Part shown: positions 1-64,000 of the stretch, piece after piece
How positions within the stretch are numbered: the stretch's first letter is position 1
How the letters are laid out: every line of letters starts with the position of its first letter
Origin: an uncultured Amnibacterium sp.
GTDB lineage: Bacteria > Actinomycetota > Actinomycetes > Actinomycetales > Microbacteriaceae
Direction of reading: 5' to 3'
NCBI RefSeq assembly: GCF_964244015.1
Contig: NZ_CAXTHO010000001.1
Location: 4,364-68,363 of the forward strand
DNA: 64,000 bases
Made by a program: the position numbers and the translations under genes
Notes under the pieces: model-generated
Told to the model about the DNA's origin: nothing
The model's database searches: none
The model's input: the letters and a program-made list of their open reading frames with translations, nothing else

Positions 1-33
1 CGGGCGGCCGATCGACCCCCTCCGAGAGACACC

Positions 34-483
34 GTGCAGATCCCGTACTTCGCCGCGAACCAGAACCTCGTGTTCGTCCCAGCACTGCTGGTGCTGCTCG
101 TGGCGACCGTGCTGGCGTGCCTGCCGATCATCTTCGGCCCCGGGCTCCGGAGGTCGAAGCGCCGCACGCCCCTCCTGGTCGTCGACGGCGTGGTCGTGAT
201 CGTGCTGCTCGTCGGCACGGCGCTGCTCGCGGTGACCGGGTTCCGCACGCTCGGCGACGAGCGGGCGGACCTGCAGGCGCAGATCCAGCAGCGCTACGAC
301 GTCGAGCTGAACGCGGGACAGGTGGGCGAGCTCGTCGACGGCGGCAGGCCGCTCGTGCCGCTGCCCGCGCAGGCCGCGGCCGCGGGACTCGACCCGACGA
401 AGGACCAGGCGCTGCGGCTCGTCCCGGAGACGACCGACACCTACGTGCTCACCATCGGCGGGAAGCCGTGGCCCGCGAGCTGA
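34..483 (+). CDS. Hypothetical membrane protein (2 TM)
   Basis: 149-aa ORF with two hydrophobic stretches and host-like codon usage; convergent with the next gene. Confidence 0.6.
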   Translation: MQIPYFAANQNLVFVPALLVLLVATVLACLPIIFGPGLRRSKRRTPLLVVDGVVVIVLLVGTALLAVTGFRTLGDERADLQAQIQQRYDVELNAGQVGELVDGGRPLVPLPAQAAAAGLDPTKDQALRLVPETTDTYVLTIGGKPWPAS

Positions 484-493
484 CCGGCGTCGC

Positions 494-1228
494 TCAGGCG
501 TAGTCGCTCGAGTACCGTTCGAAGGCCTCGTCGATCGGGCCGTCGTACTGCAGCTTGCCGCTGTCGAGGTACAGCCCACGGGTGCAGAACCGCTGCAGGT
601 CGCCGTCGCTGTGCGAGACGAAGAACAGGGTCCTGCCCTCGGCGAGCATCTCCTCGATGCGGGCGTAGCACTTGCGCCGGAACGTGCGGTCACCGACCGC
701 GAGCACCTCGTCCACGAGCAGGATCGGCTCGTCCAGCCGCGAGACGACCGCGAACGCGACGCGGACCCGCATCCCGCTCGACAGGTGCTTGTAGGGGGTG
801 TCGACGAAGTCCTTCACCTCCGCGAACGCGATGATGTCGTCGAACTCGTCGTCCACCTGGGCCTTCGACACCCCGTGCAGACCGGCGGCGAGGTACACGT
901 TGTCGCGCACCGACAGGTCGTCCACGAACCCGCCGGTGATCTCGATCAGCGGCGCGACGCCCTTACGGACCTCGACGGAGCCCTCGTCGGGGATCAGCAC
1001 CTCGGCGACGATCTTCAGCAGGGTCGACTTGCCCTGCCCGTTGCGCCCGACGACGCCGATGGACTCGCCGGCCTGCACGTCGAACGTCACGTTCCGGAAC
1101 GCCCAGAACTGGTCCGGGACGCGGCGGCGCTCGGCGGCGGAGAAGCGGTCCTTGAGCGAGAGCTTGCGGCCCTTGTCCCTCGCGAAGCGGATCCCGATGT
1201 CGTCGACGGAGATGACCGGCAGCGCCAT
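494..1228 (-). CDS. ABC transporter ATP-binding protein, Wzt/TagH-like polysaccharide export
   Basis: Start MALPVISVDD; Walker A GRNGQGKST, signature LSSGM, Walker B ILLVDEV; ATG overlaps the upstream stop (TGATG). Confidence 0.9.
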   Translation of the reverse strand: MALPVISVDDIGIRFARDKGRKLSLKDRFSAAERRRVPDQFWAFRNVTFDVQAGESIGVVGRNGQGKSTLLKIVAEVLIPDEGSVEVRKGVAPLIEITGGFVDDLSVRDNVYLAAGLHGVSKAQVDDEFDDIIAFAEVKDFVDTPYKHLSSGMRVRVAFAVVSRLDEPILLVDEVLAVGDRTFRRKCYARIEEMLAEGRTLFFVSHSDGDLQRFCTRGLYLDSGKLQYDGPIDEAFERYSSDYA

Positions 1229-2049
1229 CAGATCTCCTTCAGCACGCGGGGGATGGCGCGGCGGAACACGACGGAGCCGATCGTGAAGAAGATCACGGAC
1301 ACGACCGTGCCCTCGACGACGTAGACCCAGTCGACGATGTCGGGGAAGAAGCAGCCCCGGTAGAGGTCGAGGATCCCGGCGATCGGGTTCAGGCCGTAGA
1401 GGAAGTGCAGGACCGGGTTGCCGATGTTCAGGTGGTACAGCACCGGGGCGCCGTAGAACAGCAGGCGGACACCGAGCTTCACGACCCGCTCGAGGTCGCG
1501 GTAGATGACCGCGAGCGGCGCGATGATGAAGTTGCAGCCGATGGTGAGCAGGATCTGCAGCGCGATCGCGAGGGGCAGGTAGATCACCGTCAGCGGGCTC
1601 GGGGCCGTCAGGTTGATCAGTGCGAAGAACACGATGATCGTGAGGCTGATCAGGAACTCGATGCCCTTGGAGGCGATCTGCCGCAGCACCCAGATGCTGC
1701 GGGGGATCTTCACCGAACGGATCAGCTTCCCCTCCTGCCGGAACGCCTTCGTGGCGTCCGTCAGGTTGCCGTTGAACCAGGTCCAGGGCAGCACGGCGCT
1801 CAGCAGGAAGAGGATGTACGGATCCTCTTCGACGCCGCCGCGCTGGAAGATCAGCCCGAACACGACGTAGTAGATCAGCCCCATCAGCAGGGGGTCGAGG
1901 ATCGACCACACGTAGCCGAGCGCGCTCGTGGTGTAGCGGACCTTCAGGTCGCGGGTCGTCAGCAGCCACAGCGCCTGGCGGTAGCGGAACCAGTACGTCG
2001 TGCGCTTCGCCGGATGGGCGGCGCGTGGCGCGGAGACGGCGGTGGTCAC
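1228..2049 (-). CDS. ABC-2 permease, Wzm/TagG-like
   Basis: RDLKVRY..SALGYVWSILDPLL and RDLE motifs; about 6 TM; coupled to the ATPase gene. Confidence 0.9.
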   Translation of the reverse strand: MTTAVSAPRAAHPAKRTTYWFRYRQALWLLTTRDLKVRYTTSALGYVWSILDPLLMGLIYYVVFGLIFQRGGVEEDPYILFLLSAVLPWTWFNGNLTDATKAFRQEGKLIRSVKIPRSIWVLRQIASKGIEFLISLTIIVFFALINLTAPSPLTVIYLPLAIALQILLTIGCNFIIAPLAVIYRDLERVVKLGVRLLFYGAPVLYHLNIGNPVLHFLYGLNPIAGILDLYRGCFFPDIVDWVYVVEGTVVSVIFFTIGSVVFRRAIPRVLKEI

Positions 2050-2192
2050 AGAGACGGTCCTCGAGGCGGCGGATCGGGGTGGGGCGGGCGGCCGCCGCGC
2101 CGGACGTTCATGCTAATCGACGTGCCGAACGGTGCACGATGCCACGCGGCCGGTACCGCCACTGCGGGGACTCGGTCGATACAGTCGTCAGC

Positions 2193-3068
2193 GTGACGGC
2201 GCCGAAGCTTCCCCTGACCCAATCGGAGGCGGAGGCGGGGCCGGAGGCGCGAACCGCGACCGTCGACCCGGTCGCGCCGGCTCCCGTCCCCGATGGGGAG
2301 GACGGTCCGGAGACCGTCCTCGATCTGCAGGGCCTCACGAAACGATTCGGCGACACGACCGCCGTCGACGGGATCGACCTGGCGGTGCGGGCCGGATCGT
2401 TCTACGGCATCGTCGGGCCGAACGGCGCGGGCAAGACGACGACGCTGTCGATGGTCACCGGGCTGCTGCGTCCCGACGGCGGTCGGGTGCTGGTGCACGG
2501 CATCGACGTGTGGGCGGAGCCGGACCGCGCGAAGCGCGCGATCGGCGTGCTGCCCGACGCGCTGCGGCTGTTCGACCGGCTCTCCGGCGCGCAGCTCCTG
2601 CACTACTCGGGCGTGCTCCGCGGGTTGGACGCGGCCACCGTGCGCCAGCGCACCGCGGATCTCGTCGCGGCGTTCGGCCTGGAGGACGCGACCGGTCGTC
2701 TCGTCGCCGACTACTCGGCGGGCATGACGAAGAAGATCGCGCTCGCCGCGGCGATGATCCACTCGCCGCGGCTCCTGGTGCTCGACGAGCCGTTCGAGTC
2801 CGTCGACCCGGTATCGGCGGCGAACATCGTCGAGATCCTGCAGCGCTACGTGGCCGCGGGCGGCACGGTCGTGCTGTCCAGCCACGGCATGGACCTGATC
2901 CAGCGGGTCTGCGACCACGTCGCCGTGATCGTCGGCGGCAGGGTGCTGGCGGCGGGCACCACCGACGAGGTCCGCGGCCGCGAGTCGCTGGAGGAGCGCT
3001 TCGTCTCGCTCGCCGGCGGCCGTCGTGCCGCGGCCGGCATGGAGTGGCTGCACTCCTTCGCCGAGTGA
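2193..3068 (+). CDS. ABC transporter ATP-binding protein
   Basis: GPNGAGKTT, YSAGM, LLVLDEPFE; GTG start at 2193 is my choice and is uncertain. Confidence 0.85.
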   Translation: MTAPKLPLTQSEAEAGPEARTATVDPVAPAPVPDGEDGPETVLDLQGLTKRFGDTTAVDGIDLAVRAGSFYGIVGPNGAGKTTTLSMVTGLLRPDGGRVLVHGIDVWAEPDRAKRAIGVLPDALRLFDRLSGAQLLHYSGVLRGLDAATVRQRTADLVAAFGLEDATGRLVADYSAGMTKKIALAAAMIHSPRLLVLDEPFESVDPVSAANIVEILQRYVAAGGTVVLSSHGMDLIQRVCDHVAVIVGGRVLAAGTTDEVRGRESLEERFVSLAGGRRAAAGMEWLHSFAE

Positions 3069-3078
3069 CGGCCGCCGG

Positions 3079-4656
3079 ATGCTCCCCGTGACCGCGGTGC
3101 TCGTGCGGCTGAAGCTGCGCCTGCTGGTGAACCAGTTCCGGCGCAGCCCCTGGCAGGTGGTCGGGCTCGTGCTCGCCCTGCTCTACGGCACGGGCATCAC
3201 GGTCGCGCTCGTCGCGATGCTGGTGGCGCTCCGGTTCGCCCCCCTCCAGCTCGCCACCTCGGTCACGGTCGGGTTCGGCTCGGTCGCCGTGCTCGCGTTC
3301 CTCGTCGTGCCGGTGTTCGTCGGCATCGACGACACCCTGGATCCGCGCCGGTTCGCGCTGCTCGGCGTCGAGCGCACGCGGCTCGCGGTCGGCCTCGCGA
3401 TCGCGGCGATCGTCGGGGTCCCGGGGTTCGCGCTGCTGCTCGTCGCGTTCGCCGCCGTCGCGACCTGGTCCCGTACGCCGGGGGCCGCGCTGGTCGCCCT
3501 GATCTGCGCGCCGTGCATCGTGCTCACCTGCGTGCTGCTGTCCAGGATCGGTGCCGCGACCGCCGGGCTGCTGCTCTCGACGCGGCGCGCCAGGGAGGCC
3601 GTCGCGGCAGTGCTCGTGATCGGCATCACCCTCCTGGCACCGCTCATCGTGCTGCTGACCAACGTCGACCTCGGGCGCCGGGCGCTGGAGGGGATCGGCG
3701 ACGTCATCGCCGTCCTCGGCTGGACGCCGCTCGGTGCCGCGTGGGCCGCGCCGGCGAGCCTCGCGGCCGGGCGGGCCGCCGGGATCGCGCAGCTCGCGAT
3801 CGCGGTCGCCACGGTCGTGGTGCTCGGGGCCGTGTGGCGGGCCGTCGTCGGCACGGCGCTCGTCTCGACCGGCCGGCGGGCGAAGCCGCAGACGCTCGCC
3901 GGGATCGGCTGGTTCGGGCGGCTGCCCGCCACACCGCGCGGTGCGATCGCGGCCCGCGCCGCCTCCTACTGGGCGCGCGACGTGCGCTACCGCGTCAGCG
4001 TGATCAGCATCCCGGTCACACCGATCGTCCTCGTCCTGGTGCTGGGCCTGGCCGGCGTCCCCGGCTCGCTGCTCGCGCTGATCCCGGTGCCGATCGTGGC
4101 GCTGTTCATCGGGTGGGCGAGCCACAACGACATCGCGTACGACCACACGGCGATCTGGCTGCACGTCGCGGCCGGCGTGCGGGGGATCGACGACCGCATC
4201 GGCCGCCTCGCGCCGGTGCTCGTCGCCGGGCTGCCGCTCCTGATCGCGGGGTCTTTCGTGAGCGCCGCGATCGCCGGCCGACCCGTGCTGGCGGCCGCGT
4301 TGATCGGCGTCTCGGTCTGCCTCCTGCTCGCCGGGATGGGCATCGGCGGCGTCAGCTCCGCGCTGATGCCGTACCCGGTGCCGCGGCCCGGGTCGTCGCC
4401 GTTCCAGCAGCCGAACTCCACCGGCGGGCTCGCCGCGCTCGTGCAGTCGCTGCTGTTCCTGCTGCAGCTGATCGTCACCGCGCCGGCGATCGTGCTGGCC
4501 GTGCTCGCCTACCAGGGGTCGTCGAGCTGGGCGTGGGCGGCGCTCGGAGCCGGTGCGGGGATCGGGCTCGTCGTGTTCTGGTGGGGGACCGTCGCCGGAG
4601 GTCGCGTGTTCGAACGACGCGGGCCCGAGCTGCTCGCGGCGGCGCTGCGCGCCTGA
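3079..4656 (+). CDS. ABC-2 type permease, multi-TM
   Basis: Highly hydrophobic ~525-aa ORF directly after the ATPase gene; DDTLDPRRFAL motif. Confidence 0.8.
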   Translation: MLPVTAVLVRLKLRLLVNQFRRSPWQVVGLVLALLYGTGITVALVAMLVALRFAPLQLATSVTVGFGSVAVLAFLVVPVFVGIDDTLDPRRFALLGVERTRLAVGLAIAAIVGVPGFALLLVAFAAVATWSRTPGAALVALICAPCIVLTCVLLSRIGAATAGLLLSTRRAREAVAAVLVIGITLLAPLIVLLTNVDLGRRALEGIGDVIAVLGWTPLGAAWAAPASLAAGRAAGIAQLAIAVATVVVLGAVWRAVVGTALVSTGRRAKPQTLAGIGWFGRLPATPRGAIAARAASYWARDVRYRVSVISIPVTPIVLVLVLGLAGVPGSLLALIPVPIVALFIGWASHNDIAYDHTAIWLHVAAGVRGIDDRIGRLAPVLVAGLPLLIAGSFVSAAIAGRPVLAAALIGVSVCLLLAGMGIGGVSSALMPYPVPRPGSSPFQQPNSTGGLAALVQSLLFLLQLIVTAPAIVLAVLAYQGSSSWAWAALGAGAGIGLVVFWWGTVAGGRVFERRGPELLAAALRA

Positions 4657-4701
4657 TCCTGGCGGACCGCGCCCCCATCGCCTGTTCGGCGCCTTACCCT
4701 T

Positions 4702-4971
4702 GTGCGCATGGCGCGCGACTCCGTGACGGATCCCGGTGGTGGCACCTCCACCCTCGACCGCGAGCTCGAAGAGCTGCTGAACGGCGAGGTCACCGAGGAC
4801 GGCGACCACGACCGCTTCTCGCACTACGTGCAGAAGGAGAAGATCGTCGAGTCGGCCGTCACCGGCAAGCCGGTGCGGGCGCTCTGCGGCAAGGTGTGGG
4901 TGCCGGGCCGCGATCCCGAGAAGTTCCCGATCTGCCCCGACTGCAAGAAGATCTACGACCGCCTCCGCTAG
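4702..4971 (+). CDS. DUF3039 family protein
   Basis: GDHDRFSHYV.KEKIVESAVTGKPVRALCGKVW and FPICPDCKKIY. Confidence 0.85.
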   Translation: MRMARDSVTDPGGGTSTLDRELEELLNGEVTEDGDHDRFSHYVQKEKIVESAVTGKPVRALCGKVWVPGRDPEKFPICPDCKKIYDRLR

Positions 4972-4973
4972 TA

Positions 4974-5035
4974 GATTTCACCTTTACGGAGTTTTGGCGG
5001 GGCGAAGCCAGCCAAAACTCCGTAAAGATGAAATC
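4974..5035. terminator. 25-bp inverted repeat between convergent genes (bidirectional terminator or REP-like)
   Basis: GATTTCACCTTTACGGAGTTTTGGC, 12-nt loop, GCCAAAACTCCGTAAAGATGAAATC; one mismatch. Confidence 0.75.
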
Positions 5036-5038
5036 AGC

Positions 5039-6334
5039 TCAGACCAGGACGGTCGGGATGGCCGGGTCGCCGCCCGAGAGACGCCTCGCGTCGGCAGGCA
5101 GCTCCGCGATCACGTGGGCATGGTGCGCCCGCGCAGCGCGCGCCCCCTCCGCGCCGAGGTACTCGGCCCACGGGATCCCGCCGACCACGAGCGGCACGAC
5201 CAGATCGCGGGCGTCGGCCACGTGCGGCTGCTCGTCGGTCACGACGATGCGCTCCTCCACCGCGACGCCCTCCTCCAGACGACGGAACGCCCACTTCCTG
5301 CCGCCGTTCCCGGCCTTCTCCGCTGACTTCTTCGCGACGGCGCGCATCGTGCCGTCCTCGTCGGCCCGCTCCACGAGCTTGTAGACGAAGCCGGCGGTCG
5401 GATAGCCGGAGCCCCCGACGAGCCGGGTGCCCGCGCCGAAGGAGTCGACGGGGGAGGCGGCGAGCCCGGCGATCGCGTACTCGTCGAGGTCGTTCGTCAC
5501 GGTGATCGTGGTGCTGGTCGCGCCGAGTGCGTCCAGACGGTCCCGCACCGCCTGCACGACGACCGGCAGGTCCCCGGAGTCGATCCGCACCGCGCCCAGC
5601 TCGGATCCCGCGATGCGGACCGCCGTCTCGACGGCGGCCATGACGTCGTAGGTGTCGATCAGCAGCGTCGTGCCCGTGCCCATCGCGTCGATCTGCGCGC
5701 GGAAGGCGCCCTCCTCGGTGTCGTGCAGCAGGGTGAACGCGTGCGCGGCGGTCCCCATCGTGGGCACGCCCCAGCGCCGGCCCGCCTCCAGATTCGAGGT
5801 CGCGCCGAACCCGGCGATCCACGCAGCCCGCGCGGCCGAGACCGCGGCGTGCTCCTGGGTCCGCCGCGAGCCCATCTCCGCGATCGGTCGTCCGTTCGCT
5901 GCTGACACCATCCGCGCCGCGGCCGTCGCGATCGCGCTGTCGGCGTTCAGGATGCTGAGGATCAGCGTCTCGAGGATCACCGCCTCCGCGAACGTGCCCT
6001 CGACGGTGAGCACGGGGGAGGTGGGGAAGTAGACGTCGCCCTCCCGGTAGCCGCTGATCGAGCCGCCGAAGCGGTAGTCGGCCAGCCAGTCGATCGTGGT
6101 CGGCGACACGACGCGCTCCGCCGCCAGCCACTCGAGCTCGTCCGCGCCGAAGCGGAAGCGCTCGACCGCCTCCAACACGCGTCCGGTCCCGGCGAGCACC
6201 CCGTAGCGGCGGCCACCCGAGAGCCGGCGCGAGAACACCTCGAACACGCTCGGCCTCTGCGCGGTGCCGTCGCGGAGCGCCGCGTCCAGCATCGTGAGCT
6301 CGTACCGGTCGGTCAGCAGGGCCGTGCTCGTCAC
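5039..6334 (-). CDS. pncB: Nicotinate phosphoribosyltransferase
   Basis: LLTDRYELTM, EMGSRR, GTAAHAF, LLIDTYD and VRIDSGD motifs. Confidence 0.95.
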   Translation of the reverse strand: MTSTALLTDRYELTMLDAALRDGTAQRPSVFEVFSRRLSGGRRYGVLAGTGRVLEAVERFRFGADELEWLAAERVVSPTTIDWLADYRFGGSISGYREGDVYFPTSPVLTVEGTFAEAVILETLILSILNADSAIATAAARMVSAANGRPIAEMGSRRTQEHAAVSAARAAWIAGFGATSNLEAGRRWGVPTMGTAAHAFTLLHDTEEGAFRAQIDAMGTGTTLLIDTYDVMAAVETAVRIAGSELGAVRIDSGDLPVVVQAVRDRLDALGATSTTITVTNDLDEYAIAGLAASPVDSFGAGTRLVGGSGYPTAGFVYKLVERADEDGTMRAVAKKSAEKAGNGGRKWAFRRLEEGVAVEERIVVTDEQPHVADARDLVVPLVVGGIPWAEYLGAEGARAARAHHAHVIAELPADARRLSGGDPAIPTVLV

Positions 6335-6361
6335 CGCAGCAGCCTAGGGACCGCCGCCGAA

Positions 6362-6401
6362 CTCTCCGTTTTGTAGGAAGGTCCTTCCTACAAACGGAGA
6401 G
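6362..6401. repeat. REP-like palindrome, copy 1
   Basis: CTCTCCGTTTTGTAGGAAGG-T-CCTTCCTACAAACGGAGAG; near-identical copy at 57050-57086. Confidence 0.75.
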
Positions 6402-6534
6402 TCCCCCTCCTTCTGGGGCCTGCAGCGGACGGAGGCGGGTCCGTAGGGTGATCGGACGCCCGGTCACCCAGCCGAGCCCCCGCGCGGTCACCCAGCCGAC
6501 GCGGTTCCCCTCCCGCCCGGAAGGTCCCCCTCCG

Positions 6535-6687
6535 ATGGTCCGCACCCAGGACGTCGTTCTCCTCGTCGCGCAGTCGCGCGACCTGCTCCCGTTCGATCTG
6601 CTGCCCGCCGGCGTCGTCGCCGTCGTGCTCGTCGCCTTCGCGGTCGCGCTCATCGCCGTCTCGGTCCGCCGCCGCGACGCCGACTGA
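6535..6687 (+). CDS. Small single-TM hypothetical protein
   Basis: [10 protein letters not shown]...hydrophobic helix then RRRD; start uncertain (ORF track starts at 6448). Confidence 0.45.
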
Positions 6688-6721
6688 GGCGCACCGCCGG
6701 GGGCACGTAAGCTCTCCGGCC

Positions 6722-7582
6722 GTGACGGACGCGCCGATCGGGGTCTTCGATTCCGGGGTCGGCGGACTGACCGTCGCCCGCGCGATCATCGATCAGCTGC
6801 CGAACGAGTCGGTGCTCTACGTCGGGGACACCGCGCATTCCCCGTACGGGCCGAAGCCGCTCGCGGAGGTGCGTCAGTACGCCCTCGCAGTGATGGACGA
6901 CCTGGTCGCGCAGGGTGTCAAGCTGCTCGTGATCGCCTGCAACACGGCCTCCGCGGCGATGTTCCGCGACGCCCGCGAGCGGTTCACCCTCGGCGCCGGC
7001 ATCCCCGTCGTCGAGGTCGTGCTGCCCGCCGTCCGCGCGGCCAGTCGCCGCACCCGCACGAAGCGGATCGGCGTCATCGGCACCGAAGGCACCGTTCGCT
7101 CGCACGCCTACGTGGACGCCTTCGTGGCCGACCCCGGCATCACCGTCGTGCAGGCGGCCTGCCCCCGATTCGTCGAGTTCGTCGAGGCCGGCGTCACCAC
7201 CGGACCCGAGTTGATCGCGGCTGCGGAGGAGTACCTGGCACCGCTCAGGGCCGCGGACATCGACACCCTGCTGCTCGGGTGCACCCACTACCCGCTGCTG
7301 TCCGCCGCGATCCGCTGGGTGATGGGCCCCGGTGTCTCGCTCGTCTCCTCGGCCGACGAGACCGCCGCCGACGTCTACCGGCAGCTCGTCGAGCACGGAC
7401 TGCTGCGGACCGCGACCACGCCGCCGACCTACCGCTTCGAGGCGACTGGGACCAGCGAGGACGCGTTCCTGCGCCTCGCCCGCCGCTTCCTCGGCCCCGA
7501 GGTCGCGACCGTCGACCTCGTGCAGACCGGGACCATCCCCATTCCGATCACTGCGCTTCCGACAACTGGAGACCCGAGATGA
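6722..7582 (+). CDS. murI: Glutamate racemase
   Basis: [20 protein letters not shown] and LGCTHYP motifs. Confidence 0.97.
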
Positions 7583-8313
7583 CCGAACGACGCGACGGCC
7601 GCGCCACCGACGACCTCCGACCCGTGACCATCGAGCGCGGCTGGAGCACGCAGGCGGAGGGCAGCGCCCTGATCTCGTTCGGGAACACCCGCGTGCTGTG
7701 CACCGCCTCCTTCACGAACGGCGTGCCGCGGTGGCTGCAGGGCAAGGGTCGCGGCTGGGTCACCGCGGAGTACGCGATGCTCCCGCGCTCCACGAACGAC
7801 CGGATGGACCGCGAGAGCGTGAAGGGGAAGATCGGCGGACGCACGCACGAGATCTCCCGCCTGATCGGCCGGTCCCTGCGCGCGGTCGTCGACACGAAGG
7901 CGCTGGGCGAGAACACCCTCGTACTCGACTGCGACGTGCTGCAGGCGGACGGCGGCACGCGGACCGCCGCGATCACCGGCGCCTACGTCGCGATGCACGA
8001 TGCGATCGAGTGGGGGAGGCAGAAGCGGTTCATCGGCCAGAAGGCCGTGCCGCTGCTCGACTCCGTCGCCGCGGTCTCGGTCGGCATCATCGACGGCGAG
8101 CCCATGCTCGATCTGGCATATACCGAGGACGTGCGTGCCGAGACCGACATGAACGTCGTCGCGACCGGGCGCGGCCTGTTCGTGGAGGTGCAGGGCACCG
8201 CGGAGGGGGCCCCGTTCGACCGCCGCGAGCTGGACCGGCTCCTCGACCTGGCCCTGGCCGGAACCGAGCAGCTGACCGCGCTGCAGCGCGCCGCCCTGGA
8301 GGTGACGGCGTGA
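7579..8313 (+). CDS. rph: Ribonuclease PH
   Basis: [45 protein letters not shown]; ATGA overlap with murI. Confidence 0.97.
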
Positions 8314-8897
8314 CGGTTCGGCCGGCCCGCATCGTGCTGGGCACCGGCAACGCGCACAAGGTCGCCGAGCTGACCGCGATCCTCGGCCCGCTGCTGCCCG
8401 GTGTCGACCTCCTCCGATCCGAGGGGCCCTCCCCGGTCGAGGACGGGGACACGTTCGAGGCGAACGCGCTGATCAAGGCGCGGGCGGCGCACCGGATCTC
8501 CGGCCTGCCGGCGATCGCCGACGACTCCGGCGTGGTCGTCGACGGGCTCGGCGGCGAGCCGGGCATCCACTCGGCGCGGTACGCGGGCACGGGATCGGAC
8601 GAGGACAACCGGAACCTGGTCCTGGAGCGCCTCGGCGATTCGGCAGACCGTTCGGCGCGCTTCGTCTGCGCCGCGGTCTACGTCGACGACGCCGTCGAGA
8701 TCGTGCGGACCGCCGTCTGGGAGGGCGCGATCCTCAGCACCTCCCGCGGCAGCGGCGGCTTCGGGTACGACCCGATCTTCGTACCGGATGGCGGAGACGG
8801 CCGCAGCGCGGGGGAGCTGACCGCCGACGAGAAGAACGCGATCAGCCACCGCGGTCTCGCGTTCCGTGCGCTCGCCGAGTCGCTCGACGCCCGCTGA
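8310..8897 (+). CDS. rdgB: Non-canonical purine NTP pyrophosphatase (RdgB/HAM1)
   Basis: [37 protein letters not shown]; GTGA overlap with rph. Confidence 0.95.
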
Positions 8898-8901
8898 CCG
8901 G

Positions 8902-9576
8902 TCAGTCGCGCGAGAGCGCCTCGCCCGCGGCCGCACGCTTCGCCTCGCGGTGGTTCTTCAGCACGTGGTAGAGCGTCGGCACGAGGGTGACGACGACGGC
9001 TCCGAGCAGGATGAACTCGATGTACGTCTCGACGAACATGCGGACCGGCGGGATGAACCCGATCAGGTACCCGACGAACGTGATGCCGAAGCCCCAGCCG
9101 AGGGCGCCGATCGCGTTGTACAGGCTGTATCGCCGGTAGTCCATCTTCCCGACGCCTGCCGCGATCGGGGCGAGCGTCCTGACGATGGGCACGAACCGGG
9201 CGAGGATCACGGCGAGGGGCCCGTACTTGTCGAAGAACCGGTTCGTCCGCACGACCTGCGTCTTGCTGAAGAAACCGGACTCCCGGCGTTCGAAGACGCG
9301 TGGGCCGGTCTTCTTGCCGATGTAGTACCCGAGCTCACCGCCGAGGAACGCGGAGATCGCGATCGCCGGCGCCGCGATCCAGATGCTGATCCCGAGGCCC
9401 TCCTCCGCGCTGATGCCCGTGATGAGCAGCAGCGTGTCGCCGGGGAACACGAATCCGACGAGCAGGCCCGTCTCGGCGAAGATCACGGCGCACACGATGA
9501 GCAGGCCGACGGGTCCCGCCGACTTGAGGCTGTCCGGGTCCAGGAACGGGAAGAGGGCGCTGACGGTCGTCATCAT
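8902..9576 (-). CDS. DedA/VTT family membrane protein
   Basis: FAETGLLVGFVFPGDTLL and LARFVPIVRT motifs. Confidence 0.92.
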   Translation of the reverse strand: MMTTVSALFPFLDPDSLKSAGPVGLLIVCAVIFAETGLLVGFVFPGDTLLLITGISAEEGLGISIWIAAPAIAISAFLGGELGYYIGKKTGPRVFERRESGFFSKTQVVRTNRFFDKYGPLAVILARFVPIVRTLAPIAAGVGKMDYRRYSLYNAIGALGWGFGITFVGYLIGFIPPVRMFVETYIEFILLGAVVVTLVPTLYHVLKNHREAKRAAAGEALSRD

Positions 9577-9604
9577 CCGTGTCCCTCCGCCACCGTCCCG
9601 GCAG

Positions 9605-9684
9605 TGCGGGAAGAGGGACTCGAACCCTCACGCCGAAGCACAGGAACCTAAATCCTGCGTGTCTGCCAATTCCACCACTCCCGC
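9605..9684 (-). tRNA. tRNA-Leu(TAG)
   Basis: Reverse complement GCGGGAGTGGTGGAATTGGCAGACACGCAGGATTTAGGTTCCTGTGCTTCGGCGTGAGGGTTCGAGTCCCTCTTCCCGCA; anticodon arm CAGGA-TTTAGGT-TCCTG; long variable arm. Confidence 0.95.
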
Positions 9685-9893
9685 CGGCAGCGCGCCCACT
9701 CTATCTGTCGGGCGCGACCGTGCGGGGACCTCGGGCCACAGGGACAGCGACGGCGACCGTCGCTTGGTAGTCGTCACCGACGTGCGGTCGGTCGACCTAC
9801 CGCGCGGCGGTCGGGACACCGCGCCACGCCCTCGGGAACGGCGCCTGTGGAGAACCGGCGACCTCGTCGGCGCCGGATCGGCACACTGAGGTC

Positions 9894-10502
9894 ATGACCG
9901 ATCCGGTGCGGGTGATCGCGGATTCCGTGCGATCGCGAGCGAGACGCGGGACCCTCGGCCCGAGCCCCGGCTCCGCGGTGCAGGAGGAGCTGCGCTCGTA
10001 CGCCGAGCACGCGTTCGCCTCCGACGCGCCGCTCATCGCGGACGAGCGCCGGGCGGAGCGGCAGATCGTCGCCGATCTGACCGGATTCGGCCAGCTGCAG
10101 CCGCTGCTCGACGACCCGACGATCGAGGAGATCTGGGTCAACGCCCCGACCCGCGTGTTCGTGGCGCGCGGCGGCATCAGCGAGCTCACGCCGATCGTGC
10201 TGGGGGAGCAGGAGGTGCGCGACCTCGTCGAGCGGATGCTCGTGTCGAGCGGCCGCAGAGTCGATCTCGCGTCGCCGTTCGTCGACGCCTCCCTGCCAGA
10301 CGGCTCCCGCCTGCACGTCGTCGTGCCCGACGTCACGCGGCGGCACTGGTCGGTGAACATCCGGAAGTTCTCCGACCGCGTGACCACCCTCGACGCGCTC
10401 GTCGGTCTCGGCTCCGTCCCTCCTGCCGCCGCCGCCTTCCTCACCGCGGCGATGCTCGCGGGGCTGAACGTGCTCGTCTCCGGCGCCACGCAGGCGGGCA
10501 AG
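9894..10502 (+). pseudogene. cpaF: Tad/Flp pilus ATPase CpaF/TadA, 5' part, interrupted in Walker A
   Basis: GFGQLQPLLDDPTIEEIWVN, VDASLPDGSRLHVV and NIRKF; ends LVSGATQAGK, after which similarity stops. Confidence 0.92.
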
Positions 10503-10510
10503 TCCACCTG
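10491..10510. other. attL of serine-integrase island
   Basis: CAGGCGG-GC-AA-GT-CCACCTG, a near-perfect dyad around the AA crossover dinucleotide (10500-10501). Confidence 0.88.
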
Positions 10511-10548
10511 GTGCGAGTGGCGCACCTACGGGGTGGAGGTGACCGGAC

Positions 10549-12018
10549 ATGCGTGGAGAGAGGCAACACGGGTCTGCGGAGCAGGTCCTGGCGTACGTAC
10601 GGATTTCAGAGGACCGCGCCGACGAGGCCGCTGGGGTCGGGCGGCAACGCGAAGATTGCGTGGCGTTATGTGCCCGACTAGGGCTCGATGTCCCCGAGGT
10701 CTTCATGGACAACGATATTTCGGCATTCTTGAATAAGAGCCGGCCGGGATATGACGCCCTGATATCCAGAGTTCGCCTTGCGCCTACTCGTCTCGTGGTT
10801 TGGCATGTCGATCGTCTTTATCGGCGGCCGCGTGAACTTGAAGATCTAATCGATCTTGTGGAAGCGAATCCGATCACCATTGAAGCGGTAATGGGTGGAG
10901 GGTTTGACCTCAATACCCATGAGGGCCGTCTCATGGCTCGACAACTCGTGGCTATTGCGTCGTATGAGTCCGGCCACAAAGCGGATCGTATTCGACGTGC
11001 CAACCGCCAGAAAGCGGAGAGAGGTGACTGGCACGGTGGGCCGCGATTTGGATACGGATTAAACGGGGCCTTAGTTCCGCGTGAGGCTGCAATTGTTCGA
11101 GAAATGGCGAATCGGTGTCTTGCGGGACAGTCATTAAGGTCCATAGCGCAGTGGCTAAACGATGAGTCGGGTGCGGTTCCGACTCATGCTGCTCAGGGGA
11201 CGTTAGGCGTGTGGCACGCTACGACGGTCAAGTCAATTTTGACGTCGGCAAGGATCTCCGGTCAGCGTGCCTATGAACCGGGTAGTCATAATGGGGATTC
11301 TCCGACTGGGCGGAAAATTCTGGGGCCGGGAAACTGGCCAGCTATAATTACTCCGGATGAAACCGCGCGACTTCGCGTGATTATTGGCTCGCCTGACAGG
11401 CGTGCATCCGCTTCGTCTATCAGGCTTCTCTCATCTATTGCAACCTGCGGACTGTGTGGTGCTGGGTTGATGTCGGGGTGCAATCGCGGTGCTGCCCTAG
11501 CTCAGAAACGGCGGCGCTACTTGTGCAAGAAAGAAGCGGGTCGGCCTGATCGTGGAGGCTTGTCGATTGTCGCTGAACCGCTCGAGGATCTCATATCTGA
11601 AGCAATTATATTGCGCTTGGCGCACACTCGGATGCCGAAAGCCCAAGGTGGGACTGGGCAGTCAGAACTCTCGGCTGCCCTTGAGCGTGTTGCGGAAACT
11701 CGAGCTCGACTTGAGGATTTGTCGAGCGACTATGTCCGCGGCTTGCTCACACGGAGTGAGTTTAGTTCCGCGCGGATGGCGGCGCAGGGAGAGATTGTGA
11801 AGTCAGAGGCGGTGATCGCAAGACAGTCTAGATCGACGGTGTTTAGCGGGATTCCAATCGGAAGCGAAAGTGGCATGAGAGCGGCCTGGGATCGATGGAA
11901 TATACCGCAACGCCGGGCAATTCTCGCCGCAATAGTCGACACACTGATTGTCTTGCCGCGCAGGGATAGCGGTCCTATCTTCCGGCCCGATCGAGTCGAG
12001 TTGAGGTTCAAGGTTTAG
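10549..12018 (+). CDS. Large serine recombinase (integrase)
   Basis: YVRIS catalytic Ser, DRLYRR, recombinase domain (GGPRFGY), zinc ribbon CGLCG...YLC; GGAGGT RBS 8 nt upstream. Confidence 0.95.
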   Translation: MRGERQHGSAEQVLAYVRISEDRADEAAGVGRQREDCVALCARLGLDVPEVFMDNDISAFLNKSRPGYDALISRVRLAPTRLVVWHVDRLYRRPRELEDLIDLVEANPITIEAVMGGGFDLNTHEGRLMARQLVAIASYESGHKADRIRRANRQKAERGDWHGGPRFGYGLNGALVPREAAIVREMANRCLAGQSLRSIAQWLNDESGAVPTHAAQGTLGVWHATTVKSILTSARISGQRAYEPGSHNGDSPTGRKILGPGNWPAIITPDETARLRVIIGSPDRRASASSIRLLSSIATCGLCGAGLMSGCNRGAALAQKRRRYLCKKEAGRPDRGGLSIVAEPLEDLISEAIILRLAHTRMPKAQGGTGQSELSAALERVAETRARLEDLSSDYVRGLLTRSEFSSARMAAQGEIVKSEAVIARQSRSTVFSGIPIGSESGMRAAWDRWNIPQRRAILAAIVDTLIVLPRRDSGPIFRPDRVELRFKV

Positions 12019-12208
12019 TGCTGGATCGTGCAATCGCGGCGATCTTGCGAATTGCGAGCGCGTCTTCGACGCCGAGCGGCACCCCGGAAATTAGGCAGAC
12101 GCGTTTCGTCCAAGCGGCAATGTCGAGATCCTTCGGGAGAGTTGAGGGTGGCGTTGTGTCGCGGATCGTGCTTGCCTGGCTTGAAATGATCGCCTCCGAT
12201 GTGCGCAT
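12008..12208 (-). CDS. Small hypothetical protein convergent with the integrase (possible directionality factor)
   Basis: 66 aa, IAAWTKRVCLISGVPLGVEDALAIRKIAAI; overlaps the integrase stop. Confidence 0.45.
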   Translation of the reverse strand: MRTSEAIISSQASTIRDTTPPSTLPKDLDIAAWTKRVCLISGVPLGVEDALAIRKIAAIARSSTKP

Positions 12209-12468
12209 CTAGTTGTGGTTGGGAGGTGCGCACATGGGGACAGAAGCGGTAACCACGGACGCGTGTCGTACCTGACAGTCCACGCCCTCAATTGTGTTAC
12301 TTCGATAGCGGATGAGGATCCGCTCCCAACAACGTGCGCGGGTGTTCCATACGACGGGACGGTCCGTGAAAGACGCTCAATTGTGAAGAGTTGGTTATCT
12401 AGTCCAGGCGTGCCGAGAGTGCACCGAGTTACATGTTGGCGATAGCACTTGTGCGAGATGCGACCCGC

Positions 12469-12633
12469 TCAGAGAGACGGCGCCTCAGCATCCGGGTCGG
12501 AGTCAGTCGACGTGATTCCGCAGTCACAGAGCCAGTAGAGGTCCGTGGGGTCACCTACGAGTTCGCGCTTGCGAAGGCAAGTTGGGCATGTAGGTGCTGA
12601 GTCGTCGAGCGCTTGGCTAAAGTTGTCGCTCAT
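12469..12633 (-). CDS. Small putative zinc-finger protein
   Basis: 54 aa, CPTC...WLCDCG; GAGGG RBS before ATG. Confidence 0.45.
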   Translation of the reverse strand: MSDNFSQALDDSAPTCPTCLRKRELVGDPTDLYWLCDCGITSTDSDPDAEAPSL

Positions 12634-12730
12634 ACCCTCATTTTGCTCTGTGCGTGATGCGTTCGCGTCCTGGTCGACTGAACGGTGCGTCATCGGCTGA
12701 TTCACGCGACAGCACATAGGGCGTAAGACG

Positions 12731-13978
12731 CTAGCGATGGAGCGTGTCTCGTCTCGAGTGCTCGCGATGCTCCGGTCGGAGGTCGCTGGAGGACGCGCTC
12801 GGTGCGGCGGCGCCGTCGCGGAGGCCGAACGAAGGCTGGTGTGCTCGAATTGTCTCGACTGACAGTGGGGGGCGGGTGTCTCGCGATCGGTCGTGATGTT
12901 GCGCGAGTCGTGCTTCGACATGTCGCAGCCGAGCTTCCGCGTCTGTGAGAGTCATCGCGTGTCGGAAAGGACGTCCCAGGCGACCCTCCGCGTCGAGCTG
13001 CATGTCCTGCGCTTGGGTCATCTCCACGCGGGCCTGCGCTACCAGCGCCTCAAGTCCGGTCACGCGGTTCTCGAGGCGTTGGACGAGGCCGAAGGCGCTC
13101 TCTAGGAACACCTCTCGAGTGACCAGAATGCTCGTCCTCGGGAGGTCTTCGAGGGAAAAGCGCATCTCGAGCGTCCCCATGCTTGGTCGGGTCGCAAGGT
13201 GGATGTCGAAACCAGAGATCTTCCCGAGGGTGCCCCAGTCGCGCCTGGTGGAGCGGGGTGCCCAGCGCAGTCTGACGTCGGCGGCCCACATGGCGAATGC
13301 TTGCGCGGCTCGGCCGCGGGACGTGAATTGCTCGCCTCGGATGTCCATCGTGAACCGGTCGCCGGAGAGGTCCCTGACGCGCGGAAGCACTGCGGCGAGC
13401 GAAGCGGCGTCGGAGTTCGCTCGGGCGATGGTGTCTGCTGCGCCGTCGCGCGTGTGAATGAGCATGTGCTCATTGCGGGAGTGCGCCCGTTCGAGTCGGC
13501 GGAGGCGAGCGACCTCGGCTTGCAGGGTCGAGTGTTCCAAGAGCAGGGGGTTGCCGGAGGAGATCGCTTTGGCCTCCGCGGCGGAGAGCGCTGCGGTGTC
13601 GATCTCGTCGATCTCGCGGGTGTCGAGGCTGCCGTGCATGACTTGGGCGATGAAGGTCGCTTTCCGTTCGACGCCTTGCCACATGTAGGAGTCGAATGAG
13701 CGTTCGGTGACGAAGCGGACGATTGCCACTTCGCTGTTCTGGTTGCCCTGTCGCAGGATCCGGCCCTCGCGTTGTGCGATGTCGGATGGTCGCCAGGGGC
13801 AGTCGAGGTGGTACAGCGCGACGGCCCGGGCTTGGACGTTGGTGCCGACGCCCATCTTCTCGGTGGAGCCGATGAGGACGGCGATGTGTCCGGTGCGGGC
13901 TGCGGCGAAGAGGCGGGCTTTGTCGGCGTCGTTCTTCGCTTCGTGCATGTATCGGATCGTGTCCGGTGGCATGCCCAC
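12731..13978 (-). pseudogene. C-terminal fragment of a large SNF2-type helicase / methylase-helicase of mobile elements
   Basis: GSTEKMGVGTNVQ, HLDCPWRPSDIAQREGRILRQGN, SFDSYMWQ; no Walker A/B or N-terminal part upstream. Confidence 0.75.
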
Positions 13979-14247
13979 GACGACGTCTTCGAACAGCTGG
14001 CGGCTCTATTCGCTGATGGTCTTATCGCCCCGGGTTGAGCAAATCCGGGGCGAAGCGGTCGATTTGCTCAGGCATCCATCGCCACGGCGCATATTCGACA
14101 GGACGGCTGTAGCAAGGACTGTGCCGCAACCGTCGATTAGCTTTCGATCGGAGTATTCCCCATCTGGGACAGGGGCTCGTCGTCGATCTCCCGTCTACAT
14201 CAGGTGTGACTTTTTTTCTGTCTGATTCGAGACCGAAGGTCCTGGCG

Positions 14248-14850
14248 TCATGCCGTCGTATCTGGTGGATCGATCCGCTGGGCCGCTGCGGTGAACAGGG
14301 CGGTGACAATCAGCAGTGCGAACAGCGCAATCGGATTGGCGGATGGGTTGAGCGGATGGGGGAGGAGCGCCCACGCGGAATACGGGATGGTATAGCTCCA
14401 GAGCGCGAACGCGATCACCGCCAAGATCGTCTTGCGAGCAATCCGTAGGACGCGCGATGACGTGTCGCCTGTCGTGTCGAGAAGAACGGCCGCGATGGTG
14501 AGCGCGACGGTTGCTGCAAGCGAGATGAGCCAAGCCGGCATGCTCACGACCGCCGCGCTGGAACCGGTGGCATCGTGTGGCTGCAGTGCGGTCACAAGCC
14601 CGGCGTAGCCCGCGAGGATCTCGGTTGGGAGCCATCTGGTGAGCGCGCCGAGCACGTTGAGCGTCTGTTCGCCGAGTGAGGCCGTGGTCTCGCTCGTGCC
14701 TGGCGTTCCGGAAACGCTGATTCCGGCGCTGCGGAGCCTGCCGGCCGTCTCCTGAGTTGTGTCGGATGCCGTGAGCGCATCGATGGTCTGCGGTCCCACC
14801 GTCGCTTTCCACGCGGCCGCGCGTCCGGTCGCGATGGCGAGCACACTCAT
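14248..14850 (-). CDS. Hypothetical membrane protein (about 4 TM)
   Basis: 200 aa, TRWLPTEILAGY followed by hydrophobic helices; downstream of the DyP gene. Confidence 0.65.
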   Translation of the reverse strand: MSVLAIATGRAAAWKATVGPQTIDALTASDTTQETAGRLRSAGISVSGTPGTSETTASLGEQTLNVLGALTRWLPTEILAGYAGLVTALQPHDATGSSAAVVSMPAWLISLAATVALTIAAVLLDTTGDTSSRVLRIARKTILAVIAFALWSYTIPYSAWALLPHPLNPSANPIALFALLIVTALFTAAAQRIDPPDTTA

Positions 14851-14925
14851 CGTTAGACGCCCTGAACGGATCGATTGCCGGGGACTTCCCGTATGGGTTG
14901 GGCGATCTTGACGCCACTGAGCCGC

Positions 14926-16500
14926 CTACACATCGGAAAGCGGGGTTCCTACTGCGAGAGAGGTCAAGGTCGCGATCGACGGCGTGAAGCTGAACAGTGA
15001 CCCGCGGGTGTGTACCCACTGCGCGAAGTGCGCCGTGGCAGTCTGTCCGCCGCCGCGGATGGTGATGTCGCTGTCCTTGCCGATGACGGGGTCGTCACCG
15101 GTGTCGGGTGCGGGGAAGCCCGGGTTGTTGACCCAGGCTTGCTGCAGGAAGACGAACTGGTCGTGCAGGCTGGCTTGGTAGCACTGGAACAACAGTCCGC
15201 GTTCGGCGTCGACACCCTCGCCGCGCCCACCGGTGGGCGCAAACGGGAGCCCGTACGGGATGCCGCGGCGGATGATCCGGTGGACTTTCGTATCGTCCTC
15301 GGTGACCGTGATCGGAGCCTTTGCTGCTCCGCTGCGTGGGTAGACCTTGCGGATGTGGGCGACCGCGGGGGTCGTGTCGCCGTTTGGGTCGCCGGCGAAG
15401 TCGAAGTCGTTGTCGTGTGCCGGGTCCTGTGCGGATCGGACATCGGCGACGGGCTCCCGGTCGGTGGGGGTGCCGCTGCGCCACCGCCCGACGAGGCGCG
15501 CCGCAAACGCGTCGGAGGAAGGAATGCCGGTGCCGGGGTCGTTGCGGAGCGCGCCTTCGGGGAGGGTCTTGTACTGCTCCTCGACGTTGGACCAGAAGCC
15601 GGCCACATCCTGCGCGAGTCTTCGGGTAACGAGGAAGCTGCCGTCCCACATCCACCGCGGCACGACCACCGGTGCGTCCGCCCCGTTGAGCGGGTCGCGC
15701 TGGTAGCCGAGGACAAAGTCGCCTGGCGCGACGAGATCGGTGCCGAGCTTCCCCTTCACCTGCTCGGTGTGAACGGGGTCGGATTCATCGAAGCCGGTGA
15801 CGCCGGGCTGGGAGATGCCGTCTTTGAAGCCGAAGTGCTCGTGCCCTGCCGCGGCGCCGGGCAGGGTCGCCCCGGATTGCTCAAACACGATCCGGTAGCC
15901 GAGCGTGGCGGCCGACTCGCGGTGCCGGGCGAGCTCGAGGTCGAGATCCTGGACCCGGTCCGCGGCCACGCAGACCACGGCGTGGATCTGATCGCTGTCG
16001 TGGCCGAACAGCCAGTTGTCCGGGGTGTTCGCGGGTCCGTCGTCGCCGACGGCTGCAAGCACGTCTGGGTGGGCGGCGCCGTCCAGCCAGTGCTGGAGCC
16101 CAGCGTCCAGTGCCGTGCGTGACCGGATCGAATCGACCGCGGCTTCGTCAAGCTGGGCGATGCCAGCCGCGGTGAAGGACACGTTCGTCCAGACCGCGAG
16201 CATGTCCGCCGGGTCTGAGCCGCTCTGTCGCCGGCGCGCGCTGAAACGCACGTTGAACCCAGCGACTTGGTCGTTGTGCGCGATCCGGGGGAGCAGCCCC
16301 TTCAGCCACTCGCGCTCGATGTCTGCGGTCGGGAACGAGACGAACAGCAGCACTTGCTGGTCCTTGTTGAACCCGGCGAGCACATTGCCCTGGATGTTCG
16401 CGTTGGCCTGAAGCGGCGTGCTGGCTGGGTCAGCCAATGGTTGAGGGAGCGGCCAGTCCGATTCAGGAGCGACCGGCGGTGCGGGTGGTGAGTATGACAT
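14926..16500 (-). CDS. Dyp-type (dye-decolorizing) heme peroxidase
   Basis: IQGNVLAGF, EHFGFKDGISQP, GSFLVTRRLAQDV, AHIRKVYPR, IIRRGIPYG, GLLF; GGAGG RBS; no Tat signal seen. Confidence 0.92.
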   Translation of the reverse strand: MSYSPPAPPVAPESDWPLPQPLADPASTPLQANANIQGNVLAGFNKDQQVLLFVSFPTADIEREWLKGLLPRIAHNDQVAGFNVRFSARRRQSGSDPADMLAVWTNVSFTAAGIAQLDEAAVDSIRSRTALDAGLQHWLDGAAHPDVLAAVGDDGPANTPDNWLFGHDSDQIHAVVCVAADRVQDLDLELARHRESAATLGYRIVFEQSGATLPGAAAGHEHFGFKDGISQPGVTGFDESDPVHTEQVKGKLGTDLVAPGDFVLGYQRDPLNGADAPVVVPRWMWDGSFLVTRRLAQDVAGFWSNVEEQYKTLPEGALRNDPGTGIPSSDAFAARLVGRWRSGTPTDREPVADVRSAQDPAHDNDFDFAGDPNGDTTPAVAHIRKVYPRSGAAKAPITVTEDDTKVHRIIRRGIPYGLPFAPTGGRGEGVDAERGLLFQCYQASLHDQFVFLQQAWVNNPGFPAPDTGDDPVIGKDSDITIRGGGQTATAHFAQWVHTRGSLFSFTPSIATLTSLAVGTPLSDV

Positions 16501-16786
16501 TGGTGCCTCCGTGCGTCGTTGCAATCGAAGAGGCGGTCAGAGGGGCCGTCGCGCGGCAGGCTCCCACCGTGAAGAAGCGGCCGCAAGCCGTCAGTTCCGG
16601 GGGCAGGCCCGGATGGTGATCGCGGTGAGGCAGCCCCGGGGGATGTTCATGCGTGCATAACTGGTCCTCTTGAATCACTCGCACGCGATGCTGGCGGAAA
16701 CGTTGTTGCGCCTTGAGTAGACATCGATCGGTAGATGGCTCGTATGCAGCGCGGACGCCCGTGAAGAGTGATCGAGCGGAGCAGGG

Positions 16787-17746
16787 CTAGGGAGCGTCAC
16801 TGGGCTTAACCGTCGCCATCACGGTCGAGACTGGCTCTGTGATCAGCGCAACTGCCGGCCGTACGGCGAACTGTTGCTCAACGCACGTCGTCGACGGCAT
16901 CGTCTGAACCATCTGTGTGTCACCCGAATCGGACACAACCAAGACAGGCACGGTGCCGTCTTGGGCGGCGCAGTTGTCGAGACGAAGTGCTGCCCAGTAT
17001 TCGGTAGACACCTTACTTGTCGAAATCTCAGTGAGGTAGCCGTAGGTCGAGGAAGTGGTGGCAGTGCTTGTGCTCGCTGCAGGCTGCGATAGGGCGAGCA
17101 GAAATCCGAAAGATCCGATCGACCCTGCGAAGACGAGAAGCGGCACGAGCCAGCTGTGCCCCCAAGGTCGGAGATATCGGCCTTGAATTTGTGCCAGCGC
17201 GTCGTACTCGACTAGTTGCTGCGCGAAACTCCGGTCAGCGATCTGCGATTGTTTCGCCGTCGCGAGATCCTGCTTCAGGTCCGAGGCTCGTGGTTTCGGC
17301 GGGACGGACTTTTCTGCGTCCTCCAAACTTGCCTGCAGCGACGCGATGATCTCAGGCCAGCCTTTGAGCCGAGTAACGAATTCGGCAAGGGTTGTCACGC
17401 CCTCTGGGAGCATGCTCGTGGTCGGGCTGTTCGCTTTCGAAACCGTCTCCGTCGACAATGACGTAAGGCTCGTGGTCACAGGCAGAAGGACCCGCCCAAT
17501 CACCAGGATGAGAAGCGTGAGGGAAACGAGCCCAATGGTGCCCAGTACGCCGGCGACCGTGAGTTGAAACCAGTCACTCGTCCACGACAGCGTAAGGCCC
17601 TTGATCGCGGGCGCTGCCCCGAAGAGGCCAACTCCCAAAGCTGCGAGCGTCGTGATGACCCATTTCGCGGCCGTTCGCGACTGCGCGTCTGCCTCGATCC
17701 AAGTCGATTCTGCCGGAGTGGGCTCGGTGCTTACCGGCGCAGCCAT
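16787..17746 (-). CDS. Hypothetical membrane protein (3 TM plus coiled segment)
   Basis: Start MAAPVSTE, RTAAKWVITTLAALG; TGATG-coupled to the upstream 85-aa ORF. Confidence 0.65.
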   Translation of the reverse strand: MAAPVSTEPTPAESTWIEADAQSRTAAKWVITTLAALGVGLFGAAPAIKGLTLSWTSDWFQLTVAGVLGTIGLVSLTLLILVIGRVLLPVTTSLTSLSTETVSKANSPTTSMLPEGVTTLAEFVTRLKGWPEIIASLQASLEDAEKSVPPKPRASDLKQDLATAKQSQIADRSFAQQLVEYDALAQIQGRYLRPWGHSWLVPLLVFAGSIGSFGFLLALSQPAASTSTATTSSTYGYLTEISTSKVSTEYWAALRLDNCAAQDGTVPVLVVSDSGDTQMVQTMPSTTCVEQQFAVRPAVALITEPVSTVMATVKPSDAP

Positions 17747-18003
17747 CAGAGTGTGCCGCGATGTCGATTGACCCGAATGATGTCGCCTGGTTGCAGCAGG
17801 CGGGCGACCTCTTCCATCGAGTCGCTCGTGGACGGAACCACCGGCACTGTCCCGTATGGAATCCAGGAGCCGTCGATCTTGATTTGGGCCATCCAGCTCA
17901 CGCGCCGGTATGGGTACCACTTGCAGTCGTGGTACAGCTCCTTCGCCCCCGCGTCCTCGCGTATCGCGCCTTCCACCGGGGTCGCTTCATGTCCGTCAGC
18001 CAT
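17746..18003 (-). CDS. Hypothetical protein, 85 aa
   Basis: Stop overlaps the next ATG (TGATG coupling). Confidence 0.5.
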   Translation of the reverse strand: MADGHEATPVEGAIREDAGAKELYHDCKWYPYRRVSWMAQIKIDGSWIPYGTVPVVPSTSDSMEEVARLLQPGDIIRVNRHRGTL

Positions 18004-18348
18004 ACCGTTCAGTGTGGCGCTACGAACGGGTCGTGAGGAAGGCGCTGCCGCCGCGTTGCGTACTCGGCCACGAGGTGCACCCCGGGCCTAGACCGGGGGC
18101 TGCGGCGCATAAGCGCCTCTACCTCGTGACGCGCAGCCTGGACTCAACGGGCAAGGGGCGGGCACGGTGGACTCAACGCGATCACGTTCGCGGAGCGGTA
18201 TCCAACCGTACGTAAAACGAATGCGGAGAACAGGCCGGAGCAGGCAATCCATTGAGCCACGCCGCGGATGGGTCCCACCCGCGGAAGCCTGGGTTGTACG
18301 ACCTCCGAACCATTGCCGACTGTCCGCGCGGACCGCCAATGTTCCGCT

Positions 18349-19059
18349 ATGAATCGCTTTCATAGATTGAAATCCCGCCCAGTCGCCATCACAGTTGCCC
18401 TCGCCACAGTGCTGGTGCTCGCCCCGAACCTGAGTGCTAACGCGACGACACCGTCGTTGCGCGATAAGTTTCAGTCGTTCTGGACGGATCACGGCGTGAA
18501 GGCAAATACCCGCGCAAGTCTCCTCAAGGCCTATGACGCGGGACAAATGCCAGATGCAGTGACTGGTAAATCCTCGTCCACCGACGTGACCAAGCGTGTC
18601 GGAGATTACGTCGTCACCACGTCGACCTATGCCGATGGCTCGGTCTCCGTTTCGCAGGTCCAAGCCCCTCTGCCGACCTACGCCGGAACGAGTTCGAGGG
18701 TTAAGCCGATGGCCATTTCTGGCTGCTCGACAGGGGGCACATCGGGTCACATCACTTACTCAAATTGCTACGTCTCGGGTAATAATGCGGCCATCACAGT
18801 CGGCTTTCAAACGAGCTTCACGTATGTACAGGGCGGATACGACCTCATCGAGAATAAGGGAAAAAACTCGTACCAGCAGTGCGCGCCTGGTCAGTGCACG
18901 GACCCGATCTTCGATAGCTGGCGCCAATACGAGACGGCGTCCGCAAAAGCCTTTCTCAAGTACCGCTTCAACTACTCTGTTTTGGGATCCACTGGTACTG
19001 GTTTCCTCCAACTGACAGTTGGAGACACGTCCGCTTCAAGCAAGTTCACGGCGCCGTGA
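18349..19059 (+). CDS. Secreted protein, paralog 1 (signal peptide, pro-region, 4-Cys C-terminal domain)
   Basis: Sec-type signal ending SANA; FWTDHGV motif shared with the next gene. Confidence 0.75.
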   Translation: MNRFHRLKSRPVAITVALATVLVLAPNLSANATTPSLRDKFQSFWTDHGVKANTRASLLKAYDAGQMPDAVTGKSSSTDVTKRVGDYVVTTSTYADGSVSVSQVQAPLPTYAGTSSRVKPMAISGCSTGGTSGHITYSNCYVSGNNAAITVGFQTSFTYVQGGYDLIENKGKNSYQQCAPGQCTDPIFDSWRQYETASAKAFLKYRFNYSVLGSTGTGFLQLTVGDTSASSKFTAP

Positions 19060-19096
19060 ACTTTTCCACTGAACACTACTTAGAAAAGAGAAACTA

Positions 19097-19855
19097 ATGT
19101 CTACTCGTTTTATGTCAAAGATGAAGAGGTCGATCGTCACTGCTTCGGTCCTGACTGCTGCGCTCGTTGCGGTGGCCCCGGGAGCAGCGCAAGCCGACGC
19201 TCCAACTGGCGAGGCGGCGCATGTGGCGAAGTTGAGCAAATTTTGGACCGCTCAGGGAGTGTCCCCAAGCATTCGGGGCGCACTCGTTGCTCGCGTCGAG
19301 AGCGGGAAGCGAGTTGAGTCGGAGACGCCCGGCGCGAAGCCAACCTCCGAGGTGACAACAAAGACGCCGACCCTCGTAACGACGAAGCTGACTTTCGCGG
19401 ATGGTTCCGTCGCCGTAACTACGGAAGAGGTGCCCGCCAAGGTCGTCCAAGCGCCGACTTCAAACGCTATGCGCACGGGCGTAGTGACCCCTCAGTCGTC
19501 ATCTAAGACTGGCTGTTCAGGCACCGGCTATCCGGACTATATCGTGTATAGCGGCTGCAAGGTTCAGGGGAGCAATGGCAACGTCACAATGTCGTTCCTT
19601 GTGGGCTACTATGTTCCGCGTGGGGGATATAGCTATCTATCGAGCAAGGGCAGCAGCCCCGCGGACAGTTGTACTTTTCCGTATGGGTGCGACACGCCAG
19701 TGAACTCCGATTACGTGAAGCAGGCGACCCCCTCGGGAAGCGCCGGCACAACATGGAAGATGCGTGTCACGACTGCAGTGTCGTCAGACACCGTTTTTCT
19801 ATCGATGAGCCTCACTAGCGGCGGTACTACGAAGGTGACTTTTAGTCTCGACTGA
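19097..19855 (+). CDS. Secreted protein, paralog 2
   Basis: Signal ending AAQA; FWTAQGV, T.ADGSV and similarly placed Cys residues match paralog 1. Confidence 0.75.
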   Translation: MSTRFMSKMKRSIVTASVLTAALVAVAPGAAQADAPTGEAAHVAKLSKFWTAQGVSPSIRGALVARVESGKRVESETPGAKPTSEVTTKTPTLVTTKLTFADGSVAVTTEEVPAKVVQAPTSNAMRTGVVTPQSSSKTGCSGTGYPDYIVYSGCKVQGSNGNVTMSFLVGYYVPRGGYSYLSSKGSSPADSCTFPYGCDTPVNSDYVKQATPSGSAGTTWKMRVTTAVSSDTVFLSMSLTSGGTTKVTFSLD

Positions 19856-19861
19856 CAGAAG

Positions 19862-19904
19862 AACGCCCCGCGTCGAAGATTATTGAACTTCGACGCGGGG
19901 CGTT
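19862..19904. terminator. Perfect 17-bp hairpin between convergent genes
   Basis: AACGCCCCGCGTCGAAG-attattgaa-CTTCGACGCGGGGCGTT. Confidence 0.85.
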
Positions 19905-20275
19905 GTCAGCAGGAGAGCAAGTTGTGTGCGCGAAAGTTGACCTGTCTTCTGAAAGATGTTACTCAAGTGACGCTTTGTTGTGCCGAGAGCGATTTTCAGC
20001 TCGGCGCTTATCTGCTTATTTGTTAGTCCTTGCGCTAGGAGCTTCGCCACTTCGCGCTCGCGCTCTGTCAAGCGCGCCTCGTTGATAGTCCCTGAAGAGA
20101 GCTCGGTTGTCGACGGCGCATTGATATCGCTTCGAGCTTCTGGTCGAAGAGGTACCGCATTGGCCTGTTCGAAAATAAGAGCAAGCACCGAAGTCGGCAT
20201 CTCGACTGTGCACGACGCGTTCGGAGTTGTACTGCCAAAGTCAAGACGGGCGGTTCTGCCCTCGTGTAGTTGCAC
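19880..20275 (-). CDS. LuxR C-terminal HTH transcriptional regulator
   Basis: LTEREREVAKLLAQGLTNKQIS.EL.IALGTTKRHLSNIFQK; no receiver domain. Confidence 0.8.
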   Translation of the reverse strand: MQLHEGRTARLDFGSTTPNASCTVEMPTSVLALIFEQANAVPLRPEARSDINAPSTTELSSGTINEARLTEREREVAKLLAQGLTNKQISAELKIALGTTKRHLSNIFQKTGQLSRTQLALLLTTPRVEVQ

Positions 20276-20492
20276 TTCGAAGTTGAATCGGATTGCTTTG
20301 GTCTCGGGCTTGAAGCTGATAACATTCCCCCAATGTCATGCGGATCTAGCGGCACTCCGCAGATACAGACCATCCTTCAGCTCCGCGTGCGACGGAAGTC
20401 TGGACGGCCTCCCAGATGCGTCTTGCACTGGTGATCGCGTCACCCCTAGTGTCGTACGCGATGTCGCTGCTCAACGCAAGGGGACCGGTTCA

Positions 20493-20936
20493 GTGATCAA
20501 CGGAGAGACGCGCGAGGCAACCCTTGCACAAGGCAAGCCTGTCACCGTGGACGGTCGGACTCGGTCGAATTTTGCAGATCGGCCACTCGGCGCAGCAGTC
20601 ACCGTTATTTTGGTTACGTTCGCATCTTTCGTGCTACCTGTCGTGGCCTGGGTGATTGGCGTGGTCTGTCTGGTTCGTTCGACTCGGTGGACCAGGGTGG
20701 ACAAGGTTGTGGGAATACTGGGTTGGCCGCTGGCCTGGGTAGGGATCCTTGCTCTCCGAGGTTTCTCTGGCGCGCAATTGTCCCCGCGAACAGCTCGTTG
20801 TACGGATCTGGGGTTCTGCGTTCCTAATCCGCCTGTGCCCGCTCCGGGGTCGGTGTTTACGATTATACTCTTCCTCGCGGCGATTCAGTGCGTCGTCTTC
20901 GCCTATCTCACGATTCGCTACAAGCGGGGTCGGTAG
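20493..20936 (+). CDS. Hypothetical membrane protein (about 3-4 TM)
   Basis: VLPVVAWVIGVVCLVRSTRWTRVDKVVG; start inferred at GTG 20493. Confidence 0.55.
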   Translation: MINGETREATLAQGKPVTVDGRTRSNFADRPLGAAVTVILVTFASFVLPVVAWVIGVVCLVRSTRWTRVDKVVGILGWPLAWVGILALRGFSGAQLSPRTARCTDLGFCVPNPPVPAPGSVFTIILFLAAIQCVVFAYLTIRYKRGR

Positions 20937-20964
20937 CGGTCCTAACATTGCCACGCAGTAATAG

Positions 20965-22152
20965 TTATTTTATTGCGGGTGGCTGCGCTCGCTGCTCCGT
21001 GTAACTGCGTCCATGTTTAAGCGAAGACCACACCGGTGACGCGGTCGCATTTGCAAATGATCCTGATCCTGATCCTGATCCGGAGCCACCGGCGGGGAGC
21101 TTCGGCTTCGGCTTCGGCTTCGGCACGAGGGCCTTGACGTTCGGTGTGCCCGGGGTCTTCACCCAGTCGTTGGATGCGCAGTAGGTCGCGATGTCGGTGG
21201 TGAGCGCTGACTTCTCGGCCGTGTTGACCGCGAGCTTCCAGCGGTACTTCACCGCGATCCAGTTGCGGACGTAGGTGCAGCGATACGAGGTGAGGGTCGG
21301 GAGGTAGGCGTTCGGCTCTCGATCGCCCTTGGACCGGTTGGCGTGCGTTGTCACGGCGGTGAGGGACGCGCCGTACCCAAGGTCGTTCGCATTCGCCTCG
21401 CGCTCCTTGGCGCTCCAGCCGTAGGCGCCGGACGTCCATGCTTCCTCGACCGGCACGAGGTGGTCGATGTCGAGCTTGCTCGCCACGGTGGTCGCCGTGC
21501 CGTCGTAGGGCGAGGTCCATGTGCCCTTCTTCACGGTGTGCCGGGTGTTCTCCGTGACCTTCGTCTTCGACTCGCTCTTCAGCACCTCCGCGCGGGTGTT
21601 CTCGTGGTCCCCGTTGGCGTCGATCCAGAGCTCGAACTTCGTCCGCTTGTAGCTCGAGCTGTGCGACTCGGCCTTGACCTTCAGCTTGCCGAGAAGCGCG
21701 AGGGCAGACGACTTGCCCGTCGGGGGAGTGAGGACCTGCGTCACGGTCTTCGTGAAGTCGGTGCTCGTCATACAGGGGAGTGCGGTGAAGGTGCTGTCGA
21801 GCGCGCAGGACGTCACCGCGATCGAGACCGCCGCTGGGCCAGCGCTCTTGGCGCGCGGCACCCGGACGACGTAGTCGCTATCGGAGTCGTACGCGCCCGC
21901 GTTGACCGTGTCGACGACAACGCCGTCGACGAGCGTCTCGAACTTCCCGCTCGCGGGGTACGTGTCCTCATCGGCGCTGCCGATGGCGTCCCAGTCGTAC
22001 TGAGCCGTCAGGGTGTTGTCCCGCCAGGACGCGGACGCGTTCTCGATCTCCGAGGTTGCGCCGGAGTCGGCGTGTGCGGCGAGTCCAGGCGCGAGCACCA
22101 GGAGCCCGGCGAGGGCGGCGGTCGTCAGGACAGCGAGGGGACGCTTCATCAC
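20965..22152 (-). CDS. Secreted HNH-type nuclease (DUF1524-like) with signal peptide
   Basis: Signal ending AAHA; WTSPYDG, LDIDHLVP..EAW.SGA, ANDL, NRSKGD; PK and GS repeat tail. Confidence 0.8.
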   Translation of the reverse strand: MMKRPLAVLTTAALAGLLVLAPGLAAHADSGATSEIENASASWRDNTLTAQYDWDAIGSADEDTYPASGKFETLVDGVVVDTVNAGAYDSDSDYVVRVPRAKSAGPAAVSIAVTSCALDSTFTALPCMTSTDFTKTVTQVLTPPTGKSSALALLGKLKVKAESHSSSYKRTKFELWIDANGDHENTRAEVLKSESKTKVTENTRHTVKKGTWTSPYDGTATTVASKLDIDHLVPVEEAWTSGAYGWSAKEREANANDLGYGASLTAVTTHANRSKGDREPNAYLPTLTSYRCTYVRNWIAVKYRWKLAVNTAEKSALTTDIATYCASNDWVKTPGTPNVKALVPKPKPKPKLPAGGSGSGSGSGSFANATASPVWSSLKHGRSYTEQRAQPPAIK

Positions 22153-22689
22153 GGCTCCTTGGTGTAGGCGATGAGCTGCACGCTAGGGCGCAGCAATGGT
22201 CTGCGTGACTACCTCACGGCGCGCCGCGGCCGCCTGCCCTTGGTTCCAGGAACGGCACCAGCGGCGTGTCCCTGATCGCCGCGTCGGACGGCGTCTGGGG
22301 CTCCGCCTGTGGATAAGTCGCACGGCGATCTCCACGTCGAGAGCAGGATGGTTCCATGGACAACCTCGCCCGGTATCGCTGCCCGCGCTGTCTCGGAAGG
22401 CTCGACGCTCTGGACGTAGGCAATGCGCAGGCGGCCCTTGGATGCAGAGAGTGCGAGTTCGTGGAGGAGTCAGTCGCGGTACCCGAAATGGTGCAGCACC
22501 CCCACGACGGACTCTTGTCCTTTCCCGGGTTCTGAGCGAACACAGCGAGCCGATTGCCCTCGTTGGGTCGCCGATAGCTGAGAAAGCGATAAGAGCAAGC
22601 GGCCACAGGATTGCTTATTTGCAATTGATGCGAGAACTTGCAACACTATTCCCATTGTCTTTGTTGACCTACCCAGCCGAAGGAAACCC

Positions 22690-23034
22690 ATGGCCCAGAA
22701 GTACATTGTCCAGCTCGTTGATGACCTCACGAACGAGCCCATCGAGGACGGCGCGGGGGAGAGCGTGCAGTTCGCTCTCGACGGCGTCAGCTTCGCGATC
22801 GACCTCAACACCGAGCACGCGGAAGAGTTCCGCGGCGCTCTGAGCAAGTACGTCTCGGCCGCCCGCAAGGCGGACGCTGCGTCCTCTAAGAGCCGGCCGA
22901 CGGCGCGCACCGCTTCGGCTGCCAAGAGCGATCTCAAGAACGTCCGCGAGTGGGCTTCTAAGAACGGCTTCGAGGTATCGAGCCGCGGCCGCATTCCCGG
23001 CAATGTCCAGCAGGCGTACGCCGCCGCGCACTGA
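22690..23034 (+). CDS. lsr2: Lsr2 family nucleoid-associated / xenogeneic silencing protein
   Basis: MAQK..VQLVDDL, FALDGV...IDL and VREWA..NG.EVSSRGRIP (RGR AT-hook). Confidence 0.95.
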   Translation: MAQKYIVQLVDDLTNEPIEDGAGESVQFALDGVSFAIDLNTEHAEEFRGALSKYVSAARKADAASSKSRPTARTASAAKSDLKNVREWASKNGFEVSSRGRIPGNVQQAYAAAH

Positions 23035-23589
23035 CCTTGGACCTACCAGTGGCCCGCGGCTCATCGGTCGCGGGCCACTGGTCGTTTAACTGGGCGGCAG
23101 AACCGCTGAGTCGCTCGCGCAAGGCGACCGCCGATCAGACACTTTGCCTAGCTCGAGCCCCGCAAAGACCCCACAATTTGCTGCGACACGCCGCGAACTC
23201 TTGCGATGCCGATAAACCGAGAAATCAGGGTTCTTCCTGGTCCGCAGCCTCTTCTGCGATCTCCCGACTATCGGTAAAACCTACGGAGCGCTGACGATCG
23301 CTCTGTCCACGTCGTCTTGCGCCAAGAACCCTTCCTTCATAAGCACGTCCGTGCCCATCTGCTTCGCCCGCTGAACTGAACCTGTCATCGGCGGCGAGAT
23401 GCAGAGCTCGATGGTTGAGCGCCTATCGCTCGAACCCCCACGGGTGAAGGAGACCGAGAGCGATGGGCCGAGATCAACTGGCGGGGCGCTGCTTCCGCCC
23501 ACATGTTTCTGTCGCAGGGGCCGTCGAGATCGACCTCCACCGTAAGCCTCAATGAAGGCGCGGCCCTCGCGGTCGGATGAAGGCGGGTC

Positions 23590-26500
23590 TTAGGTGTTTG
23601 CCGACTCAAGGCGCGCGGTTGCCGCGATGATCAGGTCATCAAGGTCCGTCTCGGCTCCTGTGGTGTGGGCCATGACCCGTACCGCCCACTCGAGATGCTC
23701 GACCGGGTCCTCGACGTCGCGCAGCTCGGCGCATCTACGCGCCACGCGGAACCCGATCTCGATGTCAATTGCGGTCAACAGCGGTGCACGGCCTCGTGCT
23801 GCCATGAGGGCGAGCACCCGTGCAGCAATGGCGGGCGCGGCGTGAAAACGTCTGGCTGCGCCCATCATCGCCATCTCCTGGAAGGTGTCTACAGACCCGC
23901 CTAATTGGATGACGCGCTCCATGATCGAGAACCAGTCCCCTAGAGCGTGATTGCCGGCCCACCATGCGGGACGAGCGAGCGCTGAAGAGACCAACGAAGG
24001 TTCCCCGCGATTCAGCACGATGTCTTCGATCATCACGTCGATGGTCACTGGCTGCTCGGCCACGCCGCTCCGAGCGAGCTTGACCACAGCGTCTTCCTGC
24101 TCTCGAGCGATCCGAGCCACTTCGTCCGCGGTCACGTCTGGCGACTTGAGCGGTTGAAGCCGAGCAGCTTCCTGCAGATTCACCGTGCCGAAGGTTGCGA
24201 CGCCGAATGCGGAGGCGAGCCTACGCTGAGCGGCGTCATCACTCCAGAGGGGGAGTCCGAGCTGGTGTGCGAGGTCAATTGGGTCCAACCAGGGCGCTGC
24301 GTCATCGTTGAGATCCAGATTGACGATCCGGTCCGCGACATCAACCGGAGCTACCTCGACTGATTCCGCGATCCGAAGCATCCGGTTCGCCCGCTCGAGT
24401 ACGGCGATCTGCTGAGCCGGATCGGAGGGTCGCAGAATTGGGCGTTCGCCCATTGCATCCCAACTGAGACGCCCAACTGAAGCGGTATCGGCTCGAGCAG
24501 CGACTGCCGACACAGCAAGGTCCCGCTTCGCAGAAACCGGCTGGGCAACGCGGGCGAATTCGTTGAGCGCATCGGTCGCCGCATCGAGATCGGGAAGGAG
24601 GTCGAGCACGGAGGAGTCGATTACGACGCCGCCGCCACGAGCAGTGGCCGCCGCCTCCACCTCGCTCGCGTGTACTTCCCCATCGGCGGCGGAGCCGAAT
24701 CGAACACCCAGGATCCGTCGTGCCAGCGTCAACCCGTACGGCTCGCGCAGCGTGGTGGCAAGCATGCCCAACGGCAGAACACCGCCGGCTACTTGGTCTC
24801 CGAGTCGACGAACGGCGTCCGCATGATCGCTCGTGCTCGCGGTGCGTAGGCGCTCTGCAAGAGGGCTGGCCTGAAGGTCAACTGTCGTCAGCAGTTCGAT
24901 GCCACTGCCAGACCTGCTCGCAGCCCTTGCCAAGATCGCGAACGCGTCCGCGTGCACCTGCCCCGGGACTTGGACGCGAAGGTCGGGCGTATCTACTTCG
25001 TCGTCATCGTCCTCCGTGTCGATGCTGACTTCGTCTGTAGCCGGGTCCTCGCCCCGGGTCTGGCCAATGAGGGTCTGCGCAATGTGCTGCGCGAGCTCGG
25101 GTTCCTCGCCCTCGAGTCGCTTCGCGAGCTCGATTGCCGAAATGGCGGTCTCGGCACTCCAGCCAGTGAGCACGTGGACGTTAACCCAGACCGTGGCCTC
25201 GCCCACCGAGACAGGGACCTTCGGGAAACGGTCGATCACTGTGCGCGCACGTGGCCAGTCCTCGAGCTTGCCGGCGCAGACGAGCGCGTTCCACAGCGCG
25301 GAGTCGGGCCACGACTCCTCCGGGTACTCGAGCACGGCTTCGAACTGGCGCAGGGCTCCTCGGTAGTCATTGCCAGCTGCGAGCACCTCGCCAAGCTGCA
25401 CTCTGTACTGCAGGAGTTGCAGGCCGCTCAGCAGACCGGAGGCAAGTCCCTCCTCAAGCAGACGTCGAACGTTCGACATGTCAGCGGCGGCGAATGCGAA
25501 CCGCACTTCTAGGTCGAGGAAGCTGACGTCGTGTAGCCGCTCGAACGAGCGCCGTGCCAGTGCCGCGGCGCCAGCACGGTCGCCGTTTTCAGCCATTGCG
25601 TCGATGAGGATGTGAGCTGCAAGCGGGTCTCGCGCTGAAAGACGGCGGAGCTCCTGGTCGATCACAGCTGGTTCCCGCGCATGTCGAGCCACCACACCGA
25701 TCAGCGCTTTGTAGTCGGCCGGGACTGACGCGTTCCGAAGTCGGTCGAACTCGGCGGACGCGTCATCACCGAGGAGCGCGAGTTCGAAGACGCGTTGCAC
25801 GAATAAGCCCGCGAATGCCGCCGCGTCTGGCCGCTCGATGGCGCGGCGCAGCACCGCGCGGCGCTCTTCGTCTCCCGCCGCTTCGGACGCGAACTCATCG
25901 AGCGCGTCCTGTCTTGCTGCTGCAGGCTGAATTCGGCCAAGGATGGCGCGGACTGCCTGCTCACTTCGGTCAAGTCGTTTCGCGGTGAAAGCTGCGAGGT
26001 GCGCGATGAACGGGTCTGCGACCTCAGCGGCGGTCGCCTCTCCTTCCGGGGCAGGAAGGCATGCTCTGAGCGCTTCGTCGAGCCGCGTCTGCATACCCAG
26101 CACCCGAACCAGGATCTCGAGCGGGTCGCGGGTTGAGCCACCCCACTTGCGTCGTTGATGAATTGCCTCGCGCGCGTAGTGCTCGGCGGCGCTGAGGTCG
26201 GTTACGGAGCCGGCTGGTGTTCGACTTCGGTTGGCGAGGGCGACCGCGAGTTCAATCATGTGCCCGGACGACGCGGGTTCGATCTCGAGCGCAGACTGCA
26301 GCGGCGGAATGGCAGCCGCCCAATCATGCTTACGAAGCGCTCGGGTAGCGCGCAGTGCGTGGACGAGGACATCTGCCTTGTCCGACCCGAGCTGATCGAG
26401 TACCGGATCGTCCTCGTCCGATCCGCTGCCTCCGCCCGTCCAGCCCACGACGGTCGCCGCGATTGCGACCGCAGCTTCTTTGGAATCACGCGCTCGAGCA

Positions 26501-27303
26501 TCCGCGAGCAGTTTGGCCGCGCGATCTCGGTCCGGGTCCGCCATCGCTGCAACCGCGAGGTGTCGAGCTGCACGAGACTCATCAACGTTTGCCGCGATCT
26601 CCAGCGCGCGAGCCTGGGCGGCGTGAAGTCCGTGTTCAGCACAGAAGTTCGCGACGGCAAGTGGCCCGTGCCGTCCCGCAGCCGCGAGCCACTCTGAGCT
26701 GGCCAACACTTGGTCGACCGCCGCCGACGGGTTAGGTCCTGTTAACCGTTGGGCCAGATGCCCCGCGCGGATTGAGTCAAGCTCCTGGAGCGCTTCGAGA
26801 TGGGTTGCGCAGGAGGGCGGAAGACGATCGAGTGCCGCGTTGAACAGCACCGCGTGTTCGCGCACGCGGCGCTCCAGCATCGCGCCCCAGTCGGGAAGTG
26901 CCTGGTCAACCGGCTGGGCTCTCGGTACGAGTACCCGCCACCGCTTCGTGGTGCGGTCAACAGTCCGAAGTGAGATCTCCTGCCAGTACGCCTTCTCAGT
27001 CTCGATGTCGACGAGCACGACGATCACTGGCAGCGCGTGCTGCAACCAGTAGGAGGCGTGCGGCTCGTCGAACGAGAACCACCAGCCGCCTGGACCGCGC
27101 GGGCGGAAGAAGCTCGGACCACCTTTGACCTGGACGGCGATCAGCTCTCCTGTGGGACGACTGCCCTCAGTGCGCTCGACGTGGACATCGATGCCCCAGT
27201 CGTGCACGAATTGTTCGCGAGGCAGCCACCCGAGGCGTGCGACCATCACTGAGAAGAGGGATACCCCGAGTTGACCGGTCTGACCTGTTGGCGCCACCGG
27301 CAC
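23590..27303 (-). CDS. DUF4365 (restriction-endonuclease-like) - TPR - PIN domain protein
   Basis: N-terminal DWGIDVHVE...IAVQVKGG; long helical repeats; C-terminal VVIDSSVL...LAHQLGLPLWSDD. Confidence 0.75.
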   Translation of the reverse strand: MPVAPTGQTGQLGVSLFSVMVARLGWLPREQFVHDWGIDVHVERTEGSRPTGELIAVQVKGGPSFFRPRGPGGWWFSFDEPHASYWLQHALPVIVVLVDIETEKAYWQEISLRTVDRTTKRWRVLVPRAQPVDQALPDWGAMLERRVREHAVLFNAALDRLPPSCATHLEALQELDSIRAGHLAQRLTGPNPSAAVDQVLASSEWLAAAGRHGPLAVANFCAEHGLHAAQARALEIAANVDESRAARHLAVAAMADPDRDRAAKLLADARARDSKEAAVAIAATVVGWTGGGSGSDEDDPVLDQLGSDKADVLVHALRATRALRKHDWAAAIPPLQSALEIEPASSGHMIELAVALANRSRTPAGSVTDLSAAEHYAREAIHQRRKWGGSTRDPLEILVRVLGMQTRLDEALRACLPAPEGEATAAEVADPFIAHLAAFTAKRLDRSEQAVRAILGRIQPAAARQDALDEFASEAAGDEERRAVLRRAIERPDAAAFAGLFVQRVFELALLGDDASAEFDRLRNASVPADYKALIGVVARHAREPAVIDQELRRLSARDPLAAHILIDAMAENGDRAGAAALARRSFERLHDVSFLDLEVRFAFAAADMSNVRRLLEEGLASGLLSGLQLLQYRVQLGEVLAAGNDYRGALRQFEAVLEYPEESWPDSALWNALVCAGKLEDWPRARTVIDRFPKVPVSVGEATVWVNVHVLTGWSAETAISAIELAKRLEGEEPELAQHIAQTLIGQTRGEDPATDEVSIDTEDDDDEVDTPDLRVQVPGQVHADAFAILARAASRSGSGIELLTTVDLQASPLAERLRTASTSDHADAVRRLGDQVAGGVLPLGMLATTLREPYGLTLARRILGVRFGSAADGEVHASEVEAAATARGGGVVIDSSVLDLLPDLDAATDALNEFARVAQPVSAKRDLAVSAVAARADTASVGRLSWDAMGERPILRPSDPAQQIAVLERANRMLRIAESVEVAPVDVADRIVNLDLNDDAAPWLDPIDLAHQLGLPLWSDDAAQRRLASAFGVATFGTVNLQEAARLQPLKSPDVTADEVARIAREQEDAVVKLARSGVAEQPVTIDVMIEDIVLNRGEPSLVSSALARPAWWAGNHALGDWFSIMERVIQLGGSVDTFQEMAMMGAARRFHAAPAIAARVLALMAARGRAPLLTAIDIEIGFRVARRCAELRDVEDPVEHLEWAVRVMAHTTGAETDLDDLIIAATARLESANT

Positions 27304-27677
27304 CCCTCTCGCCTTAACGCATCCATAGCGTAAGTACGACGAGGTTGCATCCCGACCCTCGGGGCTGACCGCGGTCGCCTTGGAGGCGATACTCGAAGTC
27401 GCTCAGTCAGTTGAACGGCGCACTGCCCCAACATCTCCACTGCAGTCCGCGCAAGCGTGGGTCACGAGCCGATGTCGCGTGGCACACTCAGTCAGCATTG
27501 GGAGCGGTGGGCGCTGTGTACCGCTCGCCGTCTTCGAGCCGCTCCGAATCTTCGATGTTGGAGACCAGCGGTCTGATACTTTCCCGATCGAGACCTCGCT
27601 GGATAGGGAGCTTTATGGCATCGCTCGACTGAGCGCGGACACCTATCATCGGGCGCCTCACTCGAGTACTCGCAGTC

Positions 27678-28013
27678 GTGATGCTCGGCCTTTTCACGGC
27701 GGGCGGAGCATTGGCCGTCATTCCGGCTGTTGCACGACTCGGGCTAGACCTCGTCTGGATAGGGGTCGTGCTAGCAATTGTTACAGCCGTGTCGGTTCTG
27801 GCGGATTTAGGGCGCCGATTTCTTGGAGCCAGACAAAATCGCGCAGATCGGCTTGAACTCCTTCTGATGCGGGTGAATAGAGACTATCTGGTCCGGCGCG
27901 GCGCCGAAGTGGATTTGGATCGCGTCGCAGAATTAGGTAACGCCGTAATCGGTACGGCGCATGCTACGGAGGCCGAGTTGCTCGCGCGTATCCACCGCGA
28001 TCTTCAATTGTGA
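27678..28013 (+). CDS. 2-TM hypothetical protein, possibly the 3' part of an interrupted gene
   Basis: Two hydrophobic helices then a charged helical tail; in-frame TGA at 27630 upstream. Confidence 0.4.
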   Translation: MMLGLFTAGGALAVIPAVARLGLDLVWIGVVLAIVTAVSVLADLGRRFLGARQNRADRLELLLMRVNRDYLVRRGAEVDLDRVAELGNAVIGTAHATEAELLARIHRDLQL

Positions 28014-28057
28014 CCTGTCTCAATCCAAACGCGCCTTGAGCGCAACCGGACGCTACG

Positions 28058-28588
28058 TCACACGTCGTCCTGCCGTGACGGGGGCGGCGCCAAGTTGGGA
28101 GCGAGCGGCCATCCGTGTATCGCGCCTTTCGTGACGACAATCTTGTAGGTCGTCCCCGACTGCGACACGCCGATTATCGCGTTACCGCTCTGCGTTCTAT
28201 TTGGGTCGTTGTAGGCGCTCACAAGCTCGGCCTGCGCCTCAATGCGACTTAGAGCCGGGTTCGTGAAAGTGTGAGTGCCGCGTTTGGAGTAATCCTTGCC
28301 GTCCTTCGTGATGTGGAGTTCGGCGCGGACCGTCCCCGTCCTGACGTCGACGGCCACCTCTCTCGCGTCGTACTTGTGCGCCTCAGGGTTTCGCACGTGC
28401 ATGATCAATTTATCGAGCGGGACGTGGTGAAGACCGACAAGCTTGCCCCCCTTCTCATCCAGCCTGCCCTCGAATTGAATAGGGTCGACCGTCGGGGGAG
28501 CGTCTTGAACCGGCTTAGTCGGGGCGCGTGTAGGGCCCACGGGCGCTTGCGGCGACGTGAGCTGCGCTGGAGGCTTAATACAGGCCAT
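28058..28588 (-). CDS. Putative EndoU-like ribonuclease (stand-alone toxin domain)
   Basis: FEGRLD...LVGLHH, K..GTHTFT.P..SR.E....LVSAY, IIGVSQSG..Y, terminal HGWP follow the order of bacterial EndoU motifs; GAGGT RBS. Confidence 0.6.
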   Translation of the reverse strand: MACIKPPAQLTSPQAPVGPTRAPTKPVQDAPPTVDPIQFEGRLDEKGGKLVGLHHVPLDKLIMHVRNPEAHKYDAREVAVDVRTGTVRAELHITKDGKDYSKRGTHTFTNPALSRIEAQAELVSAYNDPNRTQSGNAIIGVSQSGTTYKIVVTKGAIHGWPLAPNLAPPPSRQDDV

Positions 28589-28655
28589 GGGGGGACCTCG
28601 TCTGCGGCATGGAAACTCATATACTACCGCTTCCGAAGTGCAAAGCGGAGGTGTC

Positions 28656-30098
28656 ATGAAGGAACACTGGCTGCTGCTTGCTGCTTCCGCGCCACCCGAA
28701 TTGTGGGAGATCTGGGACCGCGCCGATGTACTGCCCGACCGCCTCTATCGTCCGTCGGAAGACGACGGTCCAACGACGCTCGCGGCGGCAGCGTCGGCGC
28801 TCGCGCAGTCGGCCATGGAGGCACCAGACGGCCTCATCCCGCTGACCTATGTAGATGATCGCTCGCTCGCGTGCCTCGCGGTCACGGACGACGTCGACTT
28901 CGGCTGGAAGGCTGGTTGGGTCCTGCGCTGGCACCTCGACGAGATACCTGCACTCCGTCAGGGCCGCCCCCTCGATCGCAGTCTCGGTGAGTTCATGCAG
29001 TCCCTCTCCGAAGAAACGGGACCGGGCTGGCAGGTCGGACTCGACGGGATGAGGGAGGTCTCTGCGAGGTACCAGTCGGAGTTTGTCGTGCCCGGCATCA
29101 CGCCGAAGTCGTACGACCTGCGGCCGTTCCAGCTTGCGTCGCAGAACGTCGTCATCGGCCTCGCGGCAGTCCGGTACGACGCTCGCTTCGACGGCTCTTC
29201 GGTCGTGCACTGGCTCACAAGCGATGTGCCGCACGTCGCAACATTCGAGGGGGTCCGGGCGCTTGCGGCGCTCATCCTCTGCGATGCATTCCAGTCGGGT
29301 GGCACCATGGAGATCGACTTTTCGGAGCATCCTGAGCGGGGCGTGCCCGCGTCCCTGCGGCGCTACGGGCGCACCGTTGGCATCGAGCTTGGAGCAGAGA
29401 TGCCCGGCGGAGTCAGCATCTCGCCATCTGAGTCGCGCCAGCTCTTCTGGAAGGTCACGCCGATGCCGGACTCGCTGCGGTACCGCGCGCAGTTCCTGAT
29501 CGACGGTGGACTGCTAACGGTTGAGCGCCTCTGCTACTCCGTGCTCGCCCCGGTATGGACACCGGAGGCGCTGGACTTCCTCGTGGCGGTCGCGGCGCCG
29601 AATCGTCTCGGGTCCATCCTGAGCGGTGAGACCGATCCTCGGCGGAGGGGTTCGGGATTCGAGTACGCCCTAATGCGGGCGGCACTCGTGTTCGAGACCT
29701 TCCTAAGGCGCCTGGATGCCCGGGACGGTGCCGCTGGTGACGACGGTGAAAGCGAGCGAGTGTTCGAGGACACCCGACACGGTGTCAGCTGGACCGTCCT
29801 CGACGAGTCAGGTGCGGTACTCATCGAGGGGTATCCCGCGGGAGCGCTCCCGTGGAGTTCGGGTTCGGAGAGTGACGGCCGGATCGTGGTCCTACCTCGT
29901 GCTCACGTCGCGCCACCCGACGTCGACCTCCTCGCGGAACTCGAGCGAGTCCACGATGCGCCGGCTCGCGTCATCGTCCCGCAGGATGCGGTGGTCGGGC
30001 CCCACCCCGAGGCAGTACTACGCGCGCCCGCCCGACAGTCCGAATTCGACGCCCGCATCGAGCGCAACATCGTCGCGGCGAGGCTCGGCCGCGCGTGA
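28656..30098 (+). CDS. SUKH/SMI1-KNR4-like N-terminal domain plus unknown C-terminal domain
   Basis: GLIPLTYVDDRSLACL...VLRWHLDE...LDRSLGEFM pattern; GGAGGT RBS; GTGA coupling to the next gene. Confidence 0.6.
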   Translation: MKEHWLLLAASAPPELWEIWDRADVLPDRLYRPSEDDGPTTLAAAASALAQSAMEAPDGLIPLTYVDDRSLACLAVTDDVDFGWKAGWVLRWHLDEIPALRQGRPLDRSLGEFMQSLSEETGPGWQVGLDGMREVSARYQSEFVVPGITPKSYDLRPFQLASQNVVIGLAAVRYDARFDGSSVVHWLTSDVPHVATFEGVRALAALILCDAFQSGGTMEIDFSEHPERGVPASLRRYGRTVGIELGAEMPGGVSISPSESRQLFWKVTPMPDSLRYRAQFLIDGGLLTVERLCYSVLAPVWTPEALDFLVAVAAPNRLGSILSGETDPRRRGSGFEYALMRAALVFETFLRRLDARDGAAGDDGESERVFEDTRHGVSWTVLDESGAVLIEGYPAGALPWSSGSESDGRIVVLPRAHVAPPDVDLLAELERVHDAPARVIVPQDAVVGPHPEAVLRAPARQSEFDARIERNIVAARLGRA

Positions 30099-31042
30099 GC
30101 CGGGAGATGGCGGTCGGTTTCGTCCGGCTGGAACCTGACGATTGGGAGCGCGCGCGAAACCTTCTCACACACCGAGAGGGCGCCGAACGTGCCATGGAGA
30201 ATGCGCAGGTCGGCGACCGGACCGCCCTCGTGAAATACCGTCAGATCACGGGCGAGCTGGAACGCATCGCCTACGCCGCCTGGTCTGCGGGCGCGCCGAT
30301 CGACGGCACGCCCTCCGAGTTCTCGATCCAGCTCGAGTGGCCGTTCGCGCAGGGCCGGACCCCTGCGCCAGCCTTCGACGGCGCAGCCAGCCCGCCGCGA
30401 GAGGCGTGGCGCGCGGCCGACCCGCGAGCAAGCCGCACCGCGGCGACCTATGAACGCTTCCTCACACAGCTGGAGCGGTGGAGCTGCCACGTAGAGGGAC
30501 CGGAGCCTCCACCGCTTCGCCCGAGCGGCATTCAAAACCGCGCCCTCACGGAGGCATTCCGGCAGTTCGCGGCAGGCGAGCCGGGCCGACGGCCACAAAC
30601 AGTTCCGGTGACGTACATCGACGGATCGAGCGCGCGCCGATTCCCCCTCCACTCGGTTGAGCTTTTCTCGACGGTGCCCGACGAGGGCCGTGTGCTCCGG
30701 TTCACCCTGCTGTCCGTGCGGCACTTCTCGATGGACGCGACGATCGACGGTGCCTGGCTGCGTAACCGCGAGATCAGCCTGCCGAGGCCGCGAGCGGACA
30801 CCGACGAAATCGTCTACGTCGCAACCCGCGATCAGCTAGAGCGACTCGGGGACGAGCCGCTGATCCTCCACTTATTCCAGACCGGGCTGGAGGCGGCGGT
30901 CACCGGCTTCTACCGCGCGCTGGTCGATCATTTAATGGACAACAGGGTATCGGTGTGCGTTGTCCCGCACTACTTCGCCGGCGTTGTGCGCGGCAAGGAC
31001 CGGTTCCACGAGGGGACACCGTGGGCGAACTTCAAGTCGTGA
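30095..31042 (+). CDS. Hypothetical protein, 315 aa, in helicase operon
   Basis: GTGA overlaps at both ends; C-terminal alpha/beta region LLSVRH...LHLFQTGLEAAVTGFYRA. Confidence 0.7.
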   Translation: MSREMAVGFVRLEPDDWERARNLLTHREGAERAMENAQVGDRTALVKYRQITGELERIAYAAWSAGAPIDGTPSEFSIQLEWPFAQGRTPAPAFDGAASPPREAWRAADPRASRTAATYERFLTQLERWSCHVEGPEPPPLRPSGIQNRALTEAFRQFAAGEPGRRPQTVPVTYIDGSSARRFPLHSVELFSTVPDEGRVLRFTLLSVRHFSMDATIDGAWLRNREISLPRPRADTDEIVYVATRDQLERLGDEPLILHLFQTGLEAAVTGFYRALVDHLMDNRVSVCVVPHYFAGVVRGKDRFHEGTPWANFKS

Positions 31043-34000
31043 GTGAGTCGGAGCTCTCCACCTGGAGTGCCCTTTGCAAGGACTGTCGAAATATACGGAT
31101 CGCGCAGGGCAAGCTGCCTAAGCGAGCCGGAGACGCCCAGCGGCAGGAGCAGTTCGAATACTCCGAGGAGCACGCCAGGCGACTCCGCGAACGCGGCCAG
31201 TCCCGGTCCGATCGTTGCCCGGAGTGTCGACGTCGGCACCGCAGGGAGATAAGGGCGTTTCCAGTCGCCTACATAGATGTGGCCGCGATCGGGGAGGCTG
31301 CGGACTCAGCCGATCCAAGCGTGGGGCCGACAGGTCCGTTGGGGGGACTCGGCCCTCTGCCGCGCGTGCATCGGAAACGTACCGAGCGTGTCAACCTCGC
31401 ACAATTCGAGCTCGGGCTCACCGACGCGGACGTCCTCCGCCTGATCGAGCTCATGGCTGAGAACCAAGTCGTCGTGCTCGAGGCTGGAACAGGGACGGGG
31501 AAATCGACGCTTGCGCCCTTTCGTCTCATGAACCCGCCCGATGGCGCGGCGTACCGCCCCCTCGACACCGGACCGATCGTTGTCACTGAGCCGCGCGTGC
31601 GAGCCACGAAGGACATCGCGGCTTTCGTGGGCGAGACGATGTGCTTCGGCCACGATCCCAAGCAGTGCCGTCAGCACATCGGTCCAGGGCATCCGGTTGG
31701 GTACCAGTGCGAGGGACAGAAGGTGTGGGACGACGCCTGCAACCTGATCTATGCCACGGACGGCACGGTGATCAACTGGCTCGTTAACGGCGACCTCGCG
31801 CGATTTTCAGTGGTTGTTGTCGACGAGGCGCACGAACGTAGCGGCAACATTGACGGCATCCTCACAATCCTGGCGGCGCAGCTGCCGCGGTACCCGCACC
31901 TCCGGGTCATCATCGCGTCCGCGACGATCGAGCGCGGGTACTTCATGTCGTTCTTCTCGAAGGTCCCGACGGTGCGCGTGGCCGCGTTCAGCGCGGAGGC
32001 GCCGAAGACCGTCGGCTACGGCGTGCCGCTCTTCGCAGACGTCGAGTTCGACGAGACCGTGCTCGCCGGGGGTATGCATGTTACGGACGACTCGAGCGGA
32101 TTCGTCCTTCCCGGGTGGCCGGACGCGCCGAACCTCGAGGAAGGCGGTCGCAGCCTCCGTGAACGGACGCGCGACGCGATCGCCAGCCTGCGGCGCACCG
32201 CACCCGAGTGGCCTAAGCGCATCGAGCCGGTGGCGGTGGACCTAGCCCTCGACTTGCTGCGAACGACGAACGAGGGCGGGATCCTTATCTTTCTTCCAAC
32301 GTTCAACTCCGTGCAGGCGGCGCGTGCCGACCTGATCGCACGCCTCGAGAACGAGAAGTTCGGCGAGAACGTTGACGTCTACTGGTTGATGCGCGCGACC
32401 CCGCCCGTCGAGCAGGAACTCGCGGTGGGTTCCGTGCCCCCAGGTCGTCGCAAAGTAGTCATCGCTAGCAATATCGCCGAGACGTCGCTCACCATTTCAG
32501 ATCTTCGCTACGTAATCGACGGCGGACTCGTTCAACAGTCGAGGTGGGATCCCGATCACGTCACCTCCTACGGGGCATGCGTGCCGCACAGCCAGTCCGG
32601 CGTCAGGCAGCGCTGGGGCCGCGTGGGGCGCAAGACGCATGGTTGGGTGTTTCCGCTCTACACCCTCGCTCAGTTCCGGGCGATGCCGAGAGACACCCCG
32701 GCTGGGTCGACGCAGGTGAACCTCGAGAGCATGATGCTCAAGCTCTTCGCTGCCGGTGAGGACCCACGGAACCTCGACTTCCCAGTGGATTTCGCGTCCG
32801 AGGACATCTCGCGCGACGCGCAGGGTCAGGAGGTCGCGGCGGGATTCACGCGTGAGCGTGCACGCGCGCTCGCGGCATTGCAGGCGGCGGGAGCCCTCAC
32901 CGCCGGGGGTGAGAGCCTGAGCGCGCGTGGCGCGGAGCTGGCGAGGTCCCGGCTCCCCGCCGACCAAGCGACGGCGCTCATGTTCGCCGACCGGTTGGCA
33001 TGCGTGCCCGAGGTAGCGACAGCGCTCGTCGTCCTGACTTCTCCTTTAGCGGGCCCTGGCGGGATCCTCGCGACTGAGAAGTCGTGGCCGGACGAATGGG
33101 CGGTGCACGCCCGCCGCTGCCACGAGGCGTTCGCCGAGGGGTGTGACGACGACCTAGAGCTCATGGTGCGGATTTTCGCGGAATGGAGGGCACAGTCCGA
33201 TCCCGAGCGCTGGGCACGTCAGTGGTGGATCGATCTTCCGGCGCTAGAGAGGGCTCGACAGAAGGCGCTGAAGCTCATCGAGTCGCTCGCGCCTGGGATG
33301 GCTCACGAGGCGGACCGCGCCCTCGATCTGAGACTGCTCGAACGCGCGCGCGCGGCAGTGTCCCGCGCGCTCCCAGGTCTGCGTTACTCACGTCGCTCGC
33401 TCGAGGACGGCAAGGTCGTCTGGGAACCCACGACCGGAGCCATCGCGCCGCTGGCCGTGTCACCGCTTCACCTCGTGCAGCCCACGGGCGACGTGATCGC
33501 GCTCGGGCGACTTCGGCCGACGACGCGCGGTTGGGTCTCCGCCGTGGGTCAGGCGTTCGGGATCGTCGCCGTGCGCGCGTGGGCAGCGGAGGGCGAACTC
33601 GACGAGCTCGACCTCATCCTCCGCGCTCGCGTCGAGGCCGTCGAGACTCCGATCGACCCGTTCCGGACGGCGCGCGAACGATTCCCGGTGGGAGCGCTCC
33701 TCGACTTCGATAACTGGTCCCTGGGGCCGCGCTTGACTGTGACGAAACTCTCCGATGGCCTTCAGCTACCTGGTCGCAGGGAGGTCGCCGAGCAGGAGCC
33801 TGGCGCGCCCGGTGACCCGCTGGTCTACTCGACCTCGACCTCGACCTCGACCTCGACCTCGACCTCGACCTCGACCTCGACCTCAGTCGGAACGACGACT
33901 CCGGCCGGGTCGGCGGATTTTGAGGGAGCGTCCGATTCCGGGGACGGGACGGATGGCGCAGACGAGGTCGAGTGGGACCTCGCCGGCGATGTCGTGCTGG

Positions 34001-36177
34001 GGGTCGCAGAGATCCCGGAAGAAGAGTTGCACCTCACTCCGGTGCCGATCCGCGAGCTTGAGAACCCGGAGATTGAGGCCTTCGACAACGTCGAACTGGA
34101 ATCCCGGCCGCAAGACGATCCGATGGTCGAGCTCTCGTTCATACTCGAAGGGGGTCGAATCGCTGACGGTATCGCGGCTCGCGCCCTTGTGACCGGATAC
34201 CAGTCCACCGCAGACGGGGTCGCCGTCCGCGTGATAGCGCGCCCGGCGATGGTGGACGACCTCGAACCGGGCGCCAGGGTCCGAGTCGCCGTGACTTCCG
34301 AGGTGCGGACGCACCTCGGACGCGGAGTCGTCCTGCGACGCATCGACGGCGCAGGAGGAATCGTTGGCGACGAAGTCATCTCGTTCGAACCTATGGCCGA
34401 CGCGGCCCTCCGCGCGGACGCCGACAGCCTGCCAATCGGGGCGGAGCTCGATCTTGTCGCAGTGCCGGTACAGGGGCAGGGGCAGGCCGTCGTGCCGACC
34501 CTGGCGGGCTTTGTCGCCGAGCAGATGACGGGTCAGCGCGGTGTCCCGGCGACCCTCACTAGTCGGGTGTTCCGCAACTACCAGGGCACGGAGTCGGTGC
34601 TCGCCCACCTCGACCTTCCGTCCAGCCCCGTGCGCCCCGGCATCCTCGTGCCGCGCACGCTGATTGACGAGGCAGGGATCGCGATGGAAGAGGGCGCGCG
34701 TGTGCAGCTCTCCGTCGGATTTAACCTCGGGGCGCGGAGGACGGGCGCATGGCGCGAGGGGAAGATCGAGCGGCTCGTGACCCGCTATCCGCACCTGTTC
34801 TCGTCGCAAGGTGGACGCAGGCTGCGGTTCGAGCCTCGCGTCGCGCTCACGGGTGCCGAGCGTGACGATCTTTTGGCCTCCGTCCGTGGCGACCCGGATA
34901 GCGAAGCGAACATCTGGCGCCTCTGGTCGACCACCCGCTGGCTGCGACCGCTGGGCGTCCAGGGGATCGTCGACGCCGAGCTGCCGGCTTCTGCACGGCG
35001 TAGCATCACTGACGAGAAGTTGTCGCGTTTCCGCAAGCAGTTTGGTGTGGGGATCGTGCGGCGGCCCGGGGGCAGGCTTCAGATGGCGGGCTCCGGCGAG
35101 GCCGTCGAGCGAGCGATGGCGGCGATCAACGACGAGTTGTCCTTCACGCGGCGAGGTTTCGAACTCCCCGCTCCCGGTGGCCGGTGGCCCGCTGCTCAGG
35201 AGGTCGTCGCCGCCCTCGTTGCTGCCGATGCGTCGCTCCAGCCGGGCCAGGTCGCATCCTGGGTTCGGGGCCGCAACGTGTGGGTGCCGGGTTGGTATGC
35301 CGACGCTTCTGTCATCGAGTCTGCCCTGAGGGCCCAGAACGACGGGCTTTACGACGTGCTGACCTTCGCGGAACCGCGGGGCTTCTACGCGTTCAAGAAG
35401 AAGGAGCGCTGGGAGCAGGTCAGCGCCGGCCTCGCGGTGACCCGCCAGGTTCTCGCGGATGGATCGACCTGGCTGATCCGTGCAGACGACGGTTCGGTGC
35501 TGAACGAGGTGGTCGCCCGGTTCCGGCGTGCGGCGTCTTCCGTGCAATTCTCCGTCGGTCGCGGTGAGCGCGTCGAGGTCACCGCGATCGAGCAGACGAC
35601 CTCGCACGAGCTCCAGGTCGGATACGCCACCCCGCACGGGTCAAACCGCACCGCGACACCGTTTTTCGTAGTCGTCGACGGCGGGCGGCGATTATTGGTA
35701 GAGGAGGCGGCGCGCGGCGACTTCGTCGCACGCGACCCCCTGGACGGCTCGACGTGGCGGTGCCTCGGCAGCGACGGCAACGTTCTCGAATTCGGGGCCT
35801 TTCACTTAACGCGCCCGGTCGGCGGCGAGCCGTCGGCAGTCACCGTCACCTGGTCGGGCGAGCCGCGGAGGGCCGTCGCCGTCCCTCTCGGCGCCGGGCA
35901 GGTTACGCGGATAGTGAAGGTGGTCTCCTCAGGGAGTTCCTTCGTGCTTACCTTCGACGCCGGGGCTGCGAGAGAGTGCGCAGCCCTCGATGCTGCTCGT
36001 GACAATCGAGAGAGCTGGTCCGCTGACATCGACCTTCAGAACGATCGCCTCCGCGTCGCCGCGGGCGCCCATCGCGCAGAGCTCAGACCGGTCGCTGAGC
36101 GGGAACACGAGTACCGGGGAACCGAGCGGCACATCGACGCGCACGGCGGCGGAGACATCTGGATGTGGCTTCCCTAG
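31039..36177 (+). CDS. Large DEAH/RHA (HrpA-like) SF2 helicase with N-terminal zinc ribbon and long C-terminal extension
   Basis: CKDC...FEYSE...RCPECR; motifs GTGTGKST, TEPR, DEAHERS, SAT, ASNIAETSLTI, QRWGRVGR; HA2-like helix region. Confidence 0.85.
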   Translation: MSESELSTWSALCKDCRNIRIAQGKLPKRAGDAQRQEQFEYSEEHARRLRERGQSRSDRCPECRRRHRREIRAFPVAYIDVAAIGEAADSADPSVGPTGPLGGLGPLPRVHRKRTERVNLAQFELGLTDADVLRLIELMAENQVVVLEAGTGTGKSTLAPFRLMNPPDGAAYRPLDTGPIVVTEPRVRATKDIAAFVGETMCFGHDPKQCRQHIGPGHPVGYQCEGQKVWDDACNLIYATDGTVINWLVNGDLARFSVVVVDEAHERSGNIDGILTILAAQLPRYPHLRVIIASATIERGYFMSFFSKVPTVRVAAFSAEAPKTVGYGVPLFADVEFDETVLAGGMHVTDDSSGFVLPGWPDAPNLEEGGRSLRERTRDAIASLRRTAPEWPKRIEPVAVDLALDLLRTTNEGGILIFLPTFNSVQAARADLIARLENEKFGENVDVYWLMRATPPVEQELAVGSVPPGRRKVVIASNIAETSLTISDLRYVIDGGLVQQSRWDPDHVTSYGACVPHSQSGVRQRWGRVGRKTHGWVFPLYTLAQFRAMPRDTPAGSTQVNLESMMLKLFAAGEDPRNLDFPVDFASEDISRDAQGQEVAAGFTRERARALAALQAAGALTAGGESLSARGAELARSRLPADQATALMFADRLACVPEVATALVVLTSPLAGPGGILATEKSWPDEWAVHARRCHEAFAEGCDDDLELMVRIFAEWRAQSDPERWARQWWIDLPALERARQKALKLIESLAPGMAHEADRALDLRLLERARAAVSRALPGLRYSRRSLEDGKVVWEPTTGAIAPLAVSPLHLVQPTGDVIALGRLRPTTRGWVSAVGQAFGIVAVRAWAAEGELDELDLILRARVEAVETPIDPFRTARERFPVGALLDFDNWSLGPRLTVTKLSDGLQLPGRREVAEQEPGAPGDPLVYSTSTSTSTSTSTSTSTSTSVGTTTPAGSADFEGASDSGDGTDGADEVEWDLAGDVVLGVAEIPEEELHLTPVPIRELENPEIEAFDNVELESRPQDDPMVELSFILEGGRIADGIAARALVTGYQSTADGVAVRVIARPAMVDDLEPGARVRVAVTSEVRTHLGRGVVLRRIDGAGGIVGDEVISFEPMADAALRADADSLPIGAELDLVAVPVQGQGQAVVPTLAGFVAEQMTGQRGVPATLTSRVFRNYQGTESVLAHLDLPSSPVRPGILVPRTLIDEAGIAMEEGARVQLSVGFNLGARRTGAWREGKIERLVTRYPHLFSSQGGRRLRFEPRVALTGAERDDLLASVRGDPDSEANIWRLWSTTRWLRPLGVQGIVDAELPASARRSITDEKLSRFRKQFGVGIVRRPGGRLQMAGSGEAVERAMAAINDELSFTRRGFELPAPGGRWPAAQEVVAALVAADASLQPGQVASWVRGRNVWVPGWYADASVIESALRAQNDGLYDVLTFAEPRGFYAFKKKERWEQVSAGLAVTRQVLADGSTWLIRADDGSVLNEVVARFRRAASSVQFSVGRGERVEVTAIEQTTSHELQVGYATPHGSNRTATPFFVVVDGGRRLLVEEAARGDFVARDPLDGSTWRCLGSDGNVLEFGAFHLTRPVGGEPSAVTVTWSGEPRRAVAVPLGAGQVTRIVKVVSSGSSFVLTFDAGAARECAALDAARDNRESWSADIDLQNDRLRVAAGAHRAELRPVAEREHEYRGTERHIDAHGGGDIWMWLP
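33829..33882 (+). repeat. In-frame tandem repeat (TCGACC)x9 encoding (Ser-Thr)9
   Basis: Counted directly in the sequence. Confidence 0.95.
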
Positions 36178-36292
36178 ACGTGCGTCCCTGGCTCTCCACA
36201 TCGACGATCCGCCGCTTGCCCCTTGCCCCTTGCCCCGACGATCCGATGGGAAGCTCGACCCGATGATCGCCATCAGTTTCGCATCCGACTTG

Positions 36293-37415
36293 TGAACCGT
36301 CCCTGTTTTCAGGCCGCTTCGTTGCTGGGGGCTTCGTCGTTTGACGGGCCGGTTTCTTGGGCGTAATAGTCAGCCTCGTATTCGGCGGGCGGGATGTTCC
36401 CCAGGGTCGAATGCAGGCGGGACGTGTTGTACCAATCGACCACGCGAAGGTGACCGCCTCGACGTCCGGCAGGCCCTTCAGTGGCCCGGGTCGGAACGGT
36501 GAGCCCTTGCGGATCGCGTCGGTATTGAACAGCCCCATGACGGTCTCCGCGGCCGCTTTGTCCTACGCGTCACCGACGGACCCGATCGATGCCACCAGGC
36601 CCGCCAGCGCGACGGTCTCGGTGAAGCGGATCGATGTGTACTGGGCGAAATCAACCGGTCGTCGCAACACCGGGCTCTTGTGGCGAGGCTAGATGGTCGG
36701 CGAGGGCTTCGGCGGGTGTCTTCCATCCGAGCGTCCTGCGTGGTCGGTTGTTTAGGGTCGCGGCGATCGCAGCGAGGTCACCGGCTGACCATCTGGAGAG
36801 GCCGGTGCCCTTCGGGAAGTGCTGCCGCAGGAGCCCGTTCGTGTTCTCGTTCGTGCGGCGCTGCCAGGGCGAGTGCGGGTCTGCGAAGAACACCTTCGTG
36901 CCCGTCGCGAGGGTGAACGCGGCGTGCCCGGGGAGTTCCTCGCCCCGGTCCCAGGTCAGAGTCTTGCGCAGTTGCAGCGGCAGCTGGCCGAGCGAGGCGA
37001 TCAGCGCCCTTGTCATTGCTTCGACCCCGTAACCAGCCAACGGCGGCCCGCCCTTCACTGGCGCAGTCTCGAGCCAGCCGTCGAGCCGAGGTAGGTGGAC
37101 GAGCGATCGTGGATCGCGTGTTCCGGTACGAGGGTCCCAATCGCGGACCGTTCGGTGCCGACGATCAGGTCGCCTTCCCAATGGCCGGGCAGGGCTCCGT
37201 CGTCGGCCTCAGCGGGACGCTCGCTGATAACGACCGCGGCGGTGACGTGACCTTGTGGCTGGTTCCGGGATCGGGTGCGTGGGATCCGCAGCGCTCGACC
37301 CGTCGAGCCGATCGAGCACCATCCTGACCGCGCGCTCCCGAACCTCGCTCGGGTACTGCTTCGGCATGCTGCATCCTTCCAAGGAAAACAGCGGCCTGAA
37401 AACAGGGACCGTTCA
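36293..37415 (-). mobile_element. Degenerate IS3-family element with both terminal IRs and an internal IS30-family fragment
   Basis: IRs TGAACCGTCCCTGTTTTCAGGCCGC and GCGGCCTGAAAACAGGGACCGTTCA (1 mismatch); orfA start MPKQYPSEVRERAVRMV at 37367; orfB end at about 36310-36650. Confidence 0.85.
36651..37250 (-). pseudogene. IS30-family transposase C-terminal fragment
   Basis: PGHWEGDLI, TLTWDRG.E, FADPHSPWQR.TNENTNGLLRQHFPKGT; frameshifted. Confidence 0.85.
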
Positions 37416-38201
37416 TGCTGCCAGGAGCTGCCGACGATGCAGGGCACTCATGTGGGAGCTCAAGCGGCTGCGCAAGTCGTCCTGCCGCTCGAGGCCAGGG
37501 CTGCCCGACCAAGGCACTGACTCAGCGTCGCTCAGGATTGGTCCCAGCCGGCTTGGCTACGAGACACTCAGTGTTCACTGATGGGTGACCGCCTTCCGGA
37601 CGTTCTAGCGCCTGGTCCCAGTCGTCATTGAGTCTGGAAGCTCCCTGAGCCGCGCGCACCGCTTACATCCAAAGTGCTAGTGCGCCGGGCCAGTGGAGCA
37701 AATCGACTGGCGGAATGACGTCTTTTCAGGCTCCACTCAGGCTGCATGCAAAGCCGGTCCTGGCGCAGGGGTTAAATTTCGTCGTACTCCTCGCCCGAGA
37801 GGCCTTGCGCACCGCACTGATGCGCATCCCCTCGATCCAGAGATTCGAATTGTCGACGTATACGAACAGTGTCATGGTGCCTCGCTTCATCGCGACCCGG
37901 TCGTTTGGAGAATAACGCTGCTACGTGATCAGCTAGACGTTGGCTCGCGCCGATGCGCATCGAGTGCGTCGTCGGCACGCGTGAAGGCCCAACTCATGAG
38001 CTACCCCGTGTCCTTCGGGAGAGCGGCACCAAGCACGCTGCGCTTCGCAACAAGATTGTGATGAAGCGACATGCTGAGTGAGCCTGTGAGTTGCGTGACA
38101 ACGACGCCTCGCTCCGCTACCCTGCGCTCATCCAGCGCGACCTTCCCGTCCGGCAGGCGCTATTGACATGATCGGGGATATTTTGTTCAATAAGGCCAGA
38201 A

Positions 38202-38588
38202 ATGAACACAGAACTCAAAACACTGGCCCTGCTGCAAATGCGCGGAGAGATATTGAATCTTCCGCCACCCTCTTCTCGTCGCCGTCTCGCTGAACGCGCA
38301 ATCGCGATCATGGGCATAGAGCTTGATGATGTTCGAGCTGCCGAAACGGCTCGCATCCTTGAATCACAAGAGCAAGCAAGTCTCGATATATCAAGTGCGC
38401 TCGACGCGAAAGAGGTTGTCTCTTTTGATGAGCTCGACGAGATACGGAAATTGCATGCTTTGACAAAAGGGCAACTTAATCGCGTAGTCGGCATTCTCAT
38501 CGAGGATGGCACGGCTGCGTACGTTGGAAGCGGATACGCCAAGGCACCGGACGAAGAGCAGCTCCAGCGTGAACTCATCAGCCAGTGA
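38202..38588 (+). CDS. Hypothetical protein, possible winged-helix C-terminus
   Basis: 128 aa; LTKGQLNRVVGILIEDG...YVGSGY; overlaps the dGTPase start. Confidence 0.5.
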   Translation: MNTELKTLALLQMRGEILNLPPPSSRRRLAERAIAIMGIELDDVRAAETARILESQEQASLDISSALDAKEVVSFDELDEIRKLHALTKGQLNRVVGILIEDGTAAYVGSGYAKAPDEEQLQRELISQ

Positions 38589-40143
38589 TGATCAGGACGC
38601 CCTGAAGACACGGTTCTATGCGGAGGATGCGGAGCTCGTCTGGAGATCCGAGGCGGAGCGTGACGCCGATCGTCTGCTTTACTCAACCGCGTTCCGTCGA
38701 CTTGACGGAGTGACGCAGGTTGCATCCGCAGGCGAAGTTGCTCTGCTGCACAACAGGCTCACGCACTCCTTAAAAGTCGGACAGGTTGGTCGGAAAATTG
38801 CGGCCTCCATAAATTTCCAGGCAAACAAGAGTGAGCCCGTACGGCAAGCAATCCGAAAATTTACTGGAGTTCCTTTCAACGCAGACCGTCGAGAGGCGAT
38901 TGACCCGTGGGTTCTTGAAGCCGCAGGGATGGCGCACGACCTGGGGCATCCCCCCTTCGGTCACATAGCTGAGCAGGTTCTCCAAAAAGCGCTCGGCAAA
39001 ACTCCTAACCAAAACGAACTGCTTCCGGTACCTGAAGGGTTTTCGCTAGACGACTCTTTCGAAGGAAATGCGCAGAGTCTTCGAATAGTGACTCGTCTGG
39101 CATTTGGCCGCCTTTCAGGAGTTCTGCAGTCAGGTGCCGGCCTAAATCTGACCCGAGCAACGACATCAGCTGTGCTCAAATACCCGTGGCGCCGAAACGC
39201 GCGTCCCTCCGAGGTTGACCTCAGGAAGGAAAAGTGGGGTGCGTACGACTCTGAAGCGGACGTCTTGGAGTGGGCAACTGACGCCATCGACGATTCAGTA
39301 CGACGCGAGAGGCCGGACGGTTCGCTTGAGTGGCGGTCGGTGACGGCGCAAGCGATGGATTGGGCAGATGACATCACGTATGCCGTGCATGATGTCGAAG
39401 ACTTCTGCAGGGCAAGGCTGATTCCAGCCGATTTGCTCAGCCTCTCTGAATTCGATGCTCCATTGATTCAAGGGTTTTGGCAGTATTGTCTCGCCCGCCT
39501 GTTAGACAATTCCCTTATCTTGTCGAAAATTGATGGCGGTCAGGACTCGATTGAGCCGGCTTTGCGAGCTATCTTCTTAGGTGTACTTCGTGGACTTCCT
39601 GGGTCTACTCAGGCGACGAGGCTTGAACGTGAAGAATTTCGCAAGTGGTCTTCGGAGCGTATCGAGTTCTACACGTCCCCGCGACCCCAGGGCATCCAGG
39701 TTCTACCCGACACAGGATTTCTAGATATTGCATTGCGGCCTCTCGTCGAGGTCGAGATCCTGAAGAAGCTGACGTGGTACTTCGTTATAGAGCGGCCCGC
39801 GCTCGGATCGACGCAACGTGGTCAAGCGAAAATGATTCGTGAGCTTTTCGTATGGTTGTGCGAGTGGTCTGAGAGGGAGTATCCCGGCCCCCAGTACAAG
39901 ACCTCGGGCGTGTCGCGTACTCAATATAATGTTGGCGGGCTTCCGCCTCGACTGATTGACTACCTAGATGTCACGAGTTGGCAACAGCCCGACACCGGCG
40001 GGTACAGATCTGAACGAGAGAGAGTTGCTCGTGCTGTCTGCGACTACATCTCAAGTCTTACTGAGAAGCAAGCTCTGGACCTGCACATTCGTTTGAATGG
40101 CGCTTCGAGTGTGGCGATACTCGACAACTGGGTTCAATTCTGA
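38569..40143 (+). CDS. dgt: dGTP triphosphohydrolase (HD family dGTPase)
   Basis: RDADRLLYSTAFRRL...TQV, HNRLTHSLKV, AHDLGHPPFGH, FEGNAQ, DWADDITYAVHDVED, V.DYISSLTE; start uncertain (38506 or 38569). Confidence 0.92.
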   Translation: MNSSASDDQDALKTRFYAEDAELVWRSEAERDADRLLYSTAFRRLDGVTQVASAGEVALLHNRLTHSLKVGQVGRKIAASINFQANKSEPVRQAIRKFTGVPFNADRREAIDPWVLEAAGMAHDLGHPPFGHIAEQVLQKALGKTPNQNELLPVPEGFSLDDSFEGNAQSLRIVTRLAFGRLSGVLQSGAGLNLTRATTSAVLKYPWRRNARPSEVDLRKEKWGAYDSEADVLEWATDAIDDSVRRERPDGSLEWRSVTAQAMDWADDITYAVHDVEDFCRARLIPADLLSLSEFDAPLIQGFWQYCLARLLDNSLILSKIDGGQDSIEPALRAIFLGVLRGLPGSTQATRLEREEFRKWSSERIEFYTSPRPQGIQVLPDTGFLDIALRPLVEVEILKKLTWYFVIERPALGSTQRGQAKMIRELFVWLCEWSEREYPGPQYKTSGVSRTQYNVGGLPPRLIDYLDVTSWQQPDTGGYRSERERVARAVCDYISSLTEKQALDLHIRLNGASSVAILDNWVQF

Positions 40144-40363
40144 CACCGCAGATTTGACTAGAACGTAGCGTCGCCGTTTCGTATTCCACTTGTTCGCTTT
40201 GGTGAGCTGTCGAGGCTGCGCAAGTTCTCATGCGACGTCAGGTAATGCGTTCGACGAGTATGTCGGCCCTGAAGTGGGCTGCGCGAATAGCGAGAGCGGC
40301 CTCAGCTGAGAGCGGAAGAGTTTCAAATGTGCCTGCGTGCAGTCGATTCGTCGCAGTAGCTTT

Positions 40364-40756
40364 TCAGCTCGTCGTCCTGCGCCAGATGGGCGTAACGTCG
40401 ATGCCCACAAGAAACGGTACGACCACAACGGTGACGCCGCACACGGCGGCCGAGATTGGCCAGAAGGGGGTGTCGATGAATAGAAACGCCTGTTGTAAGA
40501 GCCAAATGTTTAGGACGACGAGTCCGACTTCAAACACCGTCCACCAGCTCGTCTTCCGTACGAGAACGAATGTGACGTAGACCGCCAGCACGGGGGCAAC
40601 CGAGGCGAGGAATGTTCCGGCCTCACCAGGTAAAAACGCGGGACTGGCGCTAAGCACAATTGTCACTACCGCGATGGCGACGCCGATGACCGCCCTCACG
40701 ATGCGGAGGACACGATCGACCGGTGGACTTGCGGGTCCGAATATGAGCATTTTCAT
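40364..40756 (-). CDS. Hypothetical membrane protein (4 TM)
   Basis: About 130 aa, almost entirely hydrophobic helices. Confidence 0.5.
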   Translation of the reverse strand: MKMLIFGPASPPVDRVLRIVRAVIGVAIAVVTIVLSASPAFLPGEAGTFLASVAPVLAVYVTFVLVRKTSWWTVFEVGLVVLNIWLLQQAFLFIDTPFWPISAAVCGVTVVVVPFLVGIDVTPIWRRTTS

Positions 40757-40950
40757 ACGCTCATTTTGGTCGCTCGCCAGCTCATTGAAACATCCCAAAA
40801 CGAGGTGTGGCGGGATCCTGAGTTGACGTTTCCAGCACTGCGCTCGCGGAGGCGGCGTTGATTTTGTTGGAGCGCCTTGGCCAAAAGCGATCGACTGTCC
40901 GTTCGAAGGGTCCTAGCCATGCGGCCGCGGAAGCGCGCCGACCGTATGAC

Positions 40951-41985
40951 TGAACCGTCCCGGGTTTCAGGCCGCTTCGTTGCTGGCGGCTTCGTCGGCT
41001 GACGGGCCGGTTTCTTGAGCGTAATAGTTGGCCTCGAACTCGGTTGGCGGGATGTTGCCGAGGGTCGAGTGCAGCCGGGACGTGTTGTACCAATCGACTC
41101 AGCCGAAGGTCACTGCTTCGACGTCGGAAAGGGCCCTTCAAGGCGGCCGGGCGGAACGGTGATCCCGTGCGGATCGCCTCGTCCTTGAACAGCCCCATGA
41201 CCGTCTCCGCGGCGGCGTTGTCATATGCGTCACTGACCTATCCGATCGACGCGACAAGCCCTGCGAGGGCGACTGTCTCAGTGAAGCGAATGGATGTGTA
41301 TTGCGATCCGGCGTGACGTATCAATCCGGCCGCGACAGGGCGTCCGGAGTGGTCGCGTCACCAGCGCGCCACCTTCAAGCAGGCCTCGACGAACGCGGTG
41401 TCCTTGACCGTTGAGACCTCCCAACCGACGATCATTCTGGAGTACAGGTCGATCGCGAACGCGACCTAGACGAACCCGGACCACGTCGCGACGTAGGTGA
41501 AGTTGGTGACCCAGAAGTGGTTCGCGAACGGTGCGGTTAAGTCCCGGTTCAGGAGGTCACGGGCGCGCTTGCCGTCCTTGGCCGGGATCGTGGTCGTGGT
41601 CTTCCGGCCCCGGATCACGCTGGCCATGCCCTCGTCCCGCATCAATCGGTCGACGGTGTGCTTCGACACATCCGGGAACCCCTTGCGGGCCAGCGAGGCG
41701 GTCATCTTCCGGCGCCCGTAGAGCACCTCGGGACGTTGCAGACCTCGGGCGTCGCGTTGCCGCAGCTGCCGGAACACGTCGATGATCGCGGCATCGTCGA
41801 CCGCCCGTCCCGACGGTGCGCGGCGGCGCCGCGCGCGGTATGACCTTGGAGCGACGGCGACGCCCTGCGATCGCAGGACATCGCTCGTCGACTCGACGCC
41901 ATGGCCGGCCTCGCGCATCTGATCGATTAAGCGGACGAGCAGCGCTGGTGAGGGTCGAGTTCCCTCGCGAAGAAAATCGAGGCCA
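40951..41985 (-). mobile_element. Second, truncated IS3-family copy (pseudo-transposase)
   Basis: IR TGAACCGTCCCGGGTTTCAGGCCGC; YGRRKM, WVTNFTYV, AETVMGLFK; stops and frameshifts; other end missing. Confidence 0.85.
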
Positions 41986-41989
41986 CTCC

Positions 41990-42388
41990 ACCCGCAACGT
42001 GCCGCTCGTGGACCGCGGGCTGATTGCCGAGCTGCGCCGCTACCTGCTCACTCATCCGAACTCCGGCGACCCGACGCGCTGTTCTGGCCGGGTAGGGGAG
42101 TGGGGTCGCACGCGCTCGACTATGGCGGCGTCCTCGACGTCGGCAGCTTCCGCCGCAACTACTTCCGGCCCGCACTGCGCGAGCTCGGCCTGCCCGACAT
42201 GCGGTTCCACGACCTCCGACCACACCGCGGCGTCGCTGTGGCTCGCAGCCGGGTTCAGCACGTGGCAGGTGTCCCGCCGCCTCGGCCACGCGAACACCAA
42301 CGCCACGGACGCGATCTACGCGCACCTGTACCCGAGCGACTACAGCGACGACATCGCAAATTTCGATGCGCTCAGAAGTAGGGGGTGA
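41990..42388 (+). pseudogene. Tyrosine integrase C-terminal remnant 1
   Basis: RNVPL, FRRNYFRPAL, RFHDLR/HTAAS, LGHAN...IYAHL catalytic motifs, split by frameshifts. Confidence 0.8.
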
Positions 42389-42437
42389 CCGTTTGGTCCC
42401 GCCCGGTCATACTGACGAGCGGCAAGGAGGTCATCCG

Positions 42438-44108
42438 ATGAAGATTTTCTACGCGGCACCAGGTACCAAAGCTGTCAGACAGGCGGGCAGCCTGCTTCTC
42501 CGTTCGCTCAACTGGAATGACTGGTTCGAGTTTCGGACCCTCTTCGAATTGGTCTACGTCGACGAACGCGGCGTCGAAGTGAACATTGGCAGTGTGAAAA
42601 TTGGCGATCTCGAACATGAGTACAAGAACGTTGATGGCGCTGAGACGCCACTACCGCCTGCGTTCGATGAGTTGCCCCCTCGGTTTATCTCTATTGGGCA
42701 GGGCGATTCCTACTATGAGCGGCTGCTCGAAGTGCTCGGTGGCAGTCAGATGCGTGCCGTGCTCCGCGCGCTAGGCGATCTCGCTATCAATCCGTCGCGC
42801 TTTGAAGAGTTGCGTGGAATCCCACTCGTACGAAAATCACTGTTTCGAGACTTGAATGTCGCGGTGGTTAGGGGGTCCTTCGCGCGTCTAGCCCAGGGGG
42901 ACTTGGTCGAGTCGGCTAATTTCCATCTCAAGTTCCAGGCAAAACCCTCGGACCCCTGGCACTCGTCAACTGCTCCGCTTCTTGATTTTGAAGTTGACCC
43001 CGAATCGATGCCACCGACGAACGTACATGCGTTGATTGGTCGAAACGGGTCCGGTAAAACGACTCTGTTGAAGGCGATGGCGCGATCTATTATTGGCAAG
43101 CCTTTTGTGCGGCCAGGAGACGGCAGTTTCGAGTTGGCGGATGCGGGTTCTGGCCTTTCGATCGCGAGTCTTGTATATGTCTCGTTCAGTGCATTTGATG
43201 AAGTAGATGTGCCTGTGCTTGATAACTCGGTCGCGTATGACCGGCCGTACTCCTACATCGGGCTTCAATACCTGAGTGAAGACGAGGGTGACAACAGTTG
43301 GTCCTGGGAGCCAGAGACCCCAGATCCACGGACCCCTGAAAAGCCAGATGCGAAGAAGGTGACGCGCGCGGCCGGTGAGCTAGGCGGCGAGTTCGCCCGA
43401 AGTGCATGGGTGGTGCGACAGCAGCCCTCATCTCTCGAACTATGGCAAGTCGCACTCGAGCTGCTCGAATCAGACCAGAACTTCAAGTCTGCCGAAGTGG
43501 CGGATCTAGCGCGGCCATCTCTCGAAGGTGAGGATGAGGAAACGTACAAGAATAGGGCGGAGAACCTATTCCGTCGTAACCTTAGCTCTGGGCACAAAAT
43601 AGTCCTTCTTGCTATGACTCGCCTGGTTCAGACGGTAACCGAGCGCACCCTGGTACTCATTGATGAACCTGAAGGTCATCTTCACCCGCCTCTGCTGTCG
43701 GCGTGGATGAGGGCGCTGTCCTACTTGATGAAGGAACGTAATGGTTTAGCCGTAGTTGCAACCCATTCGCCGGTTGTTCTGCAGGAGGTCCCTCGACGTT
43801 CGGTCTACGTAATCAATCGTGAGGGCGACGAGCAGAGCGCTGACCGGGTCGACATTGAAACGTTCGCCGAGAATGTCGGAGTTCTTACTCACTCCGTATT
43901 TGGATTGGAAGTAACGAGTTCCGGTTTCTATACCCTCCTAGTGGATGCTGCAAAAGAACTCGGGGTCTACGCTGAAGTTCTACAACGATTCGACTCGCAG
44001 GTCGGGTTTGAGGGAAGGGCTTTGCTTAAGTCCATTCTCCCAGGGCGGATCGAGCCGAGAATTCCTTTTCGCCAGCGGCGGTCGCACAATGACCGTGCAG
44101 AAGGTTGA
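42438..44108 (+). CDS. AAA_21/ABC-type ATPase, PtuA (Septu)-like
   Basis: GRNGSGKT, LSSGHK, LIDEPEGHLHPP, ATHSP; AAGGAGG RBS. Confidence 0.85.
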   Translation: MKIFYAAPGTKAVRQAGSLLLRSLNWNDWFEFRTLFELVYVDERGVEVNIGSVKIGDLEHEYKNVDGAETPLPPAFDELPPRFISIGQGDSYYERLLEVLGGSQMRAVLRALGDLAINPSRFEELRGIPLVRKSLFRDLNVAVVRGSFARLAQGDLVESANFHLKFQAKPSDPWHSSTAPLLDFEVDPESMPPTNVHALIGRNGSGKTTLLKAMARSIIGKPFVRPGDGSFELADAGSGLSIASLVYVSFSAFDEVDVPVLDNSVAYDRPYSYIGLQYLSEDEGDNSWSWEPETPDPRTPEKPDAKKVTRAAGELGGEFARSAWVVRQQPSSLELWQVALELLESDQNFKSAEVADLARPSLEGEDEETYKNRAENLFRRNLSSGHKIVLLAMTRLVQTVTERTLVLIDEPEGHLHPPLLSAWMRALSYLMKERNGLAVVATHSPVVLQEVPRRSVYVINREGDEQSADRVDIETFAENVGVLTHSVFGLEVTSSGFYTLLVDAAKELGVYAEVLQRFDSQVGFEGRALLKSILPGRIEPRIPFRQRRSHNDRAEG

Positions 44109-44971
44109 GGAGGCTTCCTGCCCCAGACTTCGGCGTAGTCGACATTCTCAGCTCCTTGCGGACGTCGACGAAGACGGTGCGTCTGCAGGGTATGAGTGCA
44201 CAGGCTGTGCAAGCGGAACGGGATCTCGCAAACGCGGGCGCTGCTGAGGCGATCGCGACTGTGGTACCACGCTTCCCGGGGATGACGGCGCAGCAGGAGG
44301 ACGACTTCAAGTCCGGCTACGCGAAGCTCCGGCGCAAGGAAGGCGGTGCAAGGCGCTACTACAACCGCCTGATGAAGGCTCCGCTCCTCCGGCGTTGCCC
44401 GTACTGCTACGACCGTCAAGTGTCAGAGATAGATCATTACCTTCCCAGGAGTTCCTTTGCGCGCTTGGCAGTTGTTCCTCTCAATCTCGTGCCCCTTTGT
44501 CACGGCTGCAATAAGCAGAAGCTCAATTACGCTCCGTCCCCTAGTCGTCCTCCGCTGCTGCATCCCTACTTCGACTTCGCTGAGTCCGAGCAATGGATCG
44601 GAAGCTCGCTCGACGAGGACAACTTCGTCACTACGTTTTATGTCAATGTCCCTGCGCCGTGGGATGAGGACACTCGAAAGAGGGTTGAGAACCACTTCGA
44701 AGTGATGAAGCTCGGCCAATTTTGGTCCGGAAGCGCTGCGGTCTACTTCTCAACGGTGTGGGCGCGTCTGCTGCGCATATACCGGGCTAGCGGAGTCTTC
44801 GCAGTGCAGGACTACCTGCTAGAGGAGGCCGAGCTCGTAGTCGAGGGCCATGCCGAGCCGTGGAAGTTTGCCCTGTTGATGGCCTGGGCTGAGAGCGAGT
44901 GGTTCTGTGAGTGCAGGTGGCGGGGTCTGATCATGGTCGAGCTGGAATTACTGCTCGACGATGATTACTGA
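44105..44971 (+). CDS. HNH endonuclease, PtuB-like
   Basis: CPYC...EIDHYLPRS...NLVPLCHGCNKQK, LLHPYFD; TTGA overlap with the ATPase gene. Confidence 0.85.
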   Translation: MRRLPAPDFGVVDILSSLRTSTKTVRLQGMSAQAVQAERDLANAGAAEAIATVVPRFPGMTAQQEDDFKSGYAKLRRKEGGARRYYNRLMKAPLLRRCPYCYDRQVSEIDHYLPRSSFARLAVVPLNLVPLCHGCNKQKLNYAPSPSRPPLLHPYFDFAESEQWIGSSLDEDNFVTTFYVNVPAPWDEDTRKRVENHFEVMKLGQFWSGSAAVYFSTVWARLLRIYRASGVFAVQDYLLEEAELVVEGHAEPWKFALLMAWAESEWFCECRWRGLIMVELELLLDDDY

Positions 44972-45026
44972 ACCAAGCGGAGAGCGGGGTTTTAGCGGGG
45001 ATCGGCCGCCGGACCGCTGATGTCAC

Positions 45027-45198
45027 TCGGCCACGATCCGCGTAGTTCCGGGTGGGCCCCTTGGGGCTCGAAATAAATCAGAGGCAAATCAGGAGATCGA
45101 AGGGGGCCTCGAGAGACCCTTCTGACCAGGACTTTCCTGATCACTGGACTGCGGCGGATCGCACGGTTTCTCACCGGAATGTGGGCAAAATGTGGGCA
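45027..45198. other. attP-like junction: tRNA-Lys 3'-end core with flanking arm sequences
   Basis: 45051-45072 is the reverse complement of a tRNA T-arm/acceptor end; 46-bp block repeated at 52098-52143 (4 mismatches); tandem AATGTGGGCA at 45178-45198. Confidence 0.7.
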
Positions 45199-45250
45199 CG
45201 CTTCGTGCAGCGATGAGGAGCGACATCGTCGCGGTGGAACGGAGCAATCG

Positions 45251-45610
45251 GTGGCTCGCAACGAGGAGCGTCGCCAGGTCGAGGTCGCCATCGAGCTCGA
45301 GGAAACCGCCCGCACGCTCGCGCACTCGACCCGGGACGTCCTGACGCCGACGGACTCCTCCCTGCTCCTCGCCGAGCTCGGCCGGGTCGCGGACCACTTG
45401 CAGCAGACGGTCCGGCAACCGAGCGCCTGGCACGGCCGGGTCGTCGACGGGCGGGAGTACCGCGGGGAGGACGAGAACGGCGACGGCGTCACCGGCACCC
45501 TTGAAGCTGCCGCGCAGCTCGAAGCAGCCGCGGACGCGCTCGACCATGCCGGCGAGGCCCTCCGTGCCGCGCGCGCCGCCAACGACGTCATGCGATGGGC
45601 GAAGGAATAG
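45251..45610 (+). CDS. Hypothetical protein, mobile-element associated
   Basis: 119-aa helical ORF with GGAG RBS and high GC3. Confidence 0.55.
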   Translation: MARNEERRQVEVAIELEETARTLAHSTRDVLTPTDSSLLLAELGRVADHLQQTVRQPSAWHGRVVDGREYRGEDENGDGVTGTLEAAAQLEAAADALDHAGEALRAARAANDVMRWAKE

Positions 45611-46088
45611 CCCCGACCCTCGCTTCGTTGGCGCTGCGCCCACCGACCGAGCGCCCGCTTCGCGGGCGCCTGTTTCAGTGTCGGACGAGGTGCGGCCGCG
45701 CATCTCGTCGTCCCTGCGGCGTCGATCTGACGCGCCGGAGGGTGTGCTGATCGCGAGGAGGCTGCGCTCCACGCAAGTCGGGGGGCAAGAGCTGGCGCTC
45801 GGACGTCCGATGTCAGCTGTACCGTCCGGTTATGCATCGCGAATTTCGGCGAAAGCATCGGTTGCGAGACAGGATCGCGGGGCGCTCGATCAGGGCGCTT
45901 CTGACCCCGCAGTCGTCTCACTGGGCACCTCGACTATGAAGTTCAACAAGGATAGCCTTCGGTCCGCTGCATTCGGGGCGAAGACGGCAGGATGAGCACG
46001 TGAACCACGAGGGGCGCGGCAAGCACGGCCGCTGTGCGCATCGCAGCGCCGCGCCATCCTCCATCCGTCCAACAAACGGACTTCCGAA

Positions 46089-46604
46089 GTGACCACGCTT
46101 CGTAGCCTTCAGGATGAGATCGTTTATGGACGCGATTCGAGTCACTTGCGCGTCTTCGTCAGCTCAAAAATGAACGGCACTTTGGACGCTGAACGCGTCG
46201 TTGCAGCTAAAGCAATAGAAGCGCTACATGGGCACCGCGCGTGGTACTGGGAGCGCGACGCGCCTATGGGGGTTCTTCACTCCGAGCGCGAATGCACAAG
46301 TTACGCACGATCGAGCGACAGCATCGTGCTCATAGTGGGAGACGAATTGTCTGCGATCGTGCTCGCCGAGTACGAGGCCGCATCACAAGGCGGAGCCGAG
46401 CGATACTTATTCGCACGGGGGAACATTCACAGGCCACCGGACGTAGTCGACTTTCTGGCTCGCGAACGGGACCACGTAGTCTATCGCGAATTTGAGAACA
46501 CTGCTGAACTCGAGACCCACCTCTACCGAGCATTGACGCTAATACTCGTACGAAACGCTCGAGAGCAGCTCGTCCGCAGACGCTCGCGGAAGAGGTCGAA
46601 ATGA
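46089..46604 (+). CDS. Stand-alone DUF4062 (TIR/NDT-like) domain protein
   Basis: RVFVSS...L.AER, C...SD.IVLIVG, VLAEYEAA, F....EL pattern. Confidence 0.75.
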   Translation: MTTLRSLQDEIVYGRDSSHLRVFVSSKMNGTLDAERVVAAKAIEALHGHRAWYWERDAPMGVLHSERECTSYARSSDSIVLIVGDELSAIVLAEYEAASQGGAERYLFARGNIHRPPDVVDFLARERDHVVYREFENTAELETHLYRALTLILVRNAREQLVRRRSRKRSK

Positions 46605-49072
46605 ACCGAAGTGCAACCCAGTGGGACGAGCTGTTCGGCTCTGGGGAAGTAGCCGACCGCGACTTTGAGAGCTTTGGCCAAGATCTCGTTGAAGCGGCAC
46701 TAAGGGATGATCCCTCGGAACTTATCGGATTTATTCATCTCGCCGCCGAATTTGCACGAGGTAATCTTGAAGGCTTTGCGCTCTCTATCATCGGCTTAGG
46801 GACGGCTCGCTGGCGCGGCGACTTGAAGGGATTCGACGATGCAAACGTGTCGGTTGAGGGCGTCAGGCGTACTCTGACCCAAAACGATGTCGATCCGTCT
46901 CAGCTCAAGGCTGAGCTTCTCTTCTCACTAGCGGAACTAGAGCGCGCGCGCAGCGAACGTGACCAAGCGCTAGATGCGCTGAGGCGAGCAGTCGAAATCT
47001 TCTTAGCCCTCGATGAGCACCTAAGGGTTGCAGATTCGCTGAAACTAGCGGCTATCATAGCCTTCGAGAAGAAAGACCTTGGAGAAGCGGATCGGCTAAG
47101 CGCGCACGCGCGAGATCTATACGCTGCCCACGGTCAGACCGAGGATGCACTCGGCGTCGCGCTAAATCGGCTCCAGTATGCCTACTCCTCCGGCGAGCCA
47201 GGTATCTTACGATCTCGTCTCGATGAACTTTCTGACATCAATCTGCCTGCCTATGGCGCTGCCGTGATGGCTCGCTTCGAAGCGCTTTGGCAGACCACCG
47301 AGCCTGGTTCGAGTGAGGCCCGTGAATATTTTCGTCGAGCACTCCGTCTAGCTGATCTATCGTACGACGAGGAATTGCGGATTCTCATCCGCCGAGATCT
47401 GGGAACCTTCTACGCAAATCGGGGTCAGCGCCGGTGGGCAAGGCACTGGTGGCAGCGCGCGCGGGAGATGGCTCAAAGCGCCAGACTTCAAGAAGACGAA
47501 GCCGAAGTTCTGCGCAGCTTCGCGTTTCTGGCGGTCGAAGAGGACAATCTTGAACAGGCTGAGCAATTGTTCGGCGAAGCATCGGAACTCAGTGCCCGGT
47601 CGGGCGACACAGCAGGCGCGCTGCACGACCGCGCAGATGCTCTTGCTGCTCTGCTCGGCGCAGAACTGCAGCGCGCTGGTGCTACTTCCGCGGAGGAGGT
47701 TCGCGCGGAGTTCGACACTAAGGTTATTTCGCCTCTGCTGGGAACGCTCGACTTGCTCGAGGCCCGACGCGACGTGGTGTGGGCGGCTCGCATCGTCAGG
47801 AATCTGCAAGTTGCCTGGATTTTCAAGGAGGCGCAGGGGGAAGGAGCGGCTCTGCTTGGTGAGCGCGCGAACGGTGCCGCCGCCGCGCTCGAACCCGAGT
47901 ACCGAAAGGCGCTACTCCGCGGTGCGGGCCTGCTGCTAATACAAGACGAGCAGGCATCCCAGGGTGTGGCTCGCCTTGAAGAATCCGCTCAATTGGAGGA
48001 GGACGACGCGCAGTTTATCGCAGAGGACCTATGGCAACTCGCGCTGGAAGTCGATGGCCGCCTCGGTCGCCCTCGCGAGGCGATGGCTCTGGCAGATCGG
48101 GCAATCGACTTGTTCGCTGAGACGCGTGCGCTGACGTCGCTCGGCAACGCGCTAAATGACTCGGCGCTGATGGCGGAACGTGCAATGGACCCAGTCAATG
48201 CGCGATCGCGCCTAGAGCGAGCGCGAGTTCTTGCTGAGGAGCAAAGTGACCGCGTGCTTGGGGCCCTCGTAGTGTTCAATCTTGCTCATCTTGATCGTCG
48301 CGAGGGTCGCATTGCGGAGGCGCGGCGCGGCTTTTCCGACGCAGCTCAAATGTCACTAAGTGTGGGGATACGCGAGCAGGCAATTGAGTGTGAGATTGAG
48401 CTTGGCATTTGTGATTTGATCGAAGAGAAAGATTTAAAAGGTGCCTACGAGATAGGGAGCAACGCTGAGAAGTCCGCGATTGAATTGAGGGACGATCGCC
48501 TCGTGGGCGACGCGCTGTCCCTTCAAGCCAGCGTGAACTTCGCCCAAGGAGAGTTCGGGCGAGCGGCGGATCTCTGGCGGCGCAGTATGGCGGCTGATGC
48601 GACGGCCGACCCCGGAGAACGAGAGGCGTTCATATTAGAAGCGCTGGCGCGTATTCCTGAGTACAAGCGTTTTGACCGGGAGTTGAGCCGAGCTGTTCGT
48701 CGTGCTCAGAGGACCGATACTCGTGATGGACTGGTAGGAAACTTGTGGCGCCCGGCGCTGACATGGTTGCGTGCTGGGCGGATAAAGCGTGCCGCTGAAG
48801 TACTTGCTGTGGCCGCGCTTCTCGGCGCCGAGGCGTGGGGTCAGCGCCGGCGGAGCTACTCTGCGGCGAATTATGCGGCTCTCTCGCGGGCCGGAATGCA
48901 GAGTTTGGCCGAGGGTTTGGCCGGTCTTTTTGCTGTCCAGCTTATTGACGAGTTCTCTGACGAGACTCGCACCGAGCTCCTTGCGGAAACTAGTCGACAG
49001 ATCGAGCGGATAGCGGGAAGCGATGTGTCGGCAAGTCTGCTGAGGTTTCTGAGCGACGACACCGCCGAGTAG
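46601..49072 (+). CDS. All-helical TPR-repeat protein, 823 aa
   Basis: Repeated A..L..LG/A....G....A units; ATGA coupling to the DUF4062 gene; no Walker motifs seen. Confidence 0.75.
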   Translation: MNRSATQWDELFGSGEVADRDFESFGQDLVEAALRDDPSELIGFIHLAAEFARGNLEGFALSIIGLGTARWRGDLKGFDDANVSVEGVRRTLTQNDVDPSQLKAELLFSLAELERARSERDQALDALRRAVEIFLALDEHLRVADSLKLAAIIAFEKKDLGEADRLSAHARDLYAAHGQTEDALGVALNRLQYAYSSGEPGILRSRLDELSDINLPAYGAAVMARFEALWQTTEPGSSEAREYFRRALRLADLSYDEELRILIRRDLGTFYANRGQRRWARHWWQRAREMAQSARLQEDEAEVLRSFAFLAVEEDNLEQAEQLFGEASELSARSGDTAGALHDRADALAALLGAELQRAGATSAEEVRAEFDTKVISPLLGTLDLLEARRDVVWAARIVRNLQVAWIFKEAQGEGAALLGERANGAAAALEPEYRKALLRGAGLLLIQDEQASQGVARLEESAQLEEDDAQFIAEDLWQLALEVDGRLGRPREAMALADRAIDLFAETRALTSLGNALNDSALMAERAMDPVNARSRLERARVLAEEQSDRVLGALVVFNLAHLDRREGRIAEARRGFSDAAQMSLSVGIREQAIECEIELGICDLIEEKDLKGAYEIGSNAEKSAIELRDDRLVGDALSLQASVNFAQGEFGRAADLWRRSMAADATADPGEREAFILEALARIPEYKRFDRELSRAVRRAQRTDTRDGLVGNLWRPALTWLRAGRIKRAAEVLAVAALLGAEAWGQRRRSYSAANYAALSRAGMQSLAEGLAGLFAVQLIDEFSDETRTELLAETSRQIERIAGSDVSASLLRFLSDDTAE

Positions 49073-49380
49073 CGCTCTGGTCTTCGATCTCTGGCCAGTC
49101 GCTCGAGTTGCGGGGTCATGAGGTCGGCCGGTGGCCGGCTGTGCCCACGCCCTCGCGGTTGTTCGTTTCTGCGCGGCGAAGTGCGCGGCGTCGTACGGTC
49201 GGCGCTGCTGCGTATAAGCAGCTGCGCGGCCGGCTCCTCCGACAAGCCGCCGCGCGCGGTCGCTGCGCTCCCTTGTTCCGCGTCGACCTTCTCTCCTCTG
49301 CCGCCTTTCGAGTTGTGCTCCGCTGCGTCTCCTTGATGACACTTCGTGCCTTCACGGCAAAGCGACGAGAGAGGGAGACC

Positions 49381-49625
49381 ATGACCGACACCACCCCACC
49401 AGCACCGCACCCGTTCAGCACGAGGCGGGCTTACTGCAACACCTCGACCCCGCCGCGCTGGTCGTTGAGACCAATGTCCGCACCGAGGGCCTCGTCCTCG
49501 GCGCCGATTTCGTCGACTGCGTCTACATCCATGGCGCGGTCGTCCCGGTTCTGGGCTGGCGCGAGACCGACGGGGTGGTGCTCGTTCGTGCGGCCAGCGC
49601 CGCACCCTCGGCGCTCGGTAGGCGC
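49381..49625 (+). pseudogene. ParB/Spo0J N-terminal domain remnant
   Basis: Shifted frame reads LQHLDPAALVVETNVRTE...FVD...HGAVVPVLG; frameshifts and early stop. Confidence 0.5.
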
Positions 49626-49758
49626 AGGTCGCCACGACTCCCGTCTAAATTGTGCAGGCCGACGACAACTCGAGGGCCAAGCGGATCGAGGAGCAGTTGA
49701 GCGAGAACGAGCTCCGGCAGCCCTGACCGACACCGACCGGGCGGTTCTCGACGTTCCC

Positions 49759-49870
49759 GGTGTCCCGCCGCCTCGGCCACGCGAACACCGACACCACGGC
49801 CGCGATCTACGCGCACCTGTGCCCGTGCGACTACAGCAACGATCTGGCCCGGTTCGAGGTGTTCGAGGCG
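49759..49870 (+). pseudogene. Tyrosine integrase C-terminal remnant 2
   Basis: 49759-49837 matches 42268-42346 at 74/79 nt (LGHA...IYAHL). Confidence 0.8.
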
Positions 49871-49955
49871 CGCCCGGGGCTGTCCGGGTAAAGGTTTCAG
49901 CCGCGTCGGAGGGCGCTGCTACGTTCAGCCATCCCTCTCTGAACGGCTGTGCCTC

Positions 49956-51005
49956 ATGGCGACCTACGGCTTCCGCATCCACACCCTGACGCCTTACCTA
50001 CAGCGGCATTACAAGACGCTGCTGAACGTGGAGGACGTGTCGAGGGCGGGCGGCGAGCCGGACTCGCTCAATCAGGTTTACAACCAGCTGATCGCGATGC
50101 GCGGCGACACGAAGTTCGGCACCCCGACCTACATGACGACGCCTCCGGAGGAAGCTGTCCGGCTCGCTGCGCAGGAAGCGGCGGAGAATCTGGCGTACTT
50201 CACGGTGCTGGATGTCTCGCGGCTCGGCCGAACGATCGAGGTACTGGTGGAGACGGGCAGGGAGTCCGACCATGACGGCATTCGTCGTCGCGACGGTTCC
50301 CTGGAGGACGCCCGTGGTCGGGCGGCGATCCGCACTAGCACTGTGTTGCTCGTGTTCCCGACCGCAGGGGAGCACGCGTTCATGGTTTCAGAGGTCCGCG
50401 GGCGCGGCTCTGCTGGGGTCCTGCTGATGGACTGGGTCACTCGGCTGGCGCAGCGCGCGGCCGTGTCGTACGACGAAGGTGGCATACGGACCGAACTGCC
50501 ATGGCTCAACTGGAAGCCCACCCCGCGAATCGATGGCGAGCGGCTCGACGGCATTCTGGAACGCTCGTCAAACTTCTCCTTCACCCTTCGACGTGAGGCT
50601 GTGAGCTCGACCGGAGAGCGCAAGAGCTACGACATCGAGGTGGTTCAGTACGGGCTCAAGAAGACTCCGGTCGAGGCGGTGCTCAACGTCTTGATGAAGC
50701 TGTCATCGCGCAAACATTCCGGAACGGAGGCGCAGCGACGCGTCGCGGCGGCGGCGGATGTGCTGACGCTCGTGGAGCCCGATATCACGAAGGTCGAGTT
50801 CACTGACGCCGAGATGTCGTTCGATGAGAACGGCAAGAAGCAGACCGTGACGTCAGAGACCGTGGACGAGCTGTTCATCTACCCGTTGGGCTCCGACCGT
50901 CCAAGCGCGAGCAAGTTGAAGTCGGTGGCAGGGCCCATCATCGAACGGATCGCAGCGAACCTGAACTCGCAGGTCGCGACGGATGCCGAGGAGGAGGGCG
51001 CATGA
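49956..51005 (+). CDS. Hypothetical soluble protein, 349 aa
   Basis: Long ORF with alpha/beta pattern; ATGA-coupled to a membrane protein gene. Confidence 0.75.
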   Translation: MATYGFRIHTLTPYLQRHYKTLLNVEDVSRAGGEPDSLNQVYNQLIAMRGDTKFGTPTYMTTPPEEAVRLAAQEAAENLAYFTVLDVSRLGRTIEVLVETGRESDHDGIRRRDGSLEDARGRAAIRTSTVLLVFPTAGEHAFMVSEVRGRGSAGVLLMDWVTRLAQRAAVSYDEGGIRTELPWLNWKPTPRIDGERLDGILERSSNFSFTLRREAVSSTGERKSYDIEVVQYGLKKTPVEAVLNVLMKLSSRKHSGTEAQRRVAAAADVLTLVEPDITKVEFTDAEMSFDENGKKQTVTSETVDELFIYPLGSDRPSASKLKSVAGPIIERIAANLNSQVATDAEEEGA

Positions 51006-51562
51006 GCAGTCGCCTCGTCCCCACGCAGGTGTTCCGCGCGCACTGGAAGGCGCTGAGCGACTACCGCGGCGACAAGATCGTGCCGGACCGCACCACGCGC
51101 ACCCTGGTCGTCGCGATGCCTGTCGTGGCTGGCGTGCTGTTCGGATTGCTCGGCGGTCGGCTCGGAGCGCCAGACGCGCTCCTGGCTGCCGTGTCGCTGC
51201 TGGCAGGCGGCTTCTTGGCGGCGTTCAGCCAGGTCGCCACGTTCCGTGCTCGGCTGACTGAGCGCGCCGAGATGATGCCCGATGCCGAGCGGGCCGACCG
51301 CGACTCCCTGGATGAGACCGCCGCGCATCTGCTCGTCGCCGCGTACATGTCGGGTATCACGGCGCTCGTCCTCGTGATCGCGACGAACGTTTCCGAGGAC
51401 AAGCACGGTGGCGTCGTCGGCTGGTGGGGTGCGCTCGCTGTCGCCACCGGGCTGCACGTGCTGATCGTGTTCGCTATCGCGATTCCGCGCCTCTACAACG
51501 CCTACGCCCACACCAACGGCGTCCGCAAGGAGCTGAGCGGGACGCATCGCGGCCGACGCTGA
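51002..51562 (+). CDS. Hypothetical membrane protein (about 4 TM)
   Basis: HWKALSD N-terminal helix then four hydrophobic segments. Confidence 0.75.
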   Translation: MSSRLVPTQVFRAHWKALSDYRGDKIVPDRTTRTLVVAMPVVAGVLFGLLGGRLGAPDALLAAVSLLAGGFLAAFSQVATFRARLTERAEMMPDAERADRDSLDETAAHLLVAAYMSGITALVLVIATNVSEDKHGGVVGWWGALAVATGLHVLIVFAIAIPRLYNAYAHTNGVRKELSGTHRGRR

Positions 51563-51572
51563 CGCAAGCCGT

Positions 51573-51734
51573 TCAGCGAAGCAGCAGGGATCTGACGACG
51601 ACGCCTACCAATACCGTGCCGCCGACGGCAGTGGCGACGAGTATCGCCGCGAGCACCATCAGAAAGCCGAAACGTACGGTCGTCGCCCAGTCACTGCTCG
51701 ACGCGCGCCACATGTAGCGGAGCAGGCGGTGCAT
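51573..51734 (-). CDS. Small single-TM hypothetical protein
   Basis: MHRLLRYMW...DWATTVRFGFLMVL; weak support. Confidence 0.3.
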   Translation of the reverse strand: MHRLLRYMWRASSSDWATTVRFGFLMVLAAILVATAVGGTVLVGVVVRSLLLR

Positions 51735-52121
51735 CCATGTCGCACGGCGCGTCTTGAGCGAGTGAGGGTTCTGCGGTCGGCGAAAAGCCGGAGGTTCCGA
51801 AGCCACTTGTTTCCACCATCGTTCAGCAGCACCGCGGGTACGGCGCTGATGGCGACTGGTGGAGGGGTCACCGCGTTCTGCTCCTGATTCCGCTCGGGCC
51901 GGAGGAGCAGCCGTTCGGTGGCCACTGTCGCTCTGTTCGTTTGAATCGGCTCCTGCAGCGCGTACCGGCACTCAGAGGCTCTCGACGCATTAGGGGTTTT
52001 GCTGCTGCTGTACCCCGATTGTCCGTCAGGCGGGGGACATCGTCAAGCCGGAGCCGCGGGGTTTGGCTGGGATCTGTCGTGCCAGCGCCTAGGCCGATCG
52101 GCCGCGATCCGCGTAGTTACG

Positions 52122-52164
52122 GGTGGGCCCCGTGGGGCTCTAACCCACGACCCGCGGATTGAAA
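52122..52164 (-). other. tRNA-Lys-like 3' half (att core of a tyrosine-integrase element; not a full tRNA)
   Basis: Reverse complement TTTCAATCCGCGGGTCGTGGGTTAGAGCCCCACGGGGCCCACC; no D-arm or 5' half next to it. Confidence 0.7.
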
Positions 52165-52307
52165 TTTCGAGAGGTCTGGGGTTTGCAACCACCGTGTGTC
52201 GTGGCGACTGCACGGACCCCAAATTCCGCAATGATCAGTAGTTCCGCAAGCTTCTGTCTGTCTGGTCTTCAGAGCGTCAGCTTCGCTGCCACTGGTGTCA
52301 AACGCGA

Positions 52308-52327
52308 CAGGTGGTAAAGACCACGAT
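52308..52327. other. attR of serine-integrase island
   Basis: CAGGTGG-TA-AA-GA-CCACGAT; left arm is the exact complement of the CCACCTG arm at attL. Confidence 0.88.
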
Positions 52328-52940
52328 GCTGAACGCGCTGCTCGCCGCCGGCAGGCCGACGGACCGGGTCGTGACGGTGGAGGAGACCTTCGAGCTGAAG
52401 CTGCCCGGCCGCGACGCGGTCGCGATGCAGTGCCGGCAGCCGAGCCTCGAAGGGACGGGCGAGATCACCCTGCGGCGCCTGATCAAGGAGGCGCTGCGCA
52501 TGCGGCCGGACCGCATCGTCGTCGGCGAGGTGCGGGAGGCGGAGGCGCTGGACCTGCTGATCGCGCTGAACAGCGGTGTCCCGGGGGCGTGCAGCATCCA
52601 TGCGAACTCGGCGCGGGACGCGCTCGTGAAGCTCTGCACGCTGCCGCTGCTGGCGGGCAGGAACATCGACGCCGGGTTCGTCGTGCCGACGGTGGCGTCC
52701 GCGGTCGACCTCGTCGTGCACTGCGAGCTGCAGCGCAGCGGGCGGCGGCGGGTGAAGGAGATCCTTGCGCCGACCGGGGCCCTCAGCGCTCCCGCCGTCG
52801 AGGGCGGGGTGATCGAGGCGACGCGGCTGTTCGCGCTCGACGGCGACGTCCTCCGGGCGACGGGCGGCTTGCCGCCGAAGCAGGAGAAGTTCCTCGCCGT
52901 GGGGCTCGACCCGGCTCGGCTGGTCGGGAGCGCCGCGTGA
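52317..52940 (+). pseudogene. cpaF: CpaF/TadA 3' part
   Basis: KTTMLNALL, VTVEETFEL, LRMRPDRIVVGEVREAE, SIHANS; continues the Walker A cut at 10502. Confidence 0.92.
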
Positions 52941-53800
52941 TCCCGCTGCTCGGCGCGGTCGGCGGCACCGGGGTCGTACTCGTGGCATCGCCGTGGCTGT
53001 GGCCGCGGCGCACCCGGGTGGTCCCCGCTTCGAACCGCTGGTCGTCGTCCGTCGAGGACCGCCTCGGGCGCGCGGGGTTCCCCGGCACGGCGCCCGGCGT
53101 CTTCGTCGCGATGTCGTTCGTGATCGGGCTGGCCGGCGCCGCAGTGGTGCTCGCACTCACCGGTTTGACCGCGGTCGCCGTGCTGACGCTGATCGTCGGC
53201 GCCCTCGCCCCGTGGACGGTGGCCGGATGGCGCGCCCGGAGCCGGCAGCATGCGGCCCGCGGCCTCTGGCCCGAGGTCGTCGACCACCTCGTCGCCGCCA
53301 TCCGCGCCGGCATGCCGCTGCCCGACGCGCTCGCATCGCTGTCGGAGCGCGGCCCCGCCCCGCTGCGGCCCGGGTTCCGCCGCTTCGAGGACCGGTGGCG
53401 GCGAACGGGCACGGTCGGCCCTGCGCTCGACGACCTGAAGCAGCACTTCGCCGACCCCACCTCCGACCGCCTGATCGAGGTGCTGCGGATGGCGCGGGAG
53501 GTCGGCGGCACCGAGCTGCCGAGCGTGCTGCGGGACCTGGCGATCCACCTCCGGCAGGATCTCGCCCTGCGCGCGGAGGTGGAGGCGCGGCAGAGCTGGG
53601 TCACGAACGCCGGCAAGCTCGGGCTCGCGGCGCCGTGGATCGTGCTCGGGCTGCTCTGCACCAGACCGGAGGCGGCGCAGGCGTACGCGACGCCGCAGGG
53701 CACGCTGCTGCTGCTGGCCGCGGCCGTCGTCACGCTCGTCGCCTACCGGGTCATGCTCGCCATCGGGCGGCTGCCCGAGGACCGACGGTGGTTCCGGTGA
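52937..53800 (+). CDS. tadB: Tad pilus inner-membrane protein TadB (T2SS F domain)
   Basis: WPEVVDHLVAAIRAGMPLPDAL, GGTEL; GTGA coupling. Confidence 0.88.
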   Translation: MIPLLGAVGGTGVVLVASPWLWPRRTRVVPASNRWSSSVEDRLGRAGFPGTAPGVFVAMSFVIGLAGAAVVLALTGLTAVAVLTLIVGALAPWTVAGWRARSRQHAARGLWPEVVDHLVAAIRAGMPLPDALASLSERGPAPLRPGFRRFEDRWRRTGTVGPALDDLKQHFADPTSDRLIEVLRMAREVGGTELPSVLRDLAIHLRQDLALRAEVEARQSWVTNAGKLGLAAPWIVLGLLCTRPEAAQAYATPQGTLLLLAAAVVTLVAYRVMLAIGRLPEDRRWFR

Positions 53801-54729
53801 CGCCCGAGCTGTGGCTCGCCCTCGCGCTCGGCCTCACCGCGGGCGTCGGATTCTGGAGCGTCAGCACCCGCCTCCCGGCGCTCGGCCGGCCGCGCCTCGC
53901 GACCCGGATCGCGCCCTACCTCCTCGACGTGTCCGCCGAGGCGCGCCGCCTGCAGCGACCCACGGTCGTCGATCCCGTCCCCGTGCTCGGCCTGATGGCC
54001 ACACCGGCGCTCGAGGTGTTCCAACGCGCGTTCGGCGCTCTGCTCGGCAGCTCGGGCGGCGCCGCGGTGCGCATCGCCCGGGCGGGCAGGACCTGGACCG
54101 TGGAGGGGTACCGGCTGCGGCAGCTGCTCTGGGCAGTCGGCGGCGGACTCGCCGGTACCGCGCTCGGTGCGCTGGCGGCCGCGAACGGCAGCCCCGCGGC
54201 ACTCGTCGCGGCACCGGTCGTCGGGGTGATGCTCGGCCCGCTCCTGAGGGACCGCCTCCTGATCGCGGAGGGCACGCGTCGCGCCGCGCGGATCGATAGC
54301 GAGCTGCCGACGGTGCTCGAGTTCCTCGCGCTGAGCCTGAGCGCGGGGGAGGGGGTCCGCGACGCGCTGCGCCGGGTCGCGCGCGTCGGCTCGGGCACGC
54401 TGGCGGACCTGATGCAACGCGTCGTCGACGAGTCCGCGGTCGGGGTATCCCTCCCGGTCGCGCTGACGGCGCTGGCCGACGAGCTGCAGATCCCCTCGCT
54501 CACGCGGAGCCTGACCCACCTGGTCGCGGCCCTCGAGCGCGGCTCACCGCTCGCTGAGGTGCTGCGTGTCCAGGCCTCCGACGCCCGCGATCACGCCCGC
54601 CGCGGCCTGCTCGAGGCGGCGGGGAAGAAGGAGATCGGGATGATGGTCCCGCTCGTCTTCCTGATCCTCCCGGTGACCGTGGCCTTCGCGGTGTTCCCGG
54701 GGATCCTGGTGCTGCAGACGCAGCTCTGA
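53797..54729 (+). CDS. tadC: Tad pilus inner-membrane protein TadC
   Basis: ELPTVLEFLALSLSAGE, LERGSPLAEVLR, MMVPLVFLILP. Confidence 0.88.
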   Translation: MTPELWLALALGLTAGVGFWSVSTRLPALGRPRLATRIAPYLLDVSAEARRLQRPTVVDPVPVLGLMATPALEVFQRAFGALLGSSGGAAVRIARAGRTWTVEGYRLRQLLWAVGGGLAGTALGALAAANGSPAALVAAPVVGVMLGPLLRDRLLIAEGTRRAARIDSELPTVLEFLALSLSAGEGVRDALRRVARVGSGTLADLMQRVVDESAVGVSLPVALTALADELQIPSLTRSLTHLVAALERGSPLAEVLRVQASDARDHARRGLLEAAGKKEIGMMVPLVFLILPVTVAFAVFPGILVLQTQL

Positions 54730-54769
54730 GCTTCCAGCCTTGGGCCTGACGCAGGAAGGTCATCGGTCC

Positions 54770-55060
54770 GATCAGGCGAGGTCCTTGTCTGGGCCGTCGG
54801 AGGACCGTGCCTGAAATCCGTTCCGTTCGTCAACTGCTCGCCGCTCGCGGGCTGCGAAGAACTGCAATTCCGTCACCCCTCGTGCCCGCGACTCCTCGAC
54901 GAGTACGCCTCGGAGAATCCGTCGCTCCAGTGGAGCGGGAGCGAGGTCACGTCGACCTCGCCGCCGAGACCCTCGGCGATCGCCTGCACGGTCGGGTAAA
55001 CGGGCGGCCTCGGTCTCGATGACCTCTGAGGCGTACTCGGCCGATCAGGATCGGTGCAGT
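54770..55060 (-). pseudogene. Possible decayed SAM-methyltransferase 3' fragment
   Basis: One minus frame reads YPTVQAIAEGLGGEVDVTSLPLHWSDGFSEAY; broken on both sides. Confidence 0.3.
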
Positions 55061-55119
55061 GCGGTCCGGTCGCAGGCGAGCATCACGACAGCTGGTCCGA
55101 GGCCTCACGCAGGACACGA

Positions 55120-55515
55120 TCAGACGTTGACGTCGAAACCAAGATCGGTGTCGGATGCGGCCTGCCCGCCTCCGATGCCCCAGTTCTCTGCTGGGCTCTC
55201 GCGCAACACAATCGTGACGTGGTCCTTCGGCACACCGAACCGATCGAGCCGACTCACGATCTCGCGGTAGAGGTTCCGCTTGGCATCGATCGAGCGGCCG
55301 ATGAAGCAGTCGATGGTCACGAGCGTGTAGAACTCGGGCTGAGTCAGATGCGGGGCAGTCGCAAAGCGGTGCGGCTCGTGCGCGACGAGGCGAACATGCT
55401 TGTCGCCTGGAGGAATTCTGAAGCTCGCGACGAGCGCGTTATGGACCGCGTCGATGATCGCGGCTTCGTCCGCTGGGCTGTACTGACGGCGAACTTCGAC
55501 GAGGGAACTCGGCAC
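55120..55515 (-). CDS. Tautomerase family protein (4-OT/MSAD-like)
   Basis: Pro directly after Met; F.GRSIDAKRNLY, IVLRESPAENWGIGG. Confidence 0.85.
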   Translation of the reverse strand: MPSSLVEVRRQYSPADEAAIIDAVHNALVASFRIPPGDKHVRLVAHEPHRFATAPHLTQPEFYTLVTIDCFIGRSIDAKRNLYREIVSRLDRFGVPKDHVTIVLRESPAENWGIGGGQAASDTDLGFDVNV

Positions 55516-55600
55516 ATGCCCAGTCTGGTCCGCTGACCCCTGTGGACAACTTTCGACGCCATAGCTGCGAAATCGTCACACTGGCGCGACGTCGCTACCC

Positions 55601-55801
55601 ATGGAGGCCCCGATGCGGACGCAGCCCACGTTTCCCCGAACCGACCTGGTCGTCGATGACGACCCCGAGCGCGGCGACGTGCCCGGCTGGGTGCTCGTCA
55701 CGATGATGACCGCCGGTCTCGTCGTGCTGCTCTGGGGTGTCGCAGGGCCGGCGCTCACCGGGCTGTTCAACCAGGCGATCACGAGCGTCAGTGGCTTGTG
55801 A
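55601..55801 (+). CDS. Flp-like pilin of the actinobacterial tad locus
   Basis: ERGDVPGWVLVTMMTAGLV prepilin-like cleavage motif then a hydrophobic helix. Confidence 0.7.
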   Translation: MEAPMRTQPTFPRTDLVVDDDPERGDVPGWVLVTMMTAGLVVLLWGVAGPALTGLFNQAITSVSGL

Positions 55802-55811
55802 ACCCCGGCCT

Positions 55812-56195
55812 GTGAACGACGCGGCGGAGCGCGGCAGCGCGCCCGCCGAGTTCGTGATGACGACGGTCCTCCTGCTCGCGCTGGTGCTCGGCGTGCTGCA
55901 GGTCGGCGCGGTCCTGCTCGTCCGGAACACCGCGCTCGACGCCGTCGCGGAGGGGGCGAGGTGGTCCGCGATCGTCGGCAACTCGGATGCGGACGGCGTC
56001 GCCCGGGCGCAGCAGGTGCTCACGGACAGCCTCGGTCCTGCGTACGCGTCCGGCGTCATGGCGTCGAGGACCGTGTGGCAGCAGCAGCCCGCGACCGTGG
56101 TCAGCGCGCGGATCCCGCTGCCCGTCATCGGCCTGTTCGGGCCGCCGGCCGCGATCGAGGTGACCGGGCATGCCGCACTCGAACCCGAGCCCTGA
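55812..56195 (+). CDS. TadE-like pseudopilin
   Basis: ERGSAPAEFV.....LL..LGVLQ, AVAEGAR. Confidence 0.8.
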   Translation: MNDAAERGSAPAEFVMTTVLLLALVLGVLQVGAVLLVRNTALDAVAEGARWSAIVGNSDADGVARAQQVLTDSLGPAYASGVMASRTVWQQQPATVVSARIPLPVIGLFGPPAAIEVTGHAALEPEP

Positions 56196-56619
56196 CGACG
56201 GATCCGCAGCGGTCGAGGTGCTCGTGCTCGGCGTGCTGCTGCTCGTCCCGCTCGTCTACCTCGTGCTGACCATCGCGGCCCTCCAGGGCGCGTCGTTCGC
56301 CGCGGAGGGCGCTGCGCGACAGGTTGCCAGGAGCATCGCGCTCGCGGCGACCGACGCCGAGGGACGGCGCGCGGCCGACGCGGCGGCGACCGTGGCGCTC
56401 GCCGACTGGCACGTCGACCCCTCCGCGGCCGGCGTCGAGGTGCGCTGCGTGCCCGACCCCGGCGACTGCATCACGGCGCGCGGCACGGTCGACGTGCGGG
56501 TGCGGGTCGCCGTGGCGCTTCCGCTGCTGCCGCCGGCGCTCGGGCTGGGCGCACCCGGCGCGATCCCGATCGAGGCGCGGTCCGTCCAGCGCGTCTCGAT
56601 GTTCGCGATCGCCCGATGA
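56170..56619 (+). CDS. TadE-like pseudopilin
   Basis: DDGSAAVEVLVLGVLLLVPLVYLV, AARQVAR. Confidence 0.8.
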   Translation: MPHSNPSPDDGSAAVEVLVLGVLLLVPLVYLVLTIAALQGASFAAEGAARQVARSIALAATDAEGRRAADAAATVALADWHVDPSAAGVEVRCVPDPGDCITARGTVDVRVRVAVALPLLPPALGLGAPGAIPIEARSVQRVSMFAIAR

Positions 56620-57044
56620 GGCGGCAGGAGGAGGGCGCAGCGGTCCCGTTGATCGTCGGCCTGTTCGCGATCGCCCTCGCGTTCGTCGTGATCGCCGCTG
56701 GAGCGACGAGCCTGCACCTCGACCGCCTCCGGCTGCTGACCGTCGCGGACGGCGCGGCGCTCGCGGGCGCGGAGTCGTTCCGCGTCGCCGACGTCTCGGT
56801 CAGCGGGAACGAGGTGATCCCGGCGCTGACCTCCTCCGCGGTCCGGGAGGCGGTCGACGCCTACGTCGCGGACGCGGCGGCTCCTGGACTCGAGGACCTG
56901 ACGGTCGTCCAGGCCGCCACCGCCGACGGCCGCGGCGCCACGGTCGAGCTGCGGGCGACCTGGCGCCCTCCGCTGGTCGGCCCGCTGCTGCCGGACGGCC
57001 TCCCGGTCACGGTCACCTCGACCGCGGCAGCCCGCTTCCGCTGA
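56616..57044 (+). CDS. TadG-like / Tad domain pseudopilin
   Basis: EEGAAVPLIVGL, RLLTVADGAALAGA. Confidence 0.75.
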   Translation: MRRQEEGAAVPLIVGLFAIALAFVVIAAGATSLHLDRLRLLTVADGAALAGAESFRVADVSVSGNEVIPALTSSAVREAVDAYVADAAAPGLEDLTVVQAATADGRGATVELRATWRPPLVGPLLPDGLPVTVTSTAAARFR

Positions 57045-57049
57045 CGACG

Positions 57050-57086
57050 CTCCGTTGTGTAGGAAGGTCCTTCCTACAAAACGGAG
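57050..57086. repeat. REP-like palindrome, copy 2
   Basis: CTCCGTTGTGTAGGAAGG-T-CCTTCCTACAAAACGGAG, between convergent genes. Confidence 0.75.
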
Positions 57087-58354
57087 GGTCGGGCCGGGCG
57101 CGGGATGAAGCGGGGCACCCAGCGGGCGAGCAGGCCGGCGCCGAGCAGCCCGACCACGCCGAGCGTCGCGGCCGCGACGGAGAGCGAGAACACGGCCGTG
57201 AGCGCGGAGAGCGCCAGCGGCGCGGAGGCGTTGCCGACGTCGCCCGTGAACCGGTAGGCGCCCAGGAACGGTGCCGGGTCGTGCCGCGGTGCGAGATCAG
57301 CGCCGAAGGTCATCAGGATGCCGCTGCCGATACCGTTCGCGAGCGACATCGCGATCGCGACGGCGACGAACCAGGTGGCCGCGCCGGATCCGCCTGTGGC
57401 GAGCGCGAGCCCGACGACGACCGCGAGCGCGATGTGCCCGAGTCCCAGCCCGATCATCGATGGCACAGCGCTCCACAGCCGGCCGAACCGGTCCATGATC
57501 TGCCCGCTGGTGAAGAACAGCGCGAGGTCCACGGCGCCGGCAATGCCGATGATCAGCGCGATCGAGCCCTCCTGCAGGCCGAGGCTCACCCCGGCCAGCG
57601 GCAGGATCACCTGCCGGCTCGATCGCAGCCCGCCGATCAGTGCTGCGCCGAGCCCCATCCGCGCCAGCACCTTCCGGTGCCGGCCGATCGTCCGGAACAG
57701 CCCCTCCCGCACCACATCCCCCTCCACGATGCGGATCGCCGCGGTCGGTGTCTGCAGGGCGGAGCGGCGCTCGGCCAGCGCCGCGGCGGGGTCGGGCAGC
57801 ACCAGCAGGATGATCGCGACCAGCACGCAGGCGACGACGTCGACCAGGAAGACGGCCCGCGTGCTCCCGGTGATGCCGATCACCAGCGCGGCGAGGAACG
57901 GGCCGAGGAAGTAGCCGGCGCGGAACATCCCGCCGAGCAGCGACAGCGCCCTCGCCCGGTGGGAGACGGGGACGAAGGTGGTCATGAACGCCTGGCGGGC
58001 GAGCGCGAACGATGCGGTCGCGATGCCGATCAGCAGCACCCCGAGTCCGAGCACCGCCGGTGTGGTCGCGAGGAGGCAGAGCACCAGACCGGCGAGCGCG
58101 GCGACGGCGGACCCGAGCATCGCGGTGCGCTCACCGACCTTGGCCACGATCCAGCCGCTCGGGATGTCGCCGATCAGGGTGCCGATCATGATCAGCGCCG
58201 ATACGAAGCCCGCCAGCGCGAGCGATCCGCCGAGCCGAACGGCGTCCACGGGGATGATCGGGATGATCGCGCCCTCGCCGATCGCGAACAGCAGGCTCGG
58301 GAGGTAGACGGGCAGCGCGACCGATCCGAGACGGAAGCTGCCGGCGGTCGTCAT
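57074..58354 (-). CDS. MFS transporter
   Basis: About 12 TM; [27 protein letters not shown]. Confidence 0.88.
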
Positions 58355-58409
58355 CGCCCAGCACGGTACGCCCGCGCTTCCGCGCGTCCGCCGAGTACGC
58401 TGTCGGCCC

Positions 58410-59525
58410 GTGCAACTCGACGTCGGCCCCCGCATCGCGGCCCTCCGCTCCACCCTCGGCGACGTGGTCGCGGTGGTGGACGTGGACGCGCTCCGCACTC
58501 GCATCGTCGAACTCGAGGCGCAGGCATCCGCCCCCGACCTCTGGGACGACACGGACGCCGCGCAGAAGGTGACGAGCGAGCTCAGCCATGCGCAGTCGGA
58601 CCTCGCGCGCGTCATCGGGGTCGAGGCCAGGCTCGACGACCTCGAGGTGCTGGCCGAGCTCGTCGACGCGGAGACGGACGAAGAGCAGGCCGCCGAGTCC
58701 GCCACGGAGGTGGAGGCCGAGCTCAAGGCGGTCGAGCGGACCGTCGGCGAGCTCGAGGTGCAGACGCTGCTGAACGGCGAGTACGACCCGCTGCCGGCGG
58801 TCGTCACCATCCGCGCCGGCGCCGGCGGTGTCGACGCCGCGGATTTCGCCGAGATGCTGATGCGGATGTACCTGCGCTGGGCGGAGCAGCACGGGTTCAC
58901 GGCCACGGTCATGGACACCTCCTACGCGGAGGAGGCGGGCATCAAGTCCGCGACCTTCGAGATCGACGCCCCGTACGCGTTCGGCAACCTCTCCGTGGAG
59001 GCGGGGACGCACCGCCTCGTGCGGATGAGCCCGTTCAACTCCGCGGGCAAGCGGCAGACCAGCTTCGCGGCGGTCGAGGTGATCCCGCTGCTCGAGGAGA
59101 GCGGCGAGATCGAGGTGCCGGAGAGCGACATCCGCGTCGACGTGTTCCGCTCCTCCGGTCCCGGCGGGCAGAGCGTCAACACGACCGACTCCGCCGTCCG
59201 CATCACCCACCTGCCGACCGGTCTCGTCGTCTCGATGCAGAACGAGAAGAGCCAGATCCAGAACCGGGCGGCCGCGATGCGGGTGCTGCAGTCCCGCCTC
59301 CTGATCCAGAAGCGGGAGGAGGAGGCGGCGAAGAAGAAGGAGCTCGCCGGGGTCATCACCGCGAGCTGGGGCGATCAGATCCGCAATTACGTGCTCGCGC
59401 CGTACCAGATGGTCAAGGATCTGCGCAGCGAGCACGAGGAGGGCAACCCCTCGAGCGTGTTCGACGGCGCGCTCGACGGCTTCCTGTCGGCCGGCATCCG
59501 CTGGCGGAAGCGGAGCACGGCCTGA
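58410..59525 (+). CDS. prfB: Peptide chain release factor 2
   Basis: [36 protein letters not shown]; no programmed frameshift. Confidence 0.97.
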
Positions 59526-59664
59526 CCCGGATCGGTCCGCGCGGGCGGGCTCCGGCGGGTTCCTCCGACGTCGCAGGGACGCCGCTGCGGAACATGAACG
59601 TCGGCGATGGACTTCGCCTGTCGGAGCCGGGGCTGCGAGTCGGGCACCTATGGTGGCTGCCGTC

Positions 59665-60864
59665 ATGATCCGATTCGAGTCCGTCACCAAGCGATACCGG
59701 GGCGCCCCGCGCCCCGCGCTGGACGATGTGACGCTCGAGATCGGCGCCGGAGAGTTCATCTTCCTGGTGGGTGCGTCGGGCAGCGGCAAGTCGAGCCTGC
59801 TGCGCCTGATGCTGCGGGAGGAGAAGCCGACGTCCGGCGAGATCCACGTGCTGGGCCAGCGCCTCACCTCCATCTCCACCCGCAAGGTGCCGTACTTCCG
59901 GCGCAGTCTCGGCGTGGTCTTCCAGGACTTCCGGCTGCTGCCGAACAAGACGGTCTACGACAACGTCGCGTTCACCCTGCAGGTCATCGGCAAGTCCAAG
60001 GGCTTCATCCAGACCACCGTGCCGGACGTGCTCGAGACGGTCGGGCTCGCGGAGAAGTCGGCGAACTTCCCGAACGAGCTCTCCGGAGGCGAGCAGCAGC
60101 GCGTCGCGATCGCGCGCGCCGTCGTGAACAGGCCGTCGATCGTGCTCGCCGACGAGCCCACCGGCAACCTCGACCCCCGCACCAGCGAGGGCATCATGCA
60201 GGTGCTCGAGCGCATCAACCAGCAGGGCACCACCGTCGTGATGGCGACCCACGATGTCACCATCGTCGACCGGGCGCAGAAGCGCGTCGTCGAGCTGGTG
60301 CAGGGCAGGATCATCCGCGACGAGCACGAGGCGACCTACGTCACCAGCTCGATCAAGCTGCCGAAGCTGTCGACCGCGGCGACGCCGGTGCAGCGCGACG
60401 GCGCGGTGCCGCTCTGGGCCAGGCGCGGGCAGCAGTCCTCCGCTGCCGCGACCGGTGCGCAGCCCGCCGTCGAGTCCGCACCGGCTCCCGTCGCGCCGCC
60501 CGCTCCTGCCGCTCAGCCCGCTCCGATCTGGGTGCGGGCCGAGACCGGCCCGGTGCTGCTGCCCGGCGAGCACGCGCCATGGCGGGCCGCTCCCGTCGCG
60601 CCGCCCGCCGAGCAGCCGGACGCCGACGGCCGCTCCCTGTTCTTCGCCGCGCCGGTCGCCGCGCAGCACGCCGGGACGGGCGCCGTGCCGATCGCGCAGA
60701 CCGAGCCTGGCCTGACCGACGAGGATCTCGCCGCCACGGGGGACGGCGACCTCCGCGGTGTCGCGCGGCACCGCGACCAGCTGCCCGATCACCTCGACTT
60801 CATCACCGGGCTCGGCCTGCGCGGCAGGACGGGTCACGACGACGAGGTGGGGCCGTCCTCATGA
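59665..60864 (+). CDS. ftsE: Cell division ATP-binding protein FtsE with Pro/Ala-rich C-terminal extension
   Basis: [35 protein letters not shown]; upstream of ftsX. Confidence 0.93.
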
Positions 60865-61772
60865 GGCTGGGTCTGGTGCTGAGCGAGGCCGGCAGCGGCC
60901 TCCGCCGCAACTTCTCGATGGTCGTCTCGATCGTGCTCGTCACCTTCGTGTCGCTCACCTTCGTCGGCGTCGCGGCGCTGATGCAGCTGCAGATCGGCCA
61001 GATGAAGGGCTTCTGGTACGACAAGGCGCAGGTCGCGGTCTACCTCTGCAATGACGCGGTGCAGAACTCGAACTGCCCGAGTGCCGCGACGACGGACGAG
61101 ATCGCGGCTGTGAAGACGGCGCTCTCCAGCGCCCCGGTGAAGACCTTCGTGAAGTCGTTCCGCTTCGAGGACCACCAGCTCGCCTACACGAACTTCAAGA
61201 AGCAGTTCAAAGGCAATCCGGTCGCCGATTACGTGACGCCGGACATCCTGAACGAGGCGTTCTGGGTGAATCTCAACGATCCGAACCAGTCTGCGGTGAT
61301 CTCCGAGGCGATCAGCGGCATGCCCGGGGTCGACGCGGTCACCGACCAGCGACGGCTGCTGGACCAGATCTTCGCGGTGCTGAACACCGCCTCCATCACC
61401 GCTGCGACCATCGCGGCGCTGATGCTCGTCGCCGCGGCGCTGCTCATCTCGACGACGATCCGGCTCTCCGCGTTCTCTCGACGGCGGGAGATCGGCATCA
61501 TGCGGCTGGTCGGCGCCTCGAACCGGTTCATCCAGACGCCGTTCATCCTGGAGGGCGTGTTGGCGTCGCTCATCGGATCGGTGCTCGCCGCCGCCGCGAC
61601 GATCGGGATCGTGCAGTTCTTCATCCAGGGCTACCTGCAGACGGCGCAGCGCGACATCAACTTCGTGACGATCTCGGAGGCGATCGTCGTCGTCCCGATC
61701 CTGATCGGCGCCGGGGTCGTGCTCGCCGCGGTCTCCGCGAACGTCGCGATCAGTCGCTACCTCCGGGTGTAG
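60861..61772 (+). CDS. ftsX: Cell division permease FtsX
   Basis: [39 protein letters not shown]. Confidence 0.95.
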
Positions 61773-61849
61773 GCGGTATCTGCGGGTCTGAGCGGCGGTA
61801 GGCTGACGGGCTGCGAATCGCAGGTCGAACGGTCTTCAGGAGGTGTCGC

Positions 61850-62326
61850 ATGCCCAGGGAGCAGGGTCGCAAGGTCGTCGCCACGAATCGTCGCGCGCGC
61901 CACGACTACACCATCGAGGACACGTACGAGGCCGGCCTCGTGCTGACTGGCACCGAGGTGAAGTCGCTGCGGCAGGGCCGTGCCTCCCTCGTCGACGGCT
62001 ACGCCTACATCGACAACGGGCAGGCGTACCTCGACTCGGTGCACATCCCGGAGTACAACCAGGGCACCTGGACGAACCACCCGCCGCGGCGGACCAGGAA
62101 GCTGCTGCTGCACAAGCAGCAGATCCTGAAGCTGTACTCCGAGGTGCGGGAGGGCGGCTACACGCTCGTGCCGCTGTCGCTGTACTTCTCGGACGGGAAC
62201 GCGAAGGTCGAGCTCGCGCTCGCGAAGGGCAAGCGCGAGTACGACAAGCGGCAGACGCTCCGCGAGCGGCAGGACAACCGCGAGGCCCAGCGCGCGATGT
62301 CGTCGCGGCGGCACCTCGGCGAGTGA
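61850..62326 (+). CDS. smpB: SsrA-binding protein
   Basis: [37 protein letters not shown]. Confidence 0.97.
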
Positions 62327-62463
62327 AGGTCGCGCACTGCGACCCTTCGCACCCGACACGACCGATCGGATCGGAACACGACGTCGGCGGTCGTGGTTAC
62401 ACTCGTCGAGCCCCGAGAGGGGTGACAACTCCACAGTGCGACAGTGGCTTCGTGTTTCCGCCA

Positions 62464-62833
62464 GGGGATGATCGGTTTCGACATTGCCTGTTCAACGACG
62501 GAAAGCGGGCCGAGGATGCGTGCTTATCTCGTTAACGACGCACGCAAACAACAGGTGCCAGTAAGTCTCGCACCGCGTTCACGCTCGCTGCCTAAGCCAG
62601 TGTGACGCCGTCGGCCCGGGTGTCGCCTCCGACCCGGTAGCCGGCGTCAGCTAGGGGGCTTGCTGCGGATGCTCCGCCTTGGGGCACCGTGGGACTTCAA
62701 CCAGGGCTGGGCCTGTCGATCGCAGTCCGTCTGCGGTAAGGATCGGGGCCGAGTAGAACGACACACGCAGACTGCGCCCGGAGAAAACGTGGTTCCACAG
62801 CAGTGGACGGGGGTTCGATTCCCCCCATCTCCA
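62464..62833 (+). ncRNA. ssrA: tmRNA; tag reading frame 62557-62595 encodes ASKSRTAFTLAA*
   Basis: 5' GGGGATGATCGGTTTCGAC; 3' GGGGGTTCGATTCCCCCCATCTCCA; tag ends in LAA; follows smpB. Confidence 0.95.
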
Positions 62834-62878
62834 CGAATCGCCGAGTCACTGTCGCACTGCAGGAGCAGGATCCGCACT

Positions 62879-63433
62879 ATGACGGTCCTCATCGTGCTGT
62901 CCGGTCCTCCGGGCGTCGGCAAATCCAGCGCGGGCGACGCGCTTGCAGCGGTCCACCCGGCTGCGCGGCTGTCCATCGACGACGTCGAGGAGGCGATGCG
63001 CGCCTCCGGCATCGCGTTCGCCGACACCGGCGTCGCCGCCTACGAGGTCGTCCGCGCCGCCGCGGAGCAGAACCTCGCGATCGGGCAGGACGTGATCGTA
63101 GATGCGGTGAACGACTCCGCGCCGGCACGCGAGACCTGGTCCCGAGCGGCGCATGCGACCGGCGCCCGATTGCTGATGGCGGTGCTCGCGATCGCCGACC
63201 CCGAATTGCACCGCGCACGGCTGGAGGGGAGGACGAGGCCGTTCTCCCGCATCCCCGAGCCGGAGTGGCCAGCGGTGCAGGCGCTGATCCGTCAGACCGA
63301 GCCGTGGGGCCCAGAGGTGCTGCGCCTCGACGCCACCCGCACCCCGGCCGACCTCGCGACCTCCCTGCTCGCCGAGCTCGACGTGCTCACGCCTGGTGCC
63401 GCCCGACCCGCTGCCGGGCGGCACGAAGCGTGA
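62879..63433 (+). CDS. AAA_33-like P-loop kinase
   Basis: LSGPPGVGKS, VIVDAVN, HRARLEGR. Confidence 0.8.
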   Translation: MTVLIVLSGPPGVGKSSAGDALAAVHPAARLSIDDVEEAMRASGIAFADTGVAAYEVVRAAAEQNLAIGQDVIVDAVNDSAPARETWSRAAHATGARLLMAVLAIADPELHRARLEGRTRPFSRIPEPEWPAVQALIRQTEPWGPEVLRLDATRTPADLATSLLAELDVLTPGAARPAAGRHEA

Positions 63434-63443
63434 GCGACGTCGG

Positions 63444-64000
63444 TTACGGGTGGAGAACCACCTTGATGCAGCCGTCCTTCTTGTCGCGGAAGGTCTCGTA
63501 CATCTCGGGCGCCGCGTTCAGCCCGACCTCGTGGGTGACGAGGTCCATGGTGCCAAGCGGGTCGGTGTCGTCCTCGACCAGGGGCAGCAGGTCGCCGAGC
63601 CAGCGCTGCACGTTGCACTGGCCCATCCGGATGCTGACCTGCTTGTCGAAGAGCGTCATCAGCGGCGTCGGGTCCGCCGTCCCGACGTAGACGCCGGACA
63701 GAGAGACCGTCCCGCCTCGGCGGACCGCGTCGTAGGCGGTGTTCAGCGCGACGAGCTTGTCGACGCCGACCGTGGTCATGGCCGCCTGCGCGATCGGATC
63801 GGGCAGCAGGCCGACCGCCTTCTGCACGAGGCCGACCGCGCCCTGGCCGTGCGACTCCATGCCGACCGCGTCGACGATGCCGTCCGGTCCGCGGCCGTCT
63901 GTGGCGTCCTTCAGCTTCGCGACGACGTCGCCGTCGATGTCGAACACCTCCGCGCCCCACTTCGCCGCGAGCGCGCGGCGCTCGGGCACCGGGTCCGTCG
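63444..64000 (-). CDS. Zn-dependent alcohol/formaldehyde dehydrogenase (5' end outside window)
   Basis: DAVGMESH, VRRGGTVSLSGVY, MGQCNV, DGCIKVVLHP. Confidence 0.85.
   Translation of the reverse strand, partial: TDPVPERRALAAKWGAEVFDIDGDVVAKLKDATDGRGPDGIVDAVGMESHGQGAVGLVQKAVGLLPDPIAQAAMTTVGVDKLVALNTAYDAVRRGGTVSLSGVYVGTADPTPLMTLFDKQVSIRMGQCNVQRWLGDLLPLVEDDTDPLGTMDLVTHEVGLNAAPEMYETFRDKKDGCIKVVLHP

Follow-up and report, generated by a model that had tools for sequence, protein, structure and literature searches.

A probably ICE-derived defence island integrated by a large serine recombinase at the Walker A lysine codon of a Tad-pilus ATPase gene

Mobile elements that interrupt a coding sequence and restore it by precise excision are well known in B. 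subtilis, namely skin (in sigK) and SPbeta (in spsM). The Listeria comK prophages (A118 / phi10403S; PMC7397523) also place a serine-integrase element within a coding sequence that precise excision restores, and for prophages of this type and their relics regulated excision has been demonstrated and the recombination directionality factors (RDFs) are known. Regarding large serine recombinases (LSRs) in general, the part of the survey by Durrant et al. 2022 (PMC10083194) available to us describes elements with an intragenic attB, in which the LSR lies at the element edge, the core is 2 bp long and the target gene is disrupted; it also reports distantly related LSRs with a common target gene, and T2SSE is among the enriched targets. 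In Firmicutes, small LSR elements are nested in conjugation genes (the IMEs in traG, SNF2 and Maff2 of Tn5252-type ICEs; Guedon et al. 2017, PMC5704250). The element described here resembles these systems and is, very probably, a non-conjugative, non-phage defence island, likely ICE-derived, which was integrated by its own LSR at the Walker A codon of cpaF. We propose as host an Amnibacterium-like Microbacteriaceae bacterium and as target its chromosomal Tad-pilus ATPase gene.

In the window (the whole stretch of 64,000 nucleotides that was analysed, to which all coordinates refer), cpaF/tadA is cut at the Walker A lysine codon. The N-terminal half (forward strand, 9894-10502, 203 codons in the ORF list) ends with the Walker A Gly-Lys (GATQAGK), and the C-terminal half (forward strand, 52317-52940, 207 codons) begins with the Walker A Lys. 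In a Pfam search the two halves of T2SSE (PF00437) abut, the first matching profile positions 3-155 and the second 155-279 (1.9e-24), therefore the break falls at a single profile position. The left junction reads GCC ACG CAG GCG GGC AAG / TCCACCTGG at 10500-10502, from where the open reading frame runs 77 out-of-frame codons further inside the island, to 10736; the right junction reads GACAGGTGGTAAAG / ACC ACG ATG CTG at 52317. A reading made from the sequence only had placed the insertion in the Walker A codons and had predicted that joining over AAG restores the frame and the P-loop. Both claims hold: the joined halves give an ORF of 409 aa with an intact P-loop (GATQAGKTT), which aligns over 1-409 and without stops with CpaF of the same genus (identity up to 91%). 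Compared with the CpaF of a strain at 98% identity, this intact joined ORF has 2 amino-acid differences.

This T2SSE gene with its Walker A motif is followed by tadB (52937-53800), tadC (53788-54729) and three TadE-like genes (55737-57044), all open and on the forward strand (52937-57044), as expected of a Tad/Flp ATPase gene, and the sources call its orthologues CpaF. The counterpart of the tad operon on a 98%-identical contig has T2SSF, T2SSF and TadE matches. With its P-loop split by the insertion, the CpaF of this copy must be inactive, and we infer that the tad pilus of this locus is therefore lost.

The junctions define the attachment sites. attL (forward strand, 10476-10528) consists of the host B arm, the core AA (10500-10501) and the integrase-proximal P' arm GTCCACCTGGTGCGAGTGGCGCACC, and this P' arm is kept elsewhere in the integrase clade at 19 loci, of which 15 are T2SSE loci and the others L019, L022, L027 and L051. 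attR (forward strand, 52290-52345) consists of the distal P arm GTCAAACGCGACAGGTGGTA, the core AA (52317-52318) and the host B' arm GACCACGATG; a Promicromonospora element is bounded by the same attR arm (GTCAGATCCGACAGGTGGTAAAG / ACGACG). The sister attL sites read GGN-AA / T (GGCAA / T), which confirms AA as the core dinucleotide. The reconstructed attP, CAGGTGG-TA-AA-GT-CCACCTG, has 7-bp arms around this AA that are exact reverse complements, as had been claimed, with a chance of about 6e-5 at a fixed place. The 6/7 match of the attB left arm (CAGGCGG) was confirmed by a recount; for the right arm the count is 4/7. attL and attR thus have only the 2-bp core in common, and around it attP forms an imperfect inverted repeat, the arrangement of LSR elements. 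In the mechanism that we propose, the imperfectly palindromic attP (..GACAGGTGG-TA-AA-GT-CCACCTGG..) recombined with an attB made of Walker A-loop DNA (GGC-AAG-ACC-ACG), and the strands were exchanged within the invariant lysine codon, at its AA.

The LSR itself (forward strand, 10549-12018, 489 aa) is the first gene of the insert and is intact, as it had seemed from the letters alone. It has the resolvase catalytic domain (PF00239, 1.8e-23), the Recombinase domain (PF07508, 5.9e-13, 49.4 bits with a cut-off of 21.1) and a zinc ribbon (Zn_ribbon_recom, PF13408, 7e-5), the latter with 23.5 bits, slightly below the cut-off of 25.3. Furthermore, its catalytic Ser20 (YVRISED) aligns with the nucleophile Ser (VIRLSR) of the solved 500-aa 'Integrase' chain 9iu2, its only solved relative, which we take to be Bxb1. 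Serine integrases of actinobacteriophages have the same domain architecture (that of Streptomyces phage R4; also Bxb1, should 9iu2 be that enzyme), at an identity of only about 30%; the R4 integrase is the best phage match (32%). Convergent with the LSR gene there is a small ORF (reverse strand, 12008-12208, 66 aa) whose core motif, LPxGFDVxAWTRxACExSGVPxxVxDPVxLxKLRxL, is conserved beside the integrase in more than 30 loci. It has no Pfam match and is predicted to form two helices (pLDDT 71). This ORF may be an accessory factor or an RDF; no recognised RDF was found in the island, where it is the only candidate.

The Walker A target is shared by the clade. Among 41 homologous integrases (57-63% identity), 31 lie at the Walker A Lys codon, in 15 T2SSE genes, 13 AAA_30 genes, one ABC_tran gene and two with other K-[ST]-T flanks; the remaining ten, to which no P-loop flank was assigned, are at contig ends, have rearranged flanks or, in L027, read N-T-T. 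In every case in which the far junction was read, the crossover was at the AA of the lysine codon. In sister loci the two parts of the split cpaF were found 37-82 kb apart, and those of the split AAA_30 genes 10-12 kb apart in all three genomes tested. The T2SSE targets are Tad ATPases from both orthologous and paralogous tad loci, whereas the AAA_30 targets are relaxase-type helicases of other mobile elements. Since the clade also enters relaxase and ABC Walker A codons, the site appears to be picked for its sequence conservation and not for pilus control. Therefore, we suppose that the P-loop would serve mainly as an ultra-conserved landing pad present in any new host, and pilus loss would be a by-product, with or without benefit to the element.

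Integrase polarity is expected to be set by the core dinucleotide, as in Bxb1 and phiC31. In this clade the forward group reads AA-G-TCCAC and the reverse group TT-C-TCCAC relative to the integrase, so that the orientation of insertion follows AA or TT in attP relative to the integrase gene. The part of the survey of Durrant et al. 2022 (PMC10083194) available to us contains neither a crossover at the Walker A lysine codon, nor moves of one clade among T2SSE, AAA_30 and ABC P-loops, nor such an AA/TT flip of orientation. The 10-12-kb elements in relaxase AAA_30 genes are the counterpart of the nested IMEs of Guedon et al. 2017 (PMC5704250). However, the Firmicutes IMEs belong to another phylum, use other target genes and have no reported link to a P-loop codon, and the window element, unlike them, interrupts a pilus gene of the chromosome and brings defence genes with it.

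The island measures 41,817 bp between the two AA cores, and its G+C content is 55-69%, as against 70-76% in the flanks. That it delivers defence genes, as the sequence-only reading held, agrees with the Pfam and PADLOC matches, which make the cargo largely defence. On this mobile DNA there are a GmrSD-like (type IV restriction) protein (reverse, 20965-22152; GmrSD_C 1.4e-9), a DUF4365 nuclease - TPR - PIN protein of 1237 aa (reverse, 23590-27303; DUF4365 3e-29, PIN-TPR-GreABC 6e-14, PADLOC Aga_REase 7e-19), a defence-type dGTPase with HD domain (forward, 38506-40143; PADLOC dGTPase 9e-76, HD and HD_assoc) and a Septu-like pair of a PtuA-type ATPase and an HNH nuclease (forward, 42366-44971; PADLOC PDC-M01A 5e-159 / PtuA 6e-139, PDC-M01B 9e-66, HNH). 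The other genes include a DyP-peroxidase-like protein of 532 aa (reverse, 14926-16524; DyP_N 1e-10, Dyp_perox_C 5e-7), an Lsr2 xenogeneic-silencer homologue (forward, 22690-23034; Lsr2 4e-22, Lsr2_DNA-bd 9e-15) and a DUF4062-like protein (weak match) with an 823-aa TPR protein (forward, 46089-49072; TPR_12 3e-10). A three-gene operon (forward, 28557-36177), whose last gene encodes a 1740-aa DEAD/DEAH helicase, has DEAD and Helicase_C matches only and none in PADLOC, and a two-gene cassette of ORFs of 349 aa and 186 aa (forward, 49956-51562) has no Pfam or PADLOC match.

Regarding the origin of the island, its ORFs of at least 250 aa contained no domain of T4SS-type ICE genes (relaxase, coupling protein, VirB4-type ATPase), and no Pfam domain of prophage genes (terminase, portal, capsid, tail). 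Moreover, no clade member (at least 57% identity) was found in the phage or plasmid collections searched. A 5'-truncated remnant (reverse, 12731-13978) encodes the C-terminal 415 aa of an SNF2-type helicase of about 1,890 aa; it is 63.5% identical to residues 1472-1864 of a 1892-aa protein of locus L066, and the N-terminal 1,470 aa had no match in the window. The full-length helicase is a backbone gene of the sister elements; one sister element, in G048, carries both the whole 1892-aa protein and a TraG/VirD4 T4SS coupling protein. Given the missing phage and conjugation genes and the truncation of a backbone gene, the island most likely descends from an ICE and has decayed, being now neither conjugative nor phage. 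This origin is read from a single truncated gene in common and from the coupling protein of one sister element. The island is present once in the source assembly and no second copy was found anywhere searched, so the activity of its integrase is deduced from its relatives.

Empty sites exist in relatives, the check that the sequence-only reading had proposed. The cpaF site is uninterrupted in 12 genomes of the same genus and on three near-conspecific Logan contigs with 98%, 95% and 95% DNA identity to both flanks. Furthermore, among the cpaF changes on the window lineage 12 are synonymous and none is non-synonymous (P about 2e-7 under neutrality), which indicates that the insertion is evolutionarily recent or that cpaF is still under selection.

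These data bear on the strongest alternative, namely that a single integration was followed by decay and loss of excision, leaving an immobile scar in which cpaF is permanently dead and will degrade. The truncated backbone helicase, a transposase remnant (reverse, 36651-37181; weak rve_3 match), an IS3-family remnant with a frameshift pseudoknot (reverse, 41466-42306; HTH_21 1e-10; Rfam ALIL at 41847-41981, E 6e-6), an 84-bp internal repeat and the missing recognised RDF would fit such a history. Pilus loss also appears to be tolerated in the genus, because cpaF carries a frameshift in G010 and, in G001, is split at another place. However, no damage is seen in the integrase, the two att sites or the small ORF, and cpaF, tadB and tadC are entirely free of decay; we regard this scar as possible but rather unlikely. 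Under our preferred reading of a defence island carried by its own LSR, excision is possible in principle, because neither the integrase nor the att sites are damaged and a small conserved ORF accompanies the integrase, and precise recombination of attL with attR would restore an intact cpaF.

The sequence-only reading went further and proposed a reversible pilus switch, of which the precise restoration of cpaF by excision stands and the adaptive switch is unsupported, given that no RDF was recognised and that the clade also hits relaxase and ABC genes. As a regulated switch of the active-lysogeny type, the island would be excised conditionally, for instance after read-through from the tad promoter across the N half into the integrase gene; cpaF and piliation would be restored until it re-integrates, and the host would gain an on/off device. 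The comK prophages (PMC7397523) offer a precedent, yet there regulated excision and RDFs are established, whereas the window island has no phage genes, its excision is predicted and its RDF is a candidate. The integrase gene shares its strand with the cpaF N half and starts 47 bp 3' of it; its RBS, GGAGG, is part of the P' arm and lies 47 bp away from the crossover, and no promoter-like or terminator-like site was found between the cpaF start and the integrase; the intact integrase, the small ORF as a possible RDF and the split cpaF free of non-synonymous changes also agree with a switch. Nevertheless, most sister elements have the opposite orientation, so that the tad promoter cannot read their integrase, and the pilus logic fails for relaxase and ABC targets. 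No recognisable replication genes, nor transfer genes, were found in the island that would keep an excised circle, and the lack of the island in all sampled close relatives fits a recent gain equally well. We therefore consider the switch improbable. Equally doubtful is a wider version, in which 'P-loop integrases' would use a portable Walker A pad (GGN-AAR-ACN-AC) and retarget via arm recognition, and the integrase, promoterless in the window orientation, would be read from the tad promoter, so that induction of the pilus operon together with the small ORF would drive excision as a host-coupled switch of piliation and DNA uptake. It is plausible that the loss of the pilus would remove a phage receptor and limit DNA uptake.

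Finally, a chimeric misjoin of foreign DNA is extremely improbable, in spite of the fragmented assembly (219 contigs) and the deviating G+C, since the two junctions coincide at the same AA within a single codon, their P and P' arms also delimit sister elements in independent and in some cases complete genomes, and the island is single-copy.

The defence island with its own LSR thus illustrates how ICEs and islands of defence genes may spread across Actinomycete families, at the cost of a pilus knockout. In Micrococcus luteus, pili of this type are required for natural transformation (PMC4322843). If excision were conditional, the island would parallel active lysogeny without being a phage. Serine integrases are also valued genome-engineering tools whose choice of attB is poorly understood, and this clade, with its crossover at the P-loop lysine codon, at least three ATPase families and a polarity that tracks the AA/TT core, is a natural series for retargeting studies. 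The clade is spread over many Actinomycete families, with near-identical integrases found in different ones, and the window integrase forms a long branch in it, only about 63% identical to any other.

The island that interrupts cpaF measures 41,817 bp from AA core to AA core. On the + strand, the left junction (10482-10512) reads GCC ACG CAG GCG GGC AAG|TCCACCTGGTG and the right junction (52306-52334) reads GACAGGTGGTAAAG|ACC ACG ATG CTG AAC. The ORF at 9894-10502 matches positions 3-155 of the Pfam T2SSE profile (PF00437) and the ORF at 52317-52940 matches positions 155-279, so the break falls at a single position, the Walker A lysine. Fused over their common AAG, the two halves give a 409-aa protein with the P-loop GATQAGKTT, which aligns over residues 1-409, without stops, with same-genus CpaF at up to 91% identity. 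In the reconstructed attP, CAGGTGG-TA-AA-GT-CCACCTG, the 7-bp arms are exactly complementary; the G+C content is 55-69% in the island and 70-76% in the flanks. The sequence-only reading had placed the cut at the Walker A codons, had regained the frame and the P-loop by joining over the AAG and had centred complementary attP arms on AA, and every element of that observation was confirmed as first stated. Sequence and comparison thus show that a serine recombinase integrated the island, with strand exchange at the AA of the codon for the Walker A lysine, and that the ATPase gene is split inside its own P-loop.

Regarding the recombinase, the ORF at 10549-12018 encodes a large serine recombinase of 489 aa, in which Resolvase, Recombinase and zinc-ribbon domains are present. 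Its Ser20 is aligned with the nucleophile of 9iu2, an integrase chain of 500 aa that we take to be Bxb1 and the only relative with a solved structure. The best phage relative is the integrase of Streptomyces phage R4 (32% identity), and no homologue above 34% identity was found in phage and plasmid collections; therefore it is not a known phage or plasmid integrase. No exact copy is on record in public assemblies. Directly downstream, in convergent orientation, there is a small ORF (12008-12208, - strand) that occupies the same place in over 30 loci of related integrases. It has the conserved core LPxGFDVxAWTRxACExSGVPxxVxDPVxLxKLRxL and no Pfam match, and its AlphaFold model consists of two short helices (pLDDT 71). 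This ORF is a candidate directionality or regulatory factor.

Scanning one genome per prokaryote species with peptide patterns, which miss more distant members, we found 41 integrase loci with 57-63% identity to the window integrase, which is a long branch within this clade. The hosts include Microbacterium, Agromyces, Compostimonas, Frigoribacterium, Promicromonospora, Brevibacterium, Kocuria, Dietzia, Gordonia and Propioniciclava, among others. Within sub-groups, integrases from different genera, and even from different families, are identical or nearly so, which indicates recent wide transfer. At 15 loci the integrase is flanked by half a CpaF-like gene whose end or start coincides exactly with the Walker A lysine, and at 13 by the C-terminal part of a relaxase-type AAA_30 helicase, from K-T-T-A-M-N-A-L. 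One locus has an ABC_tran gene from K-T-T-T-M, two have other K-[ST]-T flanks and the other 10 could not be assigned, being contig ends, partial integrases or non-P-loop flanks. The integrase is divergent from the C half in 12 of the 15 CpaF-like loci and has the window's orientation in the other three. The second cpaF half lies 37.6, 40, 76 and 82 kb away in sister elements, and the second AAA_30 half 10.4-12.3 kb away in all three genomes examined. In Compostimonas, a paralogous target likewise lies in a tad-type locus, where a T2SSE half from position 155 is followed by T2SSF and TadE/G-like genes.

Three loci in Brevibacterium, Propioniciclava and Helcobacillus (L075-L077) have near-identical integrases in elements of 10-12 kb, which split the Walker A motif GPAGAGK|TTAMNAL of relaxase-type AAA_30/TraI-like helicase genes and whose attP is a long inverted repeat, GTCAAACCCGACACGTCGAC-AA-TACCACATGTCGGGTTTGAC; these elements are probably parasites of other conjugative elements. 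Outside the clade, a 7.3-kb element of Microbacterium azadirachtae (L062, G044:C66:46000-55000) sits at the same cpaF Walker A lysine codon, with a distant serine recombinase (512 aa, 30% identity) and different inverted-repeat ends (GCAAAACCTGCGATTATGCCTC...). On another contig of that genome, a paralogous T2SSE gene also carries an element of the clade type.

Among cpaF elements in the reverse orientation and among AAA_30 elements, the junction on the N side is GGN-AA|T-ACCACATG and that on the C side is ...-AA|G/A-ACC, and therefore the exchanged core is the AA of the lysine codon. Seen from the integrase gene, the forward elements carry AA-G-TCCACCTGG and the reverse elements TT-C-TCCACTTGG. 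For Bxb1 and phiC31 integrases, the asymmetric central dinucleotide alone sets the polarity of insertion, and the AA/TT orientation pattern seen here is the one that this rule would give. In the genome of the window, 63 GGNAARACNAC sites and another two exact GCGGGCAAGACCACG 15-mers are all unoccupied, so the short core alone does not define the target.

The comparison of relatives that the sequence-only reading had proposed did find the empty cpaF site. The uninterrupted stretch TCN GGN GCN ACN CAG GCN GGN AAG ACN ACN is present in 12 same-genus representative genomes, and a protein search returned 409-aa proteins 98-100% identical to the joined CpaF. The contigs of these proteins, from the Logan assemblies of SRR28386223, SRR28386221 and SRR28386233, match both island flanks at 98%, 95% and 95% DNA identity respectively, and cpaF-tadB-tadC is intact on all three. 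By the source names of its orthologues, the genome belongs to Amnibacterium or lies close to it. The joined cpaF differs from that of the 98% contig at 28 nucleotides and only 2 amino acids. When these differences were polarised with the two 95% contigs, the window lineage had 12 synonymous and 0 non-synonymous changes (P about 2e-7 under neutral evolution). Either, then, the insertion is far more recent than the divergence of this lineage (roughly 1%), or the split cpaF is still under selection. Downstream of the C half, tadB, tadC and three TadE-like genes are all open.

Near-conspecific strains vary at a second place, the stretch from tadC to the TadE-like genes. The gap is 0.8 kb in the window (54732-55538), 2.5 kb at locus L074 (3274-5734) and about 8 kb at L079 (3205-11378), which holds beta-lactamase-family, MFS and FtsK_SpoIIIE-domain genes. 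In another genome of the genus, whose assembly is only 70% complete, the cpaF orthologue (L073, G010:C3:440700-442300) appears frameshifted or pseudogenised, in three pieces with one in-frame TGA, so the genus seems to tolerate losing this pilus in other ways. A further same-genus cpaF (L072, G001:C3:346300-361700) is split elsewhere, after ...EEIWIN at about residue 85, by a 13.9-kb insert with the 11-bp direct repeat TCTGGATCAAC at both ends. This insert, in whose large ORFs Pfam recognised no recombinase, would be an element of a second kind in cpaF.

ATPases of the PilT/VirB11 type cannot work without their Walker A lysine. CpaF drives both the assembly and the retraction of Tad pili (PMC12019362) and therefore, with the P-loop split, the tad locus should be off. 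The conservation of P-loop DNA in all potential hosts may be why the clade uses it, and the pilus knock-out would then be a consequence of this targeting, not necessarily its purpose. The model of a regulated switch is the Listeria comK prophage (PMC7397523); that the island works as a reversible pilus switch, as the sequence-only reading had proposed, we consider improbable. The integrase and the cpaF N half share a strand, with the integrase 47 bp further downstream, and the N-half ORF (9894-10736) runs 77 codons into the island, overlapping the integrase start. No promoter-like or terminator-like sites were predicted from the cpaF start to the integrase, and the same scan around attL and attR, the island junctions, gave nothing useful. 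Since there is no terminator-like site between them, the tad promoter may drive transcription of the integrase while the island is integrated. Such read-through is conceivable here but is not a feature of the clade, because most sister elements have the opposite orientation.

The survey of Durrant et al. 2022 (PMC10083194) catalogued thousands of such recombinases and lists T2SSE among their enriched targets, so an element of this kind in a T2SSE gene belongs to a class already described. Also on record are IMEs with serine recombinases that nest inside the traG, SNF2 and Maff2 genes of Firmicute ICEs (PMC5704250). We found no direct description in the literature of a crossover at the Walker A lysine codon, of one clade that uses this codon again in T2SSE, AAA_30 and ABC genes, or of the AA/TT orientation pairs. 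The finding is real and well delimited; its interest is moderate and lies mainly in the clade of integrases that target P-loops, more than in this one island.

The island cargo includes defence genes, in agreement with the sequence-only reading: PADLOC and Pfam identified, among others, a defence-type dGTPase (PADLOC 9e-76) and a Septu-like ATPase + HNH pair (PDC-M01A 5e-159, PtuA 6e-139, PDC-M01B 9e-66). There are also a GmrSD_C protein, a DUF4365-TPR-PIN protein, a DUF4062-like + TPR pair, Lsr2 and a DyP-like protein. A three-gene operon (28557-36177; 513, 315 and 1740 aa, the last a DEAD/DEAH helicase) has no PADLOC match and nothing in Pfam beyond the helicase core, and it may be an undescribed defence system. 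IS3-type remnants (HTH_21) accompany an ALIL frameshift pseudoknot (41847-41981), the sole match of the Rfam scan, which found no tRNA fragments in the island. Two copies of an 84-bp direct repeat, 93% identical (42268-42351 and 49759-49842), bracket the Septu-like and DUF4062/TPR pairs, the first just upstream of an IS3-type remnant and about 290 bp from the pseudoknot; they may reflect composite-transposon-like capture of defence cassettes.

No conjugation, replication or phage-structural domains were found in island ORFs of at least 250 aa, and the island is therefore neither a prophage, for want of structural genes, nor an ICE, for want of conjugation genes. Adjoining the integrase module is a helicase remnant (12731-13978, - strand), the last 415 aa of a roughly 1,890-aa SNF2-type helicase. 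This helicase is complete in an 82-kb sister element of a Micrococcales genome, which also encodes a TraG/VirD4 coupling protein. We infer that the island derives from an ICE lineage, in a decayed and non-conjugative form whose present cargo is defence genes. In the cargo comparison, the window and sister islands had nothing in common but the integrase, the small ORF and the helicase remnant. A 40-kb sister island of Promicromonospora aerolata (G050, L070-L071) has the same att arms and, by eye, cargo other than defence: a chromate transporter, a metal-binding lipoprotein, MFS, gamma-glutamyltranspeptidase and DabA/DabB-like genes, an FtsK-like ATPase and three copies of a 299-aa transposase. 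Cargo therefore varies widely across the element family.

Follow-up and report, generated by a model that had tools for sequence, protein, structure and literature searches.

A helicase-centred gene triad with cysteine-tagged, interchangeable effectors: a candidate bacterial conflict or defence module

The window analysed here, 64,000 nucleotides from an uncultured Amnibacterium sp., contains four intact open reading frames between 28058 and 36177, as seen in the ORF list and translations. Three of these, encoding g1, g2 and a giant helicase, are joined by GTGA at both junctions (g1/g2, 30095-30098; g2/helicase, 31039-31042), and the fourth, the effector gene, is divergent. SD-like motifs precede both divergent genes: GGAGG lies 5-6 nt upstream of the g1 ATG and GAGG 7 nt upstream of the effector ATG. 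The original prediction of four intact genes, two GTGA overlaps and a 67-bp divergent spacing was borne out by the sequence in every respect. The features of the locus and its surroundings are as follows.

20965-22152, minus strand: GmrSD_C gene, neighbour
23590-27303, minus strand: DUF4365-TPR-PIN gene, neighbour
28030-28044, minus strand: terminator-like hairpin just 3' of the effector stop, from a consensus scan only
28058-28588, minus strand: tagged effector gene, 176 aa, ATG at 28588; Pfam PF14436
28538-28588, minus strand: codons of the conserved N-terminal cysteine tag, the first ~17 residues, from the tag alignment
28589-28655, no strand: divergent intergenic region between effector and g1, 67 bp, read from the sequence, with an SD-like motif for each flanking gene
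28656-30098, plus strand: g1, 480 aa; SUKH-like N-domain (about aa 40-120), central alpha/beta and helical region, C-terminal alpha/beta domain
30095-31042, plus strand: g2, 315 aa; helical hairpin and predicted SAVED/CARF-like fold
31039-36177, plus strand: DEAH/RHA helicase, 1712 aa; Pfam DEAD and Helicase_C
38506-40143, strand not given: HD dGTPase gene, neighbour

The locus had been placed among defence genes, and DUF4365-TPR-PIN, GmrSD_C and dGTPase genes do lie nearby. Both proposed flanks, the TPR-PIN gene and the dGTPase, are present, but the dGTPase does not border the helicase directly: about 2.3 kb, including a transposase (rve_3) remnant, lie in between. The effector, g1 and g2 gave no matches to the HMMs of PADLOC-DB v2 (2023), and the helicase gave only noise matches to Cas3 and DinG (E about 0.06); the set thus has no PADLOC name, as had been supposed. 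The window g1 and g2 did not match any Pfam or NCBIfam family, and we did not find a description of the four-gene module in the literature.

The window g1 did not match the Pfam SUKH models (SMI1_KNR4, SUKH_5, SUKH_6) even at E up to 5. At the same N-terminal position, the Chloroflexi orthologues of L039, L040 and L043 matched SUKH_5/6/SMI1_KNR4 at 3e-15 to 1e-6, and hhalign aligned the window-type N-domain (aa 40-150) to these three with a probability of 97% (E 1e-10). An extra canonical SUKH copy in P0228 aligns to window g1 aa 39-74 (E 0.001). The SUKH-like fold anticipated for g1 is therefore supported, for the N-terminal domain, by profile homology to SUKH-positive orthologues. The AF2 model of g1 has a pLDDT of 92 and a pTM of 0.90, and its family comprises at least 222 clusters, all annotated as 'hypothetical'. 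Release of the RNase from a SUKH-like inhibitor, as first proposed, is a hypothesis; SUKH-effector co-variation was confined to loci with a physical link between the two and was absent in divergent loci, e.g. L024 and L038, and is thus confounded by linkage.

The second protein, g2, had been listed as unknown, a label that its predicted structure (AF2, pLDDT 91) replaces with a SAVED/CARF-like fold. Foldseek matched the model to Cap5 (E 1.7e-4, probability 1.0), and Csm6, Cap4, SAVED-CHAT, Cam1 and a ring nuclease made up 44 of the 48 top matches, at low TM-scores of about 0.2-0.34. None of 41 family members matched the Pfam SAVED/CARF models at E up to 1; g2 is predicted to be SAVED/CARF-like by fold alone. 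The family has two conserved motifs, LLSxRHxEMD and QTGLExAVVGFYRA. Among the called genes of 10 loci, no Pfam cyclase match indicative of a nucleotide cyclase (CD-NTase, Cas10, mCpol) was present.

The helicase starts with a CxxC...CxxC zinc ribbon (about aa 13-63), followed by a RecA1/RecA2/WH/ratchet core (about aa 135-745) with intact GKS, DEAH, SAT and QRxGRxGR motifs. Structures of Prp2, DHX16, DHX36, Prp43, HrpA and HrpB in the PDB matched at E 1e-40 to 1e-22, up to query aa ~745. DEAH motifs in such a core predict translocation along RNA in the 3'-to-5' direction. Eukaryotic DEAH/RHA helicases include the nucleic-acid sensors DHX9, DHX15 and DHX36. The tail of about 950 aa is family-conserved over its first ~680-830 aa (hhalign 100% against the L003 clade). 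The tails of 27, 10 and 11 of 41 relatives contain S1, KH and Jag_N domains, respectively; none of the three was detectable in the tail of the window helicase itself. An HrpA-type helicase with extra domains had been proposed; a DEAH/RHA RNA helicase with extra domains it is, but the NCBIfam equivalogs matched only partially (HrpA, 131 bits versus a cut-off of 723; HrpB, 139 versus 546), and orthology to either was rejected on these scores.

The triad of g1, g2 and helicase, translationally coupled, was found at about 55 loci in at least seven phyla and on one conjugative plasmid; the phyla and classes are Actinomycetota, Alphaproteobacteria, Gemmatimonadota, Acidobacteriota, Chloroflexota, Patescibacteria and Planctomycetota. 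In every locus long enough to show it, the order is identical and stop and start codons mostly overlap; such an arrangement is far from random. The triad is also rare, the g2 family comprising 583 clusters (at 50% identity) in a set of 1.84 billion proteins, and it is sporadically distributed across phyla and horizontally transferred. The expected co-occurrence of the genes in other genomes held for the triad but not for the EndoU domain, which was absent from 56 related loci. A further conserved neighbour family besides the triad and the tagged genes was not found across the loci, and phage genomes and viral contigs yielded no matches. In a sample of 9-10 loci in which neighbours were listed, the module lay near DUF4365-TPR-PIN, GmrSD, dGTPase, Abi_2, HEPN, Wadjet, AbiE, RES, SIR2 and ICE/IS genes; some copies are inside ICE or IS-rich regions.

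The window effector consists of an N-terminal tag, MACIKPPAQLTSPQAP, a Pro-rich linker and an EndoU-like domain (aa 40-163). Its EndoU_bacteria match (PF14436) is borderline (26.7 bits versus a cut-off of 25.3, E 8e-6) and spans model positions 10-129 of 129. The effector of L021 is a stronger EndoU (47.9 bits) and matched the window effector by BLASTP at E 3e-5. With this match and a Pfam score just over the cut-off, the EndoU-like assignment of the small gene stands. Of the motifs around the catalytic His-His-Lys set, GLHH and K..HTF are retained, and the first His of L021 (DHILGGE) aligns to Gln (IQFEG) in the window effector and P0088 in a gappy three-sequence alignment. The sole homologue of the window effector is P0088 (58% identity), which starts with MACIKPP and is divergent to the same triad. 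A sequence search returned no homologous solved structure. In agreement with the original prediction, the effector translation contains neither a signal peptide or other hydrophobic signal nor a carrier domain. The terminator-like hairpin suggests that the effector is monocistronic, without a co-transcribed immunity gene; downstream of it no minus-strand ORF of at least 80 aa was found, and in L001 and L002 the genes called behind the divergent effectors included no immunity gene.

In 45 of 49 loci, a gene beside g1 opens with an M-A/G-C... peptide (MACIKPP in the window; MACGNNHVSR, MACGKPP and MSQCCGKIP elsewhere). The enrichment of this tag beside g1 has an odds ratio of 110 (p 3e-52), with a regular expression defined post hoc from the same data. 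Across 51 tagged proteins, only the M1 and C3 columns are invariant. The tag is conserved at the amino-acid level whereas synonymous sites vary freely, which indicates that selection acts on the peptide. Tagged genes are readily overlooked or called wrongly: one is absent from the plasmid's RefSeq record, and a public call for the window effector (P0087) starts at an internal Met 62 codons late and gives 114 aa without the tag. Knowledge of the tag will improve the annotation of such genes.

Behind the tag, the C-terminal domains fall into at least 14 unrelated clusters, including five Endonuclea_NS_2 and two EndoU. A recognised toxin domain is missing in 43 of the 51 tagged partners, and the ~70-aa HxHVIH domain that forms the most frequent cluster is perhaps no toxin. 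On the g1+g2 tree the tag class changes five times and the effector cluster 11 times. Sister loci (the window locus and L001; L024 and L038; L023 and L030) have different effectors and the same tag, and L014 has an effector swap within an otherwise uniform clade. Because it has the family's N-terminal cysteine tag, the EndoU-like gene is, as judged from the sequence, part of the system as one of many interchangeable tagged partners.

We consider it somewhat probable that the locus is one copy of a mobile, sporadic, RNA-sensing module of four parts, namely g1, g2 and helicase as the core and tagged swappable effectors. The module is apparently undescribed, with a putative role in bacterial conflict or defence. 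Gene order and coupling, conservation, conservation and enrichment of the tag, effector swapping, fold assignments and genomic context are directly supported. The constant core would comprise a SUKH-like adaptor (g1), a SAVED/CARF-like protein (g2) and a helicase that bears a zinc ribbon and ends in an RNA-binding tail. At least one separately encoded effector would add the cysteine tag of ~17 residues, joined through a flexible linker to an interchangeable C-terminal domain, in the window a putative EndoU-like RNase. We infer that the tag binds the core, that the bound effector is inhibited, that RNA is the trigger and that the role is anti-phage. The tag may serve as a docking peptide by which any effector plugs into the core, with g1 as the most plausible docking site, and a docked effector would be kept inactive, so that a toxin-specific immunity gene would not be needed. 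The helicase would load onto, or translocate along, foreign or aberrant RNA, and ATP-driven remodelling would release or activate the effector, possibly gated by a nucleotide or RNA-end ligand on g2. The freed effector would then degrade RNA or DNA, and the infection or invading element would be aborted.

The tag could instead be a site of covalent modification or localisation, the core modifying Cys3 or the new N-terminus, e.g. by acylation or by linkage to another group, and so switching effector activity or location, such as by membrane sequestration. Cys3 is the sole invariant tag residue apart from Met1, the main tag classes have Ala, Gly or Ser at position 2, all of which permit Met removal, and the M-(A/G)-C start looks like an N-terminal acylation motif. 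Many tags have a second Cys (MSQCCGK, MGCSNFC, MACSNYC). The top 50 Foldseek matches of g1 are all GNAT acyltransferases, with the likeness in its central region, but they are of low significance (E 0.07-0.5) and have an rmsd of about 13 A; the CoA-binding loop customary in GNAT acyltransferases, Q/RxxGxG/A, is not evident in g1, its family has no invariant Cys, His or Ser, and the module lacks a conserved membrane component. Moreover, the tag is conserved well past the Cys (GNNxVSRxxLSSxP), as fits a binding peptide, and we regard modification as unlikely. An addiction or stabilisation (toxin-antitoxin-like) cassette, or one for competition between elements, in which the core neutralises the tagged toxin and cells that lose the element die, would agree with the copies on a conjugative plasmid and in ICE/IS-rich regions, the sporadic, horizontally transferred distribution and the position of the toxin next to a SUKH-like (immunity-type) protein. 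Against a function other than anti-phage defence, a 1700-aa ATP-dependent RNA helicase with S1/KH arrays plus a SAVED-like protein far exceeds what a TA pair needs, and the neighbours are mostly dedicated defence genes. The lack of matches in phage genomes and viral contigs also speaks against such a cassette, which seems to us improbable.

Were the EndoU-like gene a neighbour without relation to the system, a free-standing toxin or a degenerate remnant, the triad alone would be the unit, possibly in HrpA-like housekeeping RNA surveillance. The domain is indeed missing from the 56 related loci, the public call is untagged, the Pfam score barely passes the cut-off and Gln seemingly replaces the first catalytic His. 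However, the long ORF begins with the family tag, is preceded by an SD motif and lies divergently, as is typical of other loci, and P0088 has the same tag at the same position beside the same triad. The rarity and scatter of the triad are unlike those of a housekeeping gene, and the helicase widely misses the HrpA and HrpB cut-offs. The tag, its enrichment and the context of the homologue largely refute this explanation, which we consider very improbable.

The proposed four-part module resembles several known systems in part. Like polymorphic toxin systems (Zhang, Aravind et al. 2012, PMC3482391), it combines a conserved N-terminal part with variable, recombining C-terminal nucleases (EndoU, Endonuclea_NS_2) and encodes a SUKH-type domain beside the toxin. 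Unlike them, it has no secretion, trafficking or carrier domain or signal peptide, its constant part is only the short Cys peptide, a toxin-specific immunity gene downstream is absent, and the window toxin is tied to an intracellular helicase/SAVED-like core. Sensors of CBASS and type III CRISPR (Cap4, Cap5, Csm6, SAVED-CHAT) share the predicted fold of g2, and these systems use nuclease effectors of the abortive-infection type; the module loci differ in having no CD-NTase, Cas10 or other cyclase, and g2 in being unfused to an effector and without a Pfam SAVED/CARF sequence match. Hachiman HamAB, Mokosh, Gabija and Druantia/ARMADA YprA-type systems likewise pair a large SF2 helicase with a nuclease effector in defence islands. 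In contrast to these, the module helicase is DEAH/RHA (Prp2/DHX36/HrpA-like) with relatives carrying RNA-binding S1/KH tails, there are two extra unique partners, the effectors are separate, tagged and swappable, and PADLOC models do not match. HrpA/HrpB, DHX36, DHX9 and Prp2/16/22/43 have the RecA1-RecA2-WH-ratchet core with DEAH motifs in common with the module helicase but not its N-terminal zinc ribbon or family-specific tail; it is accessory, horizontally moving and always coupled to g1 and g2. In NTP-dependent conflict systems with effector-associated domains (EADs) and Death-like adaptors, a constant NTPase core recruits diverse separate effectors via a shared N-terminal adaptor, as proposed here (Kaur et al. 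2020, PMC7159879). EADs are folded domains on both partners (homotypic), whereas the module adaptor is a short Cys peptide on the effector only, and the core NTPase is a DEAH helicase rather than a STAND or other NTPase; DEAH helicases are not mentioned by Kaur et al.

More speculatively, the module might represent a new class of RNA-helicase-centred immunity in which a universal Cys address tag, maybe covalently engaged or modified at its invariant Cys, lets one sensor complex hold, silence and fire many toxins without specific immunity proteins; we put this forward as a possibility that is still doubtful. If confirmed, the module would be a new family of prokaryotic immune systems, spanning at least seven phyla as well as plasmids, with a sensor centred on a DEAH/RHA RNA helicase, a class that includes eukaryotic nucleic-acid sensors. 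A tiny cysteine peptide would address separate, swappable effectors to a constant core, and these effectors would apparently be rendered harmless in the absence of cognate immunity genes. The module would then be a direct test case for how cells restrain intracellular nucleases of many folds and, if the proposal is true, the tag would interest protein engineers as a short, portable handle by which arbitrary proteins could be controlled conditionally.

The original prediction placed four reading frames at this locus, and the window sequence bears them out exactly, as read from the ORFs:

28058-28588, minus strand: EndoU-like gene (176 aa)
28656-30098, plus strand: g1 (480 aa)
30095-31042, plus strand: g2 (315 aa)
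31039-36177, plus strand: giant DEAH/RHA helicase gene (1712 aa)

The claimed GTGA overlaps are present at both junctions, g1/g2 and g2/helicase, and the divergent gap between the EndoU-like gene and g1 is 67 bp, as claimed. SD-like motifs precede both first genes (g1 and the EndoU-like gene), and a terminator-like hairpin lies directly after the stop codon of the latter. Pfam identified the small gene as EndoU_bacteria, barely exceeding the cut-off, and the large gene as DEAD plus Helicase_C. It matched neither g1 nor g2, and PADLOC matched nothing among the four genes.

The predicted operon is conserved. We compared three loci with called genes, 52 genome loci fetched by the g2 profile and five more. 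The order g1-g2-helicase was kept wherever the contig allowed, and the stop codon of one gene usually overlaps the start codon of the next; this triad is a constant, translationally coupled core. All 82 close homologues of g2 are annotated 'hypothetical'. Searched with a profile, 1.84 billion representative proteins yielded 583 clusters of the g2 family; the g1 family holds at least 222. The triad occurs in Actinomycetota, Alphaproteobacteria, Gemmatimonadota, Acidobacteriota, Chloroflexota, Patescibacteria and Planctomycetota, and one copy of the module resides on a conjugative Paenarthrobacter plasmid. A tblastn search of phage genomes with g2 gave no match.

Several copies depart from this layout. 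In Streptomyces sp. NPDC005820 (L053, 9944-14680), g2 and the helicase are joined in frame into one product of 1578 aa; P0114 is a further case. The helicase part begins at about residue 413, with the zinc ribbon and RecA1 missing, and the arrangement resembles the product of a deletion more than a fusion by design. Two copies are decayed: in L061 (10981-15913) the helicase is split into 611 and 1013 aa, and in L062 (8661-10004) g1 is interrupted, within a T4SS-bearing element. Patescibacteria-type loci (L045, L047, L048, L050-L052, L055) are compact: g1 and g2 each measure about 385 aa, and the helicase has 860-1200 aa. A same-site comparison of L001 with L057 was not clean, the flanks being inverted relative to the operon.

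Clustering of flanking ORFs revealed that the gene adjoining g1 starts with a conserved cysteine-containing peptide, irrespective of its strand or of the C-terminal domain that follows. The forms of this tag are:

MACGNNHVSRxYLSSQP: most actinobacterial loci
MACGKPP / MACAKPP: proteobacterial, gemmatimonad and acidobacterial clade
MGCAKPG: Streptomyces
MACSN / MGCSN: Chloroflexota
MSQCCGKIP: Patescibacteria-type loci, two or three tagged genes each
MACIKPP: the window and the related loci L001, L037 and L057

Only Met1 and Cys3 are invariant across 51 tagged proteins. Starts with the tag motif made up 49 of 1699 candidate starts near g1 and 7 of the 26,039 in the rest of these loci (odds ratio 110, p 3e-52), an enrichment weakened as a formal test by the post hoc definition of the motif from the same data. 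A tagged start lies near g1 in 45 of 49 non-redundant loci. The MACGNN group uses all four Gly codons, TCN and AGY for Ser, and CGN and AGG for Arg. These freely varying third positions and the use of both Ser and Arg codon families rule out an RNA or DNA element; it is the peptide that is conserved. A scan of viral contigs for MACGNNH gave no match. Scanning metagenomes with back-translated MACIKPP gave 81 matches, nearly all of them chance (short out-of-frame ORFs) and uninformative on specificity, and yielded one new triad-bearing locus, L073.

The Patescibacteria-type loci have up to three small MSQCCGKIP genes: at most two per locus in the flanks examined, with a third position, 3' of the helicase, in L047. 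Genes of one class sit between g2 and the helicase and are read from the opposite strand; hydrophobic segments occur in some members. On the plasmid copy (L058; NZ_CP094491.1, Paenarthrobacter ureafaciens pB), the tagged gene MACGNNHVSRAFLASPP... (6705-7154, plus strand) overlaps the g1 start. It has no RefSeq annotation; a 73-aa ORF is annotated on the opposite strand instead. Annotation probably misses tagged partners more widely. Within the window, the sole distant tag-like match is the following:

20160-20936, plus strand: internal-ATG product MACSKIRAST... in a 318-aa ORF (19980-20936), resembling the Chloroflexi-type tag

It lies 7.7 kb from g1, and its likeness to the tag is probably due to chance.

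What follows the tag varies widely. With the tag removed, the 51 partners fell into at least 14 unrelated clusters, among them:

HxHVIH cluster: 16 members of ~135-175 aa, with the HxHVIH motif invariant
Cluster of longer proteins: 12 members of 300-380 aa, five matching Endonuclea_NS_2
Cluster with weak NOV_C-like matches: 9 members
EndoU effectors: two, in the window and in L021 (the latter at E 2e-12)
Singletons: several

The HxHVIH type, the commonest tagged partner in actinobacteria (L019, L020, L022 and 14 others), has a domain of about 70 aa with an invariant H-x-H-V-[IV]-H strand and a C-terminal GNxVxAAExxLA helix. It belongs to no known family and has no Pfam or PDB relative; the domain may bind metal or serve in regulation instead of acting as a toxin. 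PDB sequence searches with the window effector and with effector cluster A returned noise only. On the g1+g2 tree we counted five changes of tag class and 11 of effector cluster. Sister loci differ in effector cluster in the pairs window (EndoU)/L001, L024/L038 and L023/L030, as does L014 within the L019/L020/L022 clade. The partners are swapped by recombination while carrying a conserved tag. No toxin-specific immunity gene follows the window's effector, and none is among the genes called in L001 and L002.

The EndoU assignment of the window's effector stands by Pfam, just over the cut-off, but its EndoU domain found no match by tblastn in 56 related loci. On that result the gene was at first suspected to be an unrelated neighbour of the operon. 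This reading is now largely refuted, because the gene shares the common tag and because its single homologue among 5.8 billion proteins, P0088 (58% identity), is itself tagged (it starts MACIKPPAKVTKPQ) and lies divergent to a triad of 480, 311 and 1721 aa. A public gene call (P0087) gives 114 aa from an internal Met (MHVRNPE...; 28334-28402, minus strand) and so lacks both the tag and GLHH. The 176-aa form is favoured by its conserved tag together with the SD motif.

The SUKH-like (immunity-type) assignment proposed for g1 holds for its N-domain: Chloroflexi orthologues match Pfam SUKH_5/6/SMI1_KNR4 at 3e-15 at the same position, and hhalign aligned the window-type N-domain to these orthologues with 97% probability (E 1e-10). 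The related protein P0228 carries an extra canonical SUKH copy that can be aligned to the N-domain of the window's g1. Outside this domain, the predicted g1 model (pLDDT 92) gave weak fold matches, all to GNAT acyltransferases (E 0.07-0.5). Since these are weak and no Cys, His or Ser is invariant across the family, we treat the remainder of g1 as a putative adaptor. In co-directional loci the relative divergence of the N-domain tracks effector dissimilarity (Spearman rho 0.44), whereas in divergent loci it does not. Linkage hitch-hiking therefore explains the co-variation equally well as effector-specific immunity.

The predicted g2 model (pLDDT 91) has a sensor-type fold. It matches SAVED/CARF sensors, best Cap5 (E 1.7e-4, probability 1.0), and further Csm6, Cap4, SAVED-CHAT and Cam1. 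Pfam SAVED/CARF models matched none of 41 g2 members, and the profiles of g1 and g2 drew only noise in PDB sequence searches. The invariant residues of g2 include many polar ones (Y174, R209, H210, D214, N224, D237), which suggests ligand binding or catalysis.

The window's helicase is a genuine DEAH/RHA enzyme: its motifs are intact, and a CxxC...CxxC ribbon lies at its N-terminus. To this extent the prediction of an HrpA-type RNA helicase with extra domains held, but the NCBIfam HrpA/HrpB models matched only partially, far under their cut-offs. Some 680-830 aa of the tail show homology between clades. Beyond this shared region, relatives carry RNA-binding modules: S1 in 27 of 41, KH in 10 and Jag_N in 11. 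Neither S1 nor KH was detectable in the window's own tail, and its last ~330 aa had no match. One weak S1CSD-TOTE match was found, and TOTE systems were judged unrelated.

The window has about 70% GC overall, with a lower-GC island from ~10 to 52 kb. Neighbours of the module include a DUF4365-TPR-PIN gene, GmrSD_C, a transposase remnant and an HD dGTPase; the nearer features are:

23590-27303, minus strand: 1237-aa protein with DUF4365 (E 3e-29) and the PIN domain of TPR-GreAB-C-PIN conflict systems (E 6e-14), by domain match
27678-28013, plus strand: untagged 111-aa ORF, convergent with the effector, containing two hydrophobic segments, by ORF reading
36651-37181, minus strand: weak rve_3 integrase-core remnant between helicase and dGTPase, by domain match

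The two domains of the 1237-aa protein confirm that these surroundings are a defence island. The rve_3 remnant suggests that the dGTPase unit did not arrive together with the helicase module. The 111-aa ORF ends 45 bp from the effector stop and could be unrelated, or could encode an accessory membrane protein. Known defence or toxin genes (Abi_2, HEPN, Wadjet, GmrSD, AbiE, RES, SIR2) adjoin the module in most annotated loci; genes of ICE and IS elements are frequent as well.

The module shares nuclease domains and SUKH with polymorphic toxins, but has no secretion domain or cognate immunity gene. Its SAVED-like fold is common to CBASS and type III CRISPR, whereas no nucleotide cyclase occurs among the conserved neighbour families across loci. 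Its helicase is of the DEAH/RHA type, as are HrpA and HrpB, but is an orthologue of neither. PADLOC did not match it. The module does not show the hallmarks of any system from which its parts derive. No description of it was found in literature outside subscription journals. By literature and PADLOC, we rate the module as new relative to published systems and its function as proposed.

Two rival readings concern the tag and the module as a whole. The tag, with its invariant Cys3, could be a site of modification or localisation. The module could serve in plasmid addiction; one copy is plasmid-borne, and the window's copy lies in a defence island. We favour a model in which the tag docks the effector onto the core, most likely onto g1, and the effector is kept inert. 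Once the helicase engages RNA, perhaps with a g2-bound ligand contributing, the effector would be released or activated, and the outcome would be abortive infection or exclusion of an invading element.

Follow-up and report, generated by a model that had tools for sequence, protein, structure and literature searches.

The window, a stretch of 64,000 nucleotides from an uncultured Amnibacterium sp., contains near the end of a large genomic island several tyrosine integrase fragments and tRNA-like blocks, and this locus raises the question of which elements left these traces, how they entered the island and what they carry. An earlier note had read the region as two tandem relic tyrosine-integrase elements specific for tRNA-Lys, each laid out as integrase, cargo and att site. 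We conclude that positions 41987-52164 very probably represent the decayed remains of small integrative elements arrayed in tandem, which target the 3′ end of tRNA-Lys(TTT). The array is ~10 kb long, with a head-to-tail element order and the cargo slot beside the integrase. Its two units would derive from one tyrosine-integrase family, termed type A here, and between them would lie the left end of a further element, from a second family (type B), comprising a short core, a P arm and the first genes. The features are as follows.

10509-52324, plus strand: island of 41.8 kb, inserted at the Walker-A codons of cpaF
41157-41918, minus strand: IS remnant, IS3-like, HTH_21, which removes the N-terminal two thirds of integrase 1
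41987-42388, plus strand: type-A tyrosine integrase remnant 1, which keeps the C-terminal 133 of ~394 codons and has two 1-nt frameshifts
42439-44108, plus strand: predicted Septu PtuA ATPase, unit-1 cargo (PADLOC and Pfam)
44105-44971, plus strand: predicted Septu PtuB-type HNH nuclease, unit-1 cargo (PADLOC and Pfam)
44978-45051, plus strand: P′ arm of unit 1, with an arm motif, GGGGTTTTAGCGGGGAT (44986-45002), and a core-proximal motif, CGATCCGCGTAGTTCCGG (45034-45051)
45051-45072, minus strand: att core 1, corresponding to the terminal 22 nt of tRNA-Lys(TTT) from the T loop to the acceptor end
45073-45198, plus strand: type-B P arm, with putative arm sites GTGGGCAAAATGTGGGCA (45181-45198)
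45179-45610, plus strand: first gene of the type-B element, 143 aa, with a same-position gene in the array of genome G201
46089-49072, plus strand: genes for a DUF4062-like protein (171 aa) and a TPR protein (823 aa), cargo at the P-arm end
49416-49723, plus strand: remnant of a ParB-family gene, ~115 N-terminal codons interrupted by one frameshift and two stops
49745-49890, plus strand: type-A tyrosine integrase remnant 2, the last ~43 codons
49956-51562, plus strand: unit-2 cargo pair, overlapping genes for 349 aa and 186 aa, with coding-type GC3 of 0.82 and 0.87
52049-52122, plus strand: P′ arm of unit 2, with motifs GGGGTTTGGCTGGGAT (52058-52073) and CGATCCGCGTAGTTACGG (52105-52122)
52120-52164, minus strand: att core 2, the 3′ half of tRNA-Lys(TTT), anticodon loop to acceptor end
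52165-52324, plus strand: non-tRNA flank to the island end, starting with the type-A P-arm-like GGTCTGGGGTTTGC (52173-52186)

The island encodes a large serine recombinase (10549-12018; Resolvase, Recombinase and Zn_ribbon_recom) and interrupts cpaF, the halves of which match positions 4-157 and 155-279 of Pfam T2SSE. Seven same-genus genomes encode the fused CpaF in a single open frame (76-91% identity), and here its halves lie 41.8 kb apart; an eighth genome, G201, has a different insertion. The island junction reads GGTAAAGACCAC/GATG at 52313-52328, and the array lies 160 bp from this right end.

The first line of evidence for the array comes from the integrase remnants. Remnant 1 covers residues 262-394 of an intact 394-aa relative in three frames (tblastn), which places its two 1-nt frameshifts near 42070 and 42220. 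Its closest intact relatives are 61-68% identical, and the catalytic C-terminal motifs are present (...HDLR(frameshift)HTAASL...GHAN...YAHLY). The remnant ORF had no Pfam match and was absent from the whole-genome PF00589 search list, as expected for a frameshifted piece; type-B integrases of the same genome matched PF00589. Within the adjacent IS remnant, 41466-41918 matches Pfam HTH_21 (E 1e-10) and 41157-41672 resembles contig C131 (tblastx). Remnant 2 (49745-49873) covers residues 351-393 of an intact relative (tblastn). That the two remnants repeat each other, as had been noticed, was confirmed by 82% identity over 122 nt between 42252-42373 and 49743-49864; the core is identical at 78/84 nt (92.9%; E 1e-27 against the whole genome), and remnant 2 shows 88-93% nucleotide identity to remnant 1. 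In the rest of its own genome the type-A query matched two contigs only, C153 and C113, where the matching genes are type-B integrases (~E 1e-11); the genome yielded no type-A core gene.

The second line comes from the att blocks, 44978-45072 and 52049-52143, whose 95-nt alignment shows 75% identity and 40/43 nt in the core. The longer block had been described as a tRNA-Lys-like 3′ half with no full tRNA, and so it is: the minus strand of 52122-52160 matches positions 37-75 of tRNA-Lys(TTT) at 38/39 nt (E 4e-15), the matching gene is on another contig of the same genome (C41, c370-445), and no full tRNA was found in the array region. Core 1 matches positions 54-75 of tRNA-Lys at 21/22 nt (E 5e-5), and no tRNA other than tRNA-Lys matches the cores. 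The ~39-44 nt that att2 shares with the tRNA correspond to the type-A extent, identity blocks in type-A elements being 26-52 nt long (~43-52 nt in the tRNA-Lys element L057). The 21-22 nt shared by att1 mark a type-B junction, with the same 21-nt limit in C171 and in the G201 array. Both P′ arm motifs recur in most intact relatives, at six different tRNAs and at equal distances from the tRNA 3′ end, and their position and conservation suggest that they are integrase arm-binding sites. Together, the repeats and the tRNA-Lys identity bear out the reading as relic, tRNA-Lys-specific tyrosine-integrase elements.

Intact relatives of the type-A integrase are present in 49 of 201 family genomes, across Microbacteriaceae. 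The integrase is followed by a convergent complete tRNA 0.3-4 kb on in 31 of the 39 rows fetched, which include a few loci fetched twice and fall into two sets of 16 and 23 (12/16 loci, at 0.45-2.9 kb; 19/23, at 0.3-4 kb). The target tRNAs are Met, Lys, Gly, Ser, Thr, Tyr, Leu, Pro and Cys. The integrated type-A order is integrase gene, a cargo slot of 0.3-4 kb, a P′ arm of ~100 nt and the tRNA, with the integrase converging on the tRNA, and the int-cargo-att layout of the tandem units is normal for the integrase family. The P′ arm of type-A elements contains a putative arm site, GGGGTT-N5-GGGGAT, that always lies between cargo and tRNA and occurs again in distal P arms, which places the cargo within the element. 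Six relatives have elements of 2.9-12.3 kb flanked by 26-52-nt direct repeats, and the 4.6-kb element L057 is likewise flanked by core direct repeats.

The core of these elements encodes, besides the integrase, a primase-helicase of Toprim/AAA_25 type, a Xis-like HTH_17 protein and a small resolvase, whose gene lies immediately upstream of the integrase gene in three of four fully annotated relatives; relatives of 9.5-12.3 kb also encode small unknown ORFs. It is plausible that type-A elements are satellite-like, as they combine small size, an integrase and a primase-helicase replication module. No capsid, packaging or conjugation genes were recognised by Pfam in selected ORFs of the relatives, none of ten scanned proteins from their elements matched FtsK/SpoIIIE-type Tra, Spd or RepSA, and no helper-hijack genes (capsid remodelling, packaging, helper-responsive derepression) were found among selected ORFs of the 9.5-12.3-kb relatives.

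The interval between integrase and tRNA holds one to three variable genes, mostly defence-type and lower in GC than the integrase gene. Pfam and PADLOC assigned to them MTase_II (E 2e-190), SIR2 (three times), CAP12-type TIR, HEPN_Swt1, AIPR, ApeA, DUF4145 (twice), DUF4365 and Schlafen AlbA_2, so that by listing the slot is rich in known defence genes, of the classes restriction-modification, SIR2, TIR, HEPN, AIPR and ApeA. The five intact tRNA-Lys relatives and the two window units all differ in cargo, and only a few groups recur among 48 gap ORFs, crudely called from length and GC3, at 26 relatives' loci. A DUF6932 pair is common to tRNA-Gly and tRNA-Lys elements (66% and 55% identity); one cassette can apparently occur in elements of different tRNA specificity. 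The flanks of the slot are conserved, with the integrase 3′ end on one side and the P′ arm motif on the other. In four tRNA-Tyr/Leu elements the gene after the integrase encodes ~200 aa (36-58% identity) and may be backbone rather than cargo, in which case the slot is not purely variable. The earlier note had proposed variable cargo between integrase and att site, and intact relatives do vary there, mostly in defence-type genes. Judged from these comparisons, the slot adjoining the integrase is a hotspot at which related elements carry different anti-phage genes.

The Septu defence system consists of a PtuA ATPase and a PtuB HNH nuclease. The ATPase and HNH genes noticed in unit 1 match both PADLOC profiles nearly full length, so that unit 1 is predicted to carry a full-length Septu pair, one that looks ordinary, with no notable difference in sequence. 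The likely PtuA start is ATG 42439, after AAGGAGG, and the product matches PDC-M01A (E 5e-159) and PtuA (E 6e-139) over nearly the full profile, as well as Pfam AAA_21. The PtuB-type protein matches PDC-M01B (E 9e-66) over profile positions 1-278 of 282 and Pfam HNH; the two genes are adjacent, with a 4-nt overlap. The 349-aa and 186-aa pair of unit 2 has no Pfam or PADLOC family match and no homologue among the other slots examined. PADLOC matches one of the window's four cargo sets and none of the other three, and we infer that the unnamed cargo may be defensive.

The DNA between the two type-A units has a different origin. The AATGTGGGCA repeats had been attributed to unit 2 as its integrase arms, an assignment that we ruled out: they are putative arm sites of the type-B integrase family. 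The 18-mer GTGGGCAAAATGTGGGCA also ends intact integrase genes on C29, C153 and C113, type-B integrase genes ending in VGKMWA, and the type-B P arm in the window aligns with those of C153, C113 and C171. Window 45051-45367 is the left end of a type-B element, and 45049-45367 is 75% identical over 320 nt (E 2e-57) to a type-B left end within the native tRNA-Lys array of same-genus G201. The 143-aa product of the first gene, which has no Pfam or PADLOC match, is 52% identical over 63 aa to the product of the same-position gene there. The DUF4062-like and TPR genes noticed earlier are there, with a weak assignment for the first (Pfam DUF4062, E 0.002, below cut-off; TPR_12, E 3e-10) and no PADLOC match; their site is the type-B P-arm end and no int-att slot. 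The ParB remnant, already suspected, has no direct Pfam or PDB match and is real by way of an intact 492-aa homologue in a related genome, to whose N-terminus it is 51% identical over ~100 residues; that homologue has ParB_N and HTH_ParB matches and matches Spo0J at E 2e-12.

Because a type-B left end lies between the units, the array contains the remains of at least three elements, or a hybrid; of the two elements first described, both type-A units stand, and the type-B remnant adds the third (or a hybrid). Unit 2 joins a type-B left end to a type-A right end, probably through an internal deletion. As for the order of events, the array would have grown as each incoming element recombined with the tRNA-like core left by its predecessor. 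Both type-A integrases have been cut to C-terminal stubs, one by IS insertion and frameshifts and the other by deletion, and since the genome has no intact type-A integrase the units can no longer excise. The cargo ORFs (full-length Septu pair, 349- and 186-aa pair, DUF4062-like and TPR pair) have persisted and would now act as fixed genes of the larger defence island. The view that mobility was lost and cargo kept agrees with dead integrases beside a full-length Septu pair.

Genomic islands accrete in tandem at tRNA genes, and prophage integration-module swaps leave fossil att sites. The window resembles the former in its partial tRNA 3′ ends repeated between successive elements, and the latter in a tRNA-like att relic inside an element now using another integrase; it differs from tandem accretion at a tRNA in that the array lies at the end of a serine-integrase island in cpaF. 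It is quite possible, if short of probable, that the array grew in place: the island or its ancestor would have carried a type-A module (int1, Septu, P′-core-P) whose tRNA-Lys-like core served later elements as a landing pad, until the adjacent serine integrase took over integration in a module swap. The order int1-cargo1-P′-core-[newcomers]-P′-core-flank is the outcome of insertion into a resident attP, and in the circular island the flank adjoins attP and the gene of the serine integrase, where integration modules usually lie. The flank after att2 begins like a type-A P arm, but the likeness, seen in comparison with the P arm of L026, is just 12/14 nt, and the flank (52165-52324) had no other match anywhere. 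Moreover, a double arm motif, which should lie 130-200 nt from the core, would be outside the island, and the nearest sister island, in G072 (integrase 64% identical), has no such module.

The earlier note had instead proposed capture, in which the array grew at the chromosomal tRNA-Lys of some host and an internal piece later moved into the island by IS-mediated or illegitimate recombination; we consider this route possible, though less likely than not. The genus does have native tandem arrays at tRNA-Lys (that of G201 has three elements over 67 kb), and an IS remnant lies at the left border of the array. The far end of the G072 island has neither tyrosine integrase nor tRNA relic, and the array is therefore not ancestral to that island family. 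However, the right border, at 160 bp from the end of the island, has no IS, att2 is not followed by a tRNA 5′ half, and the identity of att2 ends at about the type-A block limit, as for a recombination junction and not a random break; accretion on an attP-like landing pad of the island fits these last two points equally well. Build-up on an island-borne attP-like core is slightly favoured over capture from a chromosomal tRNA-Lys. Segmental duplication of one int-cargo-att unit inside the island, with later replacement of cargo and no two independent integrations, is highly improbable: the region has no long repeats other than the integrase stubs and P′ arms, which are direct repeats, but the copies are just 75-93% identical and share no cargo, att1 and att2 differ in core length, and the copies are separated by a type-B junction that has a P arm of its own and is homologous to a native array element.

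The array is a further example of an already known type, that of defence hotspots and phage defence elements. P4-like satellites and P2-like phages have defence hotspots (Rousset et al., 2022; PMC9122126), which, like the type-A slot, occupy a fixed position in a small integrative element, adjacent to the integrase in P4, and hold varied anti-phage systems; a primase-helicase and, among the type-A ORFs scanned, the lack of capsid genes are further common features. The type-A hosts, in contrast, are Microbacteriaceae, of another phylum (Actinomycetota); the type-A slot lies between the integrase stop and the attP P′ arm, with no demonstrated integrase kinship to P4; and type-A elements have no psu/sid/delta-type helper-hijack genes among their scanned ORFs and no known helper phage. 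The tmRNA/tRNA islands with IntY and variable defence cargo (PMC12595487), and the phage defence elements cited there, share with type-A elements a tyrosine integrase, direct repeats at the tRNA/tmRNA 3′ end and variable defence cargo directly after the integrase; they lack transfer genes of their own, and none were recognised among the scanned ORFs of type-A elements. They are 20-55 kb long, from Pseudomonas and Vibrio, with a tRNA-proximal integrase and AlpA at the far end, whereas type-A elements are 3-12 kb, with a resolvase and Toprim/AAA_25, and the window copies are dead relics inside another island.

A further-reaching reading, which we think unlikely, is that type-A elements form a previously undescribed, widespread actinobacterial family of defence carriers, in which the interval from integrase stop to P′ arm is a dedicated cassette-exchange site and cassettes cross tRNA specificities via the conserved flanks or an element-encoded recombinase. 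If so, the unannotated occupants of the slot, such as the 349- and 186-aa pair in the window and several proteins of 200-450 aa in the relatives, would be new anti-phage systems.

Two remnants of tyrosine-integrase genes recur in the window, and each is followed by a pair of cargo genes and an attachment (att) block. Remnants 1 and 2 agree at 82% of positions over 122 nt, and at 78/84 nt in their core (E 1e-27 in a whole-genome search), whilst att1 (44978-45072) and att2 (52049-52164) show 75% identity over 95 nt, and 40/43 nt in the core; the repeats described in the earlier note are therefore real. The derivation of the att core from tRNA-Lys also stood. ARAGORN located a tRNA-Lys(TTT) on contig C41 of the same genome; its positions 37-75 correspond to window 52160-52122 (38/39 nt, E 4e-15) and its positions 54-75 to window 45072-45051 (21/22 nt), and the other tRNAs of the genome have no match anywhere in the island. 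Two other assignments were abandoned: the att2 fragment had been read as tRNA-Glu by its anticodon, which was dropped on alignment to the genome's tRNA-Lys(TTT), and the 369 nt beside the real tRNA-Lys on C41 had been taken for the C-terminus of a serine recombinase, which Pfam did not support.

Aligned with an intact relative, remnant 1 (41987-42388) spans residues 262-394 but in three different frames, so two single-base frameshifts are implied; an IS3-like remnant truncates it on its 5' side. Remnant 2 retains only the final ~43 codons. The proposed ParB remnant gave no result in direct Pfam and PDB searches and was confirmed through an intact 492-aa homologue from a related genome, which has ParB_N and HTH_ParB domains and matches Spo0J (E 2e-12), and to whose N-terminus the remnant is 51% identical. 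A tblastx comparison of the region with the rest of the genome returned compositional noise only, and no cargo paralogue.

Using the read-through of remnant 1 as a query (E <= 1e-10), we found relatives of this integrase, hereafter type A, in 49 of 201 genomes of the family Microbacteriaceae, the best being open frames of 378-452 aa with 61-68% identity. A complete tRNA on the opposite strand lies 0.45-2.9 kb downstream of the integrase gene in 12 of 16 fetched loci. In a second set, comprising one genome per species and overlapping the first by a few loci, a convergent tRNA follows the gene at a distance of 0.3-4 kb in 19 of 23. The tRNAs are those for Met, Lys, Gly, Ser, Thr, Tyr, Leu, Pro, and Cys, and tRNA-Lys(TTT) is used by five intact loci (L022, L050, L051, L057, and L065). 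Elements of 2.9-12.3 kb are bounded by upstream direct repeats of the 3' part of the tRNA (26-52 nt), which extend as far as the loop or stem of the anticodon. Besides the integrase, the larger elements carry genes for a small resolvase, a ~700-aa Toprim/AAA_25 protein, an HTH_17 (Xis-like) protein, and small proteins that are RHH-like or unknown; among the scanned ORFs, Pfam detected none for capsids, packaging, or conjugation. In tblastn searches, the core proteins of type-A elements (primase, resolvase, HTH, and others) matched nothing in the window or its genome.

Most type-A relatives carry GGGGTT-N5-GGGGAT, or a near variant, ~60-75 nt from the tRNA 3' end, and a GATCCnnnnGTTTAC-like sequence adjoining the tRNA end. 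Both motifs are present at the same distances in both att blocks of the window (44986-45002 with 45034-45051, and 52058-52073 with 52105-52122). The double motif reappears in the distal P arms of intact elements, and within the window it is confined to the two att blocks, plus one looser match within the serine integrase gene. Because the GGGGTT/GGGGAT motif is conserved whichever tRNA an element targets, and invariably separates the cargo from the tRNA, we infer that it is a putative arm-binding site of the integrase. The cargo would then be inside the type-A element, rather than in a separate one.

The gaps between integrase and tRNA contain 1-3 ORFs, whose G+C content is usually below that of the integrase gene.

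Cargo found in the gaps of type-A elements (Pfam/PADLOC)
Type II methyltransferase (E 2e-190) with a 352-aa partner
Another methyltransferase pair
SIR2, three times
CAP12-type TIR protein
HEPN_Swt1 with DUF5343
AIPR; ApeA
DUF4145, twice
DUF4365; Schlafen AlbA_2; DUF6932; DUF6575; DUF3223

At this position, the first unit of the window holds a full-length Septu pair (PtuA, E 6e-139; PtuB-type, E 9e-66), and the second holds a 349-aa and 186-aa pair with no family match. An all-against-all comparison of 48 gap ORFs and the window cargo yielded few recurrent groups: a DUF6932 pair common to one tRNA-Gly and one tRNA-Lys element (66% and 55% identity; L034 and L057), one gene common to two tRNA-Gly elements (89% identity), and a ~200-aa protein, perhaps the product of a backbone gene, that recurs in four tRNA-Tyr/Leu elements. 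The window cargo had no homologue in any other slot when searched by tblastn against all fetched loci. Variable cargo between integrase and att in intact relatives, as the earlier note had proposed, is indeed what we observed: all seven tRNA-Lys slots differ, so the slot is real and the objection that its cargo might be invariant failed.

Cargo may also lie elsewhere. An 11.7-kb type-A element (extended locus L027, G153:C1) has genes directly inside its distal att, at the P-arm end, namely DNA cytosine methyltransferase-like and Vsr-like genes (named by reading the sequence only) and a 338-aa gene with no Pfam match. This suggests a second cargo position, comparable to that of the DUF4062-like and TPR pair in the window (46089-49072). 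In the window's own genome, contigs C32, C85, C56, and C82 carry other tyrosine integrases or remnants convergent with tRNA-Ser or tRNA-Arg at gaps of ~0.15-2.2 kb, which may be further slots of this kind.

The sequence GTGGGCAAAATGTGGGCA (45181-45198), which had been assigned to unit 2 as its arm repeats, belongs to a second tyrosine-integrase family, type B: it also makes up the final codons (VGKMWA) of intact integrase genes on contigs C29, C153, and C113. On C153 and C113, a one-mismatch copy lies 5-9.5 kb upstream, ~105 nt from a short tRNA 3' piece. Type-B cores are short (~21-25 nt, T loop to 3' end), which is exactly the shape of the att1 core, and window 45073-45198 aligns with type-B P arms. 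The same-genus genome G201 has a native array at a real tRNA-Lys (cores at 819229, 838560, and 875009; tRNA at 886491), in which three elements (about 19, 36, and 11 kb) follow one another, and the second of them is type B. Over 320 nt, the left end of that element, comprising its core, P arm, and first gene, shares 75% identity with window 45049-45367 (E 2e-57). Based on the P arm, the core shape, and the likeness to G201, we concluded that the stretch from att1 to remnant 2 begins as a type-B element. At least three elements, from two integrase families, have therefore left remnants in the array; the claim of tandem relics held, but not their number. The right part of the type-B element, one core copy, and most of unit 2 were probably deleted, and this would have left the ParB stub joined to the last codons of integrase 2.

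The genome contains several type-B elements, on C153 (5.9 kb), C113 (9.7 kb), C29, and C171, with the 18-nt arm sites at both ends (0-1 mismatch) and with short cores derived from tRNAs (resembling tRNA-Ser on C153). The arm site extends across the stop region of the integrase gene and does not vary even at synonymous positions, a pattern that suggests constraint on the DNA itself.

The array (41987-52164) forms the final 10 kb of an island in cpaF, and att2 stops 160 bp before the island's right end. The genome comprises 3.0 Mb in 219 contigs (~70% G+C), with the window at C1:4364-68363.

9894-10736, ORF, N-terminal half of cpaF (Pfam T2SSE positions 4-157)
10509-52324, island of 41.8 kb, G+C below its surroundings
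10549-12018, large serine recombinase directly inside the left junction (Resolvase, Recombinase, and Zn_ribbon_recom)
52311-52940, ORF, C-terminal half of cpaF (Pfam T2SSE positions 155-279)

The cpaF halves, here 41.8 kb apart, correspond when fused to one open frame in seven same-genus genomes (76-91% identical); an eighth, G201, has another insertion in this gene. The breakpoint falls within the Walker-A codons, between GKST and MLNALL, and the closest relatives of the serine integrase likewise lie at residue ~200 of cpaF-like genes (G072 and G094). This recombinase family seems to be directed at the part of cpaF/T2SSE ATPase genes that encodes Walker A (residue ~200); in the window, the junction stretches are 10497-10560 and 52300-52328.

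Serine recombinases 64-70% identical to that of the island adjoin cpaF-like fragments starting or ending at residue ~200 in two other genera (L099 and L102), and one such relative delimits an 85-kb island; the G072 locus is G072:C5:36468-122955. The same cpaF in G201 (L093, G201:C3:345001-363000), beside tRNA-Leu(TAG), is interrupted at residues ~70-85 by an unlike element of 13.9 kb, at whose junction a 403-aa tyrosine integrase is encoded, so cpaF looks like a recurrent insertion target in the genus. A dGTPase-type defence gene (38506-40143; PADLOC E 9e-76), flanked by IS and rve remnants to the left of the array, could be cargo of another decayed unit; no att or integrase relic was found beside it.

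The tRNA-like part of att2 reaches the anticodon loop and goes no further, which is roughly the limit of type-A identity blocks, and no tRNA 5' half follows. The first bases past att2, GGTCTGGGGTTTGC, are similar to the beginning of one type-A P arm, and the flank 52165-52324 has no match beyond that likeness. The way in which att2 ends is compatible with growth in situ, in which the island already carried an attP-like landing pad and later switched to the serine integrase; to this route we give slightly less than an even chance. It is also compatible with the movement of an internal piece of a native array into the island, which we regard as somewhat less likely. That the tyrosine module is ancestral to the island family is ruled out, since in G072 the sister island lacks it at its far end. 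The same flank contains TTCCGCAA (52224-52249) twice, 18 nt apart, which might serve as a site for a recombinase or a regulator.

Neither the tandem accretion of elements at tRNA genes nor a fossil att site is out of the ordinary. Defence systems also turn over at a fixed position beside the integrase in P4-like satellites and P2 phages (PMC9122126), which, like type-A elements, combine such a slot with a small integrative element. Tyrosine-integrase islands at tmRNA/tRNA genes share with type-A elements their variable defence cargo, and lack transfer genes (PMC12595487). The principle of an integrase-side defence slot is thus already known, and no new one is revealed here; what is new is the element family, found in Microbacteriaceae and marked by the type-A layout with its arm motif, and the list of unannotated slot occupants.

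Microbacteriaceae and related actinomycetes are thought to be rich in rare defence systems. A type-A integrase, a gap, the GGGGTT/GGGGAT motif, and a convergent tRNA provide a rule for finding candidate defence genes in these bacteria, and several slot occupants without a known family are such candidates. Partial tRNA pieces within islands can be read as attachment-site fossils, and dead mobile elements bequeath putatively working defence genes, fixed within a larger island.
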